NCBI GenBank assembly: GCA_900319925.1
Contig: ONQE01000009.1
Coordinates: 1,807 to 65,806 of the forward strand
Direction of reading: 5' to 3'
Length of the DNA stretch: 64,000 nucleotides
Source: an uncultured Bacteroidales bacterium
Lineage (GTDB): Bacteria; Bacteroidota; Bacteroidia; Bacteroidales; WCHB1-69
Part shown: positions 1 to 64,000 of the stretch, piece by piece
How the letters are laid out: every line of letters begins with the position of its first letter
Numbering within the stretch: the first letter of the stretch is position 1
The notes under the pieces: model-generated
The model's input: the letters and a program-made list of their open reading frames with translations, nothing else
Database searches by the model: none
Told to the model about the DNA's origin: nothing
Position numbers and translations under genes: made by a program

Positions 1-636
1 CAGGCCCTCGACCGTAAGCAGAAGCTGGAGGCGATGATGCACGCCAAGCCGGGCGAAGAGGCCAACTACACGCAGTTCGTGACCACCCGTTTCGGCAATG
101 TGCTGGGCAGCAACGGCAGCGTCATCCCCCTGTTCCGCGACCAGATCAAGCGTGGCGGCCCGGTGACGGTGACCGACGAGCGTATCGTGCGCTTCTTTAT
201 GCTGATTCCCGAAGCCTGCAAGCTCGTCTTGGAGGCCGGCACCAAGGGCAACGGCGGCGAGATCTTCGTCTTCGATATGGGTGAGCCGGTGCGCATCGCC
301 GACTTGGCCAAGAGGATGATCGCGATGTCGCACGCCAAGAACGTGGAGATCAAGTACACCGGTCTTCGCGAGGGCGAGAAGCTCTACGAGGAGGTGCTCA
401 ACGAGTTGGAGGGCACCAAGCCCACCTTCCACGAGAAGATTCGTATCGCCCAGGTGCGCGAGTACGACTACGACGAGGTGAGCCGCGACATCGACGAGCT
501 GGTGGAAATCAGCAAACAGTTCGACAATATGGCCACCGTGCGCAAGATGAAACAGATCGTGCCCGAGTACAAGAGCAACAACTCGGTGTATGAGGTGCTC
601 GATGCGGAGCGGGACGGGCAGACGGCTCCGAAATAG
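1..636 (+). CDS. CapD/WbpM-like polysaccharide biosynthesis NDP-sugar epimerase/dehydratase, C-terminal part (5' end lies outside the window)
   Basis: Frame 1 is open from nt 1. The segment FGNVLGSNGSVIPLFRDQIKRGGPVTVTDERIVRFFMLIPEACKLVLEAG is typical of CapD-type dehydratases. Confidence 0.75.
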   Translation, partial: QALDRKQKLEAMMHAKPGEEANYTQFVTTRFGNVLGSNGSVIPLFRDQIKRGGPVTVTDERIVRFFMLIPEACKLVLEAGTKGNGGEIFVFDMGEPVRIADLAKRMIAMSHAKNVEIKYTGLREGEKLYEEVLNELEGTKPTFHEKIRIAQVREYDYDEVSRDIDELVEISKQFDNMATVRKMKQIVPEYKSNNSVYEVLDAERDGQTAPK

Positions 637-692
637 CAAAAAGAAAAGGGACGTTCTTGTTTGAGACGCTCTGATTTGTAATTATGTGTAAA

Positions 693-727
693 GGGAAGGC
701 TGATGCATTTGCATCGGCCTTTCTTCG
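693..727 (+). terminator. Hairpin followed by a T-rich tract downstream of the capD-like gene
   Basis: Arms aaggctgatgca / tgcatcggcctt (one G-U position) are followed by tcttcgtattt. Confidence 0.5.
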
Positions 728-769
728 TATTTCCTATCGCACTGAAGGCGGGGAATCCGTAACTTTTAC

Positions 770-777
770 TATCTTTG
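770..777 (+). promoter_or_regulatory. Bacteroidetes-type -7 promoter box TAtcTTTG
   Basis: Matches the TAnnTTTG consensus and lies 21 nt upstream of the ATG at 798. Confidence 0.6.
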
Positions 778-797
778 CACACCATTTTCCGTAAGCG

Positions 798-3700
798 ATG
801 AAACGATTCTTTCTTATTAGTATCATATTGTGTGTAAGCGTGTTAACCTACGCACAACGGTTCACTTCCTTCTCGAATGACCCCACGAAGACGGTGGAGG
901 AGATGAAGGAGTTCTACGCTTCCGTGCCCAAAGACCGCCAGAAGGAGGCCAAGGAGATTCTCGAACAGTTCGAGTTGATGTGGACCACCCGCATGGATGC
1001 GGACAACCAGGAGGTCTTCATCACGGAGGCCAACAAGATGGTGAAGAAGAAACACCGTCCGATTCCGCACTTCCAGAGCTTTATCCGCACCTACGACATC
1101 TTCCTGCAGAGTCAGTACGCCGGCGAGGCCGAGACTTGGCAGAAGATTCTGGACTACCATATCTCGAAGAGTTCCACCTTTTTCCAGGAGAAGATGGAGC
1201 TTTATGCCCGTTTCTTCCAGGACAACATCATGAACCAGGGTGACAACGTGAAGTGGGTCGCGATGGGTTTCGCCGACCATCTGGGTTTCGACCAGGAGCC
1301 CTATTTCGACTTCAAGGACATCGACCTGTGGGGCTATTCGGCGAAGGACAGCCTGGTGGTGAGCAGTGTGAACGGTCGCTATTATCCTGACAAGCTGCAG
1401 TTCAAGGCCAATGGCGGCACCATATCCTGGGACCGTGCGGGTCTCGACCCCGGCGTGTATGCGGAGCTGAAGACCTACGACATCGACCTGCGTTTCCCGC
1501 GTGTGGTGGCCGACAATGCCCTCTTCCACTACCCGAAGCTTTTCGCGCAGCCGATGTTGGGCCGAGTGGAGGAGAAGGCCGTGCTGCCTACCTCCGAAGA
1601 GAAAGCCACCTACCCGCGATTCACCAGCTATGAGACCACCCTGCCGGTCAAGAACCTCTACAAGGATGTGGACTATATCGGCGGTTTTGCGATGCACGGT
1701 GCCTCGATTTTCGGCACCGGCCAGGGCGACACCCTTGCCAAGGTGACCATCTACAACGAGGGCCAGGTCATCATCACGGCCCAGTCGCGCAGCTTCCTCA
1801 TCCGTCCCGCCAACCTGCTGTCGGAGGATGCCAAAGTCTCCCTCTACATCGAGAACGACTCGATATACCATCCTGCCGCCAACTTCAAATACGACAACGA
1901 GAAGAAGAGCCTGCTCATCTCGCGTCCGAAGCAGGGCGTGGGCCGCTCCCCCTTCTTCGACTCCTACCACAAACTCGATATGTACGTAGAATCCATCCAA
2001 TGGGTGACCACCGAGAAGCGCATCGAGCTGAAGCCGATTGTGGGCAACACCAGCGACCAGGCGGCCTACTTCGAATCGCAGAACTACTACGAGGAGGGGG
2101 TGATGCACGAGATTGCCGGTTTCAACACCCAGAACCCGCTCTACACCCTCTGGCAGCTCTTCAACAGCGCCGGCTACGAGGATCTCACCATCGAGGATGT
2201 CATCCGCTGGTTCAACAAACCCCCGTTGGACATCAAGGCGATGATGATCGATTTCGCCGCCCGCGGCTTCATCGAGTACGACGTGAACAACAACCGCATC
2301 CACTACCGCAGCAAGATTGCGCAATATCTGAACAATCAGCTCAAAAAGAAAGACTACGACTACATCAAGCTGGAGTCGAAGACGCACTACGCTTCCCTCG
2401 ATTTGGTCACCAACGACCTGAAAATCACCGGCTGCGAGTTCTTCGTGCTCAGTGACCCGCAGATTGTCAACGTCTATCCGATGGACGAGCTGGTCACCGT
2501 CAAGAAGAACCGCAATATGGTCTTCTCCGGCCGCGTCATCGGCGGTCTGTTCGATTTCGTGACCCACAACTGCCAGTTCGACTACGACCGCTTCCTCGTG
2601 GATATGGACATCATCGACACGCTGATTATGTATGTGGAGGACAAGAACGGTCCGATGGATATGTACGGCGACTACAAGCTGCAGCGGGTGCGCAGCCAGA
2701 TCGAGGAGCTCTCCGGTGTGCTCTACGTCGATGTGCCGGGCAACAAGAGCGGTATCGTCGATTACCCCGACTATCCCATCTTCGAGGCGCGCAAGGGCGG
2801 CAAGGTCTTCTACGACCAGCCTTACGTGCTGGGCGGTGTATATGACCGCAATCGTTTCTACTACTCCGTGAACCAGTTCCGCATCGTCAACCTCGACAAC
2901 TTTGTCATCGACTCGATGAAGTTCACCGGTGCGTTGATCTCCGGCGGCATCTTCCCCGACATTGCCGAGCCGTTGAAGGTGCAGTCCGACTTCTCGTTGG
3001 GTTTCGTGCATAACACCACCGGGTTGCCGATGTACGGCACCAAAGGCGGCTATCAAGGTCGTATCAGCTTGAGTAACCGGGGTCTGCGCGGCAAGGGCAA
3101 TATCGACTACATCACCTCGCACACCTATTCCGACAGTCTGGTCTTCTACCTCGATTCCACGAACGGTGCGGCCAACCGCCATATCGTGGATGAGCAGCAA
3201 GCCGGCACGGAGTTCCCGCCCGCCTCTGTGGAGGAGGCCTACCTGCACTGGGAACCCTACGAGGATCAGATGTTCATCCACACGCTGCAGGAGCCGATGG
3301 ACATCTTCAAGGAGACGGAGCTCACTGGCAATTCGAAGATCACCCCCAACGGTATGTTCGGTACCGGCATCGTGAAGTTCAACCGTGCCGACATCTCCTC
3401 GCGGCTCTTCCAGTTCAAGCACCATGAGCTCTTGGCCGACACCGCAGACCTGCGAATCTACGATATCAGTGGCGGCAAGGATGTCGCCTTCTCCACCGAC
3501 AACTACAACTCCCATATCGACTTCAAGACCCGGAAAGGCCGTTTCTTGGCCAATGGTGAGGCCTCCGTGGTGTACTTTGTGCAGAACGAGGTCAAGGCCA
3601 AGTCGTCCGAGTTCGAGTGGGACCCGATCGACTCCACGATGCTGCGCTTCAAGTGGGACGACCCGTACAAGAACACCGACATCGACAATACGCCCATCAA

Positions 3701-5282
3701 GGAGTTGGTGGATATGCAGAGTGTCGGCAACGAGCTCTATGCGGTGGCACCCGAGGTCAACTACCAGTTCACGGCGGTGAATGCCGAGTTCGACTTCGCC
3801 AAGAACATCATCAACGCCCACGGGGTGCGTTACATCAATGTGGGTGACGCGGCCATCACACCGCTGCACGGCGACGTGACCATCCGCAAGCATGCGGCGA
3901 TGGATATCTTGGAGAAGGCGCGGATTCTGGCTGGGCGCGAGAACAAGTACCACGAGCTTTACAACTGCCACGCCCGCATCCAAAGCGCGACGCGGTTCTA
4001 CGCCAACGGCTACTACGACTACATCGATGCCGAGGAGCGTGTGCAGACCCTCTATTTCGACACCATCTATTTCATGAAGGAGACCTTCGGCGAGGCAAAA
4101 ATCCCGAAGGAGAAAGACTTCCACTTCAGCGACCAGTTCGCATTCGACGGGCGCGCCGAGCTGCACAGCACCAACCCCTTCCTCTCCTACTTCGGCGGGG
4201 TGGAGATCCTGCACGGCTGCGACACCCTCAAGCACGCCCGCATGAAGATCCTCCAACAGGTGGACCCCAACAACATTATGTTGCAGGTACACGATCGCAC
4301 CAAGGATATGGACGAGCGCAAGGTGGTGGTGGCCATCGCCTCCAGCAACAAGACCGGCCGAATCTATACGGCGTTCGGTGTCGCCAAGGATGAGTTCAAC
4401 GACGCGGAATACATCAATGTGTTCGGCTACATCACGTATGACAAGGAGACCCGTGAATTCAAGGCGGCCTCCAAGGAGAAGCTCATGGATCCGAGCGTCC
4501 CCGGCAACATCATCGTCCTGAACACCGACAACTGCGAAGCGACGGGTACGGGTACCATCGATATGGGCACGAAGCTCGGGCGCGTGGATTTCGTCACCAA
4601 CGGTACCATCGTCAACTATATGCTCGCCGACTCCGCTGAGATGCACATCACCACCTCCATCGATTTCTTCTTCAACGACAAGTCTATGGATCTGATGAAC
4701 AAGGCGTTGGAGAACGCGTCGTTGGATTTCGTGGATGTGTCGGGCGACGAGGCCTTCGACCAGGCGCTCTACAACATCCTCGGAAAAACGGAGTACGACC
4801 GCTATCAGCGCAGCACAGCCCTCGGTCAGAACCGTCGTCTGCCTGACGCGCTCCAGGTGCAGTTCCTCTTCTCCAACATCGATTTCGATTGGGACAAAGA
4901 TCACTCCACCTTCAAGTCGCAAACCGTTCTGCCGTTGATTGTGTGCGGTTCGAAGCAGGTCTATAAGACGGTGCCCGGCCGTATTGTCATCGAGAAACGC
5001 GGCTCGAGGAACCGCTTGTACCTCTACTTCGAGTTCGACGACCAGTTCTACTATTTCCAGTTCGACAACAACGCGGTGTCGGCTTTTTCTTCGAACAAGG
5101 CGTTCAACGATGCCATCACGAGCGTGAAGCCCAAGAACCGCTTCCAGGAGCCCGACAAGGCCAAGGGGCTGCCGTCGTTCACCTACAAGCTGGGTAACCG
5201 AAGCCTGAAGAACAAGTTCGTGAAGAACTATTTCACGGATATTGAGGAAGAAACGGAAACAGAATCGGAAACCGGGGAATAA
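798..5282 (+). CDS. Large secreted protein of unknown function (1494 aa)
   Basis: Uninterrupted ORF with a signal-peptide-like N-terminus (MKRFFLISIILCVSVLTYAQ), its own -7 box, and an acidic tail EEETETESETGE. I recognised no family by eye. Confidence 0.8.
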   Translation: MKRFFLISIILCVSVLTYAQRFTSFSNDPTKTVEEMKEFYASVPKDRQKEAKEILEQFELMWTTRMDADNQEVFITEANKMVKKKHRPIPHFQSFIRTYDIFLQSQYAGEAETWQKILDYHISKSSTFFQEKMELYARFFQDNIMNQGDNVKWVAMGFADHLGFDQEPYFDFKDIDLWGYSAKDSLVVSSVNGRYYPDKLQFKANGGTISWDRAGLDPGVYAELKTYDIDLRFPRVVADNALFHYPKLFAQPMLGRVEEKAVLPTSEEKATYPRFTSYETTLPVKNLYKDVDYIGGFAMHGASIFGTGQGDTLAKVTIYNEGQVIITAQSRSFLIRPANLLSEDAKVSLYIENDSIYHPAANFKYDNEKKSLLISRPKQGVGRSPFFDSYHKLDMYVESIQWVTTEKRIELKPIVGNTSDQAAYFESQNYYEEGVMHEIAGFNTQNPLYTLWQLFNSAGYEDLTIEDVIRWFNKPPLDIKAMMIDFAARGFIEYDVNNNRIHYRSKIAQYLNNQLKKKDYDYIKLESKTHYASLDLVTNDLKITGCEFFVLSDPQIVNVYPMDELVTVKKNRNMVFSGRVIGGLFDFVTHNCQFDYDRFLVDMDIIDTLIMYVEDKNGPMDMYGDYKLQRVRSQIEELSGVLYVDVPGNKSGIVDYPDYPIFEARKGGKVFYDQPYVLGGVYDRNRFYYSVNQFRIVNLDNFVIDSMKFTGALISGGIFPDIAEPLKVQSDFSLGFVHNTTGLPMYGTKGGYQGRISLSNRGLRGKGNIDYITSHTYSDSLVFYLDSTNGAANRHIVDEQQAGTEFPPASVEEAYLHWEPYEDQMFIHTLQEPMDIFKETELTGNSKITPNGMFGTGIVKFNRADISSRLFQFKHHELLADTADLRIYDISGGKDVAFSTDNYNSHIDFKTRKGRFLANGEASVVYFVQNEVKAKSSEFEWDPIDSTMLRFKWDDPYKNTDIDNTPIKELVDMQSVGNELYAVAPEVNYQFTAVNAEFDFAKNIINAHGVRYINVGDAAITPLHGDVTIRKHAAMDILEKARILAGRENKYHELYNCHARIQSATRFYANGYYDYIDAEERVQTLYFDTIYFMKETFGEAKIPKEKDFHFSDQFAFDGRAELHSTNPFLSYFGGVEILHGCDTLKHARMKILQQVDPNNIMLQVHDRTKDMDERKVVVAIASSNKTGRIYTAFGVAKDEFNDAEYINVFGYITYDKETREFKAASKEKLMDPSVPGNIIVLNTDNCEATGTGTIDMGTKLGRVDFVTNGTIVNYMLADSAEMHITTSIDFFFNDKSMDLMNKALENASLDFVDVSGDEAFDQALYNILGKTEYDRYQRSTALGQNRRLPDALQVQFLFSNIDFDWDKDHSTFKSQTVLPLIVCGSKQVYKTVPGRIVIEKRGSRNRLYLYFEFDDQFYYFQFDNNAVSAFSSNKAFNDAITSVKPKNRFQEPDKAKGLPSFTYKLGNRSLKNKFVKNYFTDIEEETETESETGE

Positions 5283-6301
5283 TGGAACGGATTTGGATAG
5301 CGGGGCCTTGCGCGGCGGAGAGCTGTGAGCAGCTGCTGGCGACGGCGGCGGAGCTGATGGAGCAGTCGGCACTTGCCGGTGTCCATCTGGACTATTTCCG
5401 TGCCGGCATCTGGAAAGTCCGCAGTGTTCCCGGCAGTTTCTGCGGCGCGGGGGAGGAGGCTTTCCCGTGGTTGCAGGAGGTGCAGCGGACGTACGGGGTG
5501 CCCGCCTGTGTGGAGGTGATGAGTGCCCGCCAGTTGGAGCTGTGCGCGTCGTACGGCATCCGGACCGTGTGGGTGGGGGCGCGGACGTGCGTGAACCCCA
5601 CGGAGGTGCAGCAGATCGCGGATGCGGTGCGAGGCTCGGACTTCACCGTGCTGGTCAAGAACCCGATGATCCCCGACCTGAGGCTTTGGGAGGGCAATAT
5701 CGAGCGCTTCCTGAAGGCCGGCATTCGGCAGGTGATGGCCGTGCACCGCGGCTTCACCGACGCGCAGGAGAACATCTACCGCAACGCCCCCGTCTGGCAG
5801 ATTCCCATCGACTTGAAGGTACATCTGCCCGAACTGCCCATCCTCTGCGATCCCTCGCACCTGTGCGGACAGGTACGCTGGATTCCGCAGGTGGCGCAGT
5901 TAGCCATGAACTACGGTTTTAACGGGCTGATGATTGAGTGCCACCACAACCCCGCGCAAGCACTCTCCGACGCGGAACAGCAGCTAACCCCCGCGCAGTG
6001 GGCGACGCTGGTCTCCGGTTTGGACTTGCGCGCGAACGCCGCGGATCTGGATCTGGTGAAACAACGCTCCTTCTTGGAAAATGTGGACAACCAGCTGAGC
6101 GAGCTGCTCTATCAGCGGATGGTGTTAGTGGACGAAATCGCCGAAATCAAGAAGGCGAAACACATCGCCGTGGTGCAACCCAAGCAATGGCAGGAGGTGG
6201 TCAAACGCTACCAGAAACATCGCGAAGACACCGCCTACCAGAAGTTCTTGGAGAAGTTTCTGGAACTGCTCCACCAATCCTCCATCGCCCGGCAGCATTG
6301 A
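5282..6301 (+). CDS. Bifunctional 3-deoxy-7-phosphoheptulonate (DAHP) synthase / chorismate mutase type II
   Basis: The N-terminal two thirds has IAGPCAAES, VKNP and LCDPSH motifs of the type I-beta DAHP/KDO8P synthase fold. The C-terminal helical segment (VDNQLSELLYQRMVLVDEIAEIKK) looks like chorismate mutase. The ATG overlaps the upstream stop as TAATG. Confidence 0.8.
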   Translation: MERIWIAGPCAAESCEQLLATAAELMEQSALAGVHLDYFRAGIWKVRSVPGSFCGAGEEAFPWLQEVQRTYGVPACVEVMSARQLELCASYGIRTVWVGARTCVNPTEVQQIADAVRGSDFTVLVKNPMIPDLRLWEGNIERFLKAGIRQVMAVHRGFTDAQENIYRNAPVWQIPIDLKVHLPELPILCDPSHLCGQVRWIPQVAQLAMNYGFNGLMIECHHNPAQALSDAEQQLTPAQWATLVSGLDLRANAADLDLVKQRSFLENVDNQLSELLYQRMVLVDEIAEIKKAKHIAVVQPKQWQEVVKRYQKHREDTAYQKFLEKFLELLHQSSIARQH

Positions 6302-6325
6302 TCCTGGACAACCGCAGCACCCCCA

Positions 6326-6346
6326 TTAACTCTTAACTCTTAACTC
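6326..6346. repeat. Heptamer tandem array TTAACTC x3
   Basis: Three exact copies lie between convergent genes. The TAA stop of the S41 peptidase (6340-6342, minus strand) lies inside the array. Confidence 0.85.
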
Positions 6347-7932
6347 TTCCCCAGCACCTCTTTCGCCTTCAAAATCACCTTATCCGTCTTGTTGATGACC
6401 GGATAGAAGGCCTCGTCGTCGTAAAGGTTGCGGCCGATGAGCGCCTTGAGCCAGACCTTCAGCTCCTTGGAGGAATTGGCGGTCATTTTCGAGACTTTCT
6501 TGTTGTTTTTCTCATAATATCGGACGAGTTGCTGCAGCATCTCGTCGGTGATCGTCATGCCTGCAACGTAAGATTTGGCGTCCGGGAACTGTTTTTTCAG
6601 GGCGGATTTGTGGTCGTTGGCGTAGTGGAAGGCGAACTGGATGAGCGCGGAGGAGTTGGCGATGTCATAGTAGGCATCCATATCCTCGCCGCGGTCGATG
6701 GGTACGAAATAGTCGGGCATGATGCCGCCGCCGCCATAGACGGGGCGTCCCTTCAGCGTGTGATAGACCTTTGAGGAGTCGAGGTGGATGCTGTCGGCGC
6801 TCTCCATCTCGCCGTTGAGCAGCCGGTTGTAGAGGTCTTCGTAGTAGGCGTCGGTGCCGTGGGCGTATTCGCGCTGGATGCAGCGGCCGCTGGGCGTGTG
6901 GTAGCGCGAGGTTGTCAGCCGGATGGACGACTGGTCGGAGAGGTCGAACTGCCGTTGTACCAGTCCTTTGCCGAACGAGCGGCGTCCCACGATGATGCCG
7001 CGGTCGTTGTCCTGCACAGCGCCCGCGACAATCTCGCTGGCCGAGGCGCTGAAGTCGTCGATCAGGATGACCACCTTGCCCTCCTCGAAGTCGCCGCGGC
7101 GAGAGGCGTAGATCACCTCCGGGCGCACTTTGGAACCCTCGATGGAGACGATTTCGCGGTTCTTGGGCAGGAACTCGTCGCACACGCTGACGGCCGCGTC
7201 GAGGAAACCGCCGGTGTTGGAGCGCAGATCGACGATCAGGGAGGTCATGCCCTGCTGCTTGAGCTTCAGGATGGCGTCGTTGAACTCCTTGGCCGTGGTG
7301 CTGCCGAACTCGTTGAGCTTGATGTAGCCGGTGTTGGCGTCCATCATATAGGCCACATCCACGGTGTAGGTCGGAATCACGCCGCGCGTGATCTCGTAGG
7401 TGTACTTGTCCTTGAACCCCGGACGCAGGATGCCGACCTTCACCTTTGTGCCCTTGTTGCCGCGCAACAGCTTGAAGGCCTGCTCGTTCTTAATGCCGAT
7501 GATGGACTTCCCATCCACCTCGATCATACGGTCGCCGGCCATCAGCCCGGCTTTCTCGGAGGGGCCTCCGGAGATGACCGACACCACCATCAGCGTGTCG
7601 TTCATAATGTTGAACTGGATGCCGATGCCCTCGAACGAGCCCTCCAAAGCCTCCATCGCCGCCTTGTTGTCCTCGGCGGTGGAGTAGGTGGAGTGCGGAT
7701 CCAATCCCTGCAGCATCGCGTTGATAGCCAACCCGTAAATCGAGTCCACATTGACGGAATCCACGTAGTACTTGTCGATGTATCCCATCACCTCGCTCAT
7801 CTTCTTGAGCTGGTCGTTGCCGCGCTTGCTCAACCGGTTCGGGTTGATGCGCAAGGCGAGGGAGAATCCGGCCAGGAAGGCGACCAGAATCCATAAAAAC
7901 ACGAGGCATCCGTTACGTCTGTTTTCGTTCAT
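6340..7932 (-). CDS. S41 family C-terminal processing (tail-specific) peptidase with PDZ domain
   Basis: Contains SASASEIVAGAVQDNDRGIIVGRRSFGKGLVQ (S41 catalytic Ser/Lys region), a PDZ-like segment GGPSEKAGLMAGDRMIEVDG and an N-terminal membrane anchor. Confidence 0.9.
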   Translation of the reverse strand: MNENRRNGCLVFLWILVAFLAGFSLALRINPNRLSKRGNDQLKKMSEVMGYIDKYYVDSVNVDSIYGLAINAMLQGLDPHSTYSTAEDNKAAMEALEGSFEGIGIQFNIMNDTLMVVSVISGGPSEKAGLMAGDRMIEVDGKSIIGIKNEQAFKLLRGNKGTKVKVGILRPGFKDKYTYEITRGVIPTYTVDVAYMMDANTGYIKLNEFGSTTAKEFNDAILKLKQQGMTSLIVDLRSNTGGFLDAAVSVCDEFLPKNREIVSIEGSKVRPEVIYASRRGDFEEGKVVILIDDFSASASEIVAGAVQDNDRGIIVGRRSFGKGLVQRQFDLSDQSSIRLTTSRYHTPSGRCIQREYAHGTDAYYEDLYNRLLNGEMESADSIHLDSSKVYHTLKGRPVYGGGGIMPDYFVPIDRGEDMDAYYDIANSSALIQFAFHYANDHKSALKKQFPDAKSYVAGMTITDEMLQQLVRYYEKNNKKVSKMTANSSKELKVWLKALIGRNLYDDEAFYPVINKTDKVILKAKEVLGKS

Positions 7933-7992
7933 CTTGACTTTGACTGTTGACTTAGAGGGTTGGTGACTGCAGGGGGCAGGGTGGGGGAGAGG

Positions 7993-10137
7993 CTATTCCA
8001 CGATGGTGAGCTCCTGCATCAGGTTCTGGGCGTTGGCCATCTTGTCGATGATGAAGAGCAGGTAGCGCATATCCATGCAGATGGTACGCTGCACCTGGTT
8101 CTCGAAGGAGATGTCGCCGCTCATGGCTTCCCAGTTGCCGTCGAAGGCCAGACCGATGAGGTTGCCGTTGGCATCGATGACCGGGCTGCCGGAGTTGCCG
8201 CCCGTGATGTCGTTGGTGGTGATGAAGTTCACGATCAGGTCGCCGTTCTTGTCGGCGTAGCGGCCGTAGTCGTGGTTCTCCCACAGCTTGATGAGCTCTT
8301 TCGGCACGTCGAACTCCCAGTCGCCGGGTTTGTACTTGGCCATCACACCGTCGAGGGTGGTGACGTAGCTGTAGGTCACGGCGTCGCGCGGCTCGCAGTC
8401 CTGCACGCTGCCGTAGGTGAGGCGCATCGTGAAGTTGGCGTCGGGATAGAAGTTGCGGTCTTGCTGCATCTCCATCAGCCCCTGCATATAGAGGCGTTCG
8501 GCGCGCTTGTCGTTCACGGTCTCGGCCTGCTCACTCAAATCCCAGTAGGTTTCCAAGATGTTGTACATCAGCGCGAAGATAGGATCTTTGGCTAAGGATT
8601 TGGGGTTGTCCAACCAGGCGTTCACCTTGTTCTCGTCCACGAAGATGGACTTGGCGAAGGCGTTATCGACAAAGGCGGTGAAGTCGCCGTTCGTCTTGTC
8701 GCCCACTTTCTTGAGGATGGACGGCAGTTGGGCGGGGTTCACATCCTTGTAGTAGAGGTTCAGCAGCGCGATGGTGACGTCGCGGTCGAGGGCTTTGTTG
8801 TAGTCTTTGAAGAAATCCTTCACGGAAGCCTTCATATTCTGGGCCATCTTCTTGATCTGCTCCGGGGTGGCGGCCTTCCGCTCGATGGCGGCGTTCAGCT
8901 GTCTGAACCGCAGGGCGAAGGTGACGGCCTCGCCGCCGCGCCAGCCGGCTTCGCGGTTGTAGATCAAGGCTTTGGTGTAGAGGTTCTGGTGGTTCCAGTA
9001 TTTGTCATACTCTTCGAAGATGCCGTCGTATTTGGCTTTGCGGCTCTTGTCGGCGTTCATCCATTTCCGGAAATCCTGTTCTTGGGCCAGCCGCTTCTCA
9101 TAGACCTTGTTCTGCTGCAGCTGCTTCACCTGGCCGATGTAGTATTTCCAGTAGTTGCTGACGCTGGCTTGTTTGGAGGCGTATTGGATGAAGACGGCGG
9201 GGTCGGCGTCCATGTGCTTGCGGTACTGCTCCAGCTTGGTGGTGCGGCAGGCGACGATGGCGGGGCCTTCCAGATCGATGACGTTCTTCACGGAACCGGA
9301 GGAGGAGTAGCGGTCGGTACTGCCGGGATAGCCGAGAATCATCGTGTAGTCGCCGGGTTGCACGCCTTTCAGGGAGACCGGCAGGTAGTGTTTCGACTTC
9401 ATCGGGACGTTGTCTTTGCTATAGGGGGCGGGGGAGCCGTCGGGGGCGGTATAGACGCGGAAGATGCAGAAGTCGCCCTTGTGGCGCGGCCAGGTCCAGT
9501 TGTCGGTGTCGGCGCCGTATTTGCCGATGCCCCACGGCGGGCAGGCCACGAGGCGCACGTCCTTGTACTCGTCATAGACGAACAGGATGTACTGGTTGCC
9601 GTGGTAGAAGGGCACAATCTCGACGCGCACGTCGCGTTTCCCCTTCTTCTCGATGCTCAGCTTCTTGCCGTTCTCCGCGATTTTCGCTTCACGGTCTTTC
9701 TCCGACATGTTGTCGGTCACGCCTTCCAGCACGGCTTTCGTCACATCCTCGATATAGGTGAGGAAGAGGACGGAGAGACCCTCGTTGGGGAGCTCCTGGT
9801 CTTTGCTGTAAGCCCAGAAGCCGTCCTGCAGGTAGTCGTGCTCCACGGAGGCGTGGGCCTGCACGTAGGAGAGGCCGCAGTGGTGGTTGGTGAGCAGCAG
9901 GCCTTCCGGGGAGATGAGCTCGCCGGTGCAGCCGCCACCGAACTGCACGATGGCGTCCTTGAGGCTGGGCTGGTTGAAACTGAAGATCTGCTCAGCCGTC
10001 AGTTTGCAGCCAAGTCGCTGCATATCAGCCAGATTCTGACCGTTGATGGAATAGGGCAGCCACATGCCCTCGTCGGCGCGGGCGCACAGGAAAAGCATCA
10101 TCAGCGCGATGCACAAGAGGTTGGTTTTCTTTGTCAT
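7993..10137 (-). CDS. S46 family dipeptidyl-peptidase (DPP7/DPP11 family), paralog 1
   Basis: Signal peptide followed by DEGMWLP, an His region TNHHCG, and catalytic GGNSGSPV near the C-terminus. Confidence 0.9.
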   Translation of the reverse strand: MTKKTNLLCIALMMLFLCARADEGMWLPYSINGQNLADMQRLGCKLTAEQIFSFNQPSLKDAIVQFGGGCTGELISPEGLLLTNHHCGLSYVQAHASVEHDYLQDGFWAYSKDQELPNEGLSVLFLTYIEDVTKAVLEGVTDNMSEKDREAKIAENGKKLSIEKKGKRDVRVEIVPFYHGNQYILFVYDEYKDVRLVACPPWGIGKYGADTDNWTWPRHKGDFCIFRVYTAPDGSPAPYSKDNVPMKSKHYLPVSLKGVQPGDYTMILGYPGSTDRYSSSGSVKNVIDLEGPAIVACRTTKLEQYRKHMDADPAVFIQYASKQASVSNYWKYYIGQVKQLQQNKVYEKRLAQEQDFRKWMNADKSRKAKYDGIFEEYDKYWNHQNLYTKALIYNREAGWRGGEAVTFALRFRQLNAAIERKAATPEQIKKMAQNMKASVKDFFKDYNKALDRDVTIALLNLYYKDVNPAQLPSILKKVGDKTNGDFTAFVDNAFAKSIFVDENKVNAWLDNPKSLAKDPIFALMYNILETYWDLSEQAETVNDKRAERLYMQGLMEMQQDRNFYPDANFTMRLTYGSVQDCEPRDAVTYSYVTTLDGVMAKYKPGDWEFDVPKELIKLWENHDYGRYADKNGDLIVNFITTNDITGGNSGSPVIDANGNLIGLAFDGNWEAMSGDISFENQVQRTICMDMRYLLFIIDKMANAQNLMQELTIVE

Positions 10138-10159
10138 AAGGCTCGTAATATTGAAGGCG

Positions 10160-10167
10160 CAAAGGTA
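10160..10167 (-). promoter_or_regulatory. -7 box TAccTTTG for S46 paralog 1
   Basis: The plus strand reads caaaggta, 23 nt upstream of the ATG at 10137. Confidence 0.55.
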
Positions 10168-10179
10168 GTAAAAATTCGT

Positions 10180-11424
10180 TTACTTTCCTCCGAAATCATC
10201 ATAATGGATCATCTCTTTCGTGACGCCCAAGCTGTCGAGCATTTTCAGCACGGCCTGCAGCATCATGGGCGGACCGCAGATGTAGTATTCGATGTCCTCG
10301 GGGGCGGGGTGATTTTTCAGATACTGCTCGAAAATCACGTCGTGGATGAAGCCCGTCGGACCGGTCCAGTGGTCCTCGGGTAGTGCGTCGGAGAGGGCGA
10401 CGTGGAACTCGAAGTTGTCGTGCTCCGCCGCGAGACGCTCGAACTCGTCCATGTAGAAGAGCTCCTTGCGCGAACGGCCGCCGTACCAGAAGGTGGTCTT
10501 CCGGCTGGTATGCTTCACCTTGAACTGGTCGAAGATGTGCGAGCGCATGGGAGCCATGCCCGCACCGCCGCCGATGAACATCATCTCGCGGTCGGTCTCC
10601 TCCACGAAGAAGTCGCCGTAAGGTCCCGACACAAAGACTTTTTCACCCGGCTTCAGATGGTAGATGTAGGATGACGCCACGCCCGGGTTGACCTTCTCCA
10701 TCCGTCCCTTCATGCGGTTGAAGGGCGGCGTGGCGATGCGCACGTTGAGCATCACGATGCCGTTTTCCGCTGGGTAGTTGGCCATCGAATAAGCGCGCAC
10801 CGTCGGGGTTCCGTTCTTCATCCGCAGGTCGAAGAGCCCCATCTTCTGCCAGTCGGCGCGGTAGGGCTCCTCCACCTCCATGTCGGCGAAGTTGACGGTG
10901 CCGGCGGGGATGTCGATCTGGATGTAGCCGCCGGAGCGGAAGTCCATGACCTCGCCCTCGGGCAGCCGCAGCACCAGCTCCTTGATGAAGGTGGCCACGT
11001 TGTGGTTGGAGACGACCGTACACTCCCACTTCTTGATGCCGAAGAAGCTCTCGGGGATCTCGATTTCCATCTCCTCGCGCACCTTCACCTGGCAGAAGAG
11101 GCGGTAGTGGTCGGCGGCCTCCTTGCGGGAGATGTGCGCCAGCTCGGTGGGCAGAATTTCGCCGCCGCCGCTGAGCACCTTGCCCCGGCAGGTGCCGCAG
11201 GAGCCACCCCCGCCGCACGCCGACGGCACGAAGACCTGGGCGTCGGCCAGCGCCTGCAACAACGTGCACCCGCGCTCATGCTCGATCTCCTTCTTCCCGT
11301 TGATCTTGATCTTCACCGATCCCTCGGGAATCATCTTCTTCCGCGCAAACAACAAGATCCCGACCAGCAACCAGATGATTACCAGGAAGATTACGATTGC
11401 TGCTATGATTGTCAATATGTTCAT
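10180..11424 (-). CDS. nqrF: Na+-translocating NADH:quinone oxidoreductase subunit F
   Basis: N-terminal TM helix, 2Fe-2S ferredoxin motif [10 protein letters not shown], and FAD/NAD-binding motifs RAYSMANYP and [12 protein letters not shown] chose the start at [11 protein letters not shown]; the ORF-track start at 11478 adds 18 residues that are probably untranslated. Confidence 0.93.
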
Positions 11425-11496
11425 AATCGTCACATTTTCTACCGAGCTCTTACCCCTCCGGGGCTGTTTATAAAACAAGCTATCATCTTCTCATCG

Positions 11497-11531
11497 CAAC
11501 TACTAACTGCTAACTGCTAACTGCTAACTAA
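11497..11531. repeat. Heptamer tandem array TAACTGC x5 (minus strand reads GCAGTTA)
   Basis: Sequence is caactac taactgc taactgc taactgc taactaa. It begins 5 nt downstream of the nqrE stop, in the nqrE-nqrF junction. Confidence 0.9.
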
Positions 11532-11535
11532 CGAA

Positions 11536-12138
11536 TCACATCCCGAGGAACGCCATAAACCCCATGCCCAGCAGTCCGGTGATGATGTAGGCGATGCCGT
11601 TGCCCTGCAGTTTGGGCGGGATTTTCGCGTATTTGAGGCGTTCGCGGATGGCGGCGAAGGCGGTGATGGCCAACAGCCAGCCGATGCCGGAGCCGAGCGC
11701 GTAGGCCAGACTGTGCGCCACGGTGGGGAAGTGGCGCTCCTGCATGAAGAGTGAGCCGCCGAGGATGGCGCAGTTCACGGCAATCAACGGCAGGAAGATG
11801 CCCAACGTCATATACAGCGCGGGCAGATACCGCTCGAAGACCATCTCCAGCAGCTGCACGATGCCCGCAATCACCGCGATGAAGATGATCAGCGACAGAA
11901 ACGAGAGGTCCGTGCCGGCAAAGCTTGCGTTCAGCCACGTCAACGCCCCTTCGCGGAGCAGGTATTTGTCGATCAAGTAGTTGACGGGCACGGTGACCGT
12001 CAGCACGAAGCAGACGGCCAGTCCCAACCCGAAGGCGGTCTTCACGTTCTTGGAGACGGCCAGATAGGAGCACATGCCCAAGAAGTAGGCGAAGACCATG
12101 TTGTCGATGAAGATGGAGCGGATGAAGATGTCGAACAT
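11536..12138 (-). CDS. nqrE: Na+-translocating NADH:quinone oxidoreductase subunit E
   Basis: 200-aa polytopic membrane protein with conserved NqrE/RnfA-like segments (FLGMCSYLAVS, LPLIAVNCAILGG). Confidence 0.9.
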   Translation of the reverse strand: MFDIFIRSIFIDNMVFAYFLGMCSYLAVSKNVKTAFGLGLAVCFVLTVTVPVNYLIDKYLLREGALTWLNASFAGTDLSFLSLIIFIAVIAGIVQLLEMVFERYLPALYMTLGIFLPLIAVNCAILGGSLFMQERHFPTVAHSLAYALGSGIGWLLAITAFAAIRERLKYAKIPPKLQGNGIAYIITGLLGMGFMAFLGM

Positions 12139-12141
12139 TAA

Positions 12142-12270
12142 GGTTTAAGGTTTAAGGTTTAAGGTTTAAGGTTTAAGGGTTAAGGTTTATGGTTTATGGT
12201 TTATGGTTTATGGTTTATGGTTTAGGGTTTAAGGGTTAAGGTTGGGGGGTACTAACTGCTAACTGCTAAC
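12142..12270. repeat. Composite heptamer arrays: GGTTTAA/GGGTTAA/GGTTTAT/GGTTTAG x15 (12142-12246), G-rich spacer, TAACTGC x2.6 (12253-12270)
   Basis: Units counted directly. The array starts 3 nt upstream of the nqrE ATG. The methyltransferase stop (TAG, 12259-12261) lies inside the TAACTGC part. Confidence 0.95.
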
Positions 12271-13071
12271 CGAATTCCGTTCCCAGAAGACCCCGTCGGC
12301 GTATCCCTGGATGGTGGAGTGGGTGGCGGCGAGGAGGAGGCGTTTGGCGGTCCAGAGGCAGTATTCGCGGTTGACTTCGACGCAGCAGAAGCGGCGGTCG
12401 AGTTTCTTGGCGACGACGGCGGCGGTGCCGCTGCCGGAGAAGGGGTCGAGGATGCGGTCGCCGGGGTTGGAGGAGGCGAGGATGAGCTTGGCGTAGAGTT
12501 TCTCGGGCTTCTGCGTGGGGTGGTCGGTGTTCTCGGGCATCGACCAGAAGGGCACGCTGATGTCGTCCCAGAAGTTGGAGGGGTGGGTGAGCCGGAACTT
12601 GCCGTCGGCGGTGTCGTCCCAGTCTTTGGGCTGACCGTCCACGCGATACGGGGCCAGCACCTTGCGTTTCATCTTGACGGCTTCCAGGTTGAAGGTGTAG
12701 TGTTTCGGGTCTTTCACGGCGAACCAGATGTCCTCCATGCTGTTCTTCCAGTTGAACTTCGCCCCGCGGCCCTTCTCGCGCTGCCAGGTGATGCGGTTGA
12801 GGATGGTAAGCCGCTCTTCGATAACCCGTTGCATAGAGGAGGAGCATTTCCAGTCGCCGCACATATAGAGCGAGCCCGTCGGCTTCAGCTTGTCGCACAC
12901 CTTTCCGAACCAGCTGCGCAGGAATTCCTCGTAATCGTCGGATTGCATGGAAGAGAATTTCCGTCCGTGGAAGTCTTTGTCGAGGTTGTAGGGCGGGTCG
13001 AGGAGGATGAGGTCGAAGAATCCGTCTGGGATGAGGTCGAGGCATTCGAGCAGGTCGCCGTTGACGAGCAT
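12259..13071 (-). CDS. Beta-class DNA methyltransferase (DPPY motif, probably N6-adenine), orphan
   Basis: Motif IV LLDPPYN precedes motif I DPFSGSGTAAV (beta permutation), and a DHPTQKPEKL motif is present. I chose the start at MLVNGDLLECL. The ORF stays open up to 13452, but the extra residues translate the 32-bp repeats and the promoter region; ATG 13365 is an alternative start. Confidence 0.85.
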   Translation of the reverse strand: MLVNGDLLECLDLIPDGFFDLILLDPPYNLDKDFHGRKFSSMQSDDYEEFLRSWFGKVCDKLKPTGSLYMCGDWKCSSSMQRVIEERLTILNRITWQREKGRGAKFNWKNSMEDIWFAVKDPKHYTFNLEAVKMKRKVLAPYRVDGQPKDWDDTADGKFRLTHPSNFWDDISVPFWSMPENTDHPTQKPEKLYAKLILASSNPGDRILDPFSGSGTAAVVAKKLDRRFCCVEVNREYCLWTAKRLLLAATHSTIQGYADGVFWERNSVSS

Positions 13072-13180
13072 ATCGTCGCGGAGGCCGGAGCGCAGGTCGT
13101 CCGGCGTGCTGACGAGCGGTTCCAGCGCGGGGACTTCCCCGGCGGTGACCGTCAGCGTGCGGTTGCGCGGGGCCCGTCCT

Positions 13181-13304
13181 CCACACTGCGGCTCCGCCTT
13201 GTCCGTTTCGCCCCACACTGCGGCTTCGCTTTGTCCGTTTGGCCCCACACTGCGGCTTCGCCTTGTCCGTTTGGCCCCACACTGCGGCTTCGCCTTGTGT
13301 GGGG
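13181..13304. repeat. 32-bp tandem repeat x3.9 (ccacactgcggcttcgccttgtccgtttggcc)
   Basis: Copies lie at 13181, 13213, 13245 and 13277 (truncated) with no spacers. The last copy closes into CCCCACAC-N14-GTGTGGGG. Confidence 0.9.
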
Positions 13305-13399
13305 TTATTAGCGCTTCGCGCGTCTTGCCCCTCCGGGGCTGCTCAAGGAATGTATTCGTTGTCATTCGCTGCCTCTTTCTCTCATTCTTTTTGGAATTG

Positions 13400-13407
13400 C
13401 AAAGGTA
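13400..13407 (-). promoter_or_regulatory. -7 box TAccTTTG upstream of the methyltransferase
   Basis: The plus strand reads caaaggta. It is the only TAnnTTTG match between the repeat field and the methyltransferase gene. Confidence 0.5.
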
Positions 13408-13756
13408 CATTTTTTTTAGACGTTCGCGCATAATCTGAAATAACAATCGCACCTCCCTGAGACGCTCACCCCGCCAGCACGGGCTGCCCCGTCCCTACTC
13501 GCCTCGGAGAGGCGACACGCACGCAGTGCAGGTAACACCACACAAGCGCAGCGCAGTGTGGTGCTGGTAGCGCAGTGTGGTGTCGCAGCGTAGTGTGGTG
13601 TCGTGCCGCAGCGCAGTATGGTGCTGGTGGTATGCAGTGTGGCGTCGTAGCCCTGTGCTGGGGGAGTGACTCTGTGATGATCGGTGAGCGTGTATCTCAT
13701 CTCAGTGTCTCGTCATGCGTACCAGCACCACGCTGCACACGAGACAGCACACCACG

Positions 13757-13924
13757 GGCAGCACACGGCGCACCCTCACCGGCAGCACACTGCGCGGCTC
13801 TGCCGGCATCGCACTGTGTGGCTCTGTCGGCATCGCACTGTGTGGCTCCGTCGGCATCACCCGGCGCATCTCCACCGGCATCGCACTACGTACCACCACC
13901 AGCACCACACTGCGCGGCTACGCC
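13757..13924. repeat. 24-bp tandem array x7 (consensus near GGCATCACACGGCGCNNCNCCACC)
   Basis: Units are in register at 13757, 13781, 13805, 13829, 13853, 13877 and 13901. Confidence 0.85.
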
Positions 13925-14074
13925 GCTAGTATGGTGTTACCTGCGCCTGACGGCGCGTCGCATCTCTCCGAGATGCTCACCCCGCCAGCACGGGCTGCCC
14001 CGTCCCAACTCGCCTCGGAGAGGCGACACGCACGCAGTGCAGGTAGCACCATACCAGCGCAGCGCAGTGTGGTG
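13903..14074. repeat. Long imperfect palindrome at the unit A/B junction (unoccupied version of the RAYT-flanking arms)
   Basis: Paired segments are caccacactgcgc/gcgcagtgtggtg, ggtgYtacctgc/gcaggtaRcacc, gtcgc/gcgac and ctctccgag/ctcggagag, around a 41-nt centre. Confidence 0.8.
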
Positions 14075-14226
14075 ACGTAGCGCGCAGTGTGGTGCTGGTA
14101 GCGCGCAGTGGTGCGTCGTAGCCCTGTGCCGGGGAGTGACTCTGTGATGATCGGTGAGCGTGTATCTCACCTCAGTGTCTCGTCATGCGTACCAGCACCA
14201 CGCTGCACACGAGACAGCACACCACG

Positions 14227-14466
14227 GGCAGCACACGGTGTACCACCGCCGGCATCACACGGCGCGGCTCTGTCGGCGCCACACGGCGTGCCACCACCGG
14301 CGCCACACGGCGTGCCACCTTCAGCGCCACACGGCGTGCCACCGTCAGCATCACACGGCGCATCTCCTCCGGCATCACACGGCGCACCACCATCGGCATC
14401 ACACGGCGTGCCACCACCGGCATCACACGGCGCATCTCCACCAGCACCACACTGCGCGGCTACGCC
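14227..14466. repeat. 24-bp tandem array x10 (same family as 13757-13924)
   Basis: Units are in register every 24 nt from 14227. Copy number differs from unit A (10 versus 7). Confidence 0.85.
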
Positions 14467-15164
14467 GCTGGTATGGTGTTACCTGCGCCTGACGGCGCGT
14501 CGCATCTCTCCGAGATGTTCCGCTCAGTCCGTGAGGAAGTACTCCTCTTTGATTTTGACTCCGTTCTCCGTGAGGAACTTTCGATATTCCTCCTCAAACG
14601 TCACACTATGATGATGCTCCTTCTGTCTGGCGATATACCGCACCACCGTGGCTTTGTCGCGCAAGCTTTTCGAAAACCCAGCATATTCTTTGGTCCAGCC
14701 ACTAAAAAGCGGGAAATGGGGGTTCGCCTTGAGCCACTTGCTTGTGGAGACCTTGAGTTCCTGAACGAATTTGGACATGGCCAAGGTTGCCGGCAGGGAC
14801 ACGAAAAGGTGCACATGATCGGGCATGCCGCCAATGCGGTAAAGATGCCCTCCCTTGTTCTTAGTAAAACCAAGTATGTAGGAGTAGAGCTCTCGTTCGT
14901 GTTCCTCCACGATGGCGGGGACGCTGCGGTGCGTGCGAAGGACAATGTGGTAATAAGTCTGTGTGTAACTCATGATTTTGTTTACAGTTTTGTATAATTT
15001 TGTTTTAACATGCTAATAACGGTAAAATGCTCGGATTATTGTGTTTGTCACATTTCTCTGAGACGCTCACCCTGCCAGCACGGGCTGCCCCGTCCCTACT
15101 CGCCTCGGAGAGGCGATACGCACGCAGTGCAGGTAACACCATACCAGCGCAGCGCAGTGTGGTG
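14445..15164 (-). mobile_element. RAYT/IS200-like Y1 transposase cassette flanked by inverted REP-like arms
   Basis: The left arm (14445-14517) and right arm (15051-15164) are the two halves of the palindrome seen intact at 13903-14074. A 15-nt junction segment is present on both sides (catctctccgagatg at 14503-14517; catttctctgagacg at 15051-15065). The interior (14518-15050) has visibly lower GC than the flanks. Confidence 0.7.
14524..14973 (-). CDS. IS200/IS605-family Y1 (HUH) transposase-like protein, REP-associated tyrosine transposase (RAYT) type
   Basis: 149 aa with HUH motif PDHVHLF and a Tyr motif in VVRYIARQKEHH. The overall pattern (YHIVLRT...GGMPDHVHLFVS...STSKWL) is that of the single-domain Y1 transposase family. 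No tnpB partner is present. Confidence 0.8.
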   Translation of the reverse strand: MSYTQTYYHIVLRTHRSVPAIVEEHERELYSYILGFTKNKGGHLYRIGGMPDHVHLFVSLPATLAMSKFVQELKVSTSKWLKANPHFPLFSGWTKEYAGFSKSLRDKATVVRYIARQKEHHHSVTFEEEYRKFLTENGVKIKEEYFLTD

Positions 15165-15420
15165 CCGCAGTGTGGTGCCGCAGTGTGGTGCCGTAGCGCA
15201 GTATGGTGCTGGTGGTATGCAGTGTGGCGTCATAGCCCTGTGCTGGAGGAGACGATGAGGAGCTACTCGCCTCGGAGAGGCGACACGCACGCAGTGCAGG
15301 TAGCACCATACAAGCGAAGCGCAGTGTGGTGACGTAGTGCGCAGTGTGGTGACGAAGCGCAGTGTGGTGACGAAGCGCAGTGTGGTGACGAAGCGCAGTG
15401 TGGTGACGTGGTGTCGCAGC
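15058..15420. repeat. Two further partial composite units (head modules plus GCGCAGTGTGGTG repeats), ending in an 18-bp tandem gcgcagtgtggtgacgaa x5
   Basis: The head module is repeated at 15058-15140 and, truncated, at 15263-15310. The 18-mer array at 15319-15410 ends 15 nt from the nqrD stop codon. Confidence 0.85.
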
Positions 15421-15424
15421 GCAG

Positions 15425-16000
15425 TTATTTCGCCCAAATAATCACCCCAATCAATATCAGCGCCATGGGCGGGAGAATCATCAGCCCGTTGTTGAGGTAG
15501 CCGGCGGCGTACCAGCTGTCGGGGACGACCTGGTGGTTCCACAACGTGCCGGAGCCGAGCAGCTCGCGGAAGAAGGCCACCACGGCGAGCACCAATCCGT
15601 AGCCGAGACCGTTCATCACGCCGTCCATAAACGACGGGAACGGCTTGTGCGACAGCGCGAAGGCCTCCAACCGCCCCATGATGATGCAGTTGGTGATGAT
15701 CAAGCCTACAAACACCGACAGCATCTTGCTCACATCGTAGAGATACGACTGCAGCAGCAGGTCCACGAGGATGACGAAGAAGGAGACCACCAACAGCTGC
15801 ACGATGATGCGGATGCGCGGCGGTATCGTGTTGCGCATCAAGGAGATGATGAAGTTGGAGCAGGCACATACCACCGTCACGGAGAGGGCCATGACCACGG
15901 CGGGCTTGAGCTGCGCGGTCACCGCCAACGCCGAACAAACGCCCAACGTCTGCACCAGTATCGGGTTGTCTTTGCTGAGGGGTCCGAGGTATTTCTTCAT
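15425..16000 (-). CDS. nqrD: Na+-translocating NADH:quinone oxidoreductase subunit D
   Basis: Contains NPILVQTLGVCSALAVT, GLIITNCIIMGR and other NqrD/RnfE-like membrane segments. Confidence 0.9.
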   Translation of the reverse strand: MKKYLGPLSKDNPILVQTLGVCSALAVTAQLKPAVVMALSVTVVCACSNFIISLMRNTIPPRIRIIVQLLVVSFFVILVDLLLQSYLYDVSKMLSVFVGLIITNCIIMGRLEAFALSHKPFPSFMDGVMNGLGYGLVLAVVAFFRELLGSGTLWNHQVVPDSWYAAGYLNNGLMILPPMALILIGVIIWAK

Positions 16001-16009
16001 GGTATTAAT

Positions 16010-16044
16010 GGTGATTAGTGATTGGTGATTGGTGAGGAGTGAAG
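16010..16044. repeat. Heptamer array GGTGATT/AGTGATT/GGTGAGG x5
   Basis: Spans the nqrD start / nqrC stop junction. The nqrC stop (TAA, 16015-16017) and its last codons (SPITNH) are encoded by the array. Confidence 0.8.
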
Positions 16045-16626
16045 GGAGGATTGCATCATCTCATCCACCCCTTTGGAGGTCAGTGTGGCTCCGCTGATGG
16101 CGTCCACGCGGTTCTCCTCGGCGATTTCGCTGGCGGTTCCCGATTTCAACACTCTCACAGATACGAAGTTGCCGTCTTTATCGTAAAGTTTCTTGCCTTC
16201 GAAGGCTTTCAGGAACGCCGCTTCGGTGATCTTCGCGCCCAAGCCGGGGGTCTCCGATTTGTGGTCGAAGCTGACGCCCTTGAGGGTCTGCCCGTCCTCC
16301 GACACCACCGCGTACCCCCAGATCGGTCCCCACAGCCCTTTGCCGTCGAGACGGATTGCCGTGCCCTTCGAGCCGTCGGCGCAGATGACGCGGTACTGTC
16401 TTCCGTCTTCGGTCAGCGGCTCGGCAAGGTTCGAGAACGCTTCCACGGCCTTCGAGCGGTCGATGTCGTGGCCCGCCGCCCGCAGGATCTGCTGGCACTT
16501 TTCGGCCTGCTTGTTCTGGTCGCGCCGCGGCTTCAACCCCGTGGAGACCAACGTGAGCACCACCGCAATCACCACGACCAACGCCGTGATGTACAGGAAG
16601 ATGTAGGTGTTGCTGAAGTTTTTCAT
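16015..16626 (-). CDS. nqrC: Na+-translocating NADH:quinone oxidoreductase subunit C (FMN-binding)
   Basis: N-terminal TM helix, a GLWGPIWGY segment, and the flavinylation motif AISGATLTS. Confidence 0.87.
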   Translation of the reverse strand: MKNFSNTYIFLYITALVVVIAVVLTLVSTGLKPRRDQNKQAEKCQQILRAAGHDIDRSKAVEAFSNLAEPLTEDGRQYRVICADGSKGTAIRLDGKGLWGPIWGYAVVSEDGQTLKGVSFDHKSETPGLGAKITEAAFLKAFEGKKLYDKDGNFVSVRVLKSGTASEIAEENRVDAISGATLTSKGVDEMMQSSLHSSPITNH

Positions 16627-16628
16627 TT

Positions 16629-16747
16629 AGTGATTTGTGATTTGTGATTTGTGATTTGTGATTAGTGATTTGTGATTAGTGATTAGTGATTAGTGATTAG
16701 TGATTTGTGATTAGTGATTTGTGATTAGTGATTAGTGATTTGTGATC
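16629..16747. repeat. Heptamer tandem array GTGATTT/GTGATTA x17
   Basis: 119 nt is exactly 17 units. It begins 2 nt upstream of the nqrC ATG. Confidence 0.95.
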
Positions 16748-16756
16748 AGAGCCCAA

Positions 16757-16819
16757 AGTCATAAGTCCCACGTCATAAGTCATAAGTCATACGTCATAAG
16801 TCACACGTCCCACGTCTCC
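16757..16819. repeat. Heptamer tandem array AGTCATA/CGTCATA/AGTCCCA-type x9
   Basis: 63 nt is 9 units. The nqrB stop (TGA, 16794-16796) and its last 8 codons lie inside the array. Confidence 0.9.
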
Positions 16820-17870
16820 GTTTGATGTGGTTTTGCACGACGCACCAGTCGATGAGGGGGGCGAAGATGTTCATCAGCAGGATGGCGAGCATCATGCCTT
16901 CGGGGTAGCCTTTGTTGAGGGTGCGGATGAGGATGGCGAGGATGCCGATGAGCAGTCCGTATATGTACTTGCCGTCGCGGGTGTGCGCGGCGGTGACGGG
17001 GTCGGTGGCCATGAAGACCGCACCGAACATAAAGCCGCCCATCAGCAGCTGGTCGTGGGCGGCGACAGGACAAAGACCTGTCAGCTGGCAGACCACCGCT
17101 GTCGCGTAGCCGCCGACGAACACCGAGAACATGATGCGCCAGTCGGCCACTTGGGTGAAGAGGAGAATGGCCGCGCCGATCAGGATGGCAATCTTGCAGG
17201 TCTCCCCGATGCAGCCGGGGATGGTACCGAGGAACAGCTCCCATGTGGAGGGCAGCGCTTCGGGATGGCCGTTCATAACGAGGGCAAGGGGAGTGGCGCC
17301 GGTGACTGCGTCCGCACCGGAAATCCACACTTTGTCGCCGGAAATCACCGACGGGTAAGCGAAGAAGACGAAAGCGCGGGCCAACAACGCAGGGTTCAGG
17401 AAGTTATAGCCGGTGCCGCCGAAGACCTCCTTGCCGAAGATGACGGCGAAAATGGTGGCCACCGCTACGATCCAGAGCGGCACGTCGGGCGGCATGATCA
17501 TCGGGATGAGGAAACCTGTGACGAAGAAACCCTCCGCCACCTCCTCCTTGCGTATCTGCGCGAAGAGGACCTCCACGCCAAGTCCGCTCACGTAGGTCAC
17601 GATGACCAACGGCAGCCATTTCAGGAATCCGTACCAGAGACAAGACCATAGAGCCGTCTGTCCCCCGACGGAGAGGGAATGCTGATAGCCCACATTCCAC
17701 CAGCCGAATACCAACGCGGGAACCAGCGCAATCATCACCGTGATCATGATGCGCTTCATATCGACCGCGTCGCGCACGTGGCAGCGACCGTCCGTGACTG
17801 TCGCGGGCGTACGCAGGAACGTGTCCATGGCGTCGAGCAGGGCGTTGAATCTATGCGGTTTCTCAGACAT
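16794..17870 (-). CDS. nqrB: Na+-translocating NADH:quinone oxidoreductase subunit B
   Basis: Contains FMATDPVT (the FMN-threonine region), NIFAPLIDW..V....IKRR near the C-terminus, and multiple TM segments. Confidence 0.9.
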   Translation of the reverse strand: MSEKPHRFNALLDAMDTFLRTPATVTDGRCHVRDAVDMKRIMITVMIALVPALVFGWWNVGYQHSLSVGGQTALWSCLWYGFLKWLPLVIVTYVSGLGVEVLFAQIRKEEVAEGFFVTGFLIPMIMPPDVPLWIVAVATIFAVIFGKEVFGGTGYNFLNPALLARAFVFFAYPSVISGDKVWISGADAVTGATPLALVMNGHPEALPSTWELFLGTIPGCIGETCKIAILIGAAILLFTQVADWRIMFSVFVGGYATAVVCQLTGLCPVAAHDQLLMGGFMFGAVFMATDPVTAAHTRDGKYIYGLLIGILAILIRTLNKGYPEGMMLAILLMNIFAPLIDWCVVQNHIKRRRGTCDL

Positions 17871-17886
17871 CTCTTCAAAAAGTTGG

Positions 17887-17894
17887 CAAAAGTA
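17887..17894 (-). promoter_or_regulatory. -7 box TActTTTG in the 29-nt gap between the fucosidase stop and the nqrB start
   Basis: The plus strand reads caaaagta, 17 nt upstream of the nqrB ATG. Confidence 0.5.
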
Positions 17895-17899
17895 ACAAA

Positions 17900-19714
17900 T
17901 TATCGCTTATCTGGCTCAAAAGAAGTGATCCGAATCACCCACGCATTCTCCAGCTCGTTAAGTTTTTTCGTGTCGATGTCGGAAAAGTCGATAGTAAGGG
18001 TTCCTCTCTTGTCCTGCTTCCATTTCAGCATGGTGTAGGCTTTCCCTTTTTCGCCGTGGTAGCTCATCTCATAATCCGTGCCTAACAGGATCATCCCATC
18101 TTTCGGGTTTAGCTTTGGCATATTCTTGATGACTAGCGGCTTGCGCGGATCAGGACGCTCGAACTCGATAATGTAGAGGTTGTTGTAGAGGTTCTCGCTC
18201 TTGGTGGTGAAGCAGCGTGTGGTGGTTTGCCATGTGATTTCGCTAATCCAGTTTGAGGATACGGGCTCGAAATCCCCTCCGTCAACACTCACGAGGAGCG
18301 AGGCCGTGGCCTCGAGGTCTTTCTCATGATACCAGACATCTAATTGATAATTCTCCCCTTTGGCGAGGTGCACCTCATACCAAGGCGTGTTCTCCGCCCA
18401 GTTACTGTTGTAATAGAGAATAGTGTCCCCATTGCCTGCAACGGTCATCTCGTCGTTGGCAACAGCCTTGAAACGGTATGTACCATCCTTCGGCGCCTTG
18501 AAAGATCCTTTCCAATGAATGTCGAAGTTGTCCACTGGCATTTCTCTGAGTGGGGCATTGCGCACCCAGTCGAAATGTAGAGGGCCTGAATATCCAGGTA
18601 AAGCGAAGGTCGTTGTACGTTGGCACGGAATCTCATACGGCCTTGTCCCATATATCGCCTCGCCGTTGATTTTCAGCCATTTGCCGAGTGCTCTCAGCCG
18701 TTCCTGCTGGATGAGCGGGATGGTGCCGTCGGCGTAGGGACCCACGTTGAGGGTCATGCCGCCGCCGTGCGCCACCAACTCCACAAAGTGCTGTATCAAC
18801 TCCTTGTCGGTCATGTAGTTGTCCAAATCCTCGTTGCGGTTCAACCCGAAGCTGCGTCCGAAGCCGCGGCACTCTGCCCACGGCACCTCGGTGTTGGCGA
18901 TGCCCGCGCTGTACTCGGGCGTCAGGAAGCCGTGCTTCGTGCCGTTGCCCCAACGGTTGTTCACGATGGCGTCCGCGCCCACGGTGTTGTAGTACCAGCT
19001 GATCAGTTCCTGCGAACGAAGCTGCTCCGCCGTGTTGTTCCAGTCGCCGTCGGAGAAGAGAAGGTCGGGCTTGTAACGGCCCACCAACTCCTTGAACTGC
19101 GGCACCATATAGTTATCAACATAGTCGCCGATCTCGTTGTCGGGATCCTGCATCCAGATGTGGCGCGGGTTGGTCCATTCTGGCAGCGAGTAGTAGAAGC
19201 CCATCCGCAGTCCGTGGTCGCGTACGCTGGTGGTCAACTCCTCCACGATGTTGCGCCTCGGACCGCTCATCACGCTGTTCCATTCAGGCTGGAATGGACT
19301 GTCCCACAGACAGTAGCCGTCATGATGTTTCGTGACCAACACCACGTATTTCGCGCCGGCATCCTTGAACATTTGCGCCCAATCGTCGGGATTCCAAAGC
19401 TCTGCGTGCCAGAATTTGGTGAGCTCCTTGTACTGGTCGAAGACGGGCTTGGTGGTGTCGGCGTAGTAGCTCATGATGCGCGTCCGCTCGGGCACTTTCT
19501 GCATCAGCCCGCGGTAGAACCATTCGCCGTAGCCCTCCTTGGAGGCGTAGGCAGGCACGGAGTAGAGTCCCCAGTGGATGAAGATGCCGAGTTTCGCGTC
19601 TTGGAACCACTGCGGGTAGCCGCGCTGGTTGAGGGATTCCCACGTGGGTTGAACTTGGGCCTGTGTCGTCAATCCGGCCAGTAGGATTATCAATAAGGTC
19701 GCTAATTTCTTCAT
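17900..19714 (-). CDS. GH29 alpha-L-fucosidase with a C-terminal PA14-like/carbohydrate-binding extension, secreted
   Basis: Signal peptide MKKLATLLIILLAGLTTQAQ, then the GH29 core (FGIFIHWGLYSVPAY, YVVLVTKHHDGYCLWDS, YYSLPEW) and a C-terminal PA14-like segment (GTYRFKAVANDEMTVAGNG). I chose the ATG at 19714, which overlaps the nqrA stop as ATGA. Confidence 0.85.
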   Translation of the reverse strand: MKKLATLLIILLAGLTTQAQVQPTWESLNQRGYPQWFQDAKLGIFIHWGLYSVPAYASKEGYGEWFYRGLMQKVPERTRIMSYYADTTKPVFDQYKELTKFWHAELWNPDDWAQMFKDAGAKYVVLVTKHHDGYCLWDSPFQPEWNSVMSGPRRNIVEELTTSVRDHGLRMGFYYSLPEWTNPRHIWMQDPDNEIGDYVDNYMVPQFKELVGRYKPDLLFSDGDWNNTAEQLRSQELISWYYNTVGADAIVNNRWGNGTKHGFLTPEYSAGIANTEVPWAECRGFGRSFGLNRNEDLDNYMTDKELIQHFVELVAHGGGMTLNVGPYADGTIPLIQQERLRALGKWLKINGEAIYGTRPYEIPCQRTTTFALPGYSGPLHFDWVRNAPLREMPVDNFDIHWKGSFKAPKDGTYRFKAVANDEMTVAGNGDTILYYNSNWAENTPWYEVHLAKGENYQLDVWYHEKDLEATASLLVSVDGGDFEPVSSNWISEITWQTTTRCFTTKSENLYNNLYIIEFERPDPRKPLVIKNMPKLNPKDGMILLGTDYEMSYHGEKGKAYTMLKWKQDKRGTLTIDFSDIDTKKLNELENAWVIRITSFEPDKR

Positions 19715-21066
19715 TCTTGATTCTGCATTTTTAATTCCAAGAGGGCGTCCTCGACGATTTGTTGCCACTCCTTTTTCGAGGGGCAGACGAGTTCGCAGAG
19801 GGCGAAGTCCTCGCTATCGACTTCGTAGATGCCGAGGGCTTCCATCTGTTCGATGTCCTTGATCTCGCAGGCCTTGAGCAGCTGCAGAGGCATCAGGTCG
19901 AAGGGGAAGACCTTGTCATAGACGTCGGTCATCATGACGGCGCGGCGGCCGCCGTGGAGCGAGGTGTTGACATCGTAGGTGCGTTTCGGGGTGAGCCACG
20001 ACAGGAATGTGTGCGAGAGGCTCCATTTCTTCAGCCCCGGCAGTAACCATCCGAGGATCTCGCGTTGGCCGCCCTCCGCAATGACCGTGATCTGCCGGTC
20101 GTGGAAAGCGAGGGTGGGGGAGTCCCCCAACTTGCTGCCGCTCAGTATGCTGCCGCTGATGGCGCGGACGTTCTCCTGCGTGAGGCTGTCGGCGAACAGC
20201 GCGGACAGATCCGCACCGTAAATCGTGTCGAAGTAGCCGGTGTTCTTGACGGCGGGCCCCGTCAGCGCAGCGGTTTTCCCGAACTGCAGCATCTGTTCCG
20301 CAAAGAAACGACCGATGCGGGCCACCTCTTGCGGGTCGAGGAACCAGACCGTTTCGCCTTTGTCGATGGGGTCTATTCGGTGGATTTGAGTGCCGACGTT
20401 TCCGGCGGGGTGCGGACCGCTGAAGTAGTGCTTCTGCACATTCTCGACAGCTTCAAAGAGTTGGTTGTCAGCCCTTTCTCGCATACAGATATGTACAGTC
20501 GCGTCACCGGCGGCCAGTTGCAGCATCTTGATTCCCTGCCGGAAATCCTCCTCCTTGCCACGCATCAGCACATTGAAGTCCGGGGCGAGTGGGTTGCTGT
20601 CGAAGCAGGAGACGAATACGGCTTTGGGTTTCGCATCGGGACTGGGGATGGTGGCGTAGGGGCGTTGTCGCAGAGAAGGCCACAGACCATTCTGTAGCAA
20701 CAACTTGCGGACAGCCTCTCCGTCGGTCGGTGGCTCGAAATGGATGGTTCTTTCCGTGGGCGCGTCCACGTCGCGGGCAATCGTGATCTCCTCGATGATC
20801 CGCTTCTCGCCGCGCACAATCTCCCGCACCGTGCCTGCAATGGGAGAGACAATGACGACACGTTCATCCGCTTTGTCGTGGAACAACGGGCTGCCGATTT
20901 CCACGTGGTCGCCAGCCTGCACGAGCAATTTGGGTTTCATCCACCGGAAGTCGGATGGCCGGATGTGGAAGGTTTTGGGCAAAACGAAGTCTAACGGCGT
21001 GTCGGGCGCGGCGCCGTCCAACTTCAGATCCAGTCCTTTGTTGATTTTGTAGGTCATCGTGTTCAT
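19711..21066 (-). CDS. nqrA: Na+-translocating NADH:quinone oxidoreductase subunit A
   Basis: Has the typical N-terminus IKKGLDL-type (YKINKGLDLKLDGAA) and the length and architecture of NqrA. Confidence 0.9.
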   Translation of the reverse strand: MNTMTYKINKGLDLKLDGAAPDTPLDFVLPKTFHIRPSDFRWMKPKLLVQAGDHVEIGSPLFHDKADERVVIVSPIAGTVREIVRGEKRIIEEITIARDVDAPTERTIHFEPPTDGEAVRKLLLQNGLWPSLRQRPYATIPSPDAKPKAVFVSCFDSNPLAPDFNVLMRGKEEDFRQGIKMLQLAAGDATVHICMRERADNQLFEAVENVQKHYFSGPHPAGNVGTQIHRIDPIDKGETVWFLDPQEVARIGRFFAEQMLQFGKTAALTGPAVKNTGYFDTIYGADLSALFADSLTQENVRAISGSILSGSKLGDSPTLAFHDRQITVIAEGGQREILGWLLPGLKKWSLSHTFLSWLTPKRTYDVNTSLHGGRRAVMMTDVYDKVFPFDLMPLQLLKACEIKDIEQMEALGIYEVDSEDFALCELVCPSKKEWQQIVEDALLELKMQNQE

Positions 21067-21100
21067 CGTTTGGGTCTCACAATGTTATAATCCAATCGCA

Positions 21101-22588
21101 TTACAGTTTGGGATTTCCGTCAATCGAGAATCCCATTTTCTTGACGGTGATGAATTCGCGGGTGGAGAGGCGGACGTTCATCTTGGCGGGCTTCCCGTTG
21201 GGGCGCACCACTTTCAGCCCCTCGACCACCACGTTGTCAAGATAGTCCACCGGCTTTTTGAGCTCGCGGGTTGCGCCGGAGGGGTAATAGAGGTTGAGGG
21301 TGCCGACCGTGGCGGGTGCCACCACTGTCATGTTGGTGACCCGCAGGTTGGGCCAGCATTTGGCCGCTAACTCCGGACGGGAATTGGTGGCCGTGTCGAG
21401 CAGCATGACGTTGACCAGCGAGTGGTAGCGAGGCGTGACTTCGAAGATGCAGTCGCGCATCACGATGTCGAAGGGGGTGTAGGCGTTGTAGCTGGAGCGG
21501 ATGCGCACCGGGATGCAGTCGATAAAGCGGCACGAGTCGAAGGTGACGGTGCCGTACATCGAGGAGAACTGGGTTTGTCGCTGGCGTAGGGTGCAACGTT
21601 GCAGCAGGACGTCGCGGCCGTAGCAGTGGATGTCGAAACGGTTGAGGTCGCAGTCGCGCAAGGTGGTGTTCGACAGGTAGTTGGTGCCGAATACCCCCCA
21701 GTTGCCATCGGCGGTCACCCGTTCGAAAGTGGTGTTCCAGAGGTTGTTGAGGGAGAAGGCATAGCCGTAGTCGCGTGAGATGCCGTACCCCGAGTAGGTG
21801 CCGTCAACGGTCACATCGCGGAAGGTGACACCCACCGAGCTGGTCACCCCGAAGACCCCGTCGGCGGTCATCCGGCTCTTGGGTGTGGTCACGTGCACGT
21901 CCTCAATCAGCACATTGCACTGTCCGCTCACATTCAGGCAGTAGGTCTTGAACTGCGACTGCTCGGTACGGAACAGGTTGAGACCTCGGAAGACCTTCGG
22001 TTTTGTATCGACGTTCACGACGGCAGCCTGCAACTGGGTGGAGTCGGTGTTCCACGGTGCGATAGGCGCGTTGGCGGCGATGCCGTCGTGCAACAGCAGG
22101 ATGTCGTGGCGATGGATGCAGTAGCCGTAGCCGATGCGCTCGGTCCACGGTTTCAAATCGTTGAGGATGAGTAGCTTGTCGCCAGTAGATAATGGCGGTA
22201 CGCTGCGGAAGTCCCCGTTATCGACCAGTGCCTTGTCCAACGCCACCGGCTTCGATGGGCTGTTCAGGGAGAACAGGGTGCCGTGTCTCGCATTGTTGGT
22301 GACGTAGAGGACGAGACCGCCGAAGTCGGTATGCGGACCGAGCGGGATGGTCTGGAAGTCGGGCGGCAGTTCGATGTCCAAGGTGTCGATGCCGGCGTAG
22401 CTCACCTCCACCCCCATGGAATTGGCCTGCACATGGGTGTTGTAGAGGATGCGGTAGCGGTCGATGCCGTCCGTCGCATCGCGAAGCCCTAAGTCAAGCG
22501 GGGAAATCTGCGCCATGGCGGTGGTGAAAAAGAGTTCGAACGCGGCAAAAAAGACTGCGGCGAGTAAGGTTCGTATCCGATGATTCAT
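21101..22588 (-). CDS. Secreted protein, probable right-handed parallel beta-helix fold; function unknown
   Basis: Signal peptide present. Repeated short beta-strand periodicity is rich in N/T/G/V (VTFRDVTVDGTY, TFERVTADGNWG, TTLRDCDLNRFDIH). I recognised no catalytic motif. Confidence 0.5.
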   Translation of the reverse strand: MNHRIRTLLAAVFFAAFELFFTTAMAQISPLDLGLRDATDGIDRYRILYNTHVQANSMGVEVSYAGIDTLDIELPPDFQTIPLGPHTDFGGLVLYVTNNARHGTLFSLNSPSKPVALDKALVDNGDFRSVPPLSTGDKLLILNDLKPWTERIGYGYCIHRHDILLLHDGIAANAPIAPWNTDSTQLQAAVVNVDTKPKVFRGLNLFRTEQSQFKTYCLNVSGQCNVLIEDVHVTTPKSRMTADGVFGVTSSVGVTFRDVTVDGTYSGYGISRDYGYAFSLNNLWNTTFERVTADGNWGVFGTNYLSNTTLRDCDLNRFDIHCYGRDVLLQRCTLRQRQTQFSSMYGTVTFDSCRFIDCIPVRIRSSYNAYTPFDIVMRDCIFEVTPRYHSLVNVMLLDTATNSRPELAAKCWPNLRVTNMTVVAPATVGTLNLYYPSGATRELKKPVDYLDNVVVEGLKVVRPNGKPAKMNVRLSTREFITVKKMGFSIDGNPKL

Positions 22589-22630
22589 AAACGGCGATAA
22601 TCATAGTGGTTGATATAGCATATCGGACGG

Positions 22631-22638
22631 CAAAGGTA
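22631..22638 (-). promoter_or_regulatory. -7 box TAccTTTG upstream of the beta-helix gene (possibly also serving nqrA and the fucosidase gene)
   Basis: The plus strand reads caaaggta, 43 nt upstream of the ATG at 22588. I saw no TAnnTTTG match in the 34-nt gap before nqrA. Confidence 0.5.
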
Positions 22639-22675
22639 CACAAATTTCGGATATATGTTGTCATTATAAAATTGT

Positions 22676-22683
22676 TATTTTTG
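22676..22683 (+). promoter_or_regulatory. -7 box TAttTTTG for GH97 copy 1
   Basis: Lies 34 nt upstream of the ATG at 22717. Confidence 0.6.
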
Positions 22684-22698
22684 CACCTTCTATATTGA

Positions 22699-25092
<2,394 letters not shown>

Positions 25093-25106
25093 AAACAGAA
25101 GAATAG

Positions 25107-27524
<2,418 letters not shown>

Positions 27525-27542
27525 CGGAAACGGATTCCTCCA

Positions 27543-27584
27543 AAAACAAGAAGAGACGCACGGCCGTGCGTCTCTTCTTGTTTT
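27543..27584. terminator. Bidirectional rho-independent terminator between convergent GH97 copy 2 and S46 paralog 2
   Basis: Perfect 21+21 nt inverted repeat aaaacaagaagagacgcacgg/ccgtgcgtctcttcttgtttt, with A/T runs on both sides. Confidence 0.8.
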
Positions 27585-27608
27585 GATAATTTATCCGATG
27601 GAAGGGGA

Positions 27609-29768
27609 TTATTTCCGCACATCCATCTCTTTGAGCAGATAGCCGGCGCCGCCGAACTTGTCGATGATGAAGAGGACGTAGCGCACATCCACGTTGATGC
27701 AGCGCTGCAGCTCGGTGTTGAACACGATGTCGCTGCTCAGTGCCTCCCAGTTGCCGTCGAAGGCCAGGCCGATGAGTTCGCCGTTGGCATTCATGATCGG
27801 GCTGCCGGAGTTGCCGCCGGTGATGTCATTGTTGGAGAGGAAGCAGACATGCATGGTGCCGTCCTTGTCCAGATATTGGCCGAAGTCCTTGTCGAGAATG
27901 AGCTTTTTCAGCTTCGCGGGGACGTCGAACTCGAAATCGCCGGGCACCTCTTTCTCGAGGATACCTTTCGTGGTGGTGTAGTAGTTGTAGTGCACGCCGT
28001 CGGCCGGGTAGTAGTCACACACGGTGCCGAAGGTGGTGCGCATGGTGCTGTTGGCGTCGGGATACATCGGTGTGGAGGCGTTCATCTCCTTCAGGGCGGC
28101 GATGTAGGTGCGGCGCGGAACCTCCAGTTGCTCGTCAGCGCGGAAGACGCTGGAGTTCATCATCAGGTAGTTGTAAACCGCCTGGAAATATTGGTAAGCG
28201 GGGTCGTTTTCCAAAACCTTGTTGGACGGGGCCTTCACGAATTTCTCGAAGTTCTCCTTGCTGATGAAGATAGACTTGAGCATGGCTTTCTCGAAGGCGT
28301 CGTAGTTGTTCTTGTAGGTCTTGGCGAAGAAGGTCAGGTCGGGACGATTGTGCTCGTCATGTTTGGCCCACGTCTTCAGAGAGGCCACCACGATTTTCGC
28401 CTCGGTGGCGGGGTCGGTGTCGTTGTTGTAGTTGTCGAAGCTCTTCAGCAGTTTCTCCACCTTGCTGTCGTCGAATTTCTTCTCGCCCTTGTTGAGTTTC
28501 AGCTGGCTTTGCAGGCGCAGGGTGGCGAGCATGGTCGGGGAGGCGGAGAACATCAGGTTGCCGTTCATCACGGATTTGACTTTCGCGCCGTCGATGCCCT
28601 TGCAGATTTTCTCGATTTCGGCCAGGCAGTTGCCGTATTTCTCCTTACGGTTCTTGTCGGCGTTGATCCACTTGGTCAGTTCAGCCTCTTGTTTCGCTTT
28701 GGATTCCACCACTTTGAGGGCTTTCAGGCTCTCCACCTCGCCGTGCTGGTTTTTCCAGTAGTTGGCCAGGCCGGCGTGTTTGTCGGCGTATTGCAGGTTC
28801 ACCTTGTTAGAGGCTTCCATCGCGTCGTGCATCACGGGGAGGATGACATCGAGGGGTTCATAGATGGCCGGGGCGTTGATGTCGATCTCGTTCTGCACCT
28901 CGTAGGAGGTCATGAAGCGGTTGGTGGTGCCGGGGTAACCCCAGATCATGGTGTAGTCGCCGGGTTGGTAGCCTTTCAGGCTGACGGGCAGGTAGTGTTT
29001 CGGGTGCATCGGGACATTGTCCTTGGAGTACTTGGCGGGGGAGCCGTCGGGGGCGGTGTAGATGCGGAAGACGGTGAAGTCGCCGGTGTGACGGGGCCAC
29101 ATCCAGTTGTCGGTGTCGCCGCCGAACTTGCCGATGGCGCTCGGGGGAGCGACCACGAGGCGCACGTCCTCATACATCGTGTAGATGAACATGTAGTACT
29201 CGTTGCCTTCGTAGAAGGGTTTCACGATGACTTTGTAGCGGCCGTCCTGCGAATTGTCCTTGCGCAGTTTCTTGATGGCCTCTTCCACGTATTTCTCACG
29301 CTCGCTCTCGGTGGTCTTGTCGTTGACCTTGGCCAGCACGATGTCGGTCACATCCTCCATACGTTCGAGGAAATGGACGTGGAAGTTGACGGGAAGCTCT
29401 TCCTCCTTGCTCATGGCGAAGAAGCCGTTGTTGAGGTAGTCGTGCTCCACGCTGGAAAGTTCCACCACGGAGGAGTAGCCGCAGTGGTGGTTGGTGAACA
29501 TCAGGCCGTCTTTGGAGACCATCTCACCGGTGCAGAAGCCGTCGCCGAGTTGCACGATGGCGTCCTTCAGGGAGGAGTTGTTGATGTCGTACAGCTGTTC
29601 GGCCGTCAGTTTCAGACCCATCTTTTGCATCTGGGCATAGTTGTAGTTCTTGATGAACATGGGCAGCCACATGCCTTCATCGGGCGGATTCACCGCGAAC
29701 ACGGGGGCGGTGATGGCCAGAACTGCCAGTAACAGCAGTTGCTTTTTCAAAGTGGTTAATAATTTCAT
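27609..29768 (-). CDS. S46 family dipeptidyl-peptidase (DPP7/DPP11 family), paralog 2
   Basis: Signal peptide followed by DEGMWLP, TNHHCG and GGNSGSPI. Collinear with paralog 1. Confidence 0.9.
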   Translation of the reverse strand: MKLLTTLKKQLLLLAVLAITAPVFAVNPPDEGMWLPMFIKNYNYAQMQKMGLKLTAEQLYDINNSSLKDAIVQLGDGFCTGEMVSKDGLMFTNHHCGYSSVVELSSVEHDYLNNGFFAMSKEEELPVNFHVHFLERMEDVTDIVLAKVNDKTTESEREKYVEEAIKKLRKDNSQDGRYKVIVKPFYEGNEYYMFIYTMYEDVRLVVAPPSAIGKFGGDTDNWMWPRHTGDFTVFRIYTAPDGSPAKYSKDNVPMHPKHYLPVSLKGYQPGDYTMIWGYPGTTNRFMTSYEVQNEIDINAPAIYEPLDVILPVMHDAMEASNKVNLQYADKHAGLANYWKNQHGEVESLKALKVVESKAKQEAELTKWINADKNRKEKYGNCLAEIEKICKGIDGAKVKSVMNGNLMFSASPTMLATLRLQSQLKLNKGEKKFDDSKVEKLLKSFDNYNNDTDPATEAKIVVASLKTWAKHDEHNRPDLTFFAKTYKNNYDAFEKAMLKSIFISKENFEKFVKAPSNKVLENDPAYQYFQAVYNYLMMNSSVFRADEQLEVPRRTYIAALKEMNASTPMYPDANSTMRTTFGTVCDYYPADGVHYNYYTTTKGILEKEVPGDFEFDVPAKLKKLILDKDFGQYLDKDGTMHVCFLSNNDITGGNSGSPIMNANGELIGLAFDGNWEALSSDIVFNTELQRCINVDVRYVLFIIDKFGGAGYLLKEMDVRK

Positions 29769-29782
29769 AGTACTTTCTGTTT

Positions 29783-29817
29783 GTTTATTGTTTACTGTTT
29801 ACTGTTTACTGTTTCTG
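29783..29817. repeat. Heptamer array GTTTATT/GTTTACT x5 (minus strand reads CAGTAAA)
   Basis: Lies between the S46 paralog 2 start and the lspA end. The lspA stop (TAA, 29806-29808) is inside the array. Confidence 0.85.
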
Positions 29818-30471
29818 CTCTAGAGACGCATCTTCGGGCTCGGTTGCTACATTTTCTTCGGTTTTTTTCTCCAAATCGTTGAAAATGCGGTTGTTGAAAA
29901 TGATGGCTAGCAGGATGCCGACGGTGATGCAGGAGTCGGCGAAATTGAAGACGGCGGGGAAGAACCAGGAGCCGCCCCAGATCGGGAAGCCTTCCGGAAA
30001 GGGGAAGATGCGGAGGTAGAACATATCCACCACCTTGCCGAAGAAGAAGGGGGCGTAGCCGTGCCCCGGCGACCATTGCGCCACCTGCAGGAAGTCACTT
30101 TCCGTGAAGAGGATGCCGTAGAACATGCTGTCGAGGATGTTGCCGAAAGCGCCGGCGATGACAAGGCAGAGGATGCTCAGCACCAGCCAGTCCATCTTTT
30201 CGCGGCGTATGCGGTTGGCGATGTACCAGCAAAGCGCGCCTGCCAGCAGGATGCGCACGAGCGACAGGAGGAACTTGCCGACCTGCTTCCCGAAGCTGAT
30301 GCCGAAAGCCATACCCTCGTTCTCCACAAAGTGCAGGTTGAACCACTCTCCAAGCAACGGAATCGTCTGACCGAGGGCAAGATGCGTCTTGACCCAGAAC
30401 TTGATGACCTGGTCAATCACAATCAGTATCACCACAATGGCGACGGCAGCCCATGCATACTTCTTTTTCAA
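29806..30471 (-). CDS. lspA: Lipoprotein signal peptidase (signal peptidase II)
   Basis: Contains VENEGMAFGI and NFADSCITVGI (the two catalytic Asp regions) and four TM segments. Confidence 0.9.
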   Translation of the reverse strand: MKKKYAWAAVAIVVILIVIDQVIKFWVKTHLALGQTIPLLGEWFNLHFVENEGMAFGISFGKQVGKFLLSLVRILLAGALCWYIANRIRREKMDWLVLSILCLVIAGAFGNILDSMFYGILFTESDFLQVAQWSPGHGYAPFFFGKVVDMFYLRIFPFPEGFPIWGGSWFFPAVFNFADSCITVGILLAIIFNNRIFNDLEKKTEENVATEPEDASLEQKQ

Positions 30472-30515
30472 ATCACCAAATTTTCGTTAGTTTACAATTA
30501 TTAATAATGGGGCGG

Positions 30516-30523
30516 CAAAGGTA
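30516..30523 (-). promoter_or_regulatory. -7 box TAccTTTG upstream of lspA
   Basis: The plus strand reads caaaggta, 45 nt upstream of the ATG at 30471. Confidence 0.5.
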
Positions 30524-30605
30524 CATAAATTACGAATACGCTCCGACAGGGGAATTGAAAAAACACAATATTATTGCAAATCTCCCGTTGTTTCAAAATA
30601 TTTTA

Positions 30606-30613
30606 TATTTTTG
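30606..30613 (+). promoter_or_regulatory. -7 box TAttTTTG upstream of the small lipoprotein gene
   Basis: Lies 27 nt upstream of the ATG at 30640. Confidence 0.55.
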
Positions 30614-30639
30614 CGACTTGTTTTAAGAATTAGAGCTTT

Positions 30640-31047
30640 ATGAAAAAAATGAGAGTTTTCCTGCCGATAATCGTGGCGTTAGTGGGCGTGTTTTTCTTCA
30701 CCCAATGCAAGAAGGACCATTCCTGTAAAATGCGTCTCACCTGCTACTATTCGTCCAACGGCATGGACGCTGACTCCGTGGTGCCCTTCGCACTCATTTC
30801 CTTCGACACGGTGAAGTACAACTCCGGACTGGCCGTCGACACCAACATTGCGCGCGTCCAGGATTTCCCGACCAACGGACTCGGCGTTTTCGAGTACACG
30901 CTCGACTATCCTGCCCTGTTGATTGTCAACGCCGTGAAGATCGACTCGGTTGGCGGTTTGGCCAAGAAGTACACCGGCACTGCGCAAGTGCAGGTCAACG
31001 AAGGTGAGACCACCGAGAAGACCATCCTGATGGTCGAGACGAACTAA
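30640..31047 (+). CDS. Small putative lipoprotein, unknown function
   Basis: Signal peptide with a lipobox-like FFTQC. 135 aa; no recognisable domain. Confidence 0.5.
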   Translation: MKKMRVFLPIIVALVGVFFFTQCKKDHSCKMRLTCYYSSNGMDADSVVPFALISFDTVKYNSGLAVDTNIARVQDFPTNGLGVFEYTLDYPALLIVNAVKIDSVGGLAKKYTGTAQVQVNEGETTEKTILMVETN

Positions 31048-31051
31048 AATC

Positions 31052-33636
<2,585 letters not shown>

Positions 33637-33649
<13 letters not shown>

Positions 33650-33671
33650 CAGTTAGTAGTTAGCAGTTAGC
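33637..33671. repeat. Heptamer array GGTTAAC/AGTTAGC/AGTTAGT x5 (GCAGTTA family)
   Basis: The purD reading frame ends in it (GTT AAC AGT TAG, stop at 33647-33649). Confidence 0.9.
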
Positions 33672-33680
33672 GACAAACTC

Positions 33681-33750
33681 TAACCCCTAACCCCTAACCC
33701 ATAACCCTTAAACCATAAACCATAAACCTTAAACCTTAACCCATAAGCCG
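33681..33750. repeat. Heptamer array TAACCCC/TAACCCA/TAAACCA/TAAACCT x10 (reverse complement of the GGTTTAA family)
   Basis: Units counted in register every 7 nt. The pnuC stop (TAA, 33736-33738, minus strand) is inside the array. Confidence 0.9.
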
Positions 33751-34323
33751 TTTCCACCGGAAATATCCGAGGACGGCAACGATAACATACACGGTGTATA
33801 GGATGGCCGTCGGGTAGAGCCCTTTCCAGAAATAGAGTGCCACGCAAACGACGTTCACGATGACCCAGAACAGCCACTGTTCGAGGTATTTCCGTGACAG
33901 CATCCACATAGCCACGATGCTGAGCGAGGTGGTGAAGGCGTCGCCGAGCGGTACTGGGCTGTCGGTGAAGTTGCGCAGAATCAGGAATAGGAGCATCCAC
34001 AGCCCGATGGAAACGAGCAGTAATGGTAGCCACAGTCGTTTGGGAGTGCGGCAGATGGTCAATTCCTCGCTTACGGAGTCATTGCTCACCCCTTTATGTC
34101 TTCGGGAGGCAGTCCACTTCATCAAACCGTAGGCGTTGGCACCGATGTAATAGACTTGCAACGCCGCGTCAGCGTAAAACTTACCGGTCATATAGACGAT
34201 GACGTAGAACACCGACATCAGGATGCCGACGGGCCAGAGCCAGACGTTGGCCTTGTACTCCAAAAAGAGGTAGGTTAGCCCGATGATGGCGGCGACAATC
34301 TCGATAATCAAATCCACTGACAT
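33736..34323 (-). CDS. pnuC: Nicotinamide riboside transporter PnuC
   Basis: Contains LEYKANVWLWPVGI and WL.W..VN..C..LYFWKGLY, as in the PnuC family. I chose the start at MSVDLIIEIV, downstream of the -7 box. Confidence 0.8.
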   Translation of the reverse strand: MSVDLIIEIVAAIIGLTYLFLEYKANVWLWPVGILMSVFYVIVYMTGKFYADAALQVYYIGANAYGLMKWTASRRHKGVSNDSVSEELTICRTPKRLWLPLLLVSIGLWMLLFLILRNFTDSPVPLGDAFTTSLSIVAMWMLSRKYLEQWLFWVIVNVVCVALYFWKGLYPTAILYTVYVIVAVLGYFRWKRLMG

Positions 34324-34348
34324 AATGCGCATTCTTAAAAAACGGCGG

Positions 34349-34356
34349 CAAAAGTA
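34349..34356 (-). promoter_or_regulatory. -7 box TActTTTG upstream of pnuC
   Basis: The plus strand reads caaaagta, 26 nt upstream of the ATG at 34323. Confidence 0.55.
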
Positions 34357-34440
34357 GAAAATTATTTCCACAATAGAATGATTAACGTGGCGTTGTTCAT
34401 AAAAAATGCAAATGCGTTTTGATGAAACGACAATATCTGT

Positions 34441-34448
34441 TATTTTTG
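34441..34448 (+). promoter_or_regulatory. -7 box TAttTTTG upstream of the M23 peptidase gene
   Basis: Lies 19 nt upstream of the ATG at 34467. This argues against the longer ORF-track start at 34419. Confidence 0.55.
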
Positions 34449-34466
34449 CAAGTTATATTTCTGTGT

Positions 34467-35771
34467 ATGAAGATTTTCAAAAATAGACGCGGTTTTGTTG
34501 CCCTTTGCGCACTCTTTCTGGCGTGGGCACTGCTCATTCCGGCATTTGGTTTTGCCCAAAGCGGTAAGAGCAGTACTCAGCTCAAGAAGGACAAGCAGAA
34601 GATTGAGAACGAGATCGCCAACACGCAGAAGTTGCTGAAGAAGACAGAGTCGAACCAGAAGGCGGCCGTGCAACAGGCGGCCCTCTTGCGCAAGCAGATC
34701 CAGAATCGCGAGAAGTTGATCACCAACCTCAACTCACAGATTATCCAGATGGAAGATGAGCAGGAGCAGAACCAGCAGGAGATCAATAGCTTGGAGAAGC
34801 GTCTTGCCTATATGAAAGCCGACTACGCACAGCTGGTGTACAACGCCTACCGCAACCGCCGTTTCCTCGACAAGGTGACGTTCATCCTTGCTGCCGACGA
34901 TTTCTCGCAGATGTTCCGGCGGATGCGCTACTACGCCATCTTCTCCCGCAACGTGCGTGAGCAGGCCGCCCAGATTCGGAAAACCACCGAGGAGTTGACC
35001 AAGAAGAACGAGCAGATTGTGATGCTGAAAAACGACAAGCTGACGACGTTGTCCTCCAAGGAGCAGGAAATCAAGAGTCTGGAGAATGACCGCAAGAAGA
35101 AGACGCAGAATGCCGAGAAGCTGAAAAAAGAGTCGCAGAAGCTGAGCTCGGAGCTGAAGAAGAAACAGCAGCAGCGCAAGGAGATTGATGCCGCCATACA
35201 ACGGGCGGTGAAGGCCGAGATTGCCAAAGCCAACGCCAATCGGAGCAAGTCGAGCAAGTCCTCCTCTTCCGGAAAGAGTGGCTCGTCCGGTACGGCATCG
35301 TCCTCCTCCTCGAAATCATCCACCGCCATCACGCTGACCCCGGAGGAGCAGACGCTCAACGCCTCTTTCGTCAGCAATAAGGGCAGGCTGCCGTGGCCGG
35401 TGGCCAAGGGTGCCAAGGTCTGCGACTTCGGCAATTACCCGCATCCTGATGTCCCCTCTGTGATGATCGACAACCACGGTATTGACATTATGGTCGAATC
35501 CGGATCGCCCGCCCGCGCCGTCTTCGAAGGGGTGGTCACCGCCGTGATGCCCATCATGGGCACCAAGGTCGTGATGATTCGTCATGGCGAATATATTACC
35601 GTCTATCAGAATCTTGCCTCGACAAGCGTCAAGGTCGGCGACAAAGTCTCCACCAAGCAGACGATCGGCACGGTGGCCAAGAGCGCGTCGTCGAGCACCT
35701 ACGAACTGCACTTCGAAATTTGGAAGAACGACCATTACGTGAACCCCAACGAGTGGCTGGCCCGAAAGTAA
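34467..35771 (+). CDS. M23 family peptidoglycan metalloendopeptidase / EnvC-like murein hydrolase activator with a long coiled coil
   Basis: Signal peptide, a Q/K/E-rich coiled coil, a Ser-rich linker, and a C-terminal LytM domain (HGIDIMV, GEYITVYQNL, YELHFEIW). Confidence 0.85.
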   Translation: MKIFKNRRGFVALCALFLAWALLIPAFGFAQSGKSSTQLKKDKQKIENEIANTQKLLKKTESNQKAAVQQAALLRKQIQNREKLITNLNSQIIQMEDEQEQNQQEINSLEKRLAYMKADYAQLVYNAYRNRRFLDKVTFILAADDFSQMFRRMRYYAIFSRNVREQAAQIRKTTEELTKKNEQIVMLKNDKLTTLSSKEQEIKSLENDRKKKTQNAEKLKKESQKLSSELKKKQQQRKEIDAAIQRAVKAEIAKANANRSKSSKSSSSGKSGSSGTASSSSSKSSTAITLTPEEQTLNASFVSNKGRLPWPVAKGAKVCDFGNYPHPDVPSVMIDNHGIDIMVESGSPARAVFEGVVTAVMPIMGTKVVMIRHGEYITVYQNLASTSVKVGDKVSTKQTIGTVAKSASSSTYELHFEIWKNDHYVNPNEWLARK

Positions 35772-35777
35772 CCGACT

Positions 35778-36386
35778 ATGCTGATCAAGACTGCCGAATA
35801 CCTGCAAAGCGAAGCCGACTGGCGCAAGTGCCCGGTCCCGAACCTGCCCGAGTACGCCTTCATCGGCCGCTCCAACGTGGGCAAGTCGTCGCTCATCAAT
35901 ATGCTCACCAACAACAAGAATCTCGCCAAAACCTCCTCGCAGCCGGGTAAGACTCAAACAATCAACCATTTCTTGATCAACAAGAACTGGTATCTCGTGG
36001 ATTTGCCCGGATACGGCTTTGCCAAAACCTCCAAGACCAACCGCACGAAGTGGGCCAAGATGATCTCCGACTACCTGCTCTTCCGTGAGAACCTCCAGAT
36101 TGTCTTTGTTCTGGTGGACGCGCGCCTCGAGCCCCAGCGCATCGACATCGACTTTATCAACAATCTCGGCGAAAGCGGCATCCCGTTCGCTATCATCTTC
36201 ACCAAGACCGACAAGAACTCCGCTGGCAAGACGATGAGCAATGTCCAGAAGATGAAAAACACCCTTGCGGAGACTTGGGAGGAGATGCCGATGATGTTCA
36301 AATCCTCGGCGGTCTCGGGTGCGGGCAAAGAGGAGATTTTAGATTACATTGACGGAATCAACAACAAATTTACGCAAACCCTTTGA
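35778..36386 (+). CDS. engB: Ribosome biogenesis GTP-binding protein YihA/EngB
   Basis: G1 motif [13 protein letters not shown]3 motif DLPGYG and G4 motif TKTDK. Confidence 0.9.
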
Positions 36387-36404
36387 AAGCGGACGGTTTT
36401 TTCT

Positions 36405-36878
36405 ATGTCCCGTAAAACCAACAATATACCTATGAGACAGTACATTATCACAATGGTGGCGGCGACTCTGATTCTGACGGGGTGCGGCTGCAAAACATCC
36501 AAGAGAAGCGTCGGCGACGAGCATTATCCCCTTGTTGGGACGCAATGGAATCTCGTGAAGTTAGACGGTAAGGAGATTGGCGCCGATTTCGCGTTGCGCC
36601 CGTTCCTCACGTTCGATACGGTTGGCGGCGTGCAGGGCAATCTCGGCTGCAATTCCTTCTTTGGGGAGTATTCCGTCAATAAGAAACACAAGATGACCCT
36701 CGGTTTCCAGGGCGCCACCAAGCGCCTCTGCCAACAGATGGAGGTGGAGAGGGCGTTTATGAAGGCGCTCAAGCGGGAGATCACGCGCTATGAGATTCAA
36801 GGCGAGGAGCTCATCCTCTATGCCGGGGATGACGAGGTGATGCGCTTCACCGGGGTCGATTTGGGCAAGGTGGAGTAG
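36405..36878 (+). CDS. META domain (HslJ-like) lipoprotein
   Basis: Lipobox LTGC and a GCNSFFGEY motif, typical of META domains. Confidence 0.7.
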   Translation: MSRKTNNIPMRQYIITMVAATLILTGCGCKTSKRSVGDEHYPLVGTQWNLVKLDGKEIGADFALRPFLTFDTVGGVQGNLGCNSFFGEYSVNKKHKMTLGFQGATKRLCQQMEVERAFMKALKREITRYEIQGEELILYAGDDEVMRFTGVDLGKVE

Positions 36879-36883
36879 CCTCG

Positions 36884-38275
36884 TTACAACATCGGGGTGC
36901 AATCCAGCGTTTCCGGTAAGGATTCCATGCTGAATGACTTATCCAAAGGCAGAATCAGGATTCTGTCTTTTTTTGTGTCGCCGGTGCCCAAGTCCATGTC
37001 GCTGTGGAAAATGGGCTGGATATCCGTGGCTTTATAGCCGAATTGGTCGTAGAAGGCCACTACTTCTTCGTCGGAGGGAATCAGGAAGGAGAAGGTTGCC
37101 CCGCTTTCGCGACAATGTTCCAGCAGGTTGCGTACCAATCGGGTGGAAATCCCTTGGTGTCGGAATTCCGGCAGGGTGGCAACGCCGTACAGGTATGCTC
37201 CCAACCCGAATGCCGTCTGGCAAGGAATGGTGAACGCCATAGCCACGATGTGCCCGTCCACTTTCTCCGTCATGGCGCAATGTCCGAAATGGTAGCGTGC
37301 CAGGAACGGGTAGACCGACGGGTCGTCAGCGCCGAAGCAAGTCCTCCACACATGGACGATGTCGCGCATATCGTCGGTGAGCTTCAGCGCGGTGGTCTTG
37401 TAAGCCATCTCCACGGGCTCGTACGACATCTTCGCTTTCCGCAGTCCGGCCATGCCCATGTCCTCTTCGCGGTTGATAAGCGTGTAGTTTTCGGGCAGGT
37501 GCAGGGCAAACTGTTGGTTGATCATCTGGTAGGCACCCTCATAGCGGATGTCCGCCTTCTCCACGTGGGTGCAGAACATCGTCTCGTTGACTGCGGATCC
37601 GTAGGTAAAGGCAATAAGCTGATTATCAACATACAGTGCACCTCCGATGAGTTCCAGTTCTTCAAAGTGTTGCAATGCCTGTTGGATGACGATACGTTCC
37701 GCCAAAGCGGATTCGTCATCGGCGTGTTCGGCAATCCATTCTTCCTCCAATCGCAGGCAGTCGTTGATGTTTTCCTGCGTGATGGATGTATATTCGAAGT
37801 GGTACAGCGAGTTGAATTTGTTGACGTGGTTGCGTTTTTGAGCGAACTTACGACCCTTGAGCGTGCGCAGGTCTTCAGCCCGGTAGATGTAGTCGGCGAA
37901 GTCGCGGTTGCGGTCAAAGATGAAAGTGTCAGGGAGTTGTTGTTTCAGGAGAGTACATTCGGCTTCGGTGAGACCCATCAGCGAGAGCGTAAGCCCCTGT
38001 GCCGCGGCATCGGCCTCCACGTTCGGGATAATCTCCTCGTAATGAGGGGTTTCATCCCGAGATAGGACGATGTATGCGGCCCGGCGTTCCCCGTTGATGT
38101 AAGCGCGGACAACCAGCCAGCCGTCCGACTCCGCCCATGCGGTGCGGTAGTAGTGTTGCCAGCAGAAGAGGTTGTTGAAGGTGCGGTCGCAAGTGCGGGA
38201 GTTTTTCGTCAAGTAGGGTTGAAGAATCTCCCGGTGCTGAATTTCGACGGATTGAAAGTGTAATGGTTTTGTCAT
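36884..38275 (-). CDS. Two-domain protein: DUF2156-like (MprF C-terminal-like) domain plus GNAT N-acetyltransferase
   Basis: The N-terminus contains FNNLFCWQHYY. The C-terminal GNAT region contains VATLPEFRHQGISTRLV. Confidence 0.6.
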   Translation of the reverse strand: MTKPLHFQSVEIQHREILQPYLTKNSRTCDRTFNNLFCWQHYYRTAWAESDGWLVVRAYINGERRAAYIVLSRDETPHYEEIIPNVEADAAAQGLTLSLMGLTEAECTLLKQQLPDTFIFDRNRDFADYIYRAEDLRTLKGRKFAQKRNHVNKFNSLYHFEYTSITQENINDCLRLEEEWIAEHADDESALAERIVIQQALQHFEELELIGGALYVDNQLIAFTYGSAVNETMFCTHVEKADIRYEGAYQMINQQFALHLPENYTLINREEDMGMAGLRKAKMSYEPVEMAYKTTALKLTDDMRDIVHVWRTCFGADDPSVYPFLARYHFGHCAMTEKVDGHIVAMAFTIPCQTAFGLGAYLYGVATLPEFRHQGISTRLVRNLLEHCRESGATFSFLIPSDEEVVAFYDQFGYKATDIQPIFHSDMDLGTGDTKKDRILILPLDKSFSMESLPETLDCTPML

Positions 38276-38283
38276 AAAGGGAT

Positions 38284-38319
38284 AAAAAACAGACCTCTCC
38301 CGAAAGGAAAGAGGTCTGT
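38284..38319 (-). terminator. Rho-independent terminator after the gldJ-like gene
   Basis: The minus strand reads ACAGACCTCT-N11-AGAGGTCTGT followed by TTTTTTAT, 22 nt after the stop. Confidence 0.8.
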
Positions 38320-38341
38320 AGTGCTTGTTCTTGATGGGACG

Positions 38342-39844
38342 TTAGCGTTTGCCGCCCTTGCCTTGGGTTTGGGAGCCCACGCGGGACATAGCGCAGCGGA
38401 AGCCGATGTAGTCGGTGGCTTCATCTTCGTCGAGATAGCGGCGGGCGCCGGGGGAGGACCAGTAAGGGATATCCTTCCAGGAGCCGCCCTTATAGACGCG
38501 GGCGTGGTCGCTCACGAGGGAGAAGTCGTAGTTGGCGGAGGTCTTGGCGTACATCATATCGGTAGCCTCCTCGTTGGTGGTGGCGTTCTTCCAGTCGTCC
38601 ATGCTCTTGAGGGACTGCCAGTCACCGTCGAGGTAGTTCTTGTTGTCGGCGGCGCGGTAGTTGCGGCGGCGGTCGTTCTTGAAGTCGGAGACGGGAACCA
38701 TCGGGATTTTACCCACGCTGTCACGTTCGGCGACGGTACCGTCTTCGAGCAGCTTCTTGGTTTCGAAGTAGTTACCACGGAACGGGTTGTATTCGGTCAC
38801 GTCATCGTGGGAGGATTGTCTATAGACATCCATCACCCATTCGGACACGTTACCGCCCATTTGGTAGAGGCCGTAATCGTTGGGCCAGTCGGACATCACC
38901 TCTTTGGTGTAGAATCCGTTGTCGTTGAGGGCACTGGCGACACCCATATAGTCGCCGCGGCCACGGCGGACGTTGTTCATGTAGTCGCCGTAGTATTTCT
39001 TGTCTTCGGTACGCAGTTGGGATCCGTTCCAAGGATAGACTTTACGTTCAAGCACGCGCTCGTTGAGGGTGTTCCCGATGGTGGAGTAGGCTGCGTATTC
39101 CCATTCGGCTTCGGTGGGGAGGCGGTATTTGGGCAGCAGGATGCCGTCTTCCATTTTCACGTTGCGGTACTCACCGCTGGAGATGTAGCGCAGACGTTTC
39201 TGGCCTTCAGCCTCGTAGGATTCGTAGGTCAGGTAGGCGTCGGTGTTGAAATAGCCTTCAGCAGAGGGAGTTTCGGCGAATTCGATGTAGCCGCGGTCCA
39301 CGAGGATCTGCTCGTTGACGCGGTCGGTACGCCAGGCTGCGTAGTTGGTGGCTTGCAGCCAGTTGACACCCACCACGGGGTAGTAGCGGTAGGCGGGGTG
39401 GCGGAGGTAGTTCTCCACCATCGGCTCGTTGTAACCTAAGCGGTCGCGCCACACGGCTTCGTCGGGCATAGCGTTGTCATACACCACTTTGAGGTCTTGC
39501 GGGATGAAGACGCGCTCGAGCCAATAGAGGTATTCGAGGTAGTCGACATTGGCGATCTCGCACTCGTCCATATAGAAGGAGGCGACGGAGACGCGGCGGG
39601 GCGTGTTGTTCCAGTCCTTCATCACGTCCTCTTCCATCTGGCCCATCACGAAGGTACCGCCCTCGATGAAGACGAGGCCGGGGCCTGTGGCCTGCTCCTC
39701 GAACGGAGCCACCTCGAAGCCGCCGTTCTTGGCATCGTTGTAGTTCCAGCCGGTGGTGGCGGATTTCTGTTTCTTACATGCGGACATGCTCAGCAGCAGA
39801 GCCGCGATGGTGAACAATCCGAATAATTTCTTTGCTGTATTCAT
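38342..39844 (-). CDS. gldJ: GldJ/PorK-family lipoprotein (SUMF1/formylglycine-generating-enzyme fold), T9SS-associated
   Basis: Lipobox MSAC, then TGWNYND.KNGGF, GPGLVFIEGGTFVMG, RVSVASFYMDE.E..N and HPAYRYYPVVGVNW. It neighbours porP-like, porU and porV genes. Confidence 0.72.
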   Translation of the reverse strand: MNTAKKLFGLFTIAALLLSMSACKKQKSATTGWNYNDAKNGGFEVAPFEEQATGPGLVFIEGGTFVMGQMEEDVMKDWNNTPRRVSVASFYMDECEIANVDYLEYLYWLERVFIPQDLKVVYDNAMPDEAVWRDRLGYNEPMVENYLRHPAYRYYPVVGVNWLQATNYAAWRTDRVNEQILVDRGYIEFAETPSAEGYFNTDAYLTYESYEAEGQKRLRYISSGEYRNVKMEDGILLPKYRLPTEAEWEYAAYSTIGNTLNERVLERKVYPWNGSQLRTEDKKYYGDYMNNVRRGRGDYMGVASALNDNGFYTKEVMSDWPNDYGLYQMGGNVSEWVMDVYRQSSHDDVTEYNPFRGNYFETKKLLEDGTVAERDSVGKIPMVPVSDFKNDRRRNYRAADNKNYLDGDWQSLKSMDDWKNATTNEEATDMMYAKTSANYDFSLVSDHARVYKGGSWKDIPYWSSPGARRYLDEDEATDYIGFRCAMSRVGSQTQGKGGKR

Positions 39845-39889
39845 TTCCTATTACTGTTTTTCTGTTTTGATTTTGCCTTGAATGGATGA

Positions 39890-40969
39890 TTAGAAAGACG
39901 GGCAGTTGAGGTCTTTCAGAGCCTTGCGCTTGTTGGGGCAGGGCAGGAGGAACTGGAGGGAGACCTCGTGCGCGCCACCGGAGTAGTTGGCTAATTTGCT
40001 GATGGTTGCGTCATACGAATAGGCCACTTTGAACCATTCGTACTCCACACCGAACATCACGATGAAAGCGTCCATGTTGTGGTAGGAGATAGGCTGGGTG
40101 ATGGCGTTGCCGAGGGTGTCGATTCCCTCGAATACTTCGCCCTTGTAGGTGAGGCCGTGACGCAGCCACATGCCGAGGGTGAAGGGGTAGAAGTTGAGGT
40201 AGAAGCCTTCGCTGAAGTAGTTGAAGTTCTGCTGGTGTTGGTAGATGAAGTTCGGGCTGATGGAGATGTCGCCGAAGGAGGTTTCCTTCTTGCTCTTGCG
40301 TTTGAGGTCGAAGTAGGCGCCGACGTGGGCGGTCCACTTCACGGGACGATAGTCGTAGGCGCCCAATCCGTTGGAGATGAAGCCTCTGGCGCCGATGATG
40401 GGCACGATGTGGTGGGCGGCCATGCCGAAGTAGAAGTGCGGGGTGTAGCCCAAGAAGCCGGCGGCCATGTCAAACGAGTGGATAGTCAGCTGGTTGGGTT
40501 GTATCTCGGCGGTCTGGTAGATGACGCCGTACTTGGGGTCGATCATGTCGCCGAAAACGAGCCTGTCCCAATTCAGGCTACGGTTCTCGTAGGTGGCCTG
40601 CAGGGCGAAGCGCATGTTGAACTTCTTGGAGACCTTCAATTTGAAGGAGTACATCACGCTGGCCGTGTAGGTGTTGATGATGCCGCCCTCGCCGGCGCGG
40701 TCACCGAAGAGCAACACACCGACACCGCCCGACAACTTGTCGAAGTGCTCGTCGTAAGAGCCCGTGAACGTCATGAAAGTTCCGGGTGCCGACGGCCACT
40801 GGTCGCGGAAGTTGAACGTCAGGCGCGGGCAGACGTTGGTGCCCGCGAATGCCGGATTCAGGTACAGGGGGTTCGCGTAATACTGCGAAAACAAGGCGTC
40901 CTGCGCAGACACACGCAATCCTGCAAAGGCCAATACGACAGTGATTATGACAACAATTCGCTTATTCAT
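39890..40969 (-). CDS. Type IX secretion system membrane protein, PorP/SprF family
   Basis: Signal peptide followed by QDALFSQYYANPLYLNPAFAG, the hallmark N-terminal motif of PorP/SprF beta-barrels. Confidence 0.8.
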   Translation of the reverse strand: MNKRIVVIITVVLAFAGLRVSAQDALFSQYYANPLYLNPAFAGTNVCPRLTFNFRDQWPSAPGTFMTFTGSYDEHFDKLSGGVGVLLFGDRAGEGGIINTYTASVMYSFKLKVSKKFNMRFALQATYENRSLNWDRLVFGDMIDPKYGVIYQTAEIQPNQLTIHSFDMAAGFLGYTPHFYFGMAAHHIVPIIGARGFISNGLGAYDYRPVKWTAHVGAYFDLKRKSKKETSFGDISISPNFIYQHQQNFNYFSEGFYLNFYPFTLGMWLRHGLTYKGEVFEGIDTLGNAITQPISYHNMDAFIVMFGVEYEWFKVAYSYDATISKLANYSGGAHEVSLQFLLPCPNKRKALKDLNCPSF

Positions 40970-40991
40970 ACTCGTTTATATTTATAGCGGG

Positions 40992-40999
40992 CAAAGATA
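40992..40999 (-). promoter_or_regulatory. -7 box TAtcTTTG upstream of the porP/sprF-like gene
   Basis: The plus strand reads caaagata, 23 nt upstream of the ATG at 40969. Confidence 0.55.
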
Positions 41000-41108
41000 C
41001 AAAATTATTAAACGCTCTCCACTCTTTTTTTGTTACAAAATTTCTTGCAATAATAACAACGGCATTTCGTTACCGATTATTGTGACTTTCTAACCTAATT
41101 AACGGAAA

Positions 41109-44100
41109 ATGACAAGAAAATCTTGGGTGCAAGTTTTAATTTTTATACTGATAATCTTTCAAGTTGCTGATAGTCAGGCTCAAACGATACAAAAAAAATA
41201 TTCGATTCGATGGGAAGAGCCCTATCTGAACACCTTCTCCGACGGGTCTCAACAGGAGTTTCTCGCCTTTGACGGTGCCTCGTACGGGTATGATTACCCC
41301 GACCTGCCGTTTTTTTATGAGGCCATCCCTGTTGATAAATTTTTTACCGAATACGATGTCCGGGTCGTGGCGCAGGAGTTTGCCGATATGCCCGCCCGCG
41401 AGGCGGCGCTCATGCCCCAGGACTTCCATCGTAAAACCGTTGACTACCAAGTGGTTTCCGCATACGATCGTCGCAGCGTTTTCGCCCGTCTCTACTTCAT
41501 CCCGATAGTGGAGACCGCTCCCGGCCGTTATCAGAAACTGACCTCTGTCACGTTGGAGATCACGCCAGGTCGGGTCGCTTCCCGCAAGGGCACCCGAGGC
41601 TACGCTGCGCAGTCGGTGCTCGCCACCGGCCAGTGGTATCAATGCTCGCTGACCGAAACGGGTATCTATAAGGTTACCTATCAAGATCTTACAGCTATGG
41701 GGATGCAGACGCCCATCGCCTCTTCGCAGCTGGCAGTTTTCGGAAACGGCGGCATGATGCTGCCGGAACGCAACGGCGACCCACGTATTGATGACCTGCA
41801 GGAACTGCCCTTGGAGATGCACGACGGCGGCGACGGCTCCTTCGATAACGGCGACTACTTCCTGTTTTACGGTCTGTCGCCCCATCGGGTGTGCTATGAC
41901 ACGGCCAGCCAGCGTTTTACCCATGCCTATAACGTCTATTCTGACGAATCCTACTATTTTATGACGCAATCGCCCGGCGTTGGGGCGAAGAAACGTCTGC
42001 AAACCATTGATAACGAGAGTCTCAGCAGCACGATGTCCGTTCAGGATTTCACCTATTTCGGTTTCTACGAAGAGGATCTCACCAATTTGTGCGAGTCGGG
42101 AAAGACTTGGTTGGGTGACCGTTACGACATCACGCAGACGCACAGCTACAGTTTCCGGCTTCCGGGTGTTCCTACGGGACAAGGTCGTCTGTCGGTGCGC
42201 GCTGCCGCCTCCGCCTCCACGACATCCTCTTTTCAGGCGATGGTCAACCAGGTCGCGGCGGGCAGCTTCTCCCTGCGTTACGTCACGGGCTCCCTGCTCG
42301 TCTGTCTTACCACTGGGGAGCTCTCGTTCAACGCCTCGTCGCGGGATCTGACTGTGCAGCTGACCTACAACAAGCCGACCTCCTCCGCCGTGGGCTATCT
42401 CGACTGGATCGAAGTGGAGGTGCCCTGTGCGTTGACTTTGCGCGGCGGCCAGACGGCTTTCCGTAATCTTTCAACGGTGGGGGCGGGCAACGTCACGCAG
42501 TTCAATTTGCAGGGCGTCAGCGCATCAGCCTCTCTTTGGGACGTCACAGACCCGTCGCATGCCACCCGCATAGCGCTCACGGCCGACGGTCAGGGTTCCC
42601 ATTTCAAAGCCCGCACGGACAGTCTCTGCGAGTACATCGTCTTTGACGGTTCCAACTATTTGTCAGTAAAGCCTTTGTCCGCCATACCCAACCAGAATCT
42701 GCACGCTACGGGCAATGTCGATATGGTGATCGTGGTGCATCCCAACTTCCTTGCGCAGGCCAACCGGTTGGCGCAGTTCCGTGCCGAGAGCGATGGGTTG
42801 AATGTGAAGGTGGTCACCCCGCAGCAGGTTTACAACGAGTTCTCGAGCGGTTCTCAGGACCCCATCGCTATTCGCGACTACATGCGGATGATTTATGAGC
42901 GGACCAACCGGGAGTATCCCAAATACTTGCTGCTCTTCGGGCGCCCCAGTTACGACTTCCGGGGACGCGCTCAGGGAACGGCACTGTATGTTCCTAATTT
43001 CCAATACAATATTGAGTATATTGACAGACAGTATCCGCAGTTCAAATATATTTCTGATATGGGTCATCAATTCACGGGCGACGACCCGTTGGGGTTGCTC
43101 GATGAGAACGAAGGGTACAACGGGGACGGTATGTACGACTTGGGAGTCGGTCGTTTCCCGTGCACGAGTGTGTCGCAAGCGACCGTGGCGGTGGACAAGA
43201 GTATCCGATACACGACGAAGCGCAATTTGGTGCCGGAAGGCTCGTCACAGATTTCCAACTTCGGTGACTGGCGCAATATCATGGCATTTGTGGCGGACGA
43301 TGAGGAAGGCAACGACTTTATCTACAACGCCGACCTTTTCACCACTAAGGTGGCGGAGAGCAATCCCAACATCAATTTCGACAAGATTTACCTTGATGCC
43401 TACCAGCAGGTTTCCAACGCCGGCGGTCAGCGTTATCCTGATGCGGTGACCGATATCAACAACCGGATGAACCGAGGCTCGCTGTTCTTTATGTACATCG
43501 GGCACAGCGGCAAGGACGGTTGGGCGGCCGAACGCATTTTGGAGAACTCCGATATCACCCGCTGGACCAACAAATACAACATGCCTGGACTGATTTCGCT
43601 CTCCTGCACCTTCGCCTACTATGACCGGCTGATTCAGTCACCCTCTGACATTATGTTCTTCAACAACGAGGGCGGTCCGGTGGCGGTCATCGCCGCCGCG
43701 CGCGAGGCATGGTCGCTGCCCAATAACATCTTCGGCAGGAATTTTTTTACCCAAATGTTCCAGAAGGATGAAAATGGCAACTATTTGTCAATAAGTGATT
43801 TGGAACGGAAAGCTAAGAACCTGTCCGGAGCCGTGTCAGGAGGCGAGGGCAACAATCTGTGTATGTTCGTCACGTACGGAGACCCCTCGATAAAGTTGTC
43901 GGTGCCCCAATACAATGTGGTCACCGACTCCATCAACACCCATTCGGTGGAAGCTTCGGCGGATACGGTCCGCGCCTTGTCGAAAGTGACTGTTTGCGGC
44001 CGTGTGACAGATGAGAACATGCAGACGTTGACCTCTTTCAACGGGACGGTCTTTCCGTCGGTCTATGACAAGAAGGTCACGGTCACCACGTTGATCAACG

Positions 44101-44993
44101 ACCCCGCCCCCAATTACGAGCCTTTCGAGTTCGAAACGCAGAAAAGCATTCTCTTCAAAGGCAATGTGACGGTGAAGGACGGCCGTTTCCGGTTCTCGTT
44201 CTACGTGCCCAAGGATATCGACTACAGTTTCGGCAACGGTAGAATCAGCTACTATGCGCGCACCGACAAGGAAGATGCTGCGGGTGTTTTCACGGACTTC
44301 ATCATCGGAGGTATGGACACCAATGGCATTCAGGACGATGAAAGTCCTGTGATACAACTTTTCATGAACGATGAGAACTTCGTTAATGGCGGAGTGACGG
44401 GTACGAGTCCCACGCTGGTCGCCAAGATTTCCGACAATTTCGGTATCAACACGACGGGCAACGGCATCGGGCACGATTTGACGGCCGTGCTCGACCGCAA
44501 CACGGGTGGCAAGATTGTGTTGAACGACTACTACCAGACGGAGAAGGACAGTTTCAGCTGTGGCACGGTGCGTTATCCGTTGCAGGAGTTGGCTCCAGGC
44601 GAGCACACGATCTCTGTTCGGGCTTGGGATGTCAACAACAACAGCGCAGAGCAGGAGCTGACTTTCCGGGTGGTGAGCGAGGACAAGTTCACGTTGAGCC
44701 ATGTGCTGAACTACCCGAACCCGTTCACCACGCACACGGACTTCTATTTCGAGCACAACCAGCCCGGTGGCCTCTTCGATATCCAAGTGAGCATCTTCAC
44801 GATTTCCGGAAAGTTGGTCAGGACGTTGAATGAGAGTCAGTATATGGATGGCAACCGCTGCCGCGCCATCTCTTGGGATGGTCTGGACGATTATGGCGAC
44901 AAATTGGCCAAAGGGACATACCTCTATCGTGTCCGCGTGAAAACCCAGGATGGTCAGACGGCGGAAACCATTGAGAAGCTGGTGATTCTGTAG
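41109..44993 (+). CDS. porU: Type IX secretion system sortase PorU (C25-like peptidase) with its own C-terminal domain
   Basis: 1294 aa with a gingipain/C25-like central region. The C-terminal T9SS-type domain contains LNYPNPFTTHTDFYFEH, FTISGKLVRTL and KGTYLYRVRV. The gene is adjacent to porV. Confidence 0.82.
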   Translation: MTRKSWVQVLIFILIIFQVADSQAQTIQKKYSIRWEEPYLNTFSDGSQQEFLAFDGASYGYDYPDLPFFYEAIPVDKFFTEYDVRVVAQEFADMPAREAALMPQDFHRKTVDYQVVSAYDRRSVFARLYFIPIVETAPGRYQKLTSVTLEITPGRVASRKGTRGYAAQSVLATGQWYQCSLTETGIYKVTYQDLTAMGMQTPIASSQLAVFGNGGMMLPERNGDPRIDDLQELPLEMHDGGDGSFDNGDYFLFYGLSPHRVCYDTASQRFTHAYNVYSDESYYFMTQSPGVGAKKRLQTIDNESLSSTMSVQDFTYFGFYEEDLTNLCESGKTWLGDRYDITQTHSYSFRLPGVPTGQGRLSVRAAASASTTSSFQAMVNQVAAGSFSLRYVTGSLLVCLTTGELSFNASSRDLTVQLTYNKPTSSAVGYLDWIEVEVPCALTLRGGQTAFRNLSTVGAGNVTQFNLQGVSASASLWDVTDPSHATRIALTADGQGSHFKARTDSLCEYIVFDGSNYLSVKPLSAIPNQNLHATGNVDMVIVVHPNFLAQANRLAQFRAESDGLNVKVVTPQQVYNEFSSGSQDPIAIRDYMRMIYERTNREYPKYLLLFGRPSYDFRGRAQGTALYVPNFQYNIEYIDRQYPQFKYISDMGHQFTGDDPLGLLDENEGYNGDGMYDLGVGRFPCTSVSQATVAVDKSIRYTTKRNLVPEGSSQISNFGDWRNIMAFVADDEEGNDFIYNADLFTTKVAESNPNINFDKIYLDAYQQVSNAGGQRYPDAVTDINNRMNRGSLFFMYIGHSGKDGWAAERILENSDITRWTNKYNMPGLISLSCTFAYYDRLIQSPSDIMFFNNEGGPVAVIAAAREAWSLPNNIFGRNFFTQMFQKDENGNYLSISDLERKAKNLSGAVSGGEGNNLCMFVTYGDPSIKLSVPQYNVVTDSINTHSVEASADTVRALSKVTVCGRVTDENMQTLTSFNGTVFPSVYDKKVTVTTLINDPAPNYEPFEFETQKSILFKGNVTVKDGRFRFSFYVPKDIDYSFGNGRISYYARTDKEDAAGVFTDFIIGGMDTNGIQDDESPVIQLFMNDENFVNGGVTGTSPTLVAKISDNFGINTTGNGIGHDLTAVLDRNTGGKIVLNDYYQTEKDSFSCGTVRYPLQELAPGEHTISVRAWDVNNNSAEQELTFRVVSEDKFTLSHVLNYPNPFTTHTDFYFEHNQPGGLFDIQVSIFTISGKLVRTLNESQYMDGNRCRAISWDGLDDYGDKLAKGTYLYRVRVKTQDGQTAETIEKLVIL

Positions 44994-45041
44994 TGAGTAG
45001 TGAATGGTGAGTAGTGAATAGTGAGTAGTGAATAGTGAGTT
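44993..45041. repeat. Heptamer array GTGAGTA/GTGAATR x7 (also a 14-nt period)
   Basis: Starts on the last nt of the porU TAG stop; 49 nt is 7 units. Confidence 0.9.
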
Positions 45042-45206
45042 TTTAGTATGTAGTTTGTTGTTTATCAATGCGTTATTGGTGCGATATCACATTTGAAAAA
45101 AAATAATTTCGTTTGGATATAATAAAAGTGACAAAAGTCCGTTGACCCATAGTTTTTTTGGAATAAATAATAGTATTAACAAGTAATAAAAAACGTAAAA
45201 CTACCA

Positions 45207-46469
45207 ATGAACAAGCAAGTTATGAAAAGAGCAGCTGCTGTTTTGACCTGTATCGTACTTTTCACCATCGCGCAAGTCAGCGCACAGAGCAAGGCTATCG
45301 ATCAATCAAACCTTAACGGTCAGGATTTGAATGCCATTACCACGGCGGTGCCGTTTTTGACCATTGCTCCGGACTCTCGTGCAGGTGCTATGGGTGACAT
45401 CGGTTGCGCCACTTCTGCTGACGCCAATTCACAGAGTTACAACCCTGCAAAGTATGTTTTCAGCGATAACCAATTCGGCTTCAGCCTTTCTTACAGCCCG
45501 TGGCTTCGTCAGTTGGTGAACGACATCAATCTGCTCTACCTCTCCGGTTATTGGCGTATCACGGATATGGACGCCATCGGTGCGTCGTTGCGCTATTTCT
45601 CTTTGGGTGACATTGAGTTTATGGATGAGAACGGACAGTTGGTCAGCACGCAGAACCCCAACGAGTTCGCCATCGACTTCACCTATTCGCGTAAGCTGAT
45701 CGACCAGTTGTCCATCGCCATCACGCCGCGCTTCATCTACTCCAACTTGACGGCCGGTCAGTTCGTGGGCGGCGAAGAGACGAAAGCGGGTTTGGCCGGT
45801 GCCGCTGACATCTCCCTCTTCTACGAGCAGGATTTCGATGTCAAGGCTTTTGAGAACAGCACGTTGCGTGCCGGTCTCTGCATTTCGAACATGGGTAACA
45901 AAATGTCCTACTCTTTCGGAACGCTGCGTCGTGACTTCCTGCCCACCAACCTGAAGCTCGGTCTCGGTTACGAGATGAACTTCGACGGTTACAATAAGTT
46001 GACCCTCAACGGCGAACTCAACAAATTGTTGGTTCCCACCAATCCTATCTATGCGATTGACAGTGCGACGGGTCGTATCATTTACGACGCTGCCGGAAAC
46101 CCGGTCATCGCCGCCGGTATGGATCCCGACGTCTCTGTGCCGCAGGGTATGATTCAGTCGTTCTACGATGCTCCGGGCGGTTTCAAGGAGGAGATGCGCG
46201 AGATTATGTGGGCTTTGGGTGCGGAGTACAGCTACCGTGACATCTTCTTTGTGCGTCTCGGCTATTTCCACGAGAGCCAGTACAAGGGCAACCGTCAGTT
46301 CCTCTCTGTCGGTGCCGGTATCAAGTACAGTGTCTTCGGCTTCGACGTCTCCTACTTGGTCGCCACCAAGCAGTATCACCCGCTGGCCAACACGTTGCGT
46401 TTCAGCCTCAACTTCGACTTCGTTTCCGCCAACAAGAACGAAATCAAGCAGCAGGGACGCTGGAACTAA
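45207..46469 (+). CDS. porV: Type IX secretion system outer-membrane shuttle protein PorV (LptO)
   Basis: Signal peptide followed by AITTAVPFLTIAPDSRAGAMGD, the conserved PorV N-terminal block, with beta-barrel character throughout. Confidence 0.85.
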   Translation: MNKQVMKRAAAVLTCIVLFTIAQVSAQSKAIDQSNLNGQDLNAITTAVPFLTIAPDSRAGAMGDIGCATSADANSQSYNPAKYVFSDNQFGFSLSYSPWLRQLVNDINLLYLSGYWRITDMDAIGASLRYFSLGDIEFMDENGQLVSTQNPNEFAIDFTYSRKLIDQLSIAITPRFIYSNLTAGQFVGGEETKAGLAGAADISLFYEQDFDVKAFENSTLRAGLCISNMGNKMSYSFGTLRRDFLPTNLKLGLGYEMNFDGYNKLTLNGELNKLLVPTNPIYAIDSATGRIIYDAAGNPVIAAGMDPDVSVPQGMIQSFYDAPGGFKEEMREIMWALGAEYSYRDIFFVRLGYFHESQYKGNRQFLSVGAGIKYSVFGFDVSYLVATKQYHPLANTLRFSLNFDFVSANKNEIKQQGRWN

Positions 46470-46476
46470 TCGCTAT

Positions 46477-46959
46477 ATGGATTTCCGCGTAGGATTCGGA
46501 TACGACTCCCATCGATTCGCCCCCGGCAGGCCGCTGGTCATCGGGGGCGTGGTCGTTCCATACGAATTGGGGCTCGCCGCCCATTCCGACGGTGACGTGC
46601 TCATTCACGCCGTGTGCGACGCTTTGCTCGGTGCTGCCGGACTGAAGGACATCGGCACCTGGTTCCCCGATACCGACGACACCTACAAGAACGCCGACAG
46701 CACGCTGTTGTTGGCTAAGGTGGTGGAAGTCATCAAAGAGAAGGGTTGGCAGGTGAACAATTTGGATTGTACGCTCGTGCTGGAGAGACCCAAGATGAAA
46801 CCGCACATCGACAATATCATCCTTAGATTGTCGCAGTTGTTGGATGTGTCGCCCGAAAATATTGCCGTGAAGGCCAAGACCAACGAAAAGATGGGCTTCA
46901 CGGGCGCAGGGGAGGGGATCGCCGCCGTGGCCGCCGTGACGCTGCGCAAACCGTTTTAA
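46477..46959 (+). CDS. ispF: 2-C-methyl-D-erythritol 2,4-cyclodiphosphate synthase
   Basis: Contains FRVGFGYDSHRF, GHSDGDVLIHA-like AHSDGDVLIHAVCDALLGA and FPDTD. The true ATG is at 46477, inside the longer ORF-track entry 46168-46959. Confidence 0.95.
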   Translation: MDFRVGFGYDSHRFAPGRPLVIGGVVVPYELGLAAHSDGDVLIHAVCDALLGAAGLKDIGTWFPDTDDTYKNADSTLLLAKVVEVIKEKGWQVNNLDCTLVLERPKMKPHIDNIILRLSQLLDVSPENIAVKAKTNEKMGFTGAGEGIAAVAAVTLRKPF

Positions 46960-47054
46960 CGTGCATTCTTATCACATAATATTGCCGTTGCAGGGTAGGG
47001 TGTGCCGGTCTCTGTAGCGGCAAAAAACATGCTTGTACATATTCGAAATTTGTG

Positions 47055-47062
47055 TATCTTTG
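47055..47062 (+). promoter_or_regulatory. -7 box TAtcTTTG upstream of the alkaline phosphatase gene
   Basis: Lies 23 nt upstream of the ATG at 47085. Confidence 0.55.
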
Positions 47063-47084
47063 CCCGTTTTAAAACGAGTAAAAA

Positions 47085-48731
47085 ATGAGACGTTTCGTTC
47101 TTTCCACTTTGCTGATTATCACGGTGTTATTCACGATGGCGCAGCCCAAGCCCATCAAGAACGTGATATTGTTGATTACCGACGGCACCTCCACGAGTCT
47201 GTTGTCTTGTGCCCGTTGGTACCAGACCTATATGGACTCCACCCAGACCACCTTGAACATAGACCCCTACGTCTGTGGTTTGGTGCGCACGCATTCGTCG
47301 GATGCGCCCATTGGTGACTCTGCGCCGACGACCTCCTGCTATGTTTCGGGCATGCCTACACAGACCGGCTTTGTCTCCACCTATCCCGTGGCCACTGACC
47401 ACGATTTGGTGCCCGTTGACGCAGCCCGTGCCTACCAGCCCTTGGCCACTCTCTTGGAGGCGGCCAAGATTCTGCAGCACAAATCCACCGGTTTGGTTTT
47501 CACCTGCGAGTTCCCGCACGCCACGCCCGCCGACTGCGCAGCGCATACCTACAAGCGCGGCCGTTACAGCGTCATTGCCCCGCAGATGGTCCACAACCAC
47601 CTCGACGTGGTGATGGGCGGCGGTGTCAGCTACCTCAACGACAATCTCCAACAGGATTTGAAGAATGATGGATATAGCATTTATTTGAATGATATCCAGG
47701 GATTTAGAAACTGTACGAAAGCACCCGTCTGGGCGTTGTTCGGTGAGACTTCCGTTCCGTATTGGTTGGAAGCTGATCATCAGAAAATTCCCTCCTTGGC
47801 CGAGATGACCCGCAAGGCAATCGACCTGCTCTCGAAGAACGAGAACGGCTTCTTCCTGATGGTGGAGGGCAGCAAGGTCGATTGGGCCGCGCACGACAAC
47901 GATGCCAAGAATGCCATGATCGAGTTCCTGGAGTTCGACAAGGCTTGCGGTGAGGCGTTCCGTTTCGCGAAGGAGAACGGCGAGACTGCCATCCTGATTC
48001 TTGCCGACCACGGTACTGGCGCTGTCACCATTGGCAATCCAAAAGCTTCCCGGGACGGTTACGACCGCCTGTCGCTCAAGCAGCTTATGAGCCCTATTGA
48101 TAACTACAAACTGTCGTGTTGGTCGATGGGCGAGAAGCTTAAGAAGGCTGACACCACCGAGTGGCCGCAGCTCTTCGAAACCTATTTCGGCTTCACCCCG
48201 CAACCGGCGGAAATCACCTACCTGACCACGGGTAGCGACTACAGCAACTCCCCGATTCCGTACGAGCAGCGTAAAAACAACCTCGCGGTGTGCAAGATGC
48301 TCAGCCAGGTGCTCTACAGCCGGACCTATTTCGGATTCACCACGTTCGGACATACCATCGAGAATGTCTTCCTGGCTATGTATCATCCCCAGGGCGATGT
48401 GCTTCACGGGGTCTCCACCAACATTGAGGTTTTCAATTATATGGCTCGCCAGATGAACTTGACGGATGAGATGGGCAAGCTCACGGATGACATATACGCC
48501 CGCCATCAGCAGGTCTTCGACGGTTTCGATATCAAGATCGACAGTATCGACAAGTACAACCGCCGTTTGACGGTCAAGAACAAGAAAAACGTCTTGGTGG
48601 CAGAGAGTTTCAACAACTACGTCATGGTGAACAAGACACGGGTGGATCTCTCGTCCGTGATTGTCTATATGGACAAGACCAACACCTTCTATTTGCCGAA
48701 GGAGCTTCGGAAATATTTGGAGGCAAAATAA
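47085..48731 (+). CDS. Alkaline phosphatase family protein, secreted
   Basis: Signal peptide, ITDGTSTS (the Asp/Ser nucleophile region), VEGSKVDWAAHDND and ILADHGTG metal-ligand blocks. Confidence 0.72.
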   Translation: MRRFVLSTLLIITVLFTMAQPKPIKNVILLITDGTSTSLLSCARWYQTYMDSTQTTLNIDPYVCGLVRTHSSDAPIGDSAPTTSCYVSGMPTQTGFVSTYPVATDHDLVPVDAARAYQPLATLLEAAKILQHKSTGLVFTCEFPHATPADCAAHTYKRGRYSVIAPQMVHNHLDVVMGGGVSYLNDNLQQDLKNDGYSIYLNDIQGFRNCTKAPVWALFGETSVPYWLEADHQKIPSLAEMTRKAIDLLSKNENGFFLMVEGSKVDWAAHDNDAKNAMIEFLEFDKACGEAFRFAKENGETAILILADHGTGAVTIGNPKASRDGYDRLSLKQLMSPIDNYKLSCWSMGEKLKKADTTEWPQLFETYFGFTPQPAEITYLTTGSDYSNSPIPYEQRKNNLAVCKMLSQVLYSRTYFGFTTFGHTIENVFLAMYHPQGDVLHGVSTNIEVFNYMARQMNLTDEMGKLTDDIYARHQQVFDGFDIKIDSIDKYNRRLTVKNKKNVLVAESFNNYVMVNKTRVDLSSVIVYMDKTNTFYLPKELRKYLEAK

Positions 48732-48801
48732 TAGTTCGGAGATATAATTTTTTCAGAGAAAAGACGTTTAACTCGTTCAAGAAAAGTAAAAGCAAATCAA
48801 T

Positions 48802-49749
48802 ATGGAAACCACGAGTTCAATGAATTATGCGGGCCAGTCCCAGAATTCAAATCAAGAAAACCCGTTGAAGAAATGGGTTATCATCTTAGGAGCGTTGGCA
48901 GGTCTGTTCCTGTGCACGACGATCTATCTCGCATTCTTCGCCAAACCGACCATGAACACGGTCTATAAGGAGGTGGAGAACAAGAATGTGGAGCTGCAGA
49001 GCGAGTTGGACGCTTTGTTGGCGGAGCATAACCGCATCAAGGAGCAGTATGGCGAGCTTACCGAGCAATTGAGCGAGAAGGACAGCATTATTATGGCGAG
49101 CGCCGCGGAGATTGAGAAGCTCATCAACTCGCAGGCCGACTACAACCGCATCAAGAAACAGCTGGCGCGTTTGCAGAATATCTCGCAAGAGTACGTCAAG
49201 GAGATGGATCAGCTCTATCAAGAGAATAAGGCGCTGAAGGAAGAGAATCAGCAGGTGCGCGCAGACCTGGAGCAGGAGCGCGAAGTGACCCGCACGATAC
49301 AGAAGTCCAACGAAGACCTGGCGCAGAAGATCAGCAACGCCGCGACGTACAAAGCCTACAACATCAAGAGTGCAGGCTATCTGGTGCGCAACAAGGGTAC
49401 CGAAGAACCGACCGAGAAGGCCAACAAGGTGAAGCGTATCAAGACGACCCTGATGCTCGGCGAGAACTCCCTCATCGAGCCCGGTCCCGTGAATGTCTAT
49501 TGCCGTATCGCCATCCCCGAGACCGGCAAGGTGCTCACCATGGGCAGCGGCGACACCTACTCCTTTGTGCACAACGGCCAGCGTCTGCAGTACTCCTGCA
49601 AAACCGTGGTCAACTATAACAACAAAGCCGAGAACATCACGCTCAACTGGGACTTGATGTCTGACGACAAGGCCATCAAAGGGCAGTACAGCGTGCAGCT
49701 TTACACGGACGACCAGTTCCTCGGCGAGACCTATTTCACCCTGAAGTAA
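48802..49749 (+). CDS. Membrane-anchored coiled-coil protein, unknown function
   Basis: One TM helix, then a long heptad-rich E/K/Q/L region and a C-terminal beta-rich domain. Confidence 0.5.
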   Translation: METTSSMNYAGQSQNSNQENPLKKWVIILGALAGLFLCTTIYLAFFAKPTMNTVYKEVENKNVELQSELDALLAEHNRIKEQYGELTEQLSEKDSIIMASAAEIEKLINSQADYNRIKKQLARLQNISQEYVKEMDQLYQENKALKEENQQVRADLEQEREVTRTIQKSNEDLAQKISNAATYKAYNIKSAGYLVRNKGTEEPTEKANKVKRIKTTLMLGENSLIEPGPVNVYCRIAIPETGKVLTMGSGDTYSFVHNGQRLQYSCKTVVNYNNKAENITLNWDLMSDDKAIKGQYSVQLYTDDQFLGETYFTLK

Positions 49750-49774
49750 ATCAAACACAGTAAAGATAGATAAT

Positions 49775-50722
49775 ATGGTCAGCCGGCGATATTTGAGAAT
49801 CAAGACGATGCAGGCGCTCTACGCCTACAATGCCAACCCCAAGGCGGAGGTCCGCGCATACGAGACGAATTTGGTGAAGGCGGTGCGCGACTGCTACGAG
49901 CTTTTCCTGTGGCTCTTCGCCTTGCTGCCAGAAATCGCTTTCTATCGCATGAAGAAGTTAGAGAGCATGCGGGAGAAGTACAACCCCACCGAGGAGGACC
50001 TGAACCCGAATATGAAGTTCGTCAACAACCAGGTGATCCGGCAGATGGAGAACAATAAGACGCTCAAGCAGCTGTGGCCGCAGCATCATATCCTTTGGGA
50101 GGATGACACGGACTTGATTTCCAAGCTGTTCCGTGAGATTGAGCAGCTTCCGGAGTATGAGGTTTATATGTCCACACGCGAAAGTGACTATAAGTCGGAC
50201 AAAAAGTTTGTATTGTCCGTCATTGAGAAAGTCTTTGCTACGAATGACCTGTTGCACTGGTTCTTAGGTGAGAAGAACACCCATTGGATCGATGACTACG
50301 AAGAGGCAATGTTGATGTTCTACCAGAATGTCAGGGATTTCAAAGAGGAAGACGGGGATAACTGCAGTATTGCCACGCTTTTCAAAAGTCCAGAGGATGA
50401 GCAGTTTTGCCGCCAGCTCTTCCGCAAGACCCTCGAACATGCTCCCGAATACACGAAAATGATTGAGGAAAAGTTGAAGAACTGGGAGCTGGAGCGCGTC
50501 ATCAGTATGGATATGTTGCTGATGCAGATGGCGTTGTGCGAGTTGTTGGAATTCCCCTCTGTGCCCATCAAGGTGACGCTGAATGAATATATTGAGATGG
50601 CGAAATGGTACAGTTCCGACAAGAGCAAGGTCTTTGTCAACGGTATCCTCGACCGTCTGATTGTGGATTTGCGCGAGAGCGGCCAGATTGTGAAAACCGG
50701 ACGCGGGTTGTATCAAAATTAG
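49775..50722 (+). CDS. nusB: Transcription antitermination factor NusB (long Bacteroidetes form)
   Basis: N-terminal RRYLRIKTMQALYAY, and a C-terminal NusB fold segment ELLEFPSVPIKVTLNEYIEMAKWYSSDKSKVFVNGILD. Confidence 0.75.
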   Translation: MVSRRYLRIKTMQALYAYNANPKAEVRAYETNLVKAVRDCYELFLWLFALLPEIAFYRMKKLESMREKYNPTEEDLNPNMKFVNNQVIRQMENNKTLKQLWPQHHILWEDDTDLISKLFREIEQLPEYEVYMSTRESDYKSDKKFVLSVIEKVFATNDLLHWFLGEKNTHWIDDYEEAMLMFYQNVRDFKEEDGDNCSIATLFKSPEDEQFCRQLFRKTLEHAPEYTKMIEEKLKNWELERVISMDMLLMQMALCELLEFPSVPIKVTLNEYIEMAKWYSSDKSKVFVNGILDRLIVDLRESGQIVKTGRGLYQN

Positions 50723-50735
50723 TAATGAAAATAAA

Positions 50736-51206
50736 TTGATTATGAGGAAAATAACGTATATATTAGTGGTTGTGGCGATGGTGATTGTCGGCTGTCATAA
50801 GCGGCCGGCCAAGGAGGGTGACTTCACGGTGAAAGATGTGCACATTCCGCAGACGGCGGAGGGCCTTTCGGCGAAAGAGGCGGAGAAGATGCCCGTTATC
50901 TCGTTTGAGAATACAACCTACGATTTCGGTGATGTGATTGAAGGTGAGCATCTCACGTATGCCTTCAAGTTCAAGAACACCGGCAAGTCGAACCTGATCA
51001 TCTATTCCTCTGAGGCCACCTGTGGCTGTACGACCTCCCAACCCCCGAAAGCTCCAGTGCGCCCGGGCGAGAGCGGCGAGATCACCGTCACGTTCGACTC
51101 CAAGGGTCAGAAAGGCAAGGTTCAGAAACGCATCCTGGTGGGTGCCAACACCTATCCCGCCGAGACAATTCTGACCATCACTGCGAATGTTTCATCCAGT
51201 AAATAG
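50736..51206 (+). CDS. DUF1573 domain protein
   Basis: Contains YDFGDV.EGE....F.F.N.G...L.I......CGCT and PGESGEITVTFD, typical of DUF1573. Confidence 0.75.
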   Translation: MIMRKITYILVVVAMVIVGCHKRPAKEGDFTVKDVHIPQTAEGLSAKEAEKMPVISFENTTYDFGDVIEGEHLTYAFKFKNTGKSNLIIYSSEATCGCTTSQPPKAPVRPGESGEITVTFDSKGQKGKVQKRILVGANTYPAETILTITANVSSSK

Positions 51207-51230
51207 TTAAAAAACCTAAATCTTACAACT

Positions 51231-51623
51231 ATGTTGAATATTGTTTTACCCTTGTTACAGGCAGGTGGCGGAGCCGCTCCCGCCGGCGGTGGAATGGGCG
51301 GTGGCTCATCCATGCTCATTTTCCTTCTGCTGATGATTTTGATTTTCTACTTCTTCATGATTCGTCCGCAGCAGAAGAAGCAGAAAAAGATCGAAGAGGC
51401 TCGCAACAGCTTGCAAAGAGGTGACAAAGTGGTCACTATTGGCGGCATCCATGGCAAGATTGTCGATGTGAAGGATCGCACCTTCACCATTGAGATCGCC
51501 CGCGATGTGCGCATCGAGGTGGACAAAGCCGCCATCTCCTTCAACGAGGCTGAGCTGAACAGCAAGCCGGAATCCAAAAAGGAGGAAAAGAAGGAGGAGG
51601 AAAAGTCTGAGGATAACGAATAG
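51231..51623 (+). CDS. yajC: Preprotein translocase subunit YajC
   Basis: Contains FFMIRPQQKKQKK...LQRGDKVVTIGGIHGKIV. Confidence 0.9.
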   Translation: MLNIVLPLLQAGGGAAPAGGGMGGGSSMLIFLLLMILIFYFFMIRPQQKKQKKIEEARNSLQRGDKVVTIGGIHGKIVDVKDRTFTIEIARDVRIEVDKAAISFNEAELNSKPESKKEEKKEEEKSEDNE

Positions 51624-51626
51624 GCT

Positions 51627-52043
51627 ATGGCTGAGAATCAGAAAAACATTCCTGTGAAGCTCCCTTCACTGGCTTTTGTCGTATGCCTGCTAATTTCCGT
51701 CGCGTGCTGGGTTTTGGTCACGCTGTCGAAGGAGTACAAGGTGTCCTACGATTATAAGCTCGTGTGTGAGAATTTGCCGGAAGGACGTAAGTCCGTCACC
51801 TCTTCGGATACCATCATCACGTTGACTTTCAACCAGAAAGGGCTCCATTATATGGTAAAGCCTTTTTCGGATAAGGAAAAAGTGCTGACCCTTTCGATCA
51901 AAGACCTTATCAAGCCGAAAAACAAGGTGACCGTCTATACCTTCACCAACAAGGAGTTGTGCGACTACCTTTCCACCCACAATTTCGGTCCCGAATTGGT
52001 GGCGGTTTCATCGCCGGAGGTCATCACCTTCTACCTGCGTTAA
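51627..52043 (+). CDS. Small membrane-anchored protein, possibly YbbR-like
   Basis: One TM helix plus a beta-rich domain. The call rests on synteny between yajC and coaE only. Confidence 0.4.
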   Translation: MAENQKNIPVKLPSLAFVVCLLISVACWVLVTLSKEYKVSYDYKLVCENLPEGRKSVTSSDTIITLTFNQKGLHYMVKPFSDKEKVLTLSIKDLIKPKNKVTVYTFTNKELCDYLSTHNFGPELVAVSSPEVITFYLR

Positions 52044-52045
52044 AG

Positions 52046-52606
52046 ATGGTTAAAATCGGTCTTACAGGCGGTATTGGAACTGGAAAGACTTACCTGTCCA
52101 CCCACTTCCTCGATATGGGCATACCTGTCTATTATGCCGATGACGAAGCGAAGAAGTTGTATCGCAGTCCTTCCTTTTTGGCGGATATGCGCGAAGCTTT
52201 CCCGGATGGACGTCTTTGGGAGGAAGACGGTTCCTTGAATATGCAACAGCTTTCACAATCTTTTGAAGACGAGGCGTTTCTGCAACGGCTGAGCCATTTC
52301 GTGCACCCGTATGTGATGCGCGACTTTGAGCGATGGGCTGCCGAACAGGACGCGCTAGCCGTCATGATGGAGTCGGCGATACTGTTCGAGTATGATTTGG
52401 TCTCCTATTTCGATAAGATTATCGTTGCCGATGCCCCGGAGCCGCTGAGGATCAAACGCATACGGGAACGTAACCCGCACCTCACAGTAGCGGACATCCG
52501 CCAGCGCATGGCGCGCCAGATTCCCCAGGAGGAGAAGTGCGCGAGGGCGGATTTGGTGGTCTGCACGGGAGAAACCTATCGGGAAGGGTTAAGGTTTAAG
52601 GTTTAA
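52046..52606 (+). CDS. coaE: Dephospho-CoA kinase
   Basis: MVKIGLTGGIGTGKT P-loop at the N-terminus. The true ATG is at 52046, inside the longer ORF-track entry. The last codons and the stop are encoded by the GGTTTAA array. Confidence 0.9.
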   Translation: MVKIGLTGGIGTGKTYLSTHFLDMGIPVYYADDEAKKLYRSPSFLADMREAFPDGRLWEEDGSLNMQQLSQSFEDEAFLQRLSHFVHPYVMRDFERWAAEQDALAVMMESAILFEYDLVSYFDKIIVADAPEPLRIKRIRERNPHLTVADIRQRMARQIPQEEKCARADLVVCTGETYREGLRFKV

Positions 52607-52627
52607 GGTTTAAGGGTTAAGGTGTAG
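52586..52627. repeat. Heptamer array GGGTTAA/GGTTTAA x6
   Basis: Both convergent genes end in it (coaE TAA at 52604-52606; thpR TAA at 52603-52605 on the minus strand), overlapping by 4 nt. Confidence 0.9.
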
Positions 52628-53169
52628 AGGGTTTTGTATTCTGGGCCGTCCTTATGGAGGAAACTCTGATAGAGATTCAATTTGTCAATCATTAAATCTT
52701 GCGCGAAAGGGGACTTTTGCGCCGTTTCTATATGTTCCCAGAATTTGTGTTTGTCGTGCAGGTTCTTGATGCGCCCCAAGGTGATATGCGGCACAAAATT
52801 ACCGTAGTTGGGCTCGAAACCTATCGCCTGTAGCTTCGGCTCCAAATCTTCAAACAATTGCTTGAAGGGTTCGAAAGATTCGAATCCCACCCAGATGGTT
52901 TCGGGGTGATAATGGCTTCCGAATACACCAATCTTGTTGATTGTTAATGAAAACAGGGAATGATGGGCGCATGTTTCTGAAAGTATCTTTCGGATTTCCG
53001 GCACTTGTTGCGGCGGGGTCGCGCCCAAAAACCGCAGCGTCAGATGTCGCACGTCATCCTTCACCCACACAATGTCGTCGTGGCGCAGGCGAAAACGCAA
53101 GTCGGCGGAGATCTTTTGGATTTCCGCCGACAAGCTGATTATGGGTGTGGCGACGAACAACCGTTTCAT
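52603..53169 (-). CDS. thpR: RNA 2',3'-cyclic phosphodiesterase (2H family, ThpR/LigT)
   Basis: Two HxTx motifs (HLTLRF and HITLGR). The ATG overlaps the dpp4 stop as ATGA. Confidence 0.85.
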   Translation of the reverse strand: MKRLFVATPIISLSAEIQKISADLRFRLRHDDIVWVKDDVRHLTLRFLGATPPQQVPEIRKILSETCAHHSLFSLTINKIGVFGSHYHPETIWVGFESFEPFKQLFEDLEPKLQAIGFEPNYGNFVPHITLGRIKNLHDKHKFWEHIETAQKSPFAQDLMIDKLNLYQSFLHKDGPEYKTLYTLTLKP

Positions 53170-55298
53170 TCGCCTTTGGTGTTCTGGTTATGGAAGCGCA
53201 ACAGCTTGTTGTACAGGTGTCTGCGTTCCGGTCCAATGACATTGTGGTCATGGACGGTGTAGACGAAATACTCAAGTTCAATGTCATCGCTGACGGCCTG
53301 GCGGAGCAGCTCCAGCGTATGCTGTTGCACCACCGTGTGGTCCTGTGCGCCGTGCATCACGAGCAGCGGACACTTCACATTCTTGATTTTCGGGATGATG
53401 TTGGCGTTGGCGTAGCCTGACGGGTTCTCTTGCGGGGTGTCCATATAACGTTCGCCGTACATCACCTCGTACCACTCCCAGTTGACCACGGGACCGCCGC
53501 AGGAGGCTGCCTTGAAGGTCTCGGGGTGCGACGTGATCAACGACAGCACCATGAAGCCACCGTAGCTCCATCCGTCCAAGCCGATGCGGTCGGCATCCAC
53601 GTAGGGCAGGGATTTCAGGTACTCTACGCCGCACATTTGGTCTTCGACCTCGCGAACGCCGAGATTGCGGTGGATGCACTTCTCAAATTCCGCGCCACGA
53701 TTGTCTGTACCGCGGTTATCCAACGTGAAGACGATGTAGCCCTGCTGCGCCATGAACTCAAGGAAGAGGCCACCAGAAAGGTACTGGTTGGTCACCAATT
53801 GTGAGTGCGGACCGCCGTAAACGTACATAAACACAGGGTATTTTTTGCTTTTGTCCATGTTCGGAGGCGTAATCATGCGGCACCAAAGGGAGTCGCCCTC
53901 TTTGTTCACAATGGGGAAGATTTTCGTGTCACCCAATTTCATCACACCAAACGGACTTTTCGCGGTAAGTAACGTCTTGAGTGTCTTACCTTTATTATCT
54001 ACCAGCGAAATGATGCGAGGCGTGGTCGGGTTGCTGAAATAGTCGATGAAATAGTTCTTTGATTCGCTGAAGACGGGGCGATGAACACCATCCGCGTGGG
54101 CCAGACAAGTAAGCGTGTTTTTGCCGATGCCCGTGTTGAGATTTACTTTACAAACGTATTGATTCACAGGTTTTTCCAAAGACGCCGTAAAATAGATATT
54201 TTTCTCGTCTTTGTCCATGCCGTAGTACTCGATAATGTCAAAATTACCATCCACCACCTTCTTAAAAAATTTCATATCAGCGCTGTACCAATAAAGATGG
54301 TTCCAGCCGTCGCGGTCGCTGAACCAGAGGAAATCGCCGTTTTTCATGAATATCATGCGCTGAGTCGGTTCCACGTAACGGTTATCACGCTCTTCAATGA
54401 GGGTGGACAGTTTCTTACCGGTTTGCAGATCGTATCGAATCAGTTTGGCGTGGTTCTGCTCGCGGTTGAGGTGCGTGATGAAGATGTATTTCTCGTCAGG
54501 TGAGAAGGTGACGTTGGTCAGGAACTCGCCGTCGGCCTTGTCGGTTTGGATATAGTGGTAAACAGGGGCGCCCTTTTCTGCGGATTTGGCTACGTCGAAG
54601 ATGCCGAGGGTTACCACGTGGGAGGTGCGGCCCGCCATCGGGTACTTGATGTTCTCGACCGTCGCGATGGGCGTGCCGGTGTTCACGAGCGGGTAATCCT
54701 CCACCATGCTCTCGTCCATGCGGTAGAAGGCGATGTAGTTGCCGTTCGGGGAGATGTACTGTCCCTCGTTGATGCCCCACTCGCTGCGGTGCACCGATTC
54801 GCCGAACACGATGTGCTCACCCGTGTCGGGACAGAGCAGCACGGGTTTGAAGCCATTCAACGCACTCTCCACGAATACGCCTTTGTCGTTCTTGATGACA
54901 AACACCTGATGCTTGATGTCTTGGTCGATGACATCGTCCCAATCGACTTTGTCGAATGCTGTTGTGGTGATTTTGCCTTTCAGAATGTTTACGGTTTTGT
55001 TGTCGCGCGGGAAGTAGAGGGTGTTGGCATCGAGCCATTCGTAGCCGTAAGGACTGGAAATCTCGTGCGCTTTCTGCGATGCGGCAGCGAAGAAGACAGT
55101 CTCTTTGCCGCTTTTGGCGTTCACCAACACGATGTTCTGGTCGTCGTCGATGTACGAATATTGGTCTGCGCCAGGTTGCCAAGCGATGCCACGGATGTTG
55201 TCGATGACATAGCGTTTGGTGAAATCAATGGTCTGGCCGAAGAGAGGGGCCAGGAGCATCGTGCAGAGGATGCTCAACAATAGGATGATTCTTTTCAT
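53166..55298 (-). CDS. S9B family dipeptidyl-peptidase IV
   Basis: N-terminal beta-propeller region and a C-terminal alpha/beta hydrolase with GWSYGGFM (nucleophile Ser), plus Asp/His regions (MHGAQDHTV, VHDHNV). Confidence 0.85.
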   Translation of the reverse strand: MKRIILLLSILCTMLLAPLFGQTIDFTKRYVIDNIRGIAWQPGADQYSYIDDDQNIVLVNAKSGKETVFFAAASQKAHEISSPYGYEWLDANTLYFPRDNKTVNILKGKITTTAFDKVDWDDVIDQDIKHQVFVIKNDKGVFVESALNGFKPVLLCPDTGEHIVFGESVHRSEWGINEGQYISPNGNYIAFYRMDESMVEDYPLVNTGTPIATVENIKYPMAGRTSHVVTLGIFDVAKSAEKGAPVYHYIQTDKADGEFLTNVTFSPDEKYIFITHLNREQNHAKLIRYDLQTGKKLSTLIEERDNRYVEPTQRMIFMKNGDFLWFSDRDGWNHLYWYSADMKFFKKVVDGNFDIIEYYGMDKDEKNIYFTASLEKPVNQYVCKVNLNTGIGKNTLTCLAHADGVHRPVFSESKNYFIDYFSNPTTPRIISLVDNKGKTLKTLLTAKSPFGVMKLGDTKIFPIVNKEGDSLWCRMITPPNMDKSKKYPVFMYVYGGPHSQLVTNQYLSGGLFLEFMAQQGYIVFTLDNRGTDNRGAEFEKCIHRNLGVREVEDQMCGVEYLKSLPYVDADRIGLDGWSYGGFMVLSLITSHPETFKAASCGGPVVNWEWYEVMYGERYMDTPQENPSGYANANIIPKIKNVKCPLLVMHGAQDHTVVQQHTLELLRQAVSDDIELEYFVYTVHDHNVIGPERRHLYNKLLRFHNQNTKGE

Positions 55299-55333
55299 AT
55301 TAGGGCTTATTATATCTCCGAAAAAGGATGTCT

Positions 55334-55341
55334 CAAATATA
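55334..55341 (-). promoter_or_regulatory. -7 box TAtaTTTG upstream of the DPP4 gene
   Basis: The plus strand reads caaatata, 36 nt upstream of the ATG at 55298. Confidence 0.45.
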
Positions 55342-55385
55342 CAAAAAGGGGTTTCTTTATGAAGAAGGATTTGACTGTCAGTTTG

Positions 55386-57998
55386 TTATTGCAGTTTTTC
55401 TTTTGCCATCCGGACTGCTTCGGCGACTGCTGCTGCGACTCCGTCGGGGTTCTTGCCGCCTGCCATGGCGAGTGTCGGATGTCCGCCGCCGCCGCCCTGG
55501 ATCAGTTTGCCGGCCGCGCGCACCAATGTCGGGGCATCGACTTTGTCCGTCAGATTCGAGCTGATGGCAACGGCCAGGTTCGGTTTGCCGTCGCGCACGC
55601 TGCCTAACACCACCACGTGATTGTCGCCTTCGCGCAGCTGCAGAGCGACCTGCTTCAGCATATCGGCGGAGAAGTCCGTGACGTGCGACATAAACAGCAC
55701 CCCGTTGATGTCTTCGGCGTTTTCCATCAAGGACTTGCCGAACTCCAAAGCCATCTGCCGGTCGATGTCTTCCATCTTCTTGCGAAGCGCCTGGCTCTCT
55801 TCCTGGAGCTTTTGGACGGCCTGCGTCAAGTTGGGGGCGTTCAGCATCGCTTTCAGCTGTGCGATGGCATCTTGGTCCTCGTAAACGAGGTCTTCTGCGG
55901 CCTCGCCGGTCACGGCTTCTATACGGCGCACGCCGGCTGCCACCGCGCCCTCGGACACGATTTTGAAGAGCCCGATATTGCCTGTTGCGGAGGTGTGTGT
56001 GCCGCCGCAGAGCTCCACGGCGTCACCGAATTGGATGACACGCACGGTTGCGCCGTACTTTTCGCCGAACAGGGCGATGGCACCGCGTGCACGGGCCTCC
56101 TCAATCGGCACATCAATGAACTCCTGCAATGGCAGGTTTTTGCGTATCAGCGAGTTGACCATCCGTTCGACTTGCCGCAGCTCTTCGTCGGTCACTTTGG
56201 CGAAGTGCGAGAAGTCGAAGCGCAGACGGTCGGAAGCCACCATGGAACCTTTCTGTTCCACGTGGGTGCCCAGGACCGTACGCAACGCATGGTCGAGCAG
56301 GTGCGTGGCAGAGTGGTTGTTGGCGGTCTTCTGCCGTTTCACGGTATCGATGCGGGCCGTGAAATCCGTCGTCACATCGCTTGGGATCTTGTTGGCGTGA
56401 TGAATCACGAGGTTGTTCTCTTTGGTGGTGTTGTAGATGTCCACCGTCTCCGTGCCGTTGGTCAGCACGCCGGTGTCGCCCACCTGTCCGCCGGACTCCG
56501 CATAGAAGGGGGTCTTGTCGAGCACGATTTGGAAGTAGGTTTTGTTTTTGGCCGTCACCTGCCGGTATTTCACGATTTTGCAGGTGCATTCGGATTCTTT
56601 GTAACCCACGAACTCGGTGGGGCTCTCTTGCGGGATCAGTTCCATCCAGTCGCCTGCCGAAATGGCCGTGGCGGCGCGGGAACGGGCTTTCTGCTGACGT
56701 AAGCCCTCGGCGAAACCGTCCATATCCACGGTCAGATTCTTCTCCGAGGCCATCAGGCAGGTCAGGTCGATGGGGAATCCGTAGGTGTCGAACAGCTCGA
56801 AGGCGAAGTCGCCGTCGATGACGGTCTTGCCGTCCATCTTCTTGACATAGTTCTCGAATTTGAGGATGCCGGAGTCGAGGGTCTTGAGGAAAGAGGTCTC
56901 CTCCTCGCGGATGACGTTTTCGATGAGTTGCTGTTGCGCTTTGATTTCTGGGAATTGGTGCCCCATTTGGGCCACGAGGTCGCTGACGAGCGCGTGCATG
57001 AAGGGTTCCTTGAAGTTGAGGAAGGTGAAGCCGTAGCGGATGGCGCGGCGCAGGATGCGGCGGATAACGTAGCCGGCTCCCGTGTTGGAGGGCAGCTGTC
57101 CGTCGGCGATGGCGAAGGTGACGGCGCGCAGGTGGTCGGCCACCACACGCAACGCCACATCCACATCGTGTTTCTCACCATAGCGGACATTCGCATTCGC
57201 GGCTATTTTTTGGATAATCGGCTGGAAGACATCCGTGTCATAGTTGGATTTCTTGTTCTGCACAGCCATGCAGAGGCGTTCGAAGCCCATGCCCGTATCG
57301 ACGTGCTTGGCCGCCAACGGGTGCAGCTCGCCGGAGACCACGCGGTTGAACTGCATGAACACGAGGTTCCAGATTTCGATGACGAGCGGGTTGTCCTTGT
57401 TCACCAACTCGGCGCCGGGAATTTTGGAACGTTCCTCGTCGTCGCGCAGGTCGATGTGGATTTCCGAGCAAGGGCCGCACGGACCGGTGTCGCCCATCTC
57501 CCAGAAGTTGTCCTTCTTGTTGCCCTTCAGGATGCGGTCTTCCGGCAGAAAATCCTTCCAGAAGTCGTATGCTTCTTGGTCGAAAGCTGTGCCGTCTTTC
57601 TCGTCGCCGGCGAAGACGGTGGCGTAAAGGCGCGACTTGTCGAGCTTCATCACCTCGGTGAGGAACTCCCAGGCGTAGGCGATGGCCTCTTTCTTGAAAT
57701 AGTCGCCGAACGACCAGTTGCCGAGCATCTCGAACATAGTGTGGTGGTAAGTGTCGCGGCCGACCTCTTCCAGGTCGTTGTGCTTGCCGGAAACACGGAG
57801 GCACTTCTGCGAGTCGGCTACACGCGGAAATTCGCGGGGCGTGTTCCCGAGGAAGATGTCCTTGAATTGGTTCATACCGGCATTGGTGAACATCAATGTC
57901 GGGTCATTTTTCACCACCATCGGCGCGGACGGCACGATGTGGTGGCCTTTGGACTTGAAAAAGTCCAGAAAAGCGGAGCGTATTTCGTTAGATGTCAT
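55386..57998 (-). CDS. alaS: Alanine-tRNA ligase
   Basis: Contains FTNAGMNQFK, the class II core, the editing-domain HSATHLL motif and a C-terminal DHHA1-like region. 870 aa. Confidence 0.97.
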   Translation of the reverse strand: MTSNEIRSAFLDFFKSKGHHIVPSAPMVVKNDPTLMFTNAGMNQFKDIFLGNTPREFPRVADSQKCLRVSGKHNDLEEVGRDTYHHTMFEMLGNWSFGDYFKKEAIAYAWEFLTEVMKLDKSRLYATVFAGDEKDGTAFDQEAYDFWKDFLPEDRILKGNKKDNFWEMGDTGPCGPCSEIHIDLRDDEERSKIPGAELVNKDNPLVIEIWNLVFMQFNRVVSGELHPLAAKHVDTGMGFERLCMAVQNKKSNYDTDVFQPIIQKIAANANVRYGEKHDVDVALRVVADHLRAVTFAIADGQLPSNTGAGYVIRRILRRAIRYGFTFLNFKEPFMHALVSDLVAQMGHQFPEIKAQQQLIENVIREEETSFLKTLDSGILKFENYVKKMDGKTVIDGDFAFELFDTYGFPIDLTCLMASEKNLTVDMDGFAEGLRQQKARSRAATAISAGDWMELIPQESPTEFVGYKESECTCKIVKYRQVTAKNKTYFQIVLDKTPFYAESGGQVGDTGVLTNGTETVDIYNTTKENNLVIHHANKIPSDVTTDFTARIDTVKRQKTANNHSATHLLDHALRTVLGTHVEQKGSMVASDRLRFDFSHFAKVTDEELRQVERMVNSLIRKNLPLQEFIDVPIEEARARGAIALFGEKYGATVRVIQFGDAVELCGGTHTSATGNIGLFKIVSEGAVAAGVRRIEAVTGEAAEDLVYEDQDAIAQLKAMLNAPNLTQAVQKLQEESQALRKKMEDIDRQMALEFGKSLMENAEDINGVLFMSHVTDFSADMLKQVALQLREGDNHVVVLGSVRDGKPNLAVAISSNLTDKVDAPTLVRAAGKLIQGGGGGHPTLAMAGGKNPDGVAAAVAEAVRMAKEKLQ

Positions 57999-58019
57999 AT
58001 TCTTGAAAAATTAAAGCTG

Positions 58020-58027
58020 CAAAAGTA
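58020..58027 (-). promoter_or_regulatory. -7 box TActTTTG upstream of alaS
   Basis: The plus strand reads caaaagta, 22 nt upstream of the ATG at 57998. Confidence 0.55.
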
Positions 58028-58062
58028 CAATTTTTTCCTCTAAAATGATTTTGAAAAAATCA

Positions 58063-58070
58063 TATCTTTG
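58063..58070 (+). promoter_or_regulatory. -7 box TAtcTTTG upstream of the helicase gene
   Basis: Lies 69 nt upstream of the ATG at 58139. Confidence 0.45.
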
Positions 58071-58138
58071 CCCCGACATACATTCGTGGATGTCATCAAC
58101 TTGAAAAGAAGTATCATTTATCACCAAAACCTATAACC

Positions 58139-60610
58139 ATGACGAATCAAATCTTTGTCAATCAAAAACTTGAATTTGTAGAGGAAATCATCCTCCATAC
58201 TGATGCGCACGTGTTCCTGACCGGGAAGGCGGGTACGGGAAAAACCACATTCCTGCGGAGCCTGCCCATGAAGACCGCCAAGCGGATGGTGGTGGTGGCG
58301 CCTACGGGCGTGGCGGCCATCAACGCCGGCGGGCAGACCATCCACTCGTTTTTCCAGCTGCCGTTTGGACCGCAGATTCCTGAAGATGCCCGGCAGACCG
58401 TAGAGAAAGCTGACCCCCGGTCGCAAGCATTGTCTATGCAGTTCCACAAAATCCGGAAACCGAAACTCGACCTCATGCGCGCCCTCGATCTGCTCATCAT
58501 CGATGAAATCAGCATGGTACGTGCAGATGTGTTGGATGCAGTGGATGCCGTGCTACGGCGCGCCCGCCGGTCCTCAAGACCTTTCGGCGGCGTCCAGTTG
58601 CTCATGATCGGCGACGTGCACCAGCTCGCCCCCGTGGCCAAGCCCGAAGAGTGGGAACTGCTTGCCCCCTACTATGATACCACCTATTTCTTCGGTAGCC
58701 ACGTGCTCCGGCAGACCCCCTATCTCTGTGTGGAACTCGACCACATCTACAGACAGCACGACAACGAATTTGTCGATCTTCTCAACAAATTGAGACATAA
58801 TGAGATGGATGCAAAATGCCTGCAACTGTTGAACGCCCGCTACCGCCCAAACTTCACGCCTAAAGATGAGGAAGGTTACATCACCCTTACCACGCATAAC
58901 TATCAGGCCGACAACATCAATCGCCAGAAACTGAATGCACTTCCGGGCGAGCCTTTGATCTTTACAGCCGATGTCGAGGGCATATTCCCAGAGAGCATGT
59001 ATCCCACTCAAGAAACGTTGGAGCTGAAAATCGGGGCTCAGGTTATGTTCATCAAAAACGACCCTAACCCCGAGAAGGCCTATTACAACGGTAAGATCGG
59101 TCGGATGACGGGCTATGACAAAACGACTGGTACGATATCGGTACAATGTGGGGATGAATGCATCTCGGTCTCCAAAATTGATTGGAAAAACACTGATTTC
59201 GCACTGAATGAGGAGACTCAGGAAGTGGAGGAGATGGAAATCGGCTGTTTCACACAGATCCCCCTGCGACTTGCATGGGCCGTGACCATCCACAAGAGCC
59301 AGGGTCTTACATTTGATCGGTTGATTGTGGATGCCGGGCAGGCTTTCGCCCACGGGCAGGTCTATGTCGCCCTCAGCCGCTGCACCTCCCTTGAAGGTCT
59401 GGTGCTGAAGACGTGCTTGAGTCCGCAGGTGCTGGTCAGCGACTATAAGGTGGACAATTTCGTGGAGAAGATGCCCGAGCGGGAACCTTCGCGGGAAAAA
59501 GTGGATCAACTGCGGGAAGACTATGAGCTGGAAAATCTGTTAGAACTTATTGATTTCCAAAAGATTTACCGTGGCATAGGAAAGTTGGCCGGCCTTGTGG
59601 TCGCCAATAAGAGGCAGTATGAGCCTTCCATGATTCAGGACTTGACGGGAAGGATGGAACGTGTGGAGCAGGAGTTACTTCAGGTAGGCAAGAAGTTCAC
59701 GCGTCAGCTGCAGAACCAACGACAAGAGAACCCTGTCAAGGAGAGCAATCAACCGTTGCAGGAGCGTCTGAAACACGCCGCCACCTATTTCCGGGAACAT
59801 CTTGACACTGTTGTCGACGGACTCTTCGAGCTCCCGTTCAAGACCGACAACAAAGTGCTGAACGGGCAGATTTCGGAGACCCTGATAGCATTATATGCGG
59901 ATGTGTCCATCAAACGGAGCTGTTTGGAGGCTTGCGAGGAGGGTTTCAGCGCAGTGTCGTACCTGCGGGCCAAGTCCGCGGCCACCACGAAGGCGGAAAA
60001 GAAGGAGAACCGTCCGCCCGCCCTCAGGGATGCCACCATGGACAAAAGTTCGTTGTATGAGGCACTGAGAAGCTGGCGTGATGAGAAGGCAGAAGACGAA
60101 GATACGTTGACGTACAGTATCATGCCGAACAAGGTTCTCAAGAATATCGTCAGCATCAAGCCTGTCACGCTGAAGGAGCTGAAAGCCGTTGACGGGATGG
60201 GACCGAAACGTGTTGCTCAGTACGGTGAGGAGATTGTCGCCATCGTGAGGCAGTTCAGCGATCGTAGACCTGACGAAAACGGGGAATGGGAAGAACAGAA
60301 GGTGAAACGGGCAGCTGGGAGCACCTTCCTGACCACTAAGAAGATGCTCAACGACGGAATGTCTGCGGAAGAGATTGCCAAACAGCGGGGTATGGCCGTG
60401 TCCACCATTTTAGGGCATATTGCCCGTATGGTAGGGGAGGGCGATTTCGACGCCGACCGTTTCGTTGACAAGAAGAAATGCGCCGCCATCCGCGACTACT
60501 TCGAGTCTGTGGAGGATCACTCGTTGGGGCATGCACGCGAAGTTTTAGGTGATGAATACGAATTCTGGGAGCTCCGCACCGTGTTGGCGGAAATCCAGAG
60601 GAACAACTAA
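58139..60610 (+). CDS. PIF1/RecD-like SF1 DNA helicase with C-terminal HRDC and helix-turn-helix domains
   Basis: Walker A motif GKAGTGKTT, LIIDEISMV, a late helicase motif VTIHKSQGLTF....VALSR, an HRDC-like segment (LYEALRSWR...LKNIV...L..V.GMGPKRV), and a C-terminal HTH-like segment. Confidence 0.8.
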   Translation: MTNQIFVNQKLEFVEEIILHTDAHVFLTGKAGTGKTTFLRSLPMKTAKRMVVVAPTGVAAINAGGQTIHSFFQLPFGPQIPEDARQTVEKADPRSQALSMQFHKIRKPKLDLMRALDLLIIDEISMVRADVLDAVDAVLRRARRSSRPFGGVQLLMIGDVHQLAPVAKPEEWELLAPYYDTTYFFGSHVLRQTPYLCVELDHIYRQHDNEFVDLLNKLRHNEMDAKCLQLLNARYRPNFTPKDEEGYITLTTHNYQADNINRQKLNALPGEPLIFTADVEGIFPESMYPTQETLELKIGAQVMFIKNDPNPEKAYYNGKIGRMTGYDKTTGTISVQCGDECISVSKIDWKNTDFALNEETQEVEEMEIGCFTQIPLRLAWAVTIHKSQGLTFDRLIVDAGQAFAHGQVYVALSRCTSLEGLVLKTCLSPQVLVSDYKVDNFVEKMPEREPSREKVDQLREDYELENLLELIDFQKIYRGIGKLAGLVVANKRQYEPSMIQDLTGRMERVEQELLQVGKKFTRQLQNQRQENPVKESNQPLQERLKHAATYFREHLDTVVDGLFELPFKTDNKVLNGQISETLIALYADVSIKRSCLEACEEGFSAVSYLRAKSAATTKAEKKENRPPALRDATMDKSSLYEALRSWRDEKAEDEDTLTYSIMPNKVLKNIVSIKPVTLKELKAVDGMGPKRVAQYGEEIVAIVRQFSDRRPDENGEWEEQKVKRAAGSTFLTTKKMLNDGMSAEEIAKQRGMAVSTILGHIARMVGEGDFDADRFVDKKKCAAIRDYFESVEDHSLGHAREVLGDEYEFWELRTVLAEIQRNN

Positions 60611-60698
60611 ACACGCTGCAGTTTCTGCGAGCTGTCCCAGATTATGAGGGTAGGGGCTGCAAGAATCTGTTGCGAGCTTAGTAGTGGAGTCAATACGT

Positions 60699-61355
60699 CT
60701 ATTCTTTGATGCCGTACGCGAGGTCTCCGGCGTCGCCGAGGCCCGGCACGATATAGGACTGTGCCGTCAACTCCTCGTCGATGGCACCCACCCAGAAGGT
60801 GCAGCTGTCATCGGGAAGCTTGCTCATCACGTAGTCAAGACCTTGGCGGCTCGCGATGACACTCACGATGTGGGTGTGCAAGGGGTCGCCTTTGGCTAAC
60901 AGTTCCTCGTAGGTGAGGGCGAGGGATTGTCCGGTGGCCAGCATCGGGTCGCACAGAATCAGCGTCTTGCCGTCCAATTCGGGCGAGGATAGGTAGTCGA
61001 TCTGAATTTCGAAGGTGCCGTCGCGTTCATACTTGCGAAACGCGGAGACGAAGGCGTTCTCCGCGTGATCGAAGTAGTTGAGCATGCCTTGGTGCAGCGG
61101 CAATCCGGCACGCAGAATGGTCGCTAACACCGGTTTCTCCTGCAGTCGGGAGATGTTGGCGATGCCCAGGGGGGTGGTCACCTCTTGATCGGCGTATGTC
61201 ATATTCTTGCTGATCTCGTAAGCGAAAATCTCACCGATACGCTCCAGATTCCGGCGGAAACGCATGCTGTCCACCTGCACATCGGCGCTGCGCACCTCGG
61301 CGATGAACTCGTTGAAGAGGGAATTTTGGGCTCCTAGAATGTGTAAGTTGTTCAT
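60699..61355 (-). CDS. upp: Uracil phosphoribosyltransferase
   Basis: PRPP-binding loop LILCDPMLATG and C-terminal YIVPGLGDAGD. Confidence 0.95.
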   Translation of the reverse strand: MNNLHILGAQNSLFNEFIAEVRSADVQVDSMRFRRNLERIGEIFAYEISKNMTYADQEVTTPLGIANISRLQEKPVLATILRAGLPLHQGMLNYFDHAENAFVSAFRKYERDGTFEIQIDYLSSPELDGKTLILCDPMLATGQSLALTYEELLAKGDPLHTHIVSVIASRQGLDYVMSKLPDDSCTFWVGAIDEELTAQSYIVPGLGDAGDLAYGIKE

Positions 61356-61386
61356 AATGTATCTTTTTAATGGTGGTTGTTTATTT

Positions 61387-61466
61387 AGTTAGAAGTTAGT
61401 AGTTAGCAGTTAGTAGTTCACGGTTGAGCGGTAACTGCTAACTACTAACTGCTAACTGCTAACTTC
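61387..61466. repeat. Inverted pair of heptamer arrays (AGTTAGN x4-5 | 13-nt centre | TAACTRC x5) forming a hairpin between purB and upp
   Basis: The arms can pair over 18 or more bp in shifted registers. The purB stop (TAG, 61459-61461) lies in the right arm. There is no clear U-tract after the hairpin. Confidence 0.85.
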
Positions 61467-62754
61467 CAAAGACCCTTTCGAAGATGGCGGGCACCTGCTT
61501 CAGATAGTATTCCAACGTGAAGCACTGGTCGAGTTCTTCGGGGGTGAAGTGGCTCATGACGGTCTCGTTTTGGGAGAGGAGCTCCTTGTAGTCCTGTCCT
61601 TCGAACCAGGCCTTCATAGCGATAGGCTGCACGAGGTCGTAGGCGCTTTCGCGGGAGAAGCCCTTGTTGATGAGGGCGGTCATGACGCGCTGCGCGAAGA
61701 TGACCTTGTGGGTTAAGTAGATGTTTTTCAGCATGTTCTCTGGAAAAACGACGAGGTTTTCGAGGATGTTGCCGAAGCGGTTGAGCATATAGTCGAGCAG
61801 GATGGTGGCGTCGGGGAGCATGATGCGCTCGGCGGAGGAGTGGGAGATGTCGCGCTCGTGCCAGAGCGGGATGTTCTCGTAGGCGCTGACCATATAGCCG
61901 CGGAGGATTCTCGCGCAGCCGCACATATTCTCGCTGCCGATGGGGTTGCGCTTGTGGGGCATCGCGGAGGAGCCTTTCTGCCCTTTGCCGAAGGCCTCCT
62001 CGGCCTCGCGGAGCTCCGTGCGTTGCCAATGGCGCACCTCGATGGCCATCTGCTCCATGGTGGAGGCGATGAGCGCGAGGGTGCCCATGTAGTGGGCGTG
62101 GCGGTCGCGCTGCAGCACCTGCGTGGAGATGCGGGCGGAGTGGATGCCGAGCTGCTCGCAGACATAGTCCTGCACGAACGGCGGGGTGTTGGCGAAGTTG
62201 CCCACGGCACCGCTGATCTTGCCGCACTCCACATCGGCGGCGGCCATCTCGAAACGCTCGATGTTGCGGCGCATCTCCTCGAACCACAGCGCCCATTTCA
62301 GACCGAGGGCGGTGATGTCGGCGTGCACGCCGTGCGTGCGCCCGATGCAAGGCGTGTCCTTGAACTCGTAAGCGCGTTTCTTGAGAATCTCGATGAATCG
62401 CTGGAGATCCTTGCGGAGGATATTGTTGGCCTGCTTGAGGAGGTAGCCGTTGGCGGTATCCACCACATCGGTGGAGGTGAGCCCGTAGTGCACCCACTTT
62501 TTCTCGTCGCCGAGGCTCTCGCTCACGGCACGGGTGAAGGCCACGATGTCGTGGCGGGTTTCCTTCTCGATTTCGTATATGCGCTGCACGTCGAAGGTGG
62601 CCTTCGTGCGCAGTTTCTCAACGTCTTCAGCCGGAATCACGCCGAGTTGGCTCCACGCGGCGGCGGCTTCGATTTCCACTTTCAAATAGGCGCCGAATTT
62701 GTTTTCCTCAGTCCAGACGGCGCTCATCTCCGGACGCGAATAACGGGGTATCAT
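61459..62754 (-). CDS. purB: Adenylosuccinate lyase
   Basis: Contains [11 protein letters not shown] and the signature [12 protein letters not shown] chose the start at 62754, downstream of the -7 box. Confidence 0.95.
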
Positions 62755-62775
62755 AATCGTTAAAAATTTTCGCGG

Positions 62776-62783
62776 CAAAGATA
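62776..62783 (-). promoter_or_regulatory. -7 box TAtcTTTG upstream of purB
   Basis: The plus strand reads caaagata, 22 nt upstream of the ATG at 62754. Confidence 0.6.
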
Positions 62784-62786
62784 CGA

Positions 62787-62814
62787 AATAATGTAGAATG
62801 TAGAATGTGGAATG
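62787..62814. repeat. Heptamer array AATAATG/TAGAATG/TAGAATG/TGGAATG x4
   Basis: Lies directly upstream of the purB -7 box. Confidence 0.75.
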
Positions 62815-62889
62815 ATTCCAAAAGGAATGAAATCCCGACATGTGTAAGCAAGGGTGAACGCAGTGAGCCTTGGAACGGGGGACGGCGGA

Positions 62890-64000
62890 TTATCGTGTCC
62901 GTATGATTTTCGCCCGCAGGGATTGCCCGTCGGCGGAACGTAAATCGAGGAAATAGATACCGGCGGGATAGTCCGACAGGTCAATGCGGACGTTGTCACC
63001 ATGCAATTCCCCGTTGCTCAGACATTTGCCGAAAACATCAAACAGCTGCCACTTCGAGAATGCATGTTGTGCATTGTCCGTTGTGCATTGCACATTGACA
63101 ACCCCATTGGTCGGGTTCGGCCAGATATTGGCGGTTGCCAATGCGTGGTCGGCAATGCCGACTGGTTCGGTCACCTGAAGAATTTTCATCACGGGTTGGG
63201 CGGCCATATACTGATCGTTGCCGGGTTGCGCGGCGGTGATGATAGCCAGTCCTACGCTGTGCATCGTTAGGATGCTGCCGTTGATGGTGGCCACGCTCTC
63301 GTCGCTGCAGGTGAACTGCACGGGCAGGCCGGAGGTAGCGGCGGCAGCGAGCATGACGGGATTGTCACTCAACGGGAAGGTAAGTTCTTGATCCCACAAG
63401 ATGCTCTGCTCTTGGAGCTCGGGGGCGGTGCTCGTCACGGTGAGGATCTTGGAGACGGGCGCGGCGGCGTTCCAGCTGGCGTTGCCGGGCTGCGAGGCAG
63501 TGATGATGGCATAGCCCGGAGCGTGCAGGGTAAGCACATTGCCGCTCACCGTGGCGATGTTTTCGTCATTACTGGTGTAAGTGACGGGAAGCCCTGATGT
63601 GGCGGTTGCATTGAGCGTCAGTGTGCCATCAGCGAGGTCGGCGGACAGTTCCTGGTTCCATGTGATGGATTGGTTAAAGGTGGTGTTCGAATGCTCGTAA
63701 GCCCCGATGTCGGCGATGTTGTTGCCGATGCGCGGGTTGCCGTCCATGTCCGTGGCGGGCAGGTAGGTGATGAACGCCGTGTTGGGGTCACCGGCGTCTA
63801 TCAGCGGCGAGTTGGGCAGCACGTGCCAGTCGGCGACGAGGTTCGAAAGGTCCGTGGCAATGGTCGTGGCACCCACCATAGACGACGGTGCGACAAACAA
63901 GGGTTGCGTCAGTGAATCCAGCACGATGTTGGTGCTGTCTGTGGTGAAATCACTGGTCGTTGATGCCTGGCTCGCGCAATAGGTGTAGGGTTGCGTGTAG
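62890..64000 (-). CDS. T9SS cargo protein with repeated Ig-like (BIG2-like) domains and a Por-secretion C-terminal domain; 5' end lies outside the window
   Basis: The frame stays open to the window edge. There are two internal repeats (SGLPV.Y/FT.SDE..ATV/I.G..LT.H..G.AIITA.QPGN). The C-terminal tail IWPNPTNGVVNV...YPAGIYFLDL...AKIIR is typical of T9SS sorting domains. Confidence 0.7.
   Translation of the reverse strand, partial: YTQPYTYCASQASTTSDFTTDSTNIVLDSLTQPLFVAPSSMVGATTIATDLSNLVADWHVLPNSPLIDAGDPNTAFITYLPATDMDGNPRIGNNIADIGAYEHSNTTFNQSITWNQELSADLADGTLTLNATATSGLPVTYTSNDENIATVSGNVLTLHAPGYAIITASQPGNASWNAAAPVSKILTVTSTAPELQEQSILWDQELTFPLSDNPVMLAAAATSGLPVQFTCSDESVATINGSILTMHSVGLAIITAAQPGNDQYMAAQPVMKILQVTEPVGIADHALATANIWPNPTNGVVNVQCTTDNAQHAFSKWQLFDVFGKCLSNGELHGDNVRIDLSDYPAGIYFLDLRSADGQSLRAKIIRTR

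Follow-up and report, generated by a model that had tools for sequence, protein, structure and literature searches.

The window analyzed here, a 64-kb stretch of DNA from an uncultured rumen Bacteroidales, carries tandem arrays of 7-nt units at its gene boundaries. Arrays were detected with Tandem Repeats Finder and our own period scan over the whole window, and gene identities were backed by Pfam; in the additional loci compared, genes were called with a simple caller of our own, whose start positions may be wrong. Every array listed in the original prediction was recovered at its coordinates by these searches. With one threshold, the scan returned 13 period-7 tracts and none for each of the periods 4–6 and 8–12, and 100 whole-window and 300 intergenic-only shuffles yielded 0 arrays. 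Window plus 160 loci gave 132 period-7 tracts, with no other period exceeding 14, and the AGTTAGC scan, over its 120 loci, gave 216, with a maximum of 12 for other periods. Within the 64 kb there were at least 8 unit families, in arrays reaching 17 copies; the AGTTAGC family occupied four separate spacers and GGTTTAA three, and unit variants were combined as 14- and 21-nt super-periods (Tandem Repeats Finder).

The genes nqrB, nqrC, nqrD, nqrE, and nqrF, whose products are subunits of a single enzyme, have arrays between them; all arrays of this region were assigned to the minus strand. In the nqrE>nqrF spacer, TAACTGC × 4.6 (11498–11529; mRNA GCAGTTA) lies 6 nt past the nqrE stop, and not 5 as first given; it has 3–5 copies among strains and its unit is replaced by GTGATTT in two of them (L162 and L168). 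On the other side of nqrE, GGTTTAA/GGTTTAT/GGGTTAA × 15 (12138–12243; mRNA TTAAACC, without G) reaches the nqrE ATG at 12138, and TAACTGC × 2.7 (12252–12270; mRNA GCAGTTAG) gives the final codons and TAG of an N6/N4 DNA methyltransferase gene, the entire spacer between both genes measuring 44–197 nt across strains. GGTGATT × 3.9 (16009–16035; mRNA TCACCAA/TCACTAA) codes for the C-terminal tail of NqrC and its TAA and ends 10 nt short of the nqrD ATG; among strains this array has 2 to ~20 copies in a spacer of 4–140 nt. GTGATTW × 17.3 (16625–16746; mRNA AATCACW, without G and predicted to be unstructured) lies 3 nt short of the nqrC ATG, next to 7–8 copies of GTCATAA/GTCACAC-like units (16756–16816; mRNA TGACTTA/GACGTGG) coding for the NqrB tail (RGTCDL) and TGA.

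The remaining arrays are distributed over other loci. The S41 peptidase gene has its stop (6340–6342) inside TTAACTC × 3.3 (6326–6348, minus strand; AAGAGTT in the sense direction of this gene), in its convergent spacer with a DAHP synthase/chorismate mutase gene. GTTTACT × 4.7 (29781–29814, minus strand; mRNA CAGTAAA) holds the lspA stop 12 nt ahead of an S46 peptidase ATG, AGTTAGC × 4.9 (33638–33671, plus strand) gives the 3′ fragment of purD its last codons and stop, and TAACCCC/TAAACCW × 9.4 (33680–33746, minus strand; GGTTTAW/GGGGTTA on the pnuC sense strand) holds the pnuC stop and is the only array with four G-tracts (33680–33710, G-rich strand). The porU TAG, correctly described as abutting an array, is the first unit of GTGAGTA/GTGAATA × 7.3 (44990–45040, plus strand), ~165 nt upstream of porV and followed by a weak AGTTTGT × 3.7 tract (45038–45063). 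A single unstranded array, GGTTTAA/GGGTTAA × 6–7 (52584–52633), holds the convergent stops of both coaE (plus) and thpR/LigT (minus). Between purB and upp there is an inverted pair (61386–61464, minus strand) of TAACTGC × 4.7 (61432–61464; mRNA GCAGTTA), which gives the AGT TAG of purB, and AGTTAGN × 4.7 (61386–61418). On the mRNA the pair forms a ~30 bp hairpin (predicted MFE −43.8 kcal/mol, z −9.3; without a T-tract) followed by an A-rich upp leader, and the site in other species has either an inverted pair of GACTTGA/TCAAGTC or an ordinary hairpin, GTAGAGACG. TCACAAG × 3.6 (24952–24976, plus strand), absent from the original list, lies in-frame and without stops inside a GH97 coding sequence.

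The original prediction placed the arrays at coding-sequence ends, which is true in general, the exception being TAGAATG × 3.6 (62790–62814, minus strand; mRNA-strand CATTCTA, without G). This array is immediately upstream of the −7 promoter box of purB, TATCTTTG (62783–62776; the true purB start ATG is at 62754–62752), with an orthologous CATTCTA array in another locus (L001). The ten stops held to be array-internal were indeed so, namely those of the S41 peptidase, nqrC, nqrB, DNA methyltransferase, lspA, purD 3′ fragment, pnuC, coaE, thpR, and purB genes, and the terminal codons had been read correctly (GTT AGC AGT TAG in the methyltransferase, GTT AAC AGT TAG in purD and GGA AGT TAG in purB). 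Most arrays also reach the start of the next gene, so that whole co-directional spacers are filled. Array-less relatives have compact junctions, often overlapping and some of them ATGA stop/start, and array-bearing lineages have 40–230 nt of repeats at the same junctions. Given such junctions in the relatives, array sequence has taken the place of the native stop and of the final 1–12 codons of the upstream gene. The NqrC tail (SSLHSSPITNH and the stop) is array-encoded, with NqrC ranging from 203 to 220 aa, and the NqrB tail and the final PurB residue follow the local repeat unit.

The same arrays are present in ten independently assembled contigs whose encoded NqrD is identical. In two of them (L167 and L170) the nqrB>nqrC spacer is 167 nt, exactly as in the window, while the others are off by multiples of 7 nt. 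Copy number thus varies between strains by whole 7-nt units, and the earlier idea of slippage-prone tracts that remodel C-termini was borne out, given that strain contigs differ by 7-nt multiples at every array and that the NqrC, NqrB, and PurB ends follow the arrays. That the arrays are assembly or sequencing artefacts could be suspected from the source, probably a metagenome assembly in which purD is split. Nevertheless, assemblies made independently in separate studies and from separate samples contain identical arrays, and orthologous arrays occur across dozens of MAGs. Because contigs with identical NqrD carry the same arrays, these are real, and the probability of an artefact is negligible. 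Array density per 10 kb was 1.1–2.3 in the organism's own clade, 0.2–0.6 in sister groups and 0.03 in other Bacteroidota.

With respect to placement, the arrays occupy transcribed spacers that include the 3′ end of a gene and are rare in the promoter spacers of divergent genes. In the clade, arrays were carried by 70 of 261 co-directional, 6 of 41 convergent and 2 of 44 divergent spacers (Fisher p = 0.0016, approximate, as the loci are partly orthologous), counts that speak against the random intergenic placement considered earlier. On the sense strand, G exceeded C in 34 exclusively stop-proximal arrays and C exceeded G in 5, and exclusively start-proximal arrays were the reverse (C>G in 32, G>C in 6); binomial and Fisher p-values overstate the significance because orthologous arrays of related species are not independent. 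The median predicted MFE of start-proximal arrays was 0.000 kcal/mol per nt, whereas the remaining leaders had −0.077 and random 40-mers of genomic sequence −0.16. Ordinary leaders of the clade were G-depleted (13% G at −20 to −1), 61% of them had A at −3, and positions −11 to −14 were rich in A, matching the Shine-Dalgarno-independent initiation signals described in Bacteroidetes (PMC6847099), and A at −3 was kept in 57% of array-abutted starts.

Some arrays are inverted pairs predicted to fold into long hairpins, and strong hairpins of this kind directly 3′ of stops would agree with the proposal that the arrays block transcription or translation at operon junctions as terminators, insulators or all-frame stop fences. 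Of 42 stop-proximal arrays, 35 also had a stop in each of the three sense frames. This enrichment, however, is restricted to stop-overlapping arrays, in which it is near-definitional; in start-proximal arrays, which are predicted to be unstructured, it was near the random rate (23 of 40 vs. 49% for random units). Moreover, arrays lie within the nqr operon, between subunit genes of one enzyme. No canonical terminator pattern (hairpin plus T-tract) coincided with any array, that of purB having no T-tract, and terminator-like counts equaled those of shuffles. We therefore regard barriers as very unlikely.

The arrays had been said to match no described class, which is wrong: published heptanucleotide repeat classes fit them, including the strand rule and the stop overlap. 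Published accounts of this repeat type already exist for cyanobacteria, Xanthomonas, Beggiatoaceae, and a small number of Bacteroidetes. The cyanobacterial STRR of Calothrix and Anabaena, short tandemly repeated repetitive heptanucleotides, were reportedly described by Mazel and colleagues in 1990. STRR and LSSR resemble the window in having few heptamer families in tandem arrays dispersed over many intergenic sites, but were described in other phyla. In the LSSR class (Mrazek et al., 2007), no long SSR period is more over-represented than that of heptamers, and slippage has been proposed as the LSSR/STRR origin (both summarized in PMC4679880 and PMC4692102). In Xanthomonas (GGGAATC) and Nostoc PCC 7120 (GGGGAYT), G-rich SSRs of heptamer units have the G-rich strand as the non-coding one upstream of ORFs and as the coding one downstream, where they lie 0–50 bp from the stop or overlap it; they also form inverted pairs and vary in length and sequence at the same site among close relatives (Rehm et al., 2015; PMC4692102). 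The window arrays share the intergenic 7-nt tandem arrangement, the strand rule, the inverted pairs and the variation among relatives. In contrast to the single dominant G-quadruplex-capable unit of those systems, there are here many A/T-rich families with four G-tracts in one array only, in another phylum, and C-terminal tails are encoded by arrays, which also take the place of overlapping operon junctions.

One base separates TAACTGC, the commonest unit of the window, from the TAACTGA direct repeats known from marine Beggiatoaceae, Cyanobacteria, and five Bacteroidetes, among them Paludibacter (MacGregor, 2015; PMC4679880). They are heptamer tandem sets, mainly intergenic, phylogenetically scattered and often directly upstream of start codons without Shine-Dalgarno sequences, and some overlap the stop of the upstream gene because forward repeats stop all frames (PMC4679880). 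Tandem heptamers at such starts and over upstream stops are likewise found in the window, although that system has one dominant unit, usually in 2–6 copies; the exact TAACTGA unit occurred once among the clade loci. Expression can be tuned by repeats that lie in a 5′ region (PMC8262952; PMC12721329). Phase-variable contingency SSRs (e.g., Haemophilus hmw1A 7-bp repeats, tetranucleotide loci) share the slippage-driven hypermutable copy number, but are few and affect surface or virulence genes, whereas these arrays lie at housekeeping operon junctions (nqr, pur, upp) without ON/OFF frame switching. The window also contains a RAYT transposase with REP clusters (13460–15420). REP/BIME elements are abundant short intergenic repeats too, but REPs are imperfect palindromes of ~20–40 nt; the arrays differ from them in their head-to-tail 7-nt units and have no sequence in common with the CACCACACTGCGC REP repeats.

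Binding platforms for a sequence-specific single-strand nucleic-acid-binding protein (cold-shock, S1 or RRM type), one per heptamer, in a genome-wide post-transcriptional regulon were proposed for TAACTGA repeats (PMC4679880), and according to a preprint, the expression of recO and recF in Nostoc is affected when heptamer repeats are deleted. Unlinked loci share a few unit families, which are also found in many species, the AGTTAGC unit recurs across phyla, and array orientation relative to transcription is strongly biased. We nevertheless consider this reading rather unlikely, as copies at one site range from 2 to ~20 among identical-NqrD strains, units at orthologous sites are swapped between species and even strains, the number of families in 64 kb would require many binders or very loose specificity, and it comes without a candidate binder. 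Identical units at unlinked sites and in distant phyla, together with the strict period-7 rule, might also suggest footprints of templated 7-nt addition (telomerase- or reverse transcriptase-like) or of a tiny unit-copying mobile element. Against such a source, the window has no reverse transcriptase or comparable gene near the arrays, its sole transposase is the RAYT with its unrelated REP repeats, terminal inverted repeats and target duplications are absent, unit variants are mixed in the super-periods, and whole-unit changes inside fixed flanks are those of ordinary microsatellites. It is thus highly improbable.

In our opinion the arrays are probably heptanucleotide simple-sequence repeats, microsatellites generated by slippage and filtered by selection on mRNA. 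Features beyond slippage alone count against this: the recurrence of few units at unlinked sites, the finding of exact (AGTTAGC)x3 in more than 120 stretches of many phyla, and period 7 with accumulation in only some lineages. Replication slippage would create and enlarge the arrays, leading to the 7-nt steps and the 14- and 21-nt higher-order patterns, and growth would continue until halted by selection, with only mRNA-compatible orientations surviving. Beside a start codon the sense strand would have to be G-poor, unstructured and AUG-free, with A kept at −3, constraints that would fit Bacteroidota initiation without Shine-Dalgarno pairing. An array entering a coding sequence would have to end translation at once, hence units with TAA, TAG or TGA, and at sites that have an ordinary palindrome in related species, inverted pairs may supply the hairpin after the stop. 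The evidence pointing to this putative RNA-level filter is that of composition, orientation, and predicted folding. On this reading, the array-supplied stops would be a by-product of array encroachment and not a designed fence, and the arrays are best explained as an STRR/LSSR microsatellite-like class that has proliferated in one uncultured rumen Bacteroidales lineage.

The period-7 arrays first described from the sequence were all recovered in the window with Tandem Repeats Finder, at essentially the positions originally assigned to them. A period scan under a single rule gave 13 strong period-7 tracts in the 64 kb and none for periods 4, 5, 6 or 8–12, and no tract appeared in 100 shuffles of the window or in 300 shuffles of intergenic DNA. 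Genes were also called in the window and 160 related loci by a self-trained codon model; in this larger set 132 period-7 arrays were catalogued, against at most 14 for any other period. As in heptanucleotide SSRs, the arrays consist of three or more contiguous head-to-tail copies of a 7-nt unit. They are mainly intergenic and close to ORF boundaries, with 496 of the 607 array bases outside called CDSs although intergenic DNA makes up only 7.8% of the window. The unit families are dispersed over unlinked loci of the window (the AGTTAGC family in four spacers and GGTTTAA in three) and recur across the related loci. The presence of the arrays far beyond chance is confirmed.

Pfam confirmed the names of the genes concerned (S41 peptidase, NqrB, NqrC, NqrD, NqrE, NqrF, N6/N4 DNA methyltransferase, LspA, split PurD, PnuC, PorU, PorV, CoaE, LigT/ThpR phosphoesterase, Upp and PurB). 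On this gene model, the ten CDSs predicted to end inside an array (the S41 peptidase, nqrC, nqrB, the methyltransferase, lspA, the 3′ part of purD, pnuC, coaE, thpR and purB) all do so, the array adjoining porU has the TAG of that gene as its first unit, and the terminal codons read as array-encoded were correct. The nqrE stop does lie shortly before an array, at a distance of 6 nt rather than the 5 nt proposed. The array at 62790–62814 had been placed at a gene end; it is not at the end of a CDS and stands directly upstream of the purB promoter. Most arrays adjoin the start of the next gene as much as the stop of the previous one, and whole co-directional spacers are filled: TTAAACC units reach the nqrE ATG and AATCACW units end 3 nt short of the nqrC ATG. 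One array of 3.6 TCACAAG copies lies inside the CDS of a GH97 glycoside hydrolase (24952–24976), in frame and free of stops (SSQVTNHKS), and may represent roughly three units inserted in frame.

The arrays are not a new class of repeats. The original prediction had found no known class to match them; in fact, heptamer repeats have been described by MacGregor (PMC4679880) and Rehm et al. (PMC4692102). TAACTGA repeats occur in Beggiatoaceae, Cyanobacteria and five Bacteroidetes including Paludibacter, mostly directly upstream of start codons without Shine-Dalgarno sequence, some of them overlapping the upstream stop, since forward repeats give stops in all frames (MacGregor, PMC4679880). The survey of Mrazek et al. 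(2007), in the part relayed by MacGregor (PMC4679880), gave heptamers as the most abundant long SSR and proposed polymerase slippage. For the GGGAATC repeats of Xanthomonas and the GGGGAYT repeats of Nostoc, the G-rich strand is non-coding upstream of ORFs and coding downstream, the downstream repeats lie within 50 bp of the stop or overlap it, inverted pairs are present, and length is variable between close relatives (Rehm et al., PMC4692102). The arrays of the window clade share with Xanthomonas and Nostoc the strand rule, the overlap with stops, the inverted pairs and the variation in length. They differ from the TAACTGA family in the exact unit (TAACTGC, TTAACTC and others in the window), and the canonical AACTGAT was found once in the clade loci. 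They also differ in general from G-quadruplex heptamers, which have at least four tracts of three or more G. Only one array of the window, GGGTTATGGGTTAGGGGTTAGGGGTTAG (33680–33710, minus strand), which immediately follows the pnuC stop, contains four G-tracts and is a potential G-quadruplex; the others carry at most two G per unit. In addition, the units are non-palindromic, unlike the RAYT-linked imperfect palindromes of about 20–40 nt of REP/BIME elements, and contiguous, unlike the 24–48 nt repeats with unique spacers of CRISPR. With regard to phase-variable contingency loci, in which a change in repeat number switches the expression of the associated gene, the observation made here is that copy number varies. 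No Rfam match was obtained in the window at gathering thresholds, and a tRNA/tmRNA scan of the window gave none. The oldest known repeats of this sort are the STRR heptamers of cyanobacteria (Calothrix/Anabaena), and to our knowledge the function of heptamer repeats has been established nowhere. A preprint reports that deletion of the heptamer repeats upstream of recO and recF changes expression in Nostoc. New here are the lineage of the host, how many unit families there are and how densely the arrays lie, together with the clear evidence that overlapping operon junctions and protein tails gave way to arrays, and the fit to Shine-Dalgarno-independent initiation.

The PurB protein of the window shares 99% identity with its counterpart in a rumen Bacteroidales MAG, and its best approximately 40 relatives all belong to uncultured Bacteroidales from rumen or hindgut. 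For comparison among strains, 10 contigs from independent assemblies were found by an exact look-up of the NqrD protein. The 167-nt nqrB–nqrC spacer of the window was found base for base in two of them (L167 and L170), and an assembly artefact is therefore ruled out: the arrays are real. In the remaining contigs every array differed in multiples of 7 nt. The nqrB–nqrC spacer ranged from 111 to 230 nt, the nqrC–nqrD spacer from 4 to 140 nt (2 to approximately 20 TCACCAA/TCACTAA units) and the methyltransferase–nqrE spacer from 44 to 197 nt, while the nqrE–nqrF spacer held GTGATTT units in two contigs and GCAGTTA units in the others. Copy number and sequence vary at the same site in close relatives, both strains and species, and the arrays are hypervariable microsatellites.

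The orientation of the arrays was biased with respect to the neighboring genes. Those adjoining only a stop codon had more G than C on the sense strand in 34 cases and the reverse in 5, whereas those adjoining only a start codon had more C than G in 32 and the reverse in 6, many of them being G-free. The strand rule of Rehm et al. (PMC4692102) holds here. Orientation is set by context within one family: the unit reads GGTTTAA after the stops of pnuC and coaE and TTAAACC before nqrE; likewise, GTGATTT units are found after nqrE in some strains and AATCACW units before nqrC. A replication-strand cause was rejected: GC skew is positive across the whole window, yet both array orientations occur on the plus strand, so orientation follows the genes and not the replichore. 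The type of spacer was also biased, with arrays in 70 of 261 co-directional, 6 of 41 convergent and 2 of 44 divergent spacers, the last being the longest class with the fewest arrays; orthologous sites of related species are included in these counts and p-values are therefore approximate, but effect sizes are large. A general pairing of a G-rich array after the stop with a C-rich one before the start was rejected, as such pairing is limited to same-family inverted pairs (19 of the 95 adjacent array pairs). By fold prediction, the nqrB–nqrC and methyltransferase–nqrE spacers had no more structure than their shuffles.

Comparison of orthologous junctions revealed what the arrays had replaced. 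In array-less relatives NqrB ends in EKRLSQPKTAAR and its TGA overlaps the nqrC ATG, and this compact junction is likely the ancestral state. In the array lineages the junction has been lost, the NqrB tail has been swapped for array-encoded residues (RGTCDL before the stop in the window) and 110–230 nt of repeats have been inserted. The NqrC tail is also array-encoded (SSLHSSPITNH in the window, with SSIHSSQITNHH and SSIHNSQFTIHN as variants, each before the stop), and the protein varies between 203 and 220 aa among strains. PurB is constant in length and only its last residue tracks the unit (GS, GN or GC before the stop, vs. GK or GE in array-less species). The suggestion that arrays remodel C-termini is correct in the light of these three proteins. 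With respect to the start of purB, homologues and a Bacteroidetes-type −7 box TATCTTTG at 62783–62776 place it at the ATG at 62754; the longest ORF, starting at 62841, has a false N-terminal extension (62752–62841) read through an array.

Between purB and upp, GCAGTTA units that begin at the last purB codon are followed by a short loop and TAACTNC units in the window and in three species, and three other species have GACTTGA units, a loop and TCAAGTC units. In six species an ordinary GTAGAGACG...CGTCTCTAC hairpin precedes TAAACCY units that extend to the upp leader, and the spacer of more distant relatives is repeat-free. The inverted pair forms a hairpin with a predicted stem of about 30 bp (−43.8 kcal/mol, z = −9.3), without a T-tract. 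Since an ordinary palindrome occupies the same place in related species, a hairpin after purB seems to be maintained whatever builds it; it may serve in protection of the 3′ end, in processing or in termination. A different G+C-rich palindrome, (T)GTAGAGACGC...GCGTCTCTAC(A), recurs after stops in several clade species, at 27525–27608 in the window (AGAGACGCACGGCCGTGCGTCTCT) and downstream of purB in loci L002, L004, L006, L008, L009 and L012; it could represent either another dispersed hairpin element or the terminator hairpin that the clade normally uses.

The leaders of the clade that lack arrays have no Shine-Dalgarno sequence, G falling to 13% at −20 to −1, A at −3 in 61% and an A-rich stretch at −11 to −14. 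This agrees with the initiation signature described for Bacteroidetes, in which low mRNA structure and an A at −3 modulate initiation, and additional AUGs near the start are avoided (Baez et al., PMC6847099). Start-proximal arrays had no predicted structure (median folding 0.000 kcal/mol per nt, vs. −0.077 in ordinary leaders and −0.16 in random 40-mers) and, because they are G-free, no AUG, GUG or UUG. The bases between array and ATG had A at −3 in 57% and never C. The start-proximal arrays fit Shine-Dalgarno-independent initiation of the Bacteroidetes type.

Stops in all frames, which had been proposed as a fence at operon junctions, were found on the sense strand in 35 of 42 stop-proximal arrays and in 23 of 40 start-proximal ones, the latter near the 49% for random units of the same composition. 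The stop fence is therefore a property of the stop-overlapping subset and not of the arrays in general. An array that invades a CDS would be tolerated only if translation ends at once, which would leave all-frame stops in the stop-proximal arrays. No predicted intrinsic terminator (G+C-rich hairpin plus T-tract) overlapped an array in the window, and counts equaled those of shuffles. Similarly, a sigma-70 promoter scan showed no coincidence with arrays and counts at chance, with a model ill-suited to Bacteroidota promoters. Arrays stand between genes for subunits of one enzyme, and a general barrier function is unlikely.

Other features were observed in the same neighborhood. An insert of about 3.2 kb (12259–15424) interrupts the nqr operon, separating nqrD from nqrE; it carries two genes on the minus strand, the methyltransferase (12259–13452) and a RAYT-like IS200-type Y1 transposase (14524–14973). 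REP-like clusters built on CACCACACTGCGC flank the RAYT gene on both sides (Tandem Repeats Finder periods 13, 18, 24 and 72; REP/RAYT cluster at 13460–15420). In the strain-level contigs the transposase is present or absent and the methyltransferase is usually present. A link of the arrays to the RAYT/REP cluster or to this methyltransferase was rejected, as they have no sequence relation; a RAYT link is further ruled out by its presence or absence among strains that all have arrays. The 5′ part of the long methyltransferase ORF contains 3.7 copies of a 32-nt unit with 95% identity (13181–13298); since 32 is not divisible by 3, the true start probably lies downstream. The core of this repeat, CCGCAGTGTGGGG, resembles hairpins upstream of nqrC in the related locus L091. 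An alpha-L-fucosidase gene with a PA14 domain (17900–19768) lies between nqrA (19711–21066) and nqrB on the same strand in the window, and has this position in all strain-level contigs. Finally, purD falls into two overlapping ORFs that differ in frame (GARS_N/A, 32400–33434; GARS_C, 33224–33649) with the break near 33330–33375 and a linker that looks shortened, and is either a pseudogene or an assembly error.

The arrays are restricted to certain lineages. Their density was 2.0 per 10 kb in the window, 1.1–2.3 in the closest species, 0.2–0.6 in sister groups and 0.03 in other Bacteroidota (1 Mb), and two Paludibacteraceae MAGs were likewise array-rich. Three exact copies of AGTTAGC were found in at least 120 stretches of species-representative genomes, and the matches listed span Cyanobacteria, Flavobacteriia, Saprospiraceae, Planctomycetota, Psychrobacter, Acidobacteriota, Chloroflexota and others. 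In the 0.88 Mb of these listed matches there were 216 period-7 arrays against at most 12 of any other period, with TAACTGA as the second commonest unit; therefore, as far as the matches listed go, the preference for period 7 and part of the unit vocabulary cross phyla. A Paludibacteraceae MAG (L064; 355–541, 2087–2689 and 4095–4120) has ten heptamer arrays in 21 kb and, at several sites, repeated TAATTCA ... AATTATG inverted pairs some 120–540 nt apart, which could be a small mobile element with array termini. One sister lineage (L020, L024 and L030–L034; also L023) has a period-8 array, CTACTCCT/TCACTCCT, in the spacer downstream of purB, just upstream of a TATCTTTG promoter box. A lineage-wide shift to period 8 was rejected, the period-8 matches being this one orthologous CTACTCCT site.

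With regard to the origin of the arrays, the slippage proposed in the original prediction holds and the templated addition of 7 nt does not. Arrays probably originate and grow by replication slippage, expansion would continue until a constraint is met, and only orientations compatible with the mRNA would survive. Slippage leaves the period of 7, the recurrent units and the limits between lineages unaccounted for, and for this reason two other explanations must be considered. A sequence-specific binding protein is a live rival, and a dedicated generating process a weaker one; both draw on the recurrence of a few units across unlinked sites and distant phyla, on the period fixed at 7 and on the accumulation of arrays in only some lineages. 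The strict period, common to unrelated phyla with partly shared units (AGTTAGC), could reflect a putative molecular ruler in replication or repair. More speculatively, and in our opinion improbably, the arrays could be evolvable intercistronic "landing pads" whose copy number tunes downstream translation or Rho loading, and hence subunit ratios across the population. G-free, structure-free tracts would then replace the coupling by stop/start overlap for host ribosomes that ignore Shine-Dalgarno sequences, and Rho would load on C-rich, G-poor RNA.

In practice, array-encoded C-termini and false N-terminal extensions, such as that of purB, will appear in the output of gene callers, and short-read assemblies may break or collapse at arrays. 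Heptanucleotide repeats are a long known and still unexplained feature of some bacterial genomes, and the present clade of rumen Bacteroidales offers an example that is rich in arrays and well sampled, represented by dozens of MAGs at species level and by many contigs at strain level. Versions of the same junctions with and without arrays are available for comparison, arrays lie inside an essential respiratory operon, and the host phylum starts translation without Shine-Dalgarno pairing; taken together, these traits make it testable whether the arrays are a neutral product of slippage or repeats acting on the mRNA. The clade is therefore a good system for the old question of heptamer repeats.

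Follow-up and report, generated by a model that had tools for sequence, protein, structure and literature searches.

Evidence for a layered insertion between nqrD and nqrE in an uncultured rumen Bacteroidales species: a fixed methyltransferase with its promoter-like block and a strain-variable Y1 transposase–REP block

In an uncultured rumen Bacteroidales species, nqrD and nqrE are separated by DNA that most probably accumulated in layers within a once-compact nqrABCDEF operon: an old, fixed methyltransferase (MT) gene with its promoter, which would now drive nqrEF, and a young, variable block containing a Y1 transposase gene and REP-like repeats. All genes of the nqrD-nqrE region lie on the minus strand of the 64-kb stretch of DNA that was analysed (hereafter the window; Table 1). 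An earlier note on this DNA had listed the genes and repeats of the interval with their coordinates and judged them unrelated to Na+-NQR; profile matches and repeat detection bear out the inventory, and the content is indeed foreign to Na+-NQR. However, where that note saw one 3.3-kb insertion, we find at least two layers of differing age, the fixed MT and promoter versus the strain-variable Y1/REP block.

Table 1. Features of the nqrD-nqrE region, in order of transcription (window coordinates)
Feature	Position	Strand	Remarks
nqrD	15425-16000	-	NCBIfam nqrD, 278-285 bits, above cutoff
18-nt REP array, 5 copies	15315-15424		CACCACACTGCGCTTCGT on gene strand; begins directly after nqrD stop; tandem repeats detected at 15315-15408
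124-nt GC-rich units, upper pair	15214-15337; 15047-15170		hairpin CGCCTCtccGAGGCG in each
13-nt REP array	about 15151-15208		between the two upper 124-nt units; tandem repeats detected at 15153-15193
Y1 gene leader	14974-15046	-	AT-rich; no TAnnTTTG box on minus strand
Y1/HUH transposase gene, RAYT-like	14524-14973	-	149 aa; PF01797, 1e-20
Inverted copy of arm from upstream of Y1 gene	14466-14520
Two composite repeat units, ~470 nt	13446-14458		each: 24-nt array, common central piece, REP array, 124-nt unit
24-nt arrays	14220-14458; 13779-13919		one per composite unit
124-nt units, lower pair	13957-14080; 13446-13569		one per composite unit
MT, maximal ORF	12259-13452	-	N6_N4_Mtase, PF01555, 4e-41
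Promoter-like block	13383-13430	-	GTCTAAAAAAAATGTACCTTTGC; -7 box TACCTTTG at 13400-13407
MT leader region	13178-13385	-	uORF, three-hairpin element, 32-nt copies
uORF, 7 codons	13362-13385	-	stop overlaps MT ATG (13363-13365)
MT from ATG at 13365	12259-13365	-	368 aa, DPPY motif; orphan beta-class N6/N4 DNA methyltransferase
MITE-like three-hairpin element	MT leader		GCCCCggaGGGGC; GCGCgaaGCGC; CCCCACAC..GTGTGGGG; in frame with MT
32-nt tandem repeat, 3.7 copies	13181-13298		copies of last hairpin of MITE-like element; in frame with MT
Heptamer arrays	12139-12270	-	between MT and nqrE
CAGTTAG heptamer, 2.7 copies			overlaps MT stop
AACCTTA/AACCATA heptamer, 15 copies	12138-12243		reaches nqrE ATG
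nqrE	11536-12138	-	TIGR01940, 289 bits
nqrF	10180-11478	-	ATG at 11424 probable start

The ancestral operon was compact, as the earlier note had supposed: of 80 Bacteroidales genomes compared, some 60 have a gap of only 35-100 bp between nqrD and nqrE. Since this gap consists of heptamers in the relatives, the heptamers at 12139-12243, previously counted as part of the insert, are an ancestral-type spacer, and the true insert therefore spans about 12252-15424. Heptamers are clade-wide spacer filler. The nqrF leader contains a shortened version of the hairpin element (11440-11470), and TTAGCAG heptamers are present at 11500-11530. The operon is interrupted at a second junction, nqrA/nqrB, where the fucosidase noticed before is confirmed. 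The split is real, but is a common sort of genome plasticity.

The MT belongs to the older layer. It lies upstream of nqrE in every nqrE-bearing contig of the same species (L171-L175, L177-L186) and in a sister species (L001). It is under purifying selection (dN/dS 0.14), with a dS of 0.26 vs 0.23 for nqrE and 0.33 for nqrF. Judged by these values the MT is as diverged as its neighbours. It has been inherited vertically with nqrEF and maintained by selection; its absence from two other sister species (L002 and L003) may reflect loss instead of later gain. Among solved structures it matches 8urk (E 9e-37) and M.MboIIA (E 1e-26) best, and a co-oriented type II REase stands alongside its homologues in 11 of 80 genomes. 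In the window allele a repeat element has taken the place of the native start codon: the conserved core starts near 13176, and the maximal ORF opens with ~90 codons derived from repeats. Among strains the distance from promoter to core is 186, 201, 234 or 252 nt; these lengths differ from one another by multiples of 3, and each strain has an open ORF. The resulting N-terminal extension is predicted to be translated. Whereas the window has the hairpin element upstream of the MT, L001 has it downstream.

From 10167 to 17887 the minus strand carries a single TAnnTTTG box, at 13400-13407, in agreement with the earlier statement that the sole Bacteroidetes-type -7 box available to nqrEF precedes the MT; direct reading of the sequence revealed no -33 TTTG at canonical spacing from it. 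The block around the box is conserved in four species, being present in the window, in all conspecific contigs examined (about 11-12) and in L001, L002 and L003. In L002 and L003, which lack the MT, the same promoter stands immediately 5' of nqrE. Between MT and nqrE we found neither another TAnnTTTG box nor a terminator-like hairpin, and the spacer RNA is G-poor and predicted to be unstructured (-4.8 kcal/mol, z +1.1). Moreover, in L001 and in the conspecific contig L186 the promoter-MT-nqrEF segment is detached from nqrABCD and follows unrelated DNA. The position of the promoter directly before nqrE in L002 and L003, together with its unlinking from nqrD in some contigs, supports an MT-nqrE-nqrF unit, so that the MT promoter probably now drives nqrE-nqrF. 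We infer this unit, as did the earlier note, now with strong comparative support from promoter conservation and from L001 and L186. The proposal of three transcription units in all is plausible: relatives with some insertion between nqrA and nqrB have a TAnnTTTG box ~21 nt 5' of nqrB, which compact relatives lack.

Could a single transcript instead run from nqrB to nqrF, with the Y1 gene and MT as read-through passengers, the 13400 box serving the MT, if at all, as a minor promoter, and the REP hairpins doing no more than modulate mRNA stability? All genes from nqrB through nqrF, the Y1 gene and MT included, have the same orientation, and a search for terminators gave no canonical one and no terminator-like site better than background (13 vs 9.9 expected), so that read-through from nqrBCD could occur. 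REP arrays 3' of genes are established in other systems as stabilisers of upstream mRNA, not as terminators. Words from the MT appear in ~14 rumen metatranscriptome runs at a share similar to those from nqrE; the MT, Y1 and nqr genes are all represented in RNA-library contigs, and depth over the nqrD/REP junction and Y1 gene is similar to that of the nqr genes. These are unstranded Logan contigs of metatranscriptomes, in which DNA carry-over is possible, and they report on presence only, not on transcript ends or continuity. Nevertheless, we regard a single transcript as unlikely. It does not account for a promoter block conserved in four species, two of which have it directly 5' of nqrE, for nqrEF without nqrD upstream in L001 and L186, or for a Y1 gene of opposite orientation in the spacer of L179 and L182. 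In addition, four runs yielded no RNA contigs over 13572-14439, a weak point in that repeats also break contigs.

The younger layer is built around the Y1 gene. The protein has an HUH motif reading DHVH and a tyrosine motif reading YIARQKEHH (Y---Q--HH); the combination, in a protein of 149 aa, places it in subclass 1.2 of Quentin et al. 2018 (PMC6006769). A 21-nt stretch at 14466-14486 is 100% complementary to 15129-15149, and the gene is thus bracketed by inverted repeats. Further down, an arm and its inverse at 13918-14066 form a REPIN-like long hairpin; the composite-unit/REPIN-like hairpin fold reaches -51.8 kcal/mol (z -6.4), and the other z-score obtained for hairpin folding is -10.9. 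The REP core GCGCAGTGTGGTG, allowing 1 mismatch, matches 18 times in 64 kb, always within 13551-15405 (0.17 expected), and GCAGTGTGGKG matches 17 times, always within 13211-15405 (0.11 expected). Of 80 nqr loci elsewhere, just 1 contains the core, and unlike classical REP populations it is not dispersed. The copy number of the 18-nt array differs among metagenomes, and one RNA-library contig joint omits 76 nt. Plus-strand ORFs of 166-167 aa over the repeats are spurious.

We considered whether the Y1 gene and its flanks might be an active, recently arrived insertion sequence of the IS200/IS605 type and not a domesticated REP-associated transposase. The protein just passes the NCBIfam IS200 model (55.1 bits, cutoff 55) and falls far below the RAYT model (22.7, cutoff 80); its nearest solved structures are IS200/IS605 TnpA proteins. 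Moreover, some strains have the gene and others lack it, and its locus differs from species to species. Even so, a recent insertion sequence seems improbable to us. The 64-kb window contains one copy of the gene and no tnpB, and homologues, rather than being near-identical and multicopy, differ by 15-35% between species with a dN/dS of ~0.04, indicating purifying selection. The subclass is itself described as low-copy and without IS200 ends (PMC6006769). Furthermore, the flanks are made up of long arrays of several units, and such arrays also occur where the gene is missing, in L081 (a gene-less REPIN) and in L003. Homologues at other loci in other species invariably have a hairpin array beside them, either the same one or one that co-varies.

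Comparison of strains separates the two layers. The order nqrD-REP-Y1-REP-promoter-MT-nqrE recurs in at least 8 assemblies produced independently by different studies, of which L180 (10.9 kb, 94.7% identity) is colinear with the window through the entire insert and L177 is colinear over 9.6 kb (97.5%). Junctions nqrD/REP, REP/promoter, MT/heptamer and heptamer/nqrE were all recovered in unitigs from 4 independent bovine metagenomes. The arrangement is therefore not an assembly artefact, and a chimera made at the repeats, a possibility raised in the earlier note, is very improbable, even though short-read unitigs end within the arrays and L001, L186 and L176 (unrelated genes downstream of nqrD) join nqr genes to unrelated DNA; these three are metagenome assemblies that may themselves contain repeat mis-joins. 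The nqrD-nqrE spacer measures 1.3 kb in L173, which lacks the Y1 gene, 2.6-3.2 kb in others and 4.5 kb in L177. In L179 and L182 the Y1/repeat block of the window is replaced by a 32%-identical Y1 gene on the opposite strand, with four REP copies of its own. Close relatives thus share the MT layer but not the repeat/transposase layer. Finally, ongoing loss of Na+-NQR after disruption of the operon at two junctions is hardly credible: nqrD ends at codon 191 against the REP array, short by its last ~6 codons, but the tail of at least 6 additional codons is not conserved in relatives, all six nqr ORFs are intact and above their NCBIfam equivalog cutoffs, dN/dS is 0.02 for nqrE and 0.12 for nqrF, and metatranscriptomes contain the nqr genes.

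These results suggest a model in which a type-II-derived orphan MT behind a Bacteroidetes-type promoter (TACCTTTG box) became fixed in the orientation of nqrE, from which only the unstructured heptamer spacer separates it. Its promoter would supply transcription of an MT-nqrE-nqrF unit, so that the second half of the operon would no longer depend on nqrBCD read-through. In the window allele, a MITE-like hairpin element with 32-nt tandem amplification has replaced the MT start, giving a putative in-frame extension from the new ATG at 13365. The young, strain-variable layer consists of a subclass-1.2 Y1 gene nested in cognate REP-like arrays and REPIN-like palindromes, from the nqrD stop to the promoter. 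By analogy with IS200/IS605 TnpA and RAYTs, the transposase may nick and join single-stranded DNA at the hairpins, and direct repeats may also recombine. Together, these activities would lead to gain and loss of units, loss of the gene, its exchange for a different Y1/REP pair, and rearrangements of the chromosome that break immediately 5' of the promoter.

Proteins of subclass 1.2 are ~148 aa long, carry DH[IV]H and Y---Q--HH, are low-copy and have a Bacteroidetes distribution; in the published description they are without REPs and, as a rule, without terminal IS200-like hairpins (Quentin et al. 2018, PMC6006769). The window protein agrees in size, motifs, copy number and host, and in the other Y1 gene, that of L179, the corresponding motifs are DHIH and YIENQTQHH. 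Unlike the subclass as described, however, the window gene and its homologues in five further genomic contexts are bracketed by inverted multi-copy hairpin arrays that co-vary with the protein. In this they resemble the REP/REPIN-RAYT systems of Proteobacteria (Nunvar 2010; Bertels and Rainey 2011), which likewise have a single-copy Y1 gene with inverted palindromic repeats at both sides, gene-less doublets that form long hairpins, and a protein under purifying selection. In contrast to proteobacterial RAYTs, the window protein is of the IS200 branch and not a class 2 TnpAREP, its gene varies in location between species and is polymorphic within the species, and its repeats are clustered at the gene instead of being dispersed in hundreds of copies.

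The MT, with its N6_N4_Mtase domain and DPPY motif and no nuclease adjoining the locus, is like the orphan beta-class DNA methyltransferases derived from type II R-M systems (YhdJ/CcrM/M.MboIIA-like). It differs from known examples in sitting within a respiratory operon, with a putative promoter common to nqrEF, and in having a repeat element as its N-terminus, predicted to be translated. The heptamers recall the TAACTGA direct repeats found close 5' of start codons in Beggiatoaceae, Cyanobacteria and a few Bacteroidetes (MacGregor 2015, PMC4679880): they too are tandem and in forward orientation, end 0-40 nt 5' of start codons and include related units (TAACTGC on the plus strand). Unlike those repeats, many heptamer sequences are in use here, differing even at orthologous spacers, and they fill inter-cistron operon spacers across a rumen Bacteroidales clade.

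All six Na+-NQR subunit genes (nqrA-F) are present and intact in the window, each scoring above the cutoff of its NCBIfam equivalog model, and they do not form a contiguous single operon: 3.3 kb separates nqrD from nqrE and 1.9 kb separates nqrA from nqrB. In most of the 80 Bacteroidales species genomes from which NqrE relatives were taken for comparison, nqrD and nqrE lie 35-100 bp apart, and the other nqr junctions are comparably short. The 3.3-kb insert described in the earlier note is present, its inventory of genes and repeats was correct and every repeat that it named was found in the window, but the interval is composite. In the nearest rumen clade tandem heptamers, which vary in sequence, make up the nqrD-nqrE gap, so that the heptamers at 12139-12243 represent an ancestral-type spacer and the insert proper spans approximately 12252-15424. 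At the other end, a repeat array begins directly after nqrD codon 191; the nqrD genes of relatives run at least six non-conserved codons past this point (KNRVTER and stop in the sister species L003, GQRAPQ and stop in the conspecific L179).

The suspicion that the assembly might be chimeric at the repeats can be set aside, as independent assemblies and unitigs reproduce the junctions. Numerous independent conspecific assemblies (95-97% nucleotide identity) were recovered by exact-protein look-ups. One conspecific contig (L180) is colinear with the window over the entire interval (10.9 kb, 94.7%), and another (L177) over 9.6 kb (97.5%), starting upstream of nqrA and reaching the promoter. Unitigs of four bovine metagenomes, drawn from different studies, contain the junctions nqrD/REP (short palindromic hairpin repeat), REP/promoter, methyltransferase/heptamer and heptamer/nqrE.

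Comparison of the nqr locus in relatives resolved two layers, only one of which is the same arrangement throughout. The methyltransferase (MT) layer is fixed: MT and its promoter lie upstream of nqrE in every conspecific contig carrying nqrE, and also in the sister genome L001. The repeat/transposase layer varies within the species, as the spacers in the table illustrate. The short spacer of L173 equals that of the window minus 13575-15389, with REP arrays at both ends of the missing segment, and the Y1 transposase gene of L179/L182 encodes a 153-aa protein, 32% identical to that of the window, with a hairpin repeat of its own (GGAACCCCTAACGGGGTT..., four copies). In every variant homology is lost no more than ~40 nt ahead of the promoter block. 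In L001, a low-GC block (644-8221) stands upstream of promoter-MT-nqrEF where nqrD would be expected; its genes, for a BspA-type LRR protein, a KAP NTPase and an RloB/AAA_21 pair, are defence-island-like.

Features of the nqr locus and nqrD-nqrE spacers of conspecific and sister contigs (window positions unless a contig is named)
Feature	Position or length	Strand	Basis or content
nqrA	19711-21066	-	NCBIfam model
GH29 fucosidase	17900-19768	-	gene inventory of window
nqrB	16794-17870	-	NCBIfam model
nqrC	16015-16626	-	NCBIfam model
nqrD	15425-16000	-	NCBIfam model
Y1_Tnp ORF, 149 aa	14524-14973	-	Pfam Y1_Tnp, E 1e-20
N6_N4_Mtase ORF (MT)	12259-13452	-	PF01555, 141.7 bits
nqrE	11536-12138	-	NCBIfam model
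nqrF	10180-11478	-	NCBIfam model
Three-hairpin element	13300-13345, 11440-11470	sense to gene	5' leaders
Three-hairpin element, relatives	L001 9877; L002 4932, 15501; L003 1647; L007 nqrD-nqrE spacer	sense	5' leaders
Three-hairpin element, conspecifics	L172/L173/L176 nqrA-fucosidase junction	sense	5' leaders
Heptamer arrays	12139-12243, 11500-11530, 16627-16816, 33681-33746, 44990-45040, 52584-52633		
Heptamer arrays, relatives	nqrD-nqrE spacers of L004-L006, L010, L015		
Spacer, L173	1.3 kb		a single REP array plus a single GC-rich unit; Y1 gene missing
Spacer, L171, L172, L174, L175, L178, L180	2.6-3.2 kb		like window: Y1 gene and REP units
Spacer, L177	4.5 kb		additional repeat units
Spacer, L179/L182	2.0 kb		different Y1 gene on opposite strand, own repeats; nqrD full length
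Spacer, L001, L186			unrelated DNA, then promoter-MT-nqrEF
Spacer, L176			unrelated genes after nqrD

In the translation of MT, DPPYNL (motif IV) precedes FSGSGT (the AdoMet-binding motif I), which is the order of the beta class, and the nearest solved structures are 8urk, M.MboIIA, CcrM and M.RsrI. Homologues at 60-74% identity occur in Bacteroidales, Treponema and Firmicutes of gut and rumen and are mostly solitary; in 11 of 80 loci the homologue is followed by a type II restriction enzyme (387 aa). Since this partner is missing here, with no cognate restriction enzyme among the neighbours (nqr genes and Y1 gene only), the description of MT as an orphan stands. Between the window and L001, MT is 93% identical in amino acids, with a dN/dS of 0.14 and a dS of 0.26 (nqrE 0.23, nqrF 0.33). 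Because its dS matches that of nqrE and nqrF and its dN/dS is low, MT has been inherited together with nqrEF and is under selection.

On the minus strand of 10167-17887 the only TAnnTTTG box is TACCTTTG at 13400-13407, in agreement with the earlier observation that nqrE-F have no box of their own and that the nearest precedes MT. It fits the -7 element of Bacteroidetes sigma-ABfr promoters and is kept in four species; where the -33 element (TTTG, ~19-21 nt further upstream) would be sought, there is only an A-tract and, ~31 nt upstream of the box, a TTTC. All conspecific contigs and the sister species L001, L002 and L003 share the surrounding promoter block, GTCTAAAAAAAATGTACCTTTGC, with the window. 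Where MT is missing (L002 and L003), the block stands 60-110 nt ahead of nqrE, with a hairpin and heptamers after it; in the window, MT occupies the space between block and nqrE. The 120-nt MT-nqrE spacer is unstructured as RNA (-4.8 kcal/mol, z +1.1), and a search of it for terminator-like sites found none. The proposed MT-nqrE-nqrF transcription unit thus has good comparative support from the spacer, from promoter conservation and from the contigs in which the unit is detached (L001, L186).

The fucosidase between nqrA and nqrB and the separate -7 box ahead of nqrB were likewise found; the box, TACTTTTG, is 17 nt ahead of the nqrB ATG (17871-17899). Across the loci compared for this feature (L004, L005, L007, L010, L015), a TAnnTTTG box stands ~21 nt before nqrB in relatives with any nqrA-nqrB insertion and in none of the compact ones, following the same logic as the nqrE promoter at the nqrD-nqrE break. 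The fucosidase ORF itself overlaps the nqrA stop (19711-19768). Overall, the earlier interpretation appears largely right, its division into transcription units being a prediction from sequence. In unstranded contigs of RNA libraries, which break at heptamers and REPs, the depth of nqr genes is comparable to that of MT, the Y1 gene and the nqrD/REP junction; 13572-14439 had no match in them. A sigma-70 promoter scan, expected to be uninformative in Bacteroidetes, gave no relevant match. Rfam gave no match at gathering score over the whole window and, over 11300-16900 at E<=1, a chance mascRNA match only. A search of the DNA ahead of the promoter in L001 and L002 for a decayed divergent gene found no similarity.

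The start of MT exists in two alleles. The family N-terminus follows the pattern M..K.RA.RNRTLTV, and in allele A (L001, L179, L186) a native-type start lies 17 nt past the box. In allele B (the window and most strains) a three-hairpin element and 32-nt tandem copies of its last hairpin (3.7 copies within the 5' part of the ORF) stand in place of this start, and the frame is opened by an upstream ATG at 13365, the A of which is shared with the stop codon of a 7-codon uORF. The leader from box to core measures 186, 201, 234 or 252 nt, differing by multiples of three despite the 32-nt unit, and the ORF is open in all four variants (chance ~1/27 if the indels are independent). Because the four leader lengths keep frame, the sequences suggest that the repeat-encoded extension is translated. 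That all four lengths are in frame speaks against phase variation (on/off switching) through 32-nt copy number and for constitutive translation of the extension.

The ~80-nt three-hairpin element (..GAGCAGCCCCGGAGGGGCAAGACGCGCGAAGCGC..CCCCACACAAGCGAAGCGCAGTGTGGGG) recurs in sense orientation in 5' leaders. Its stems show compensatory changes (GCCCC/GGGGC to GCCTC/GAGGC and GTCCC/GGGAC; GCGC/GCGC to GCAC/GTGC), and it is polymorphic within the species, being present at the nqrA/fucosidase junction of L171-L176 and absent there from the window. In rumen DNA and RNA libraries its words reach a depth of 900-2000, against ~10-20 for flanking genes. Rfam has no match to it, and the REP core of the arrays flanking the Y1 gene, CGAAGCGCAGTGTGG(T/G)G, recurs in its last hairpin. 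Heptamer arrays fill inter-cistron spacers, often ending exactly at the start codon (nqrE, nqrC). Their mRNA strand is G-poor and unstructured (z +0.35 and +1.1), and the orthologous spacers of related species hold differing heptamers. Similar heptamer repeats near start codons are known from Beggiatoaceae, Cyanobacteria and a few Bacteroidetes (PMC4679880).

The nqr operon of this rumen clade has been invaded repeatedly, at differing junctions. A full-length EF-G gene (TIGR00484, 979 bits) lies co-oriented between nqrC and nqrD in L002 (6845-8920), L005 (3663-5729) and L007 (6264-8336), and the nqrA-nqrB junction holds other genes in L004 and L010. Two distant relatives carry unrelated cargo at the nqrD-nqrE junction itself, inserted independently (5.1 kb, L012 4856-10000; 3.6 kb, L013 6430-10000). 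This cargo encodes an ORF6N-domain protein, a nucleotidyltransferase/HEPN-like pair and a Fib_succ_major/T9SS protein.

These observations are consistent with a model whereby the promoter at 13400 would drive MT-nqrE-nqrF, and nqrBCD transcripts would enter the repeat block and probably be attenuated there. The Y1 protein may act on single-stranded hairpins, and recombination among the directly repeated arrays could generate the length variants and rearrangements. MT would be hard to lose, and thus entrenched, once its promoter serves nqrEF. The locus offers a population-level example of an essential, normally compact respiratory operon that tolerates invasion, after which an internal promoter, newly gained or shared, serves the genes downstream and the repeat/transposase block stays fluid. 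The processes are ordinary ones (mobile repeats, an orphan methyltransferase, internal promoters after operon invasion), and the general understanding of Na+-NQR, REPs and orphan methyltransferases is unchanged. In practice, nqr spacers of rumen Bacteroidales are a hot spot that breaks short-read assemblies and confuses operon-based annotation.

The Y1 gene belongs to the Y1/HUH superfamily, which is marked by an HUH motif and a catalytic Tyr in a core of ~120 aa; its DHVH and Y113 align with solved IS200/IS605 TnpA. Its product scores at the IS200 cutoff and far under the RAYT (REP-associated tyrosine transposase) model, with 22.7 bits for class 2 TnpAREP (NF047646) against a cutoff of 80. 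Nor, as far as the window shows, does it look like an IS200/IS605 insertion sequence, which is expected to be multicopy and near-identical, with defined subterminal hairpins and often tnpB: there is one copy in the window, without tnpB, and homologues in other MAGs are 65-85% identical and sit at unrelated loci. We found more than 500 homologues at 63-98% identity, nearly all of 149-150 aa, with a between-species dN/dS of ~0.04. In one locus, L190, a 293-nt direct duplication (2430-2722 and 3327-3619, 94% identical) repeats the 3' end of the homologue and its downstream hairpin upstream of the gene. The plus-strand ORFs at 13575-14075 and 14108-14611 (166-167 aa) are octapeptide-repeat artefacts rather than a conserved gene; a 164-aa gene called beside Y1 homologues encodes a real protein unrelated to them.

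The surrounding arrays (two 24-nt and several 13-nt and 18-nt) carry the motif GCGCAGTGTGGTG, together with four copies of a GC-rich 124-nt unit. In the 64-kb window the REP motif has 18 matches (0.17 expected), all in 13551-15405, and a shorter core has 17, all in 13211-15405. Inverted 21-nt arms, 100% complementary (pair I6), bracket the Y1 gene, and cognate inverted flanks likewise occur at the homologues of L086-L090, L188 and L190. A fused arm pair (13918-14066) folds as a long hairpin (z -6.4), as does a gene-less copy in another MAG, L081 (z -10.9). Because Y1 homologues are always flanked by hairpin arrays (the GCGCAGTGTGGTG family at close homologues, the palindrome ACGTGCTGAAAGCACGT at a 64% homologue), with inverted arms that bracket the gene of the window and a fused pair that folds into a long hairpin, the gene behaves like a RAYT, yet it departs from that class in its sequence and in lacking dispersed REPs. 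A population of tens to hundreds was not found: all core motifs of the 64 kb are in the nqrD-nqrE locus. Among 80 nqr-centred loci the motif occurs in L003 only, one arm of the family lying in its own nqrD-nqrE spacer; over 90 loci it is confined to the vicinity of Y1 genes apart from L081 and L003, the only two known to have gene-less copies, and when 185,000 species genomes were scanned for an exact 21-mer, just two loci emerged.

A bolder reading, which we consider unlikely, is that Bacteroidales Y1 proteins of subclass 1.2 form a second class of REP-associated transposase that evolved independently and that seeds and reshapes 5' leaders. Their cognate core, CGAAGCGCAGTGTGG(T/G)G, also makes up the last hairpin of the three-hairpin leader element, which is abundant, transcribed and inserted in sense just upstream of start codons, with compensatory stem changes. 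If so, MT received a new translated N-terminus, nqrEF gained a promoter-leader module of their own, and two different Y1/REP pairs have used the nqrD-nqrE site as a recurrent landing pad. More speculatively, heptamer arrays and three-hairpin elements could be unstructured, Shine-Dalgarno-independent initiation pads for internal cistrons.

The assignment to subclass 1.2 was made from the signature: the protein has YIARQKEHH (Y---Q--HH), DHVH and 149 aa. This little-studied subclass was defined by Y---Q--HH, a length of ~148 aa, a conserved C-terminal domain, low copy number and occurrence in Bacteroidetes and Cyanobacteria, and was listed without REPs and generally without IS200-type ends (Quentin et al. 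2018, PMC6006769). What is modestly new here is the REP association of a subclass-1.2 Y1 gene and the alternation of two such systems at one site. In contrast to the subclass as listed, the Y1 gene of this locus is flanked by cognate hairpin arrays, an association that is consistent among its homologues.

Follow-up and report, generated by a model that had tools for sequence, protein, structure and literature searches.

What is a transposase gene doing at the centre of a long palindrome, when a second and apparently empty copy of the same palindrome stands beside it? The question is raised by a locus in the 64-kb stretch of DNA analysed here (the window), which a preliminary description read as a RAYT-like gene in an occupied site next to an unoccupied one at 13903–14074. 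The letters themselves bear that description out. Four paired blocks are present at 13903–14074, where two abutting arms make up an imperfect palindrome of about 170 nt, and as ssDNA the segment 13895–14085 folds into one long hairpin of −60.5 kcal/mol, compared with −40.4 ± 3.5 for dinucleotide shuffles (z −5.74; 0 of 200 fold equally well). One junction further on, these halves are held apart by 533 bp (14518–15050), the sole content of which is an ORF of 149 aa, and an arm pair of 21 nt, 100% complementary, brackets the gene (14466–14486 and 15129–15149). The 15-nt junction segments on the two sides, 14503–14517 (catctctccgagatg) and 15051–15065 (catttctctgagacg), are identical at 12 of 15 positions, and each is itself a hairpin with a 6-bp stem and a 3-nt loop (CATCTC-GGA-GAGATG on the left). 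The interior is less GC-rich than the arms (0.47–0.53 vs 0.59–0.70). Chance does not account for these repeats: a 42-nt arm pattern was counted 4 times (expectation 0), and for GCGCAGTGTGGTG the count was 18 (expectation 0.17).

The ORF (14524–14973, minus strand) is a gene for an IS200-like Y1/HUH ssDNA transposase. It matches Pfam Y1_Tnp (PF01797, E 1.1e-20, 74.4 bits), and both its HUH motif (H53-V-H55, within DHVH) and its Tyr motif (YIARQKEHH, with Y113 as the predicted catalytic Tyr) are intact; D52, H53, H55, Y113, Q117, H120 and H121 are unchanged across 27 homologues. The score against the NCBIfam IS200 model (NF033573) is borderline, 55.1 bits with a cut-off of 55, and that against REP_Tyr_transpos (NF047646) falls below threshold, 22.7 bits with a cut-off of 80. 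When the AF2 model (pLDDT 78) was searched with Foldseek, ranks 1–29 were all IS200/IS605 TnpA and the RAYT structure 4ER8 came at rank 30; 4ER8 is absent from the sequence matches at E ≤ 1, the best of which in the PDB are 2F4F, 2FYX and 2XM3. Class-2 Y1 transposases carry the Tyr motif Y---NP (PMC6006769). Since the Tyr motif here is YIARQKEHH and not Y---NP, the REP_Tyr_transpos score is far below its cut-off and the nearest structures are those of IS200/IS605 TnpA, the RAYT identity has to be given up: judged by its sequence, the protein is an IS200-like Y---Q--HH enzyme of subclass 1.2, not a class-2 RAYT.

Subclass 1.2 of TnpA-Y1 was defined by proteins of about 148 aa with DH[IV]H, Y---Q--HH and WQ motifs and a specific C-terminal domain (Quentin et al. 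2018, PMC6006769); its members are found at low copy number in Bacteroidetes and were described as being without IS ends or REPs (PMC6006769). The window protein shares the length, the DH[IV]H and Y---Q--HH motifs, the C-terminal extension, the low copy number and the Bacteroidetes host, and it aligns without gaps over 146 residues, C-terminus included, to a canonical member from lineage L203 (WQ, YIENQTQHH). It differs in its W motif, W[TS] instead of WQ (WT in the window protein; WS in 17, WT in 5 and WG in 5 of the 27 homologues), and in its conspicuous cognate hairpin repeats. There are 1,847 clusters with E ≤ 1e-10; more distant relatives mostly have WQ (38 of 58), and Y..Q..HH is retained in 56 of 58. 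The dN/dS of the gene against other lineages is 0.04–0.09, with synonymous sites saturated, and the protein is under strong purifying selection. In the region upstream of the gene (14974–15050, minus strand) we noted a motif, CACAATAATCC (plus-strand GGATTATTGTG, 15033–15043), that also follows the upstream hairpin in six other lineages.

The arms are copies of a module of about 75 nt with three hairpins, seven of which were located at 13270–15336 with a covariance model (R1). Its consensus comprises hp1 (NNNNTC-GGA-GANNNN), hp2 (a short GC stem), an A(A/G)(T/G)TAA spacer and hp3 (CACCATAC...GTGTGGTG), and the modules in the window fold as three hairpins. Downstream of the gene, module A2 (14440–14521, minus strand, 69.8 bits) lies in gene orientation and begins 6 nt past the stop codon; its hp1, CATCTC-GGA-GAGATG, is the left-hand junction segment, and is followed by hp2 (GCGCC-GTCA-GGCGC) and hp3, the whole folding into three hairpins at −21.7 kcal/mol. 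On the other side the right-hand junction segment (15051–15065, minus strand) is a degenerate gene-proximal hairpin, CGTCTC-AGA-GAAATG in gene orientation; at the same position it is intact (GCATCTC-GGA-GAGATGC plus GAC) in L003, L006 and L007, intact also in the gene-less allele L215, and has a GAA loop in L005. A linker (15066–15096, plus strand) containing a small hairpin (ACGGG-CTGC-CCCGT, 15080–15093) leads from this proximal hairpin to module B3 (15097–15169, plus strand, 85.7 bits, E 5.7e-21), which is inverted with respect to the gene and consists of hp1 CGCCTC-GGA-GAGGCG, hp2 GCAC-GCA-GTGC, AGGTAA and the consensus hp3. The linker is found in three identical copies (13475–13494, 13986–14005 and 15076–15095), and homologous linkers with conserved ends were seen in three further lineages. 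A2 and B3 are thus the inverted, hairpin-rich arms that the preliminary description placed around the gene. Beyond them, B4 (15264–15336, plus strand, 87.5 bits) lacks a linker, and 18-nt tandem repeats (TRF: 15315–15408, period 18, 5.1 copies) run from it to nqrD.

The supposedly unoccupied palindrome is composed of A1 (13898–13979, minus strand, 73 bits) as its left arm and B2 (14007–14079, plus strand, 84.6 bits) as its right arm, and the joint between them is the junction of two tandem units, u1 and u2. Unit u2 has a unique core at about 14110–14220 by unit alignment, and a 24-nt tandem array of about 10 copies, derived from the hp3 arm (TRF, 14220–14458). The first unit begins with a third, degenerate copy of the 15-nt hairpin (cacctccctgagacg, 13451–13465), adjoined by no A tail, which is followed by a linker (13466–13495) and B1 (13496–13568, plus strand, 89 bits). 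A third sequence variant, module C (13270–13344, minus strand, 67.6 bits, E 3.4e-16), lies upstream of a methylase gene and has hp1 GCCCC-GGA-GGGGC, hp2 GCGC-GAA-GCGC and hp3 CCCCACAC...GTGTGGGG. It was found in all sister strains, including the gene-less L215, and its hp3 arm is reiterated in a 32-nt tandem array of 3.7 copies (13181–13298; TRF score 215, 95% matches), apparently present as one copy in L215. ORFs of 71–101 aa on the tandem arrays were treated as spurious, as they occur on both strands and follow array periods of 13, 18, 24 and 32 nt; they have no Pfam match. No tRNA or tmRNA was found. Carriage by phages or viruses was considered and discarded: 8 arm-pattern matches were found in IMG/VR, none of which is a real module by the covariance model.

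The whole insert lies between nqrD (15425–16000) and nqrE (11536–12138), both on the minus strand and assigned by ORF and Pfam Rnf-Nqr matches on identical proteins. It also holds a gene for an N6/N4 DNA methyltransferase (12259–13119, minus strand; PF01555, E 2.2e-41), which in L215 and L210 is unaccompanied by the Y1 gene and is a neighbour in the same insert, outside the transposase unit. A TACCTTTG element at 13400–13407 (minus strand) is a candidate driver of the methylase gene and nqrEF. Short-read assemblies are broken by these repeats, which are situated within a respiratory (nqr) operon and at which several contigs stop.

Is the joint at 13903–14074, then, a vacant insertion site and 14445–15164 its occupied form, the cassette having entered or left at the 15-nt segment? 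The two junctions do differ solely by a cassette of 529–533 nt and one copy of the hairpin; the boundaries of all repeated blocks at the nqrD–nqrE locus coincide with this hairpin; and the L215 allele, which has neither the Y1 gene nor the units, contains a single intact hairpin and then directly the downstream sequence. However, sister strains carry 0, 1, 2 or 4 tandem 0.5-kb units at this locus, and the joint is present 0, 1 or 3 times, tracking unit number. Because the count of joints goes in step with that of units, the "vacant" joint arises from unit reiteration, and the variable unit number means that the "empty" copy is explained by unequal recombination or local reiteration, the alternative that the preliminary description had itself named. 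The gene, moreover, keeps one fixed position in every gene-bearing sister strain, and its true gene-less counterpart is a convergent palindrome centred between two further hairpins (hp4, below), not this joint. Transposition by Y1/HUH enzymes, as in IS200/IS605, which insert 3' of a short target, proceeds without target duplication, which also counts against reading the two junctions in this way. The 15-nt segment was rejected as a target-site duplication since the hairpin stands at every block boundary, gene-less ones included (13451–13465; L215); conserved as a hairpin, it stands on either side of the gene in several lineages. We therefore regard a vacant site as quite improbable: the "unoccupied palindrome" is the joint of tandem units.

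Are the arms specific to this locus? In the window they are: no arm module was detected in the remaining ~61 kb. The expectation of further arm copies thus failed within the window and held in related genomes, where gene-less copies are found; dispersal of the module is documented in those lineages, not in this strain. That the arms form a repeat family cognate to the gene is borne out by their accompanying the gene family in rumen Bacteroidales lineages. In all 8 of the closest GTDB MAG relatives that were tested (68–82% identical), modules are found no more than about 700 nt from the gene, and more distant lineages (L011–L016) have a visibly different module around it. Lineages far enough apart for their synonymous sites to be saturated still have a conserved module sequence. 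In an alignment of 96 distinct modules there were 134 cells with double changes (shuffles: 41.5 ± 4.9; 0 of 500), slid registers reached a covariation score of at most 0.077 as against 0.222 in the actual register, and 6 of 7 hp1 pairs were compensated. In the same alignment the bases 5' of hp1 are variable, no conserved GTAG tetranucleotide stands at the 5' foot of the repeats, and GCAG, less often GTAG, occurs inside hp3 alone. Significant flanking inverted multi-hairpin repeats were also found in 23 of 34 distant relatives, which belong to Acidobacteriota, Planctomycetota, Verrucomicrobiota and other Bacteroidota.

A further, inner hairpin, hp4 (GCATCTC-GGA-GAGATGC), stands in 20-nt inverted copies on both sides of the gene in nine lineages, the gene there being in the middle of a convergent four-hairpin palindrome with arms of about 110 nt. 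Once the ORF is taken out, these loci can be aligned over their full length with gene-less elements of about 245 nt. An alignment of 19 such dispersed elements shows homology ending at the outer hp1 stems, and each of the 19 has one A-type and one B-type arm. Among the matches listed from a metagenome sample there are at least 65 independent sites, 53 of 65 without a Y1 gene within 1.5 kb; 19 of those 53, again among the matches listed, have at least 1.5 kb of sequence on both sides. Within the same listed matches, 27 of 32 testable sites lie outside long open frames, and the gene-less sites comprise singlets, convergent pairs and divergent pairs. For the dispersed 245-nt element we found no pair of orthologous sites, one filled and one empty, and its mobility is suggested by its distribution only. 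At the nqrA–fucosidase junction strains differ by a C-type module plus about 70 nt (about 145 nt in total). This junction was rejected as a clean filled/empty pair, as the adjoining 20 nt on each side differ too and the insertion site is unreadable.

Set beside these elements, the palindrome around the window gene is inside-out. The canonical palindrome and the dispersed gene-less elements have hp1 as their outermost hairpin, whereas in the window the hp1 hairpins face the gene. The proximal hairpins are like-oriented in the window, in L003/L100 and in L173, and inverted in the nine other lineages. The window units have no inner hp4 and a different core, and are homologous to the dispersed elements via the arms alone. 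No single inversion or deletion that we tried would turn the canonical arrangement into that of the window. We see two gene architectures, with inverted or like-oriented proximal hairpins, and could find no route from one to the other.

Could the modules be host elements acting at the RNA level or in chromosome structure, and the Y1 gene be incidental? REPs have established roles as terminators, mRNA stabilisers or protein-binding sites, and comparable functions under host selection would agree with the covariation of the hairpins, with the intergenic location of the majority of copies and with the position of the whole insert inside the nqr operon, in operon orientation, so that it is probably transcribed. 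Against such a purely host role, the modules are present in either orientation and also as inverted pairs with definite ends, the module family switches along with the Y1 clade, and every lineage has its modules grouped closely about the gene. Rfam offers no match: nothing was found at gathering thresholds in the whole window, and 13000–15500 gave two chance-level matches at E ≤ 1. A host role is, besides, compatible with mobilisation by the enzyme. We give very little credence to the view that the gene is incidental.

A more serious competitor is an ordinary, currently mobile IS of the IS200 family, the full element being the gene-bearing palindrome of about 0.8 kb that moves itself and its deletion derivatives, or MITEs. 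The ends of the gene-bearing element equal those of the gene-less copies, the IS200 cut-off is just reached and IS200/IS605 TnpA are the nearest folds. The chromosomal site of the gene differs between lineages, a finding that also led us to reject the nqr operon as a conserved context. At the nqr locus itself L215 has no copy of the gene and L203/L206 have another Y1 gene in its place, and the like-oriented hairpins that bracket the window gene recall the left and right ends of IS200/IS605. Yet the gene occupies one locus per MAG in 19 of 19 close relatives (L006 has two diverged paralogues), a count that may be an underestimate, as may some unit counts, since MAG and short-read assemblies collapse repeats. 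The orthologous position is held across species whose flanks are 80–92% identical, that is, differ by 8–20%, with synonymous sites near saturation, and dN/dS is very low over such depth. The majority of arms are inverted and not direct, and the published subclass 1.2 is low in copy number and without IS properties (PMC6006769). A currently mobile IS is thus unlikely, though a good deal less remote than a vacant site or an incidental gene.

The locus is probably best described as REPtron- or TIRtron-like, that is, a single-copy, long-maintained Y---Q--HH Y1 gene with a local cluster of cognate repeats, to which we infer catalysis and mobility. In the relatives, A- and B-subtype modules, each with an inner hp4, make up the arms of a convergent palindrome that either has the gene at its centre or, in the empty form of about 245 nt, is scattered through the genome; the gene-less copies would be non-autonomous, MITE- or REPIN-like. 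The arrangement in the window would then be a rearranged derivative, in which the gene lies between the outer ends of a B module and an A module, bracketed by two like-oriented CATCTC-GGA-GAGATG hairpins, with a tandem pair of expanded 0.5-kb A...B units following it. IS200/IS605 TnpA and TnpA-REP cleave and rejoin DNA next to ssDNA hairpins. The present enzyme may likewise bind GGA-looped hairpins extruded in ssDNA and cleave and rejoin beside them. Such action would mobilise the gene-less palindromes and, along with ordinary homologous recombination between direct repeats, could lead to local reiteration or loss of units.

How does this arrangement compare with known systems? REPtrons (TnpA-REP or RAYT with REP, BIME and REPIN), reportedly the subject of work by Nunvar in 2010, Bertels and Rainey in 2011 and Ton-Hoang in 2012, likewise have a single-copy Y1/HUH gene bracketed by inverted hairpin repeats and dispersed gene-less inverted doublets, the latter seen here in related lineages. 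Local arrays with two repeat subtypes in alternating orientation are a feature in common with BIMEs. REPINs are said, in the 2011 work of Bertels and Rainey, to be two inverted units with a short spacer that form one long hairpin, dispersed and transposase-less; the ~245-nt gene-less palindromes, which have defined ends and were aligned at 19 loci in related lineages and not in this strain, resemble them. The likeness is limited for the doublet in the window (13895–14085), which folds as strongly as stated above but is a tandem joint. The concentration of repeats beside the gene is shared with the REPtrons of Marinomonas (Corneloup 2021, PMC8266576). Differences from REPtrons are the Y---Q--HH motif in place of the Y---NP of class-2 RAYT proteins, the absence of a conserved GTAG tag, the module of 75 nt and three hairpins (in relatives each arm has four) instead of a single palindrome of 20–40 nt, and the host, an uncultured rumen Bacteroidales bacterium.

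TIRtrons, too, have a Y1 gene flanked by long terminal inverted repeats and not by GTAG REPs, with repeat copies elsewhere singly, as dimers or in groups (here in related lineages), and some of their terminal repeats have self-complementary tracts (Di Nocera et al. 2013, PMC3733652). However, TIRYTs were described as RAYT-like (PMC3733652) and placed in subclass 2.1 (PMC6006769), whereas the protein here is IS200-like and the arms are multi-hairpin and covarying, with a defined gene-less derivative of about 245 nt. To IS200/IS605 the locus is tied by the closest sequences and folds (ISDra2, IS608 and Sulfolobus IS200 TnpA) and, together with MITE and PATE derivatives, by gene-flanking hairpins, like-oriented in the window, and gene-less derivatives with common ends. 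It departs from them in having one copy per genome, instead of multiple near-identical ones, at a long-term syntenic position, inverted multi-hairpin arms of about 110 nt instead of short direct subterminal hairpins, and no tnpB. A search of the literature on REP-like elements in Bacteroidales or on repeats of subclass 1.2 yielded nothing beyond PMC6006769 and PMC3733652.

A wider reading, which we put forward tentatively and think doubtful as yet, is that Y---Q--HH enzymes constitute a third class of resident HUH transposases that spans phyla, in which each clade has its own multi-hairpin palindromic family, and that in the present clade the TC-GGA-GA hairpin is the site of recognition and recombination. 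Beyond this clade, the reading draws support from the flanking repeats of distant relatives noted above. If so, the enzyme would swap, reiterate and delete cassettes between like-oriented GGA-looped hairpins, which would explain the arrays of 0–4 units, the gene-less allele and the two architectures, and also how two unrelated Y1 genes came to the one nqrD–nqrE site. One species complex provides a natural allelic series, with no gene, with the gene and 1, 2 or 4 units, or with a different Y1 gene. This series narrows the candidate recombination site to one hairpin of 15–20 nt and supplies concrete substrates on which cleavage and strand transfer could be assayed in vitro. To our knowledge, the biology of REPs and RAYTs has been almost wholly that of class-2 enzymes from Proteobacteria. 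The full REP/RAYT-type syndrome is displayed here, in uncultured rumen Bacteroidales, by an IS200-like subclass that was published as being without cognate repeats: a resident gene strongly constrained by purifying selection, covarying multi-hairpin arms, gene-less palindromes at many sites and BIME-like local arrays.

The Y1 gene (14524–14973, minus strand) encodes a 149-aa protein matching Pfam Y1_Tnp (PF01797, E 1.1e-20). It lies in a 3.2-kb insert between nqrE (11536–12138, minus) and nqrD (15425–16000, minus), together with an N6/N4 DNA methyltransferase gene (12259–13119, minus; PF01555, E 2.2e-41) and dense repeats, with every gene here on the minus strand. The arms repeat one ~75-nt module that folds into three hairpins: hp1 (NNNNTC-GGA-GANNNN), hp2 (a GC stem of 4–5 bp) and, after a conserved AGGTAA spacer, hp3 (CACCATAC...GTGTGGTG). 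Subtype A has hp1 CATCTC-GGA-GAGATG and hp2 GCGCC-GTCA-GGCGC, subtype B has CGCCTC-GGA-GAGGCG and GCAC-GCA-GTGC, and subtype C has hp1 GCCCC-GGA-GGGGC. A covariance model from 96 modules, run unfiltered over the 64-kb window, found seven full modules within 13270–15336 and none elsewhere in the whole 64 kb.

In the direction of the Y1 gene, the elements run nqrD, B4(−), B3(−), linker, degenerate hairpin, Y1 gene, A2(+) ... B2(−), linker, A1(+) ... B1(−), linker, degenerate hairpin, AT-rich stretch, C(+), 32-nt tandem array, methylase gene and nqrE. The ~0.5-kb A...B units are filled internally by tandem repetition of the hp3 arm, with periods of 13, 18 and 24 nt. Over the whole cluster, such arrays occupy 13181–13298 (period 32 nt), 13547–13629 (18/23), 13779–13919 (24), 14220–14458 (24), 15153–15193 (13) and 15315–15419 (18). 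Every array copies a single hp3 arm (GCGCAGTGTGGTG or its complement); slippage and abortive nick-and-prime at hp3 are both possibilities for this amplification.

The module stems covary. Across 96 distinct modules, double-sided pair changes in hp1, hp2 and hp3 fill 134 cells, compared with 41.5 +/- 4.9 after shuffling (0 of 500 shuffles reached the observed value); the 96-module alignment scores 0.222 for covariation, compared with no more than 0.077 in slid registers, and compensation is seen in six of the seven hp1 pairs. The protein is likewise maintained: 27 homologues of 63–85% identity all share D52, H53 and H55 (the HUH motif), Y113, Q117, H120 and H121, and dN/dS is 0.04–0.09 between lineages. 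Synonymous sites are saturated among these lineages, in which the GGA loop, spacer and hp3 arms are near-constant. An intact, conserved Y1/HUH enzyme gene is present amid cognate, covarying hairpin modules.

Membership of the class-2 RAYT family was considered and rejected, because both motif and profile tests failed. The NCBIfam IS200 model scores 55.1 bits (cut-off 55), and REP_Tyr_transpos gives 22.7 bits, under its cut-off of 80. The closest solved relatives by sequence are the IS200-type TnpA structures 2F4F, 2FYX and 2XM3 (E 7e-5 to 1e-3), and the same search of solved structures returned no match to the E. coli RAYT at E ≤ 1. With the AlphaFold model (pLDDT 78), the first 29 fold matches are IS200/IS605 TnpA chains (E ~1e-6); RAYT structure 4ER8 ranks 30th (E 9e-4). 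The tyrosine motif, YIARQKEHH, carries the Y---Q--HH signature that defines TnpA-Y1 subclass 1.2, a group of ~148-aa, low-copy proteins with DH[IV]H in Cyanobacteria and Bacteroidetes that is entered as "REP: no" (Quentin et al. 2018, PMC6006769). The protein aligns gap-free with a canonical member (WQ, YIENQTQHH) over 146 residues including the C-terminus (32% identity, E 1e-29), with WT instead of WQ in its W motif. Judged from sequence, it suits subclass 1.2, a group reported without cognate repeats. The wider Y1 family comprises 5,996 clusters (50% identity) at E ≤ 1e-3. About twenty relatives of 270–320 aa (P0128, P0132, P0134, P0136, P0137 and others) match the 149-aa query twice and are therefore tandem two-domain Y1 proteins. 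IS200-type TnpA is a dimer whose active sites are built in trans, and these relatives are worth a look as single-chain "fused dimers".

Gene and modules occur together beyond the window. In the eight closest GTDB MAG relatives tested (Bacteroidales of rumen or gut, 68–82% identical), modules lie within ~700 nt of the Y1 gene, and the window's profile found none elsewhere in the ±4-kb flanks. Clades of ~65% identity have a clearly different, two-hairpin flanking module. The gene is found once per MAG and occupies an orthologous site in loci L003, L100, L173 and L186, with flanks 80–92% identical; by these criteria it behaves like a resident gene. One MAG (L006) carries two diverged Y1 genes 3.6 kb apart (2–388 and 4001–4411), whose products share ~60% and 82% identity, in that order, with the window protein; the one at 4001–4411 is altered at its C-terminus. 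We also compared 350 nt upstream with 350 nt downstream of the gene in 34 distant relatives. In this quick test, significant inverted multi-hairpin repeats, far longer than in shuffled controls, flank the gene in 23 of the 34, from other phyla, so the gene–repeat association may be general. These 34 (L022–L081; 29–40% identical, Y..Q..HH) belong to Acidobacteriota, Planctomycetota, Verrucomicrobiota and other Bacteroidota, and the repeat usually takes the form of two hairpins with a spacer between them, for example CCCGCGAACGCGGG-GGTAGCATAAAGC-CTGGGG...CCCCAGG.

In nine lineages (L095, L112/L196, L182, L190, L183, L149, L005, L007 and L008) the gene is the centre of a convergent palindrome. 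To its left stand hp1, hp2, hp3 and hp4+, then ~70–100 nt including CACAATAATCC; to its right, after 1–3 nt, hp4−, hp3', hp2' and hp1'. The hairpins hp4+ and hp4−, each of 20 nt, repeat GCATCTC-GGA-GAGATGC+GAC perfectly in inverted orientation. Scanning JGI metagenomes for the arm pattern gave at least 120 stretches. Among the matches listed, 82 had real modules, only 18 of these also had a Y1 gene, and merging by flank similarity left at least 65 independent sites. Of those 65, again among the matches listed, 53 lacked a Y1 gene over the adjoining 1.5 kb (for 19 of the 53 the sequence extends 1.5 kb or more in either direction), and 27 of the 32 testable sites lay outside long open frames. 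The commonest gene-less form among these matches is a ~245-nt palindrome. In 19 aligned copies, each with one A-type and one B-type arm, the outer hp1 stems mark the exact limits of homology; gene-bearing loci minus the ORF align end to end with these copies. Gene-less copies with defined ends are present at many sites in related genomes, and they stand to the gene-bearing palindromes as a MITE does to its autonomous element, or as REPINs do to a REPtron.

The preliminary description had read the window itself as an occupied palindrome (14445–15164) beside an unoccupied copy (13903–14074). The four paired blocks are present at 13903–14074, the same halves are split by 14518–15050, and the interior is indeed of lower GC; as single-stranded DNA, 13895–14085 folds at −60.5 kcal/mol (shuffles −40.4 +/- 3.5, z −5.7). 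The 15-nt "junction segments", identical at 12 of 15 positions, are real, but they are hp1 of the A module and thus a hairpin themselves; a degenerate copy at 13451–13465 heads the first unit with no A tail adjoining. Many contigs encode NqrD and NqrE identical to those of the window, and together they present this locus in a series of states. Counts of A...B units, lower bounds where taken from short-read assemblies since these break at repeats, are zero in L215, one in L145 and L220, two in the window and L204, and four in L219, whose Y1 gene is 100% identical; L213, L214, L216 and L217 are gene-bearing variants with extra B modules. L215 has no Y1 gene and reads B(−), linker, intact hairpin, AT-rich stretch, C(+), methylase gene. 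The locus is polymorphic in both copy number and presence or absence. It follows from this series that 13903–14074 is not a vacant site but the joint of two tandem units, and that it occurs once for every unit joint. In gene-bearing strains the Y1 gene is always first in the array. Compared with the gene-bearing palindrome of the family, 13903–14074 is also inside-out, as its hp1 points inward whereas the canonical hp1 is outermost. A second architecture is common to the window, L003/L100, L173 and L186, in which hp4+ precedes the gene and a like-oriented hairpin after it opens a complete A...B element; we attempted to derive one architecture from the other and found no route. What stands of the occupied/empty idea is that all block boundaries at the locus coincide with the CATCTC-GGA-GAGATG hairpin, making it the prime candidate recombination site.

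L203 and L206 carry, at the same nqrD–methylase site and with none of the A, B or C modules, a different subclass-1.2 Y1 gene (within 2986–3912; 153 aa, WQ, YIENQTQHH, 32% identical, opposite orientation) with its own inverted hairpin repeat (AACCCC-TAAC-GGGGTT). This unrelated hairpin (GGAACCCCTAACGGGGTTGTGGCGAACG) is repeated 4–5 times in tandem to one side of that gene and recurs inverted at its opposite side. Y1 genes appear to have a hot spot here. Metagenome contigs L001, L002, L221 and L222, with the identical gene, end ~0.4–0.6 kb downstream, within the repeat array. In L218 (GCA_045113875.1, 5577–5830) genes without relation to the locus (among them YbjQ and DUF349) follow nqrD and a B module in place of the methylase gene and nqrE, and in L210 other genes precede these two; the operon seems broken at the repeat cluster.

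The nqr operon of this lineage is split twice: nqrD is parted from nqrE by the methylase/Y1 insert, and nqrB (16794–17870) from nqrA (beyond 19768) by an alpha-L-fucosidase gene (PF01120 + PA14, 604–653 aa; 17900–19768, minus). A C-type module with ~70 nt (~145 nt in total) lies at the nqrA–fucosidase junction in six sister contigs (L213–L218, ~1000–1150) and is missing from the window (~19760–19790), L219 and L221. In those six contigs it takes the place of the fucosidase ORF's 5' end (637–653 versus 604 aa); the ~20 nt next to it differ as well, and the junction therefore offers no readable clean insertion site. Within the AT-rich stretch, which precedes the C module, methylase gene and nqrEF, TACCTTTG (13400–13407, minus) fits TAnnTTTG, the −7 promoter consensus of Bacteroidetes. 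This sequence is retained in the gene-less allele L215 and could restore expression downstream of the insert.

By analogy with established IS200/IS605 and TnpA-REP biochemistry (PMC8266576), the enzyme would bind GGA-looped hairpins in single-stranded DNA and would cut and rejoin the adjoining DNA, which would mobilise the gene-less palindromes. Local arrays may expand and contract through its activity, through homologous recombination between direct repeats, or both. Our literature searches found such repeats described neither from Bacteroidales nor for subclass 1.2. The system works like a REPtron, a RAYT with its REP, BIME or REPIN repeats. The likeness is closer still to TIRtrons, Y1 genes with long flanking inverted repeats whose copies are single, dimeric or grouped (Di Nocera et al. 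2013, PMC3733652). It is not a new principle, but a system of solid interest for specialists in mobile DNA.
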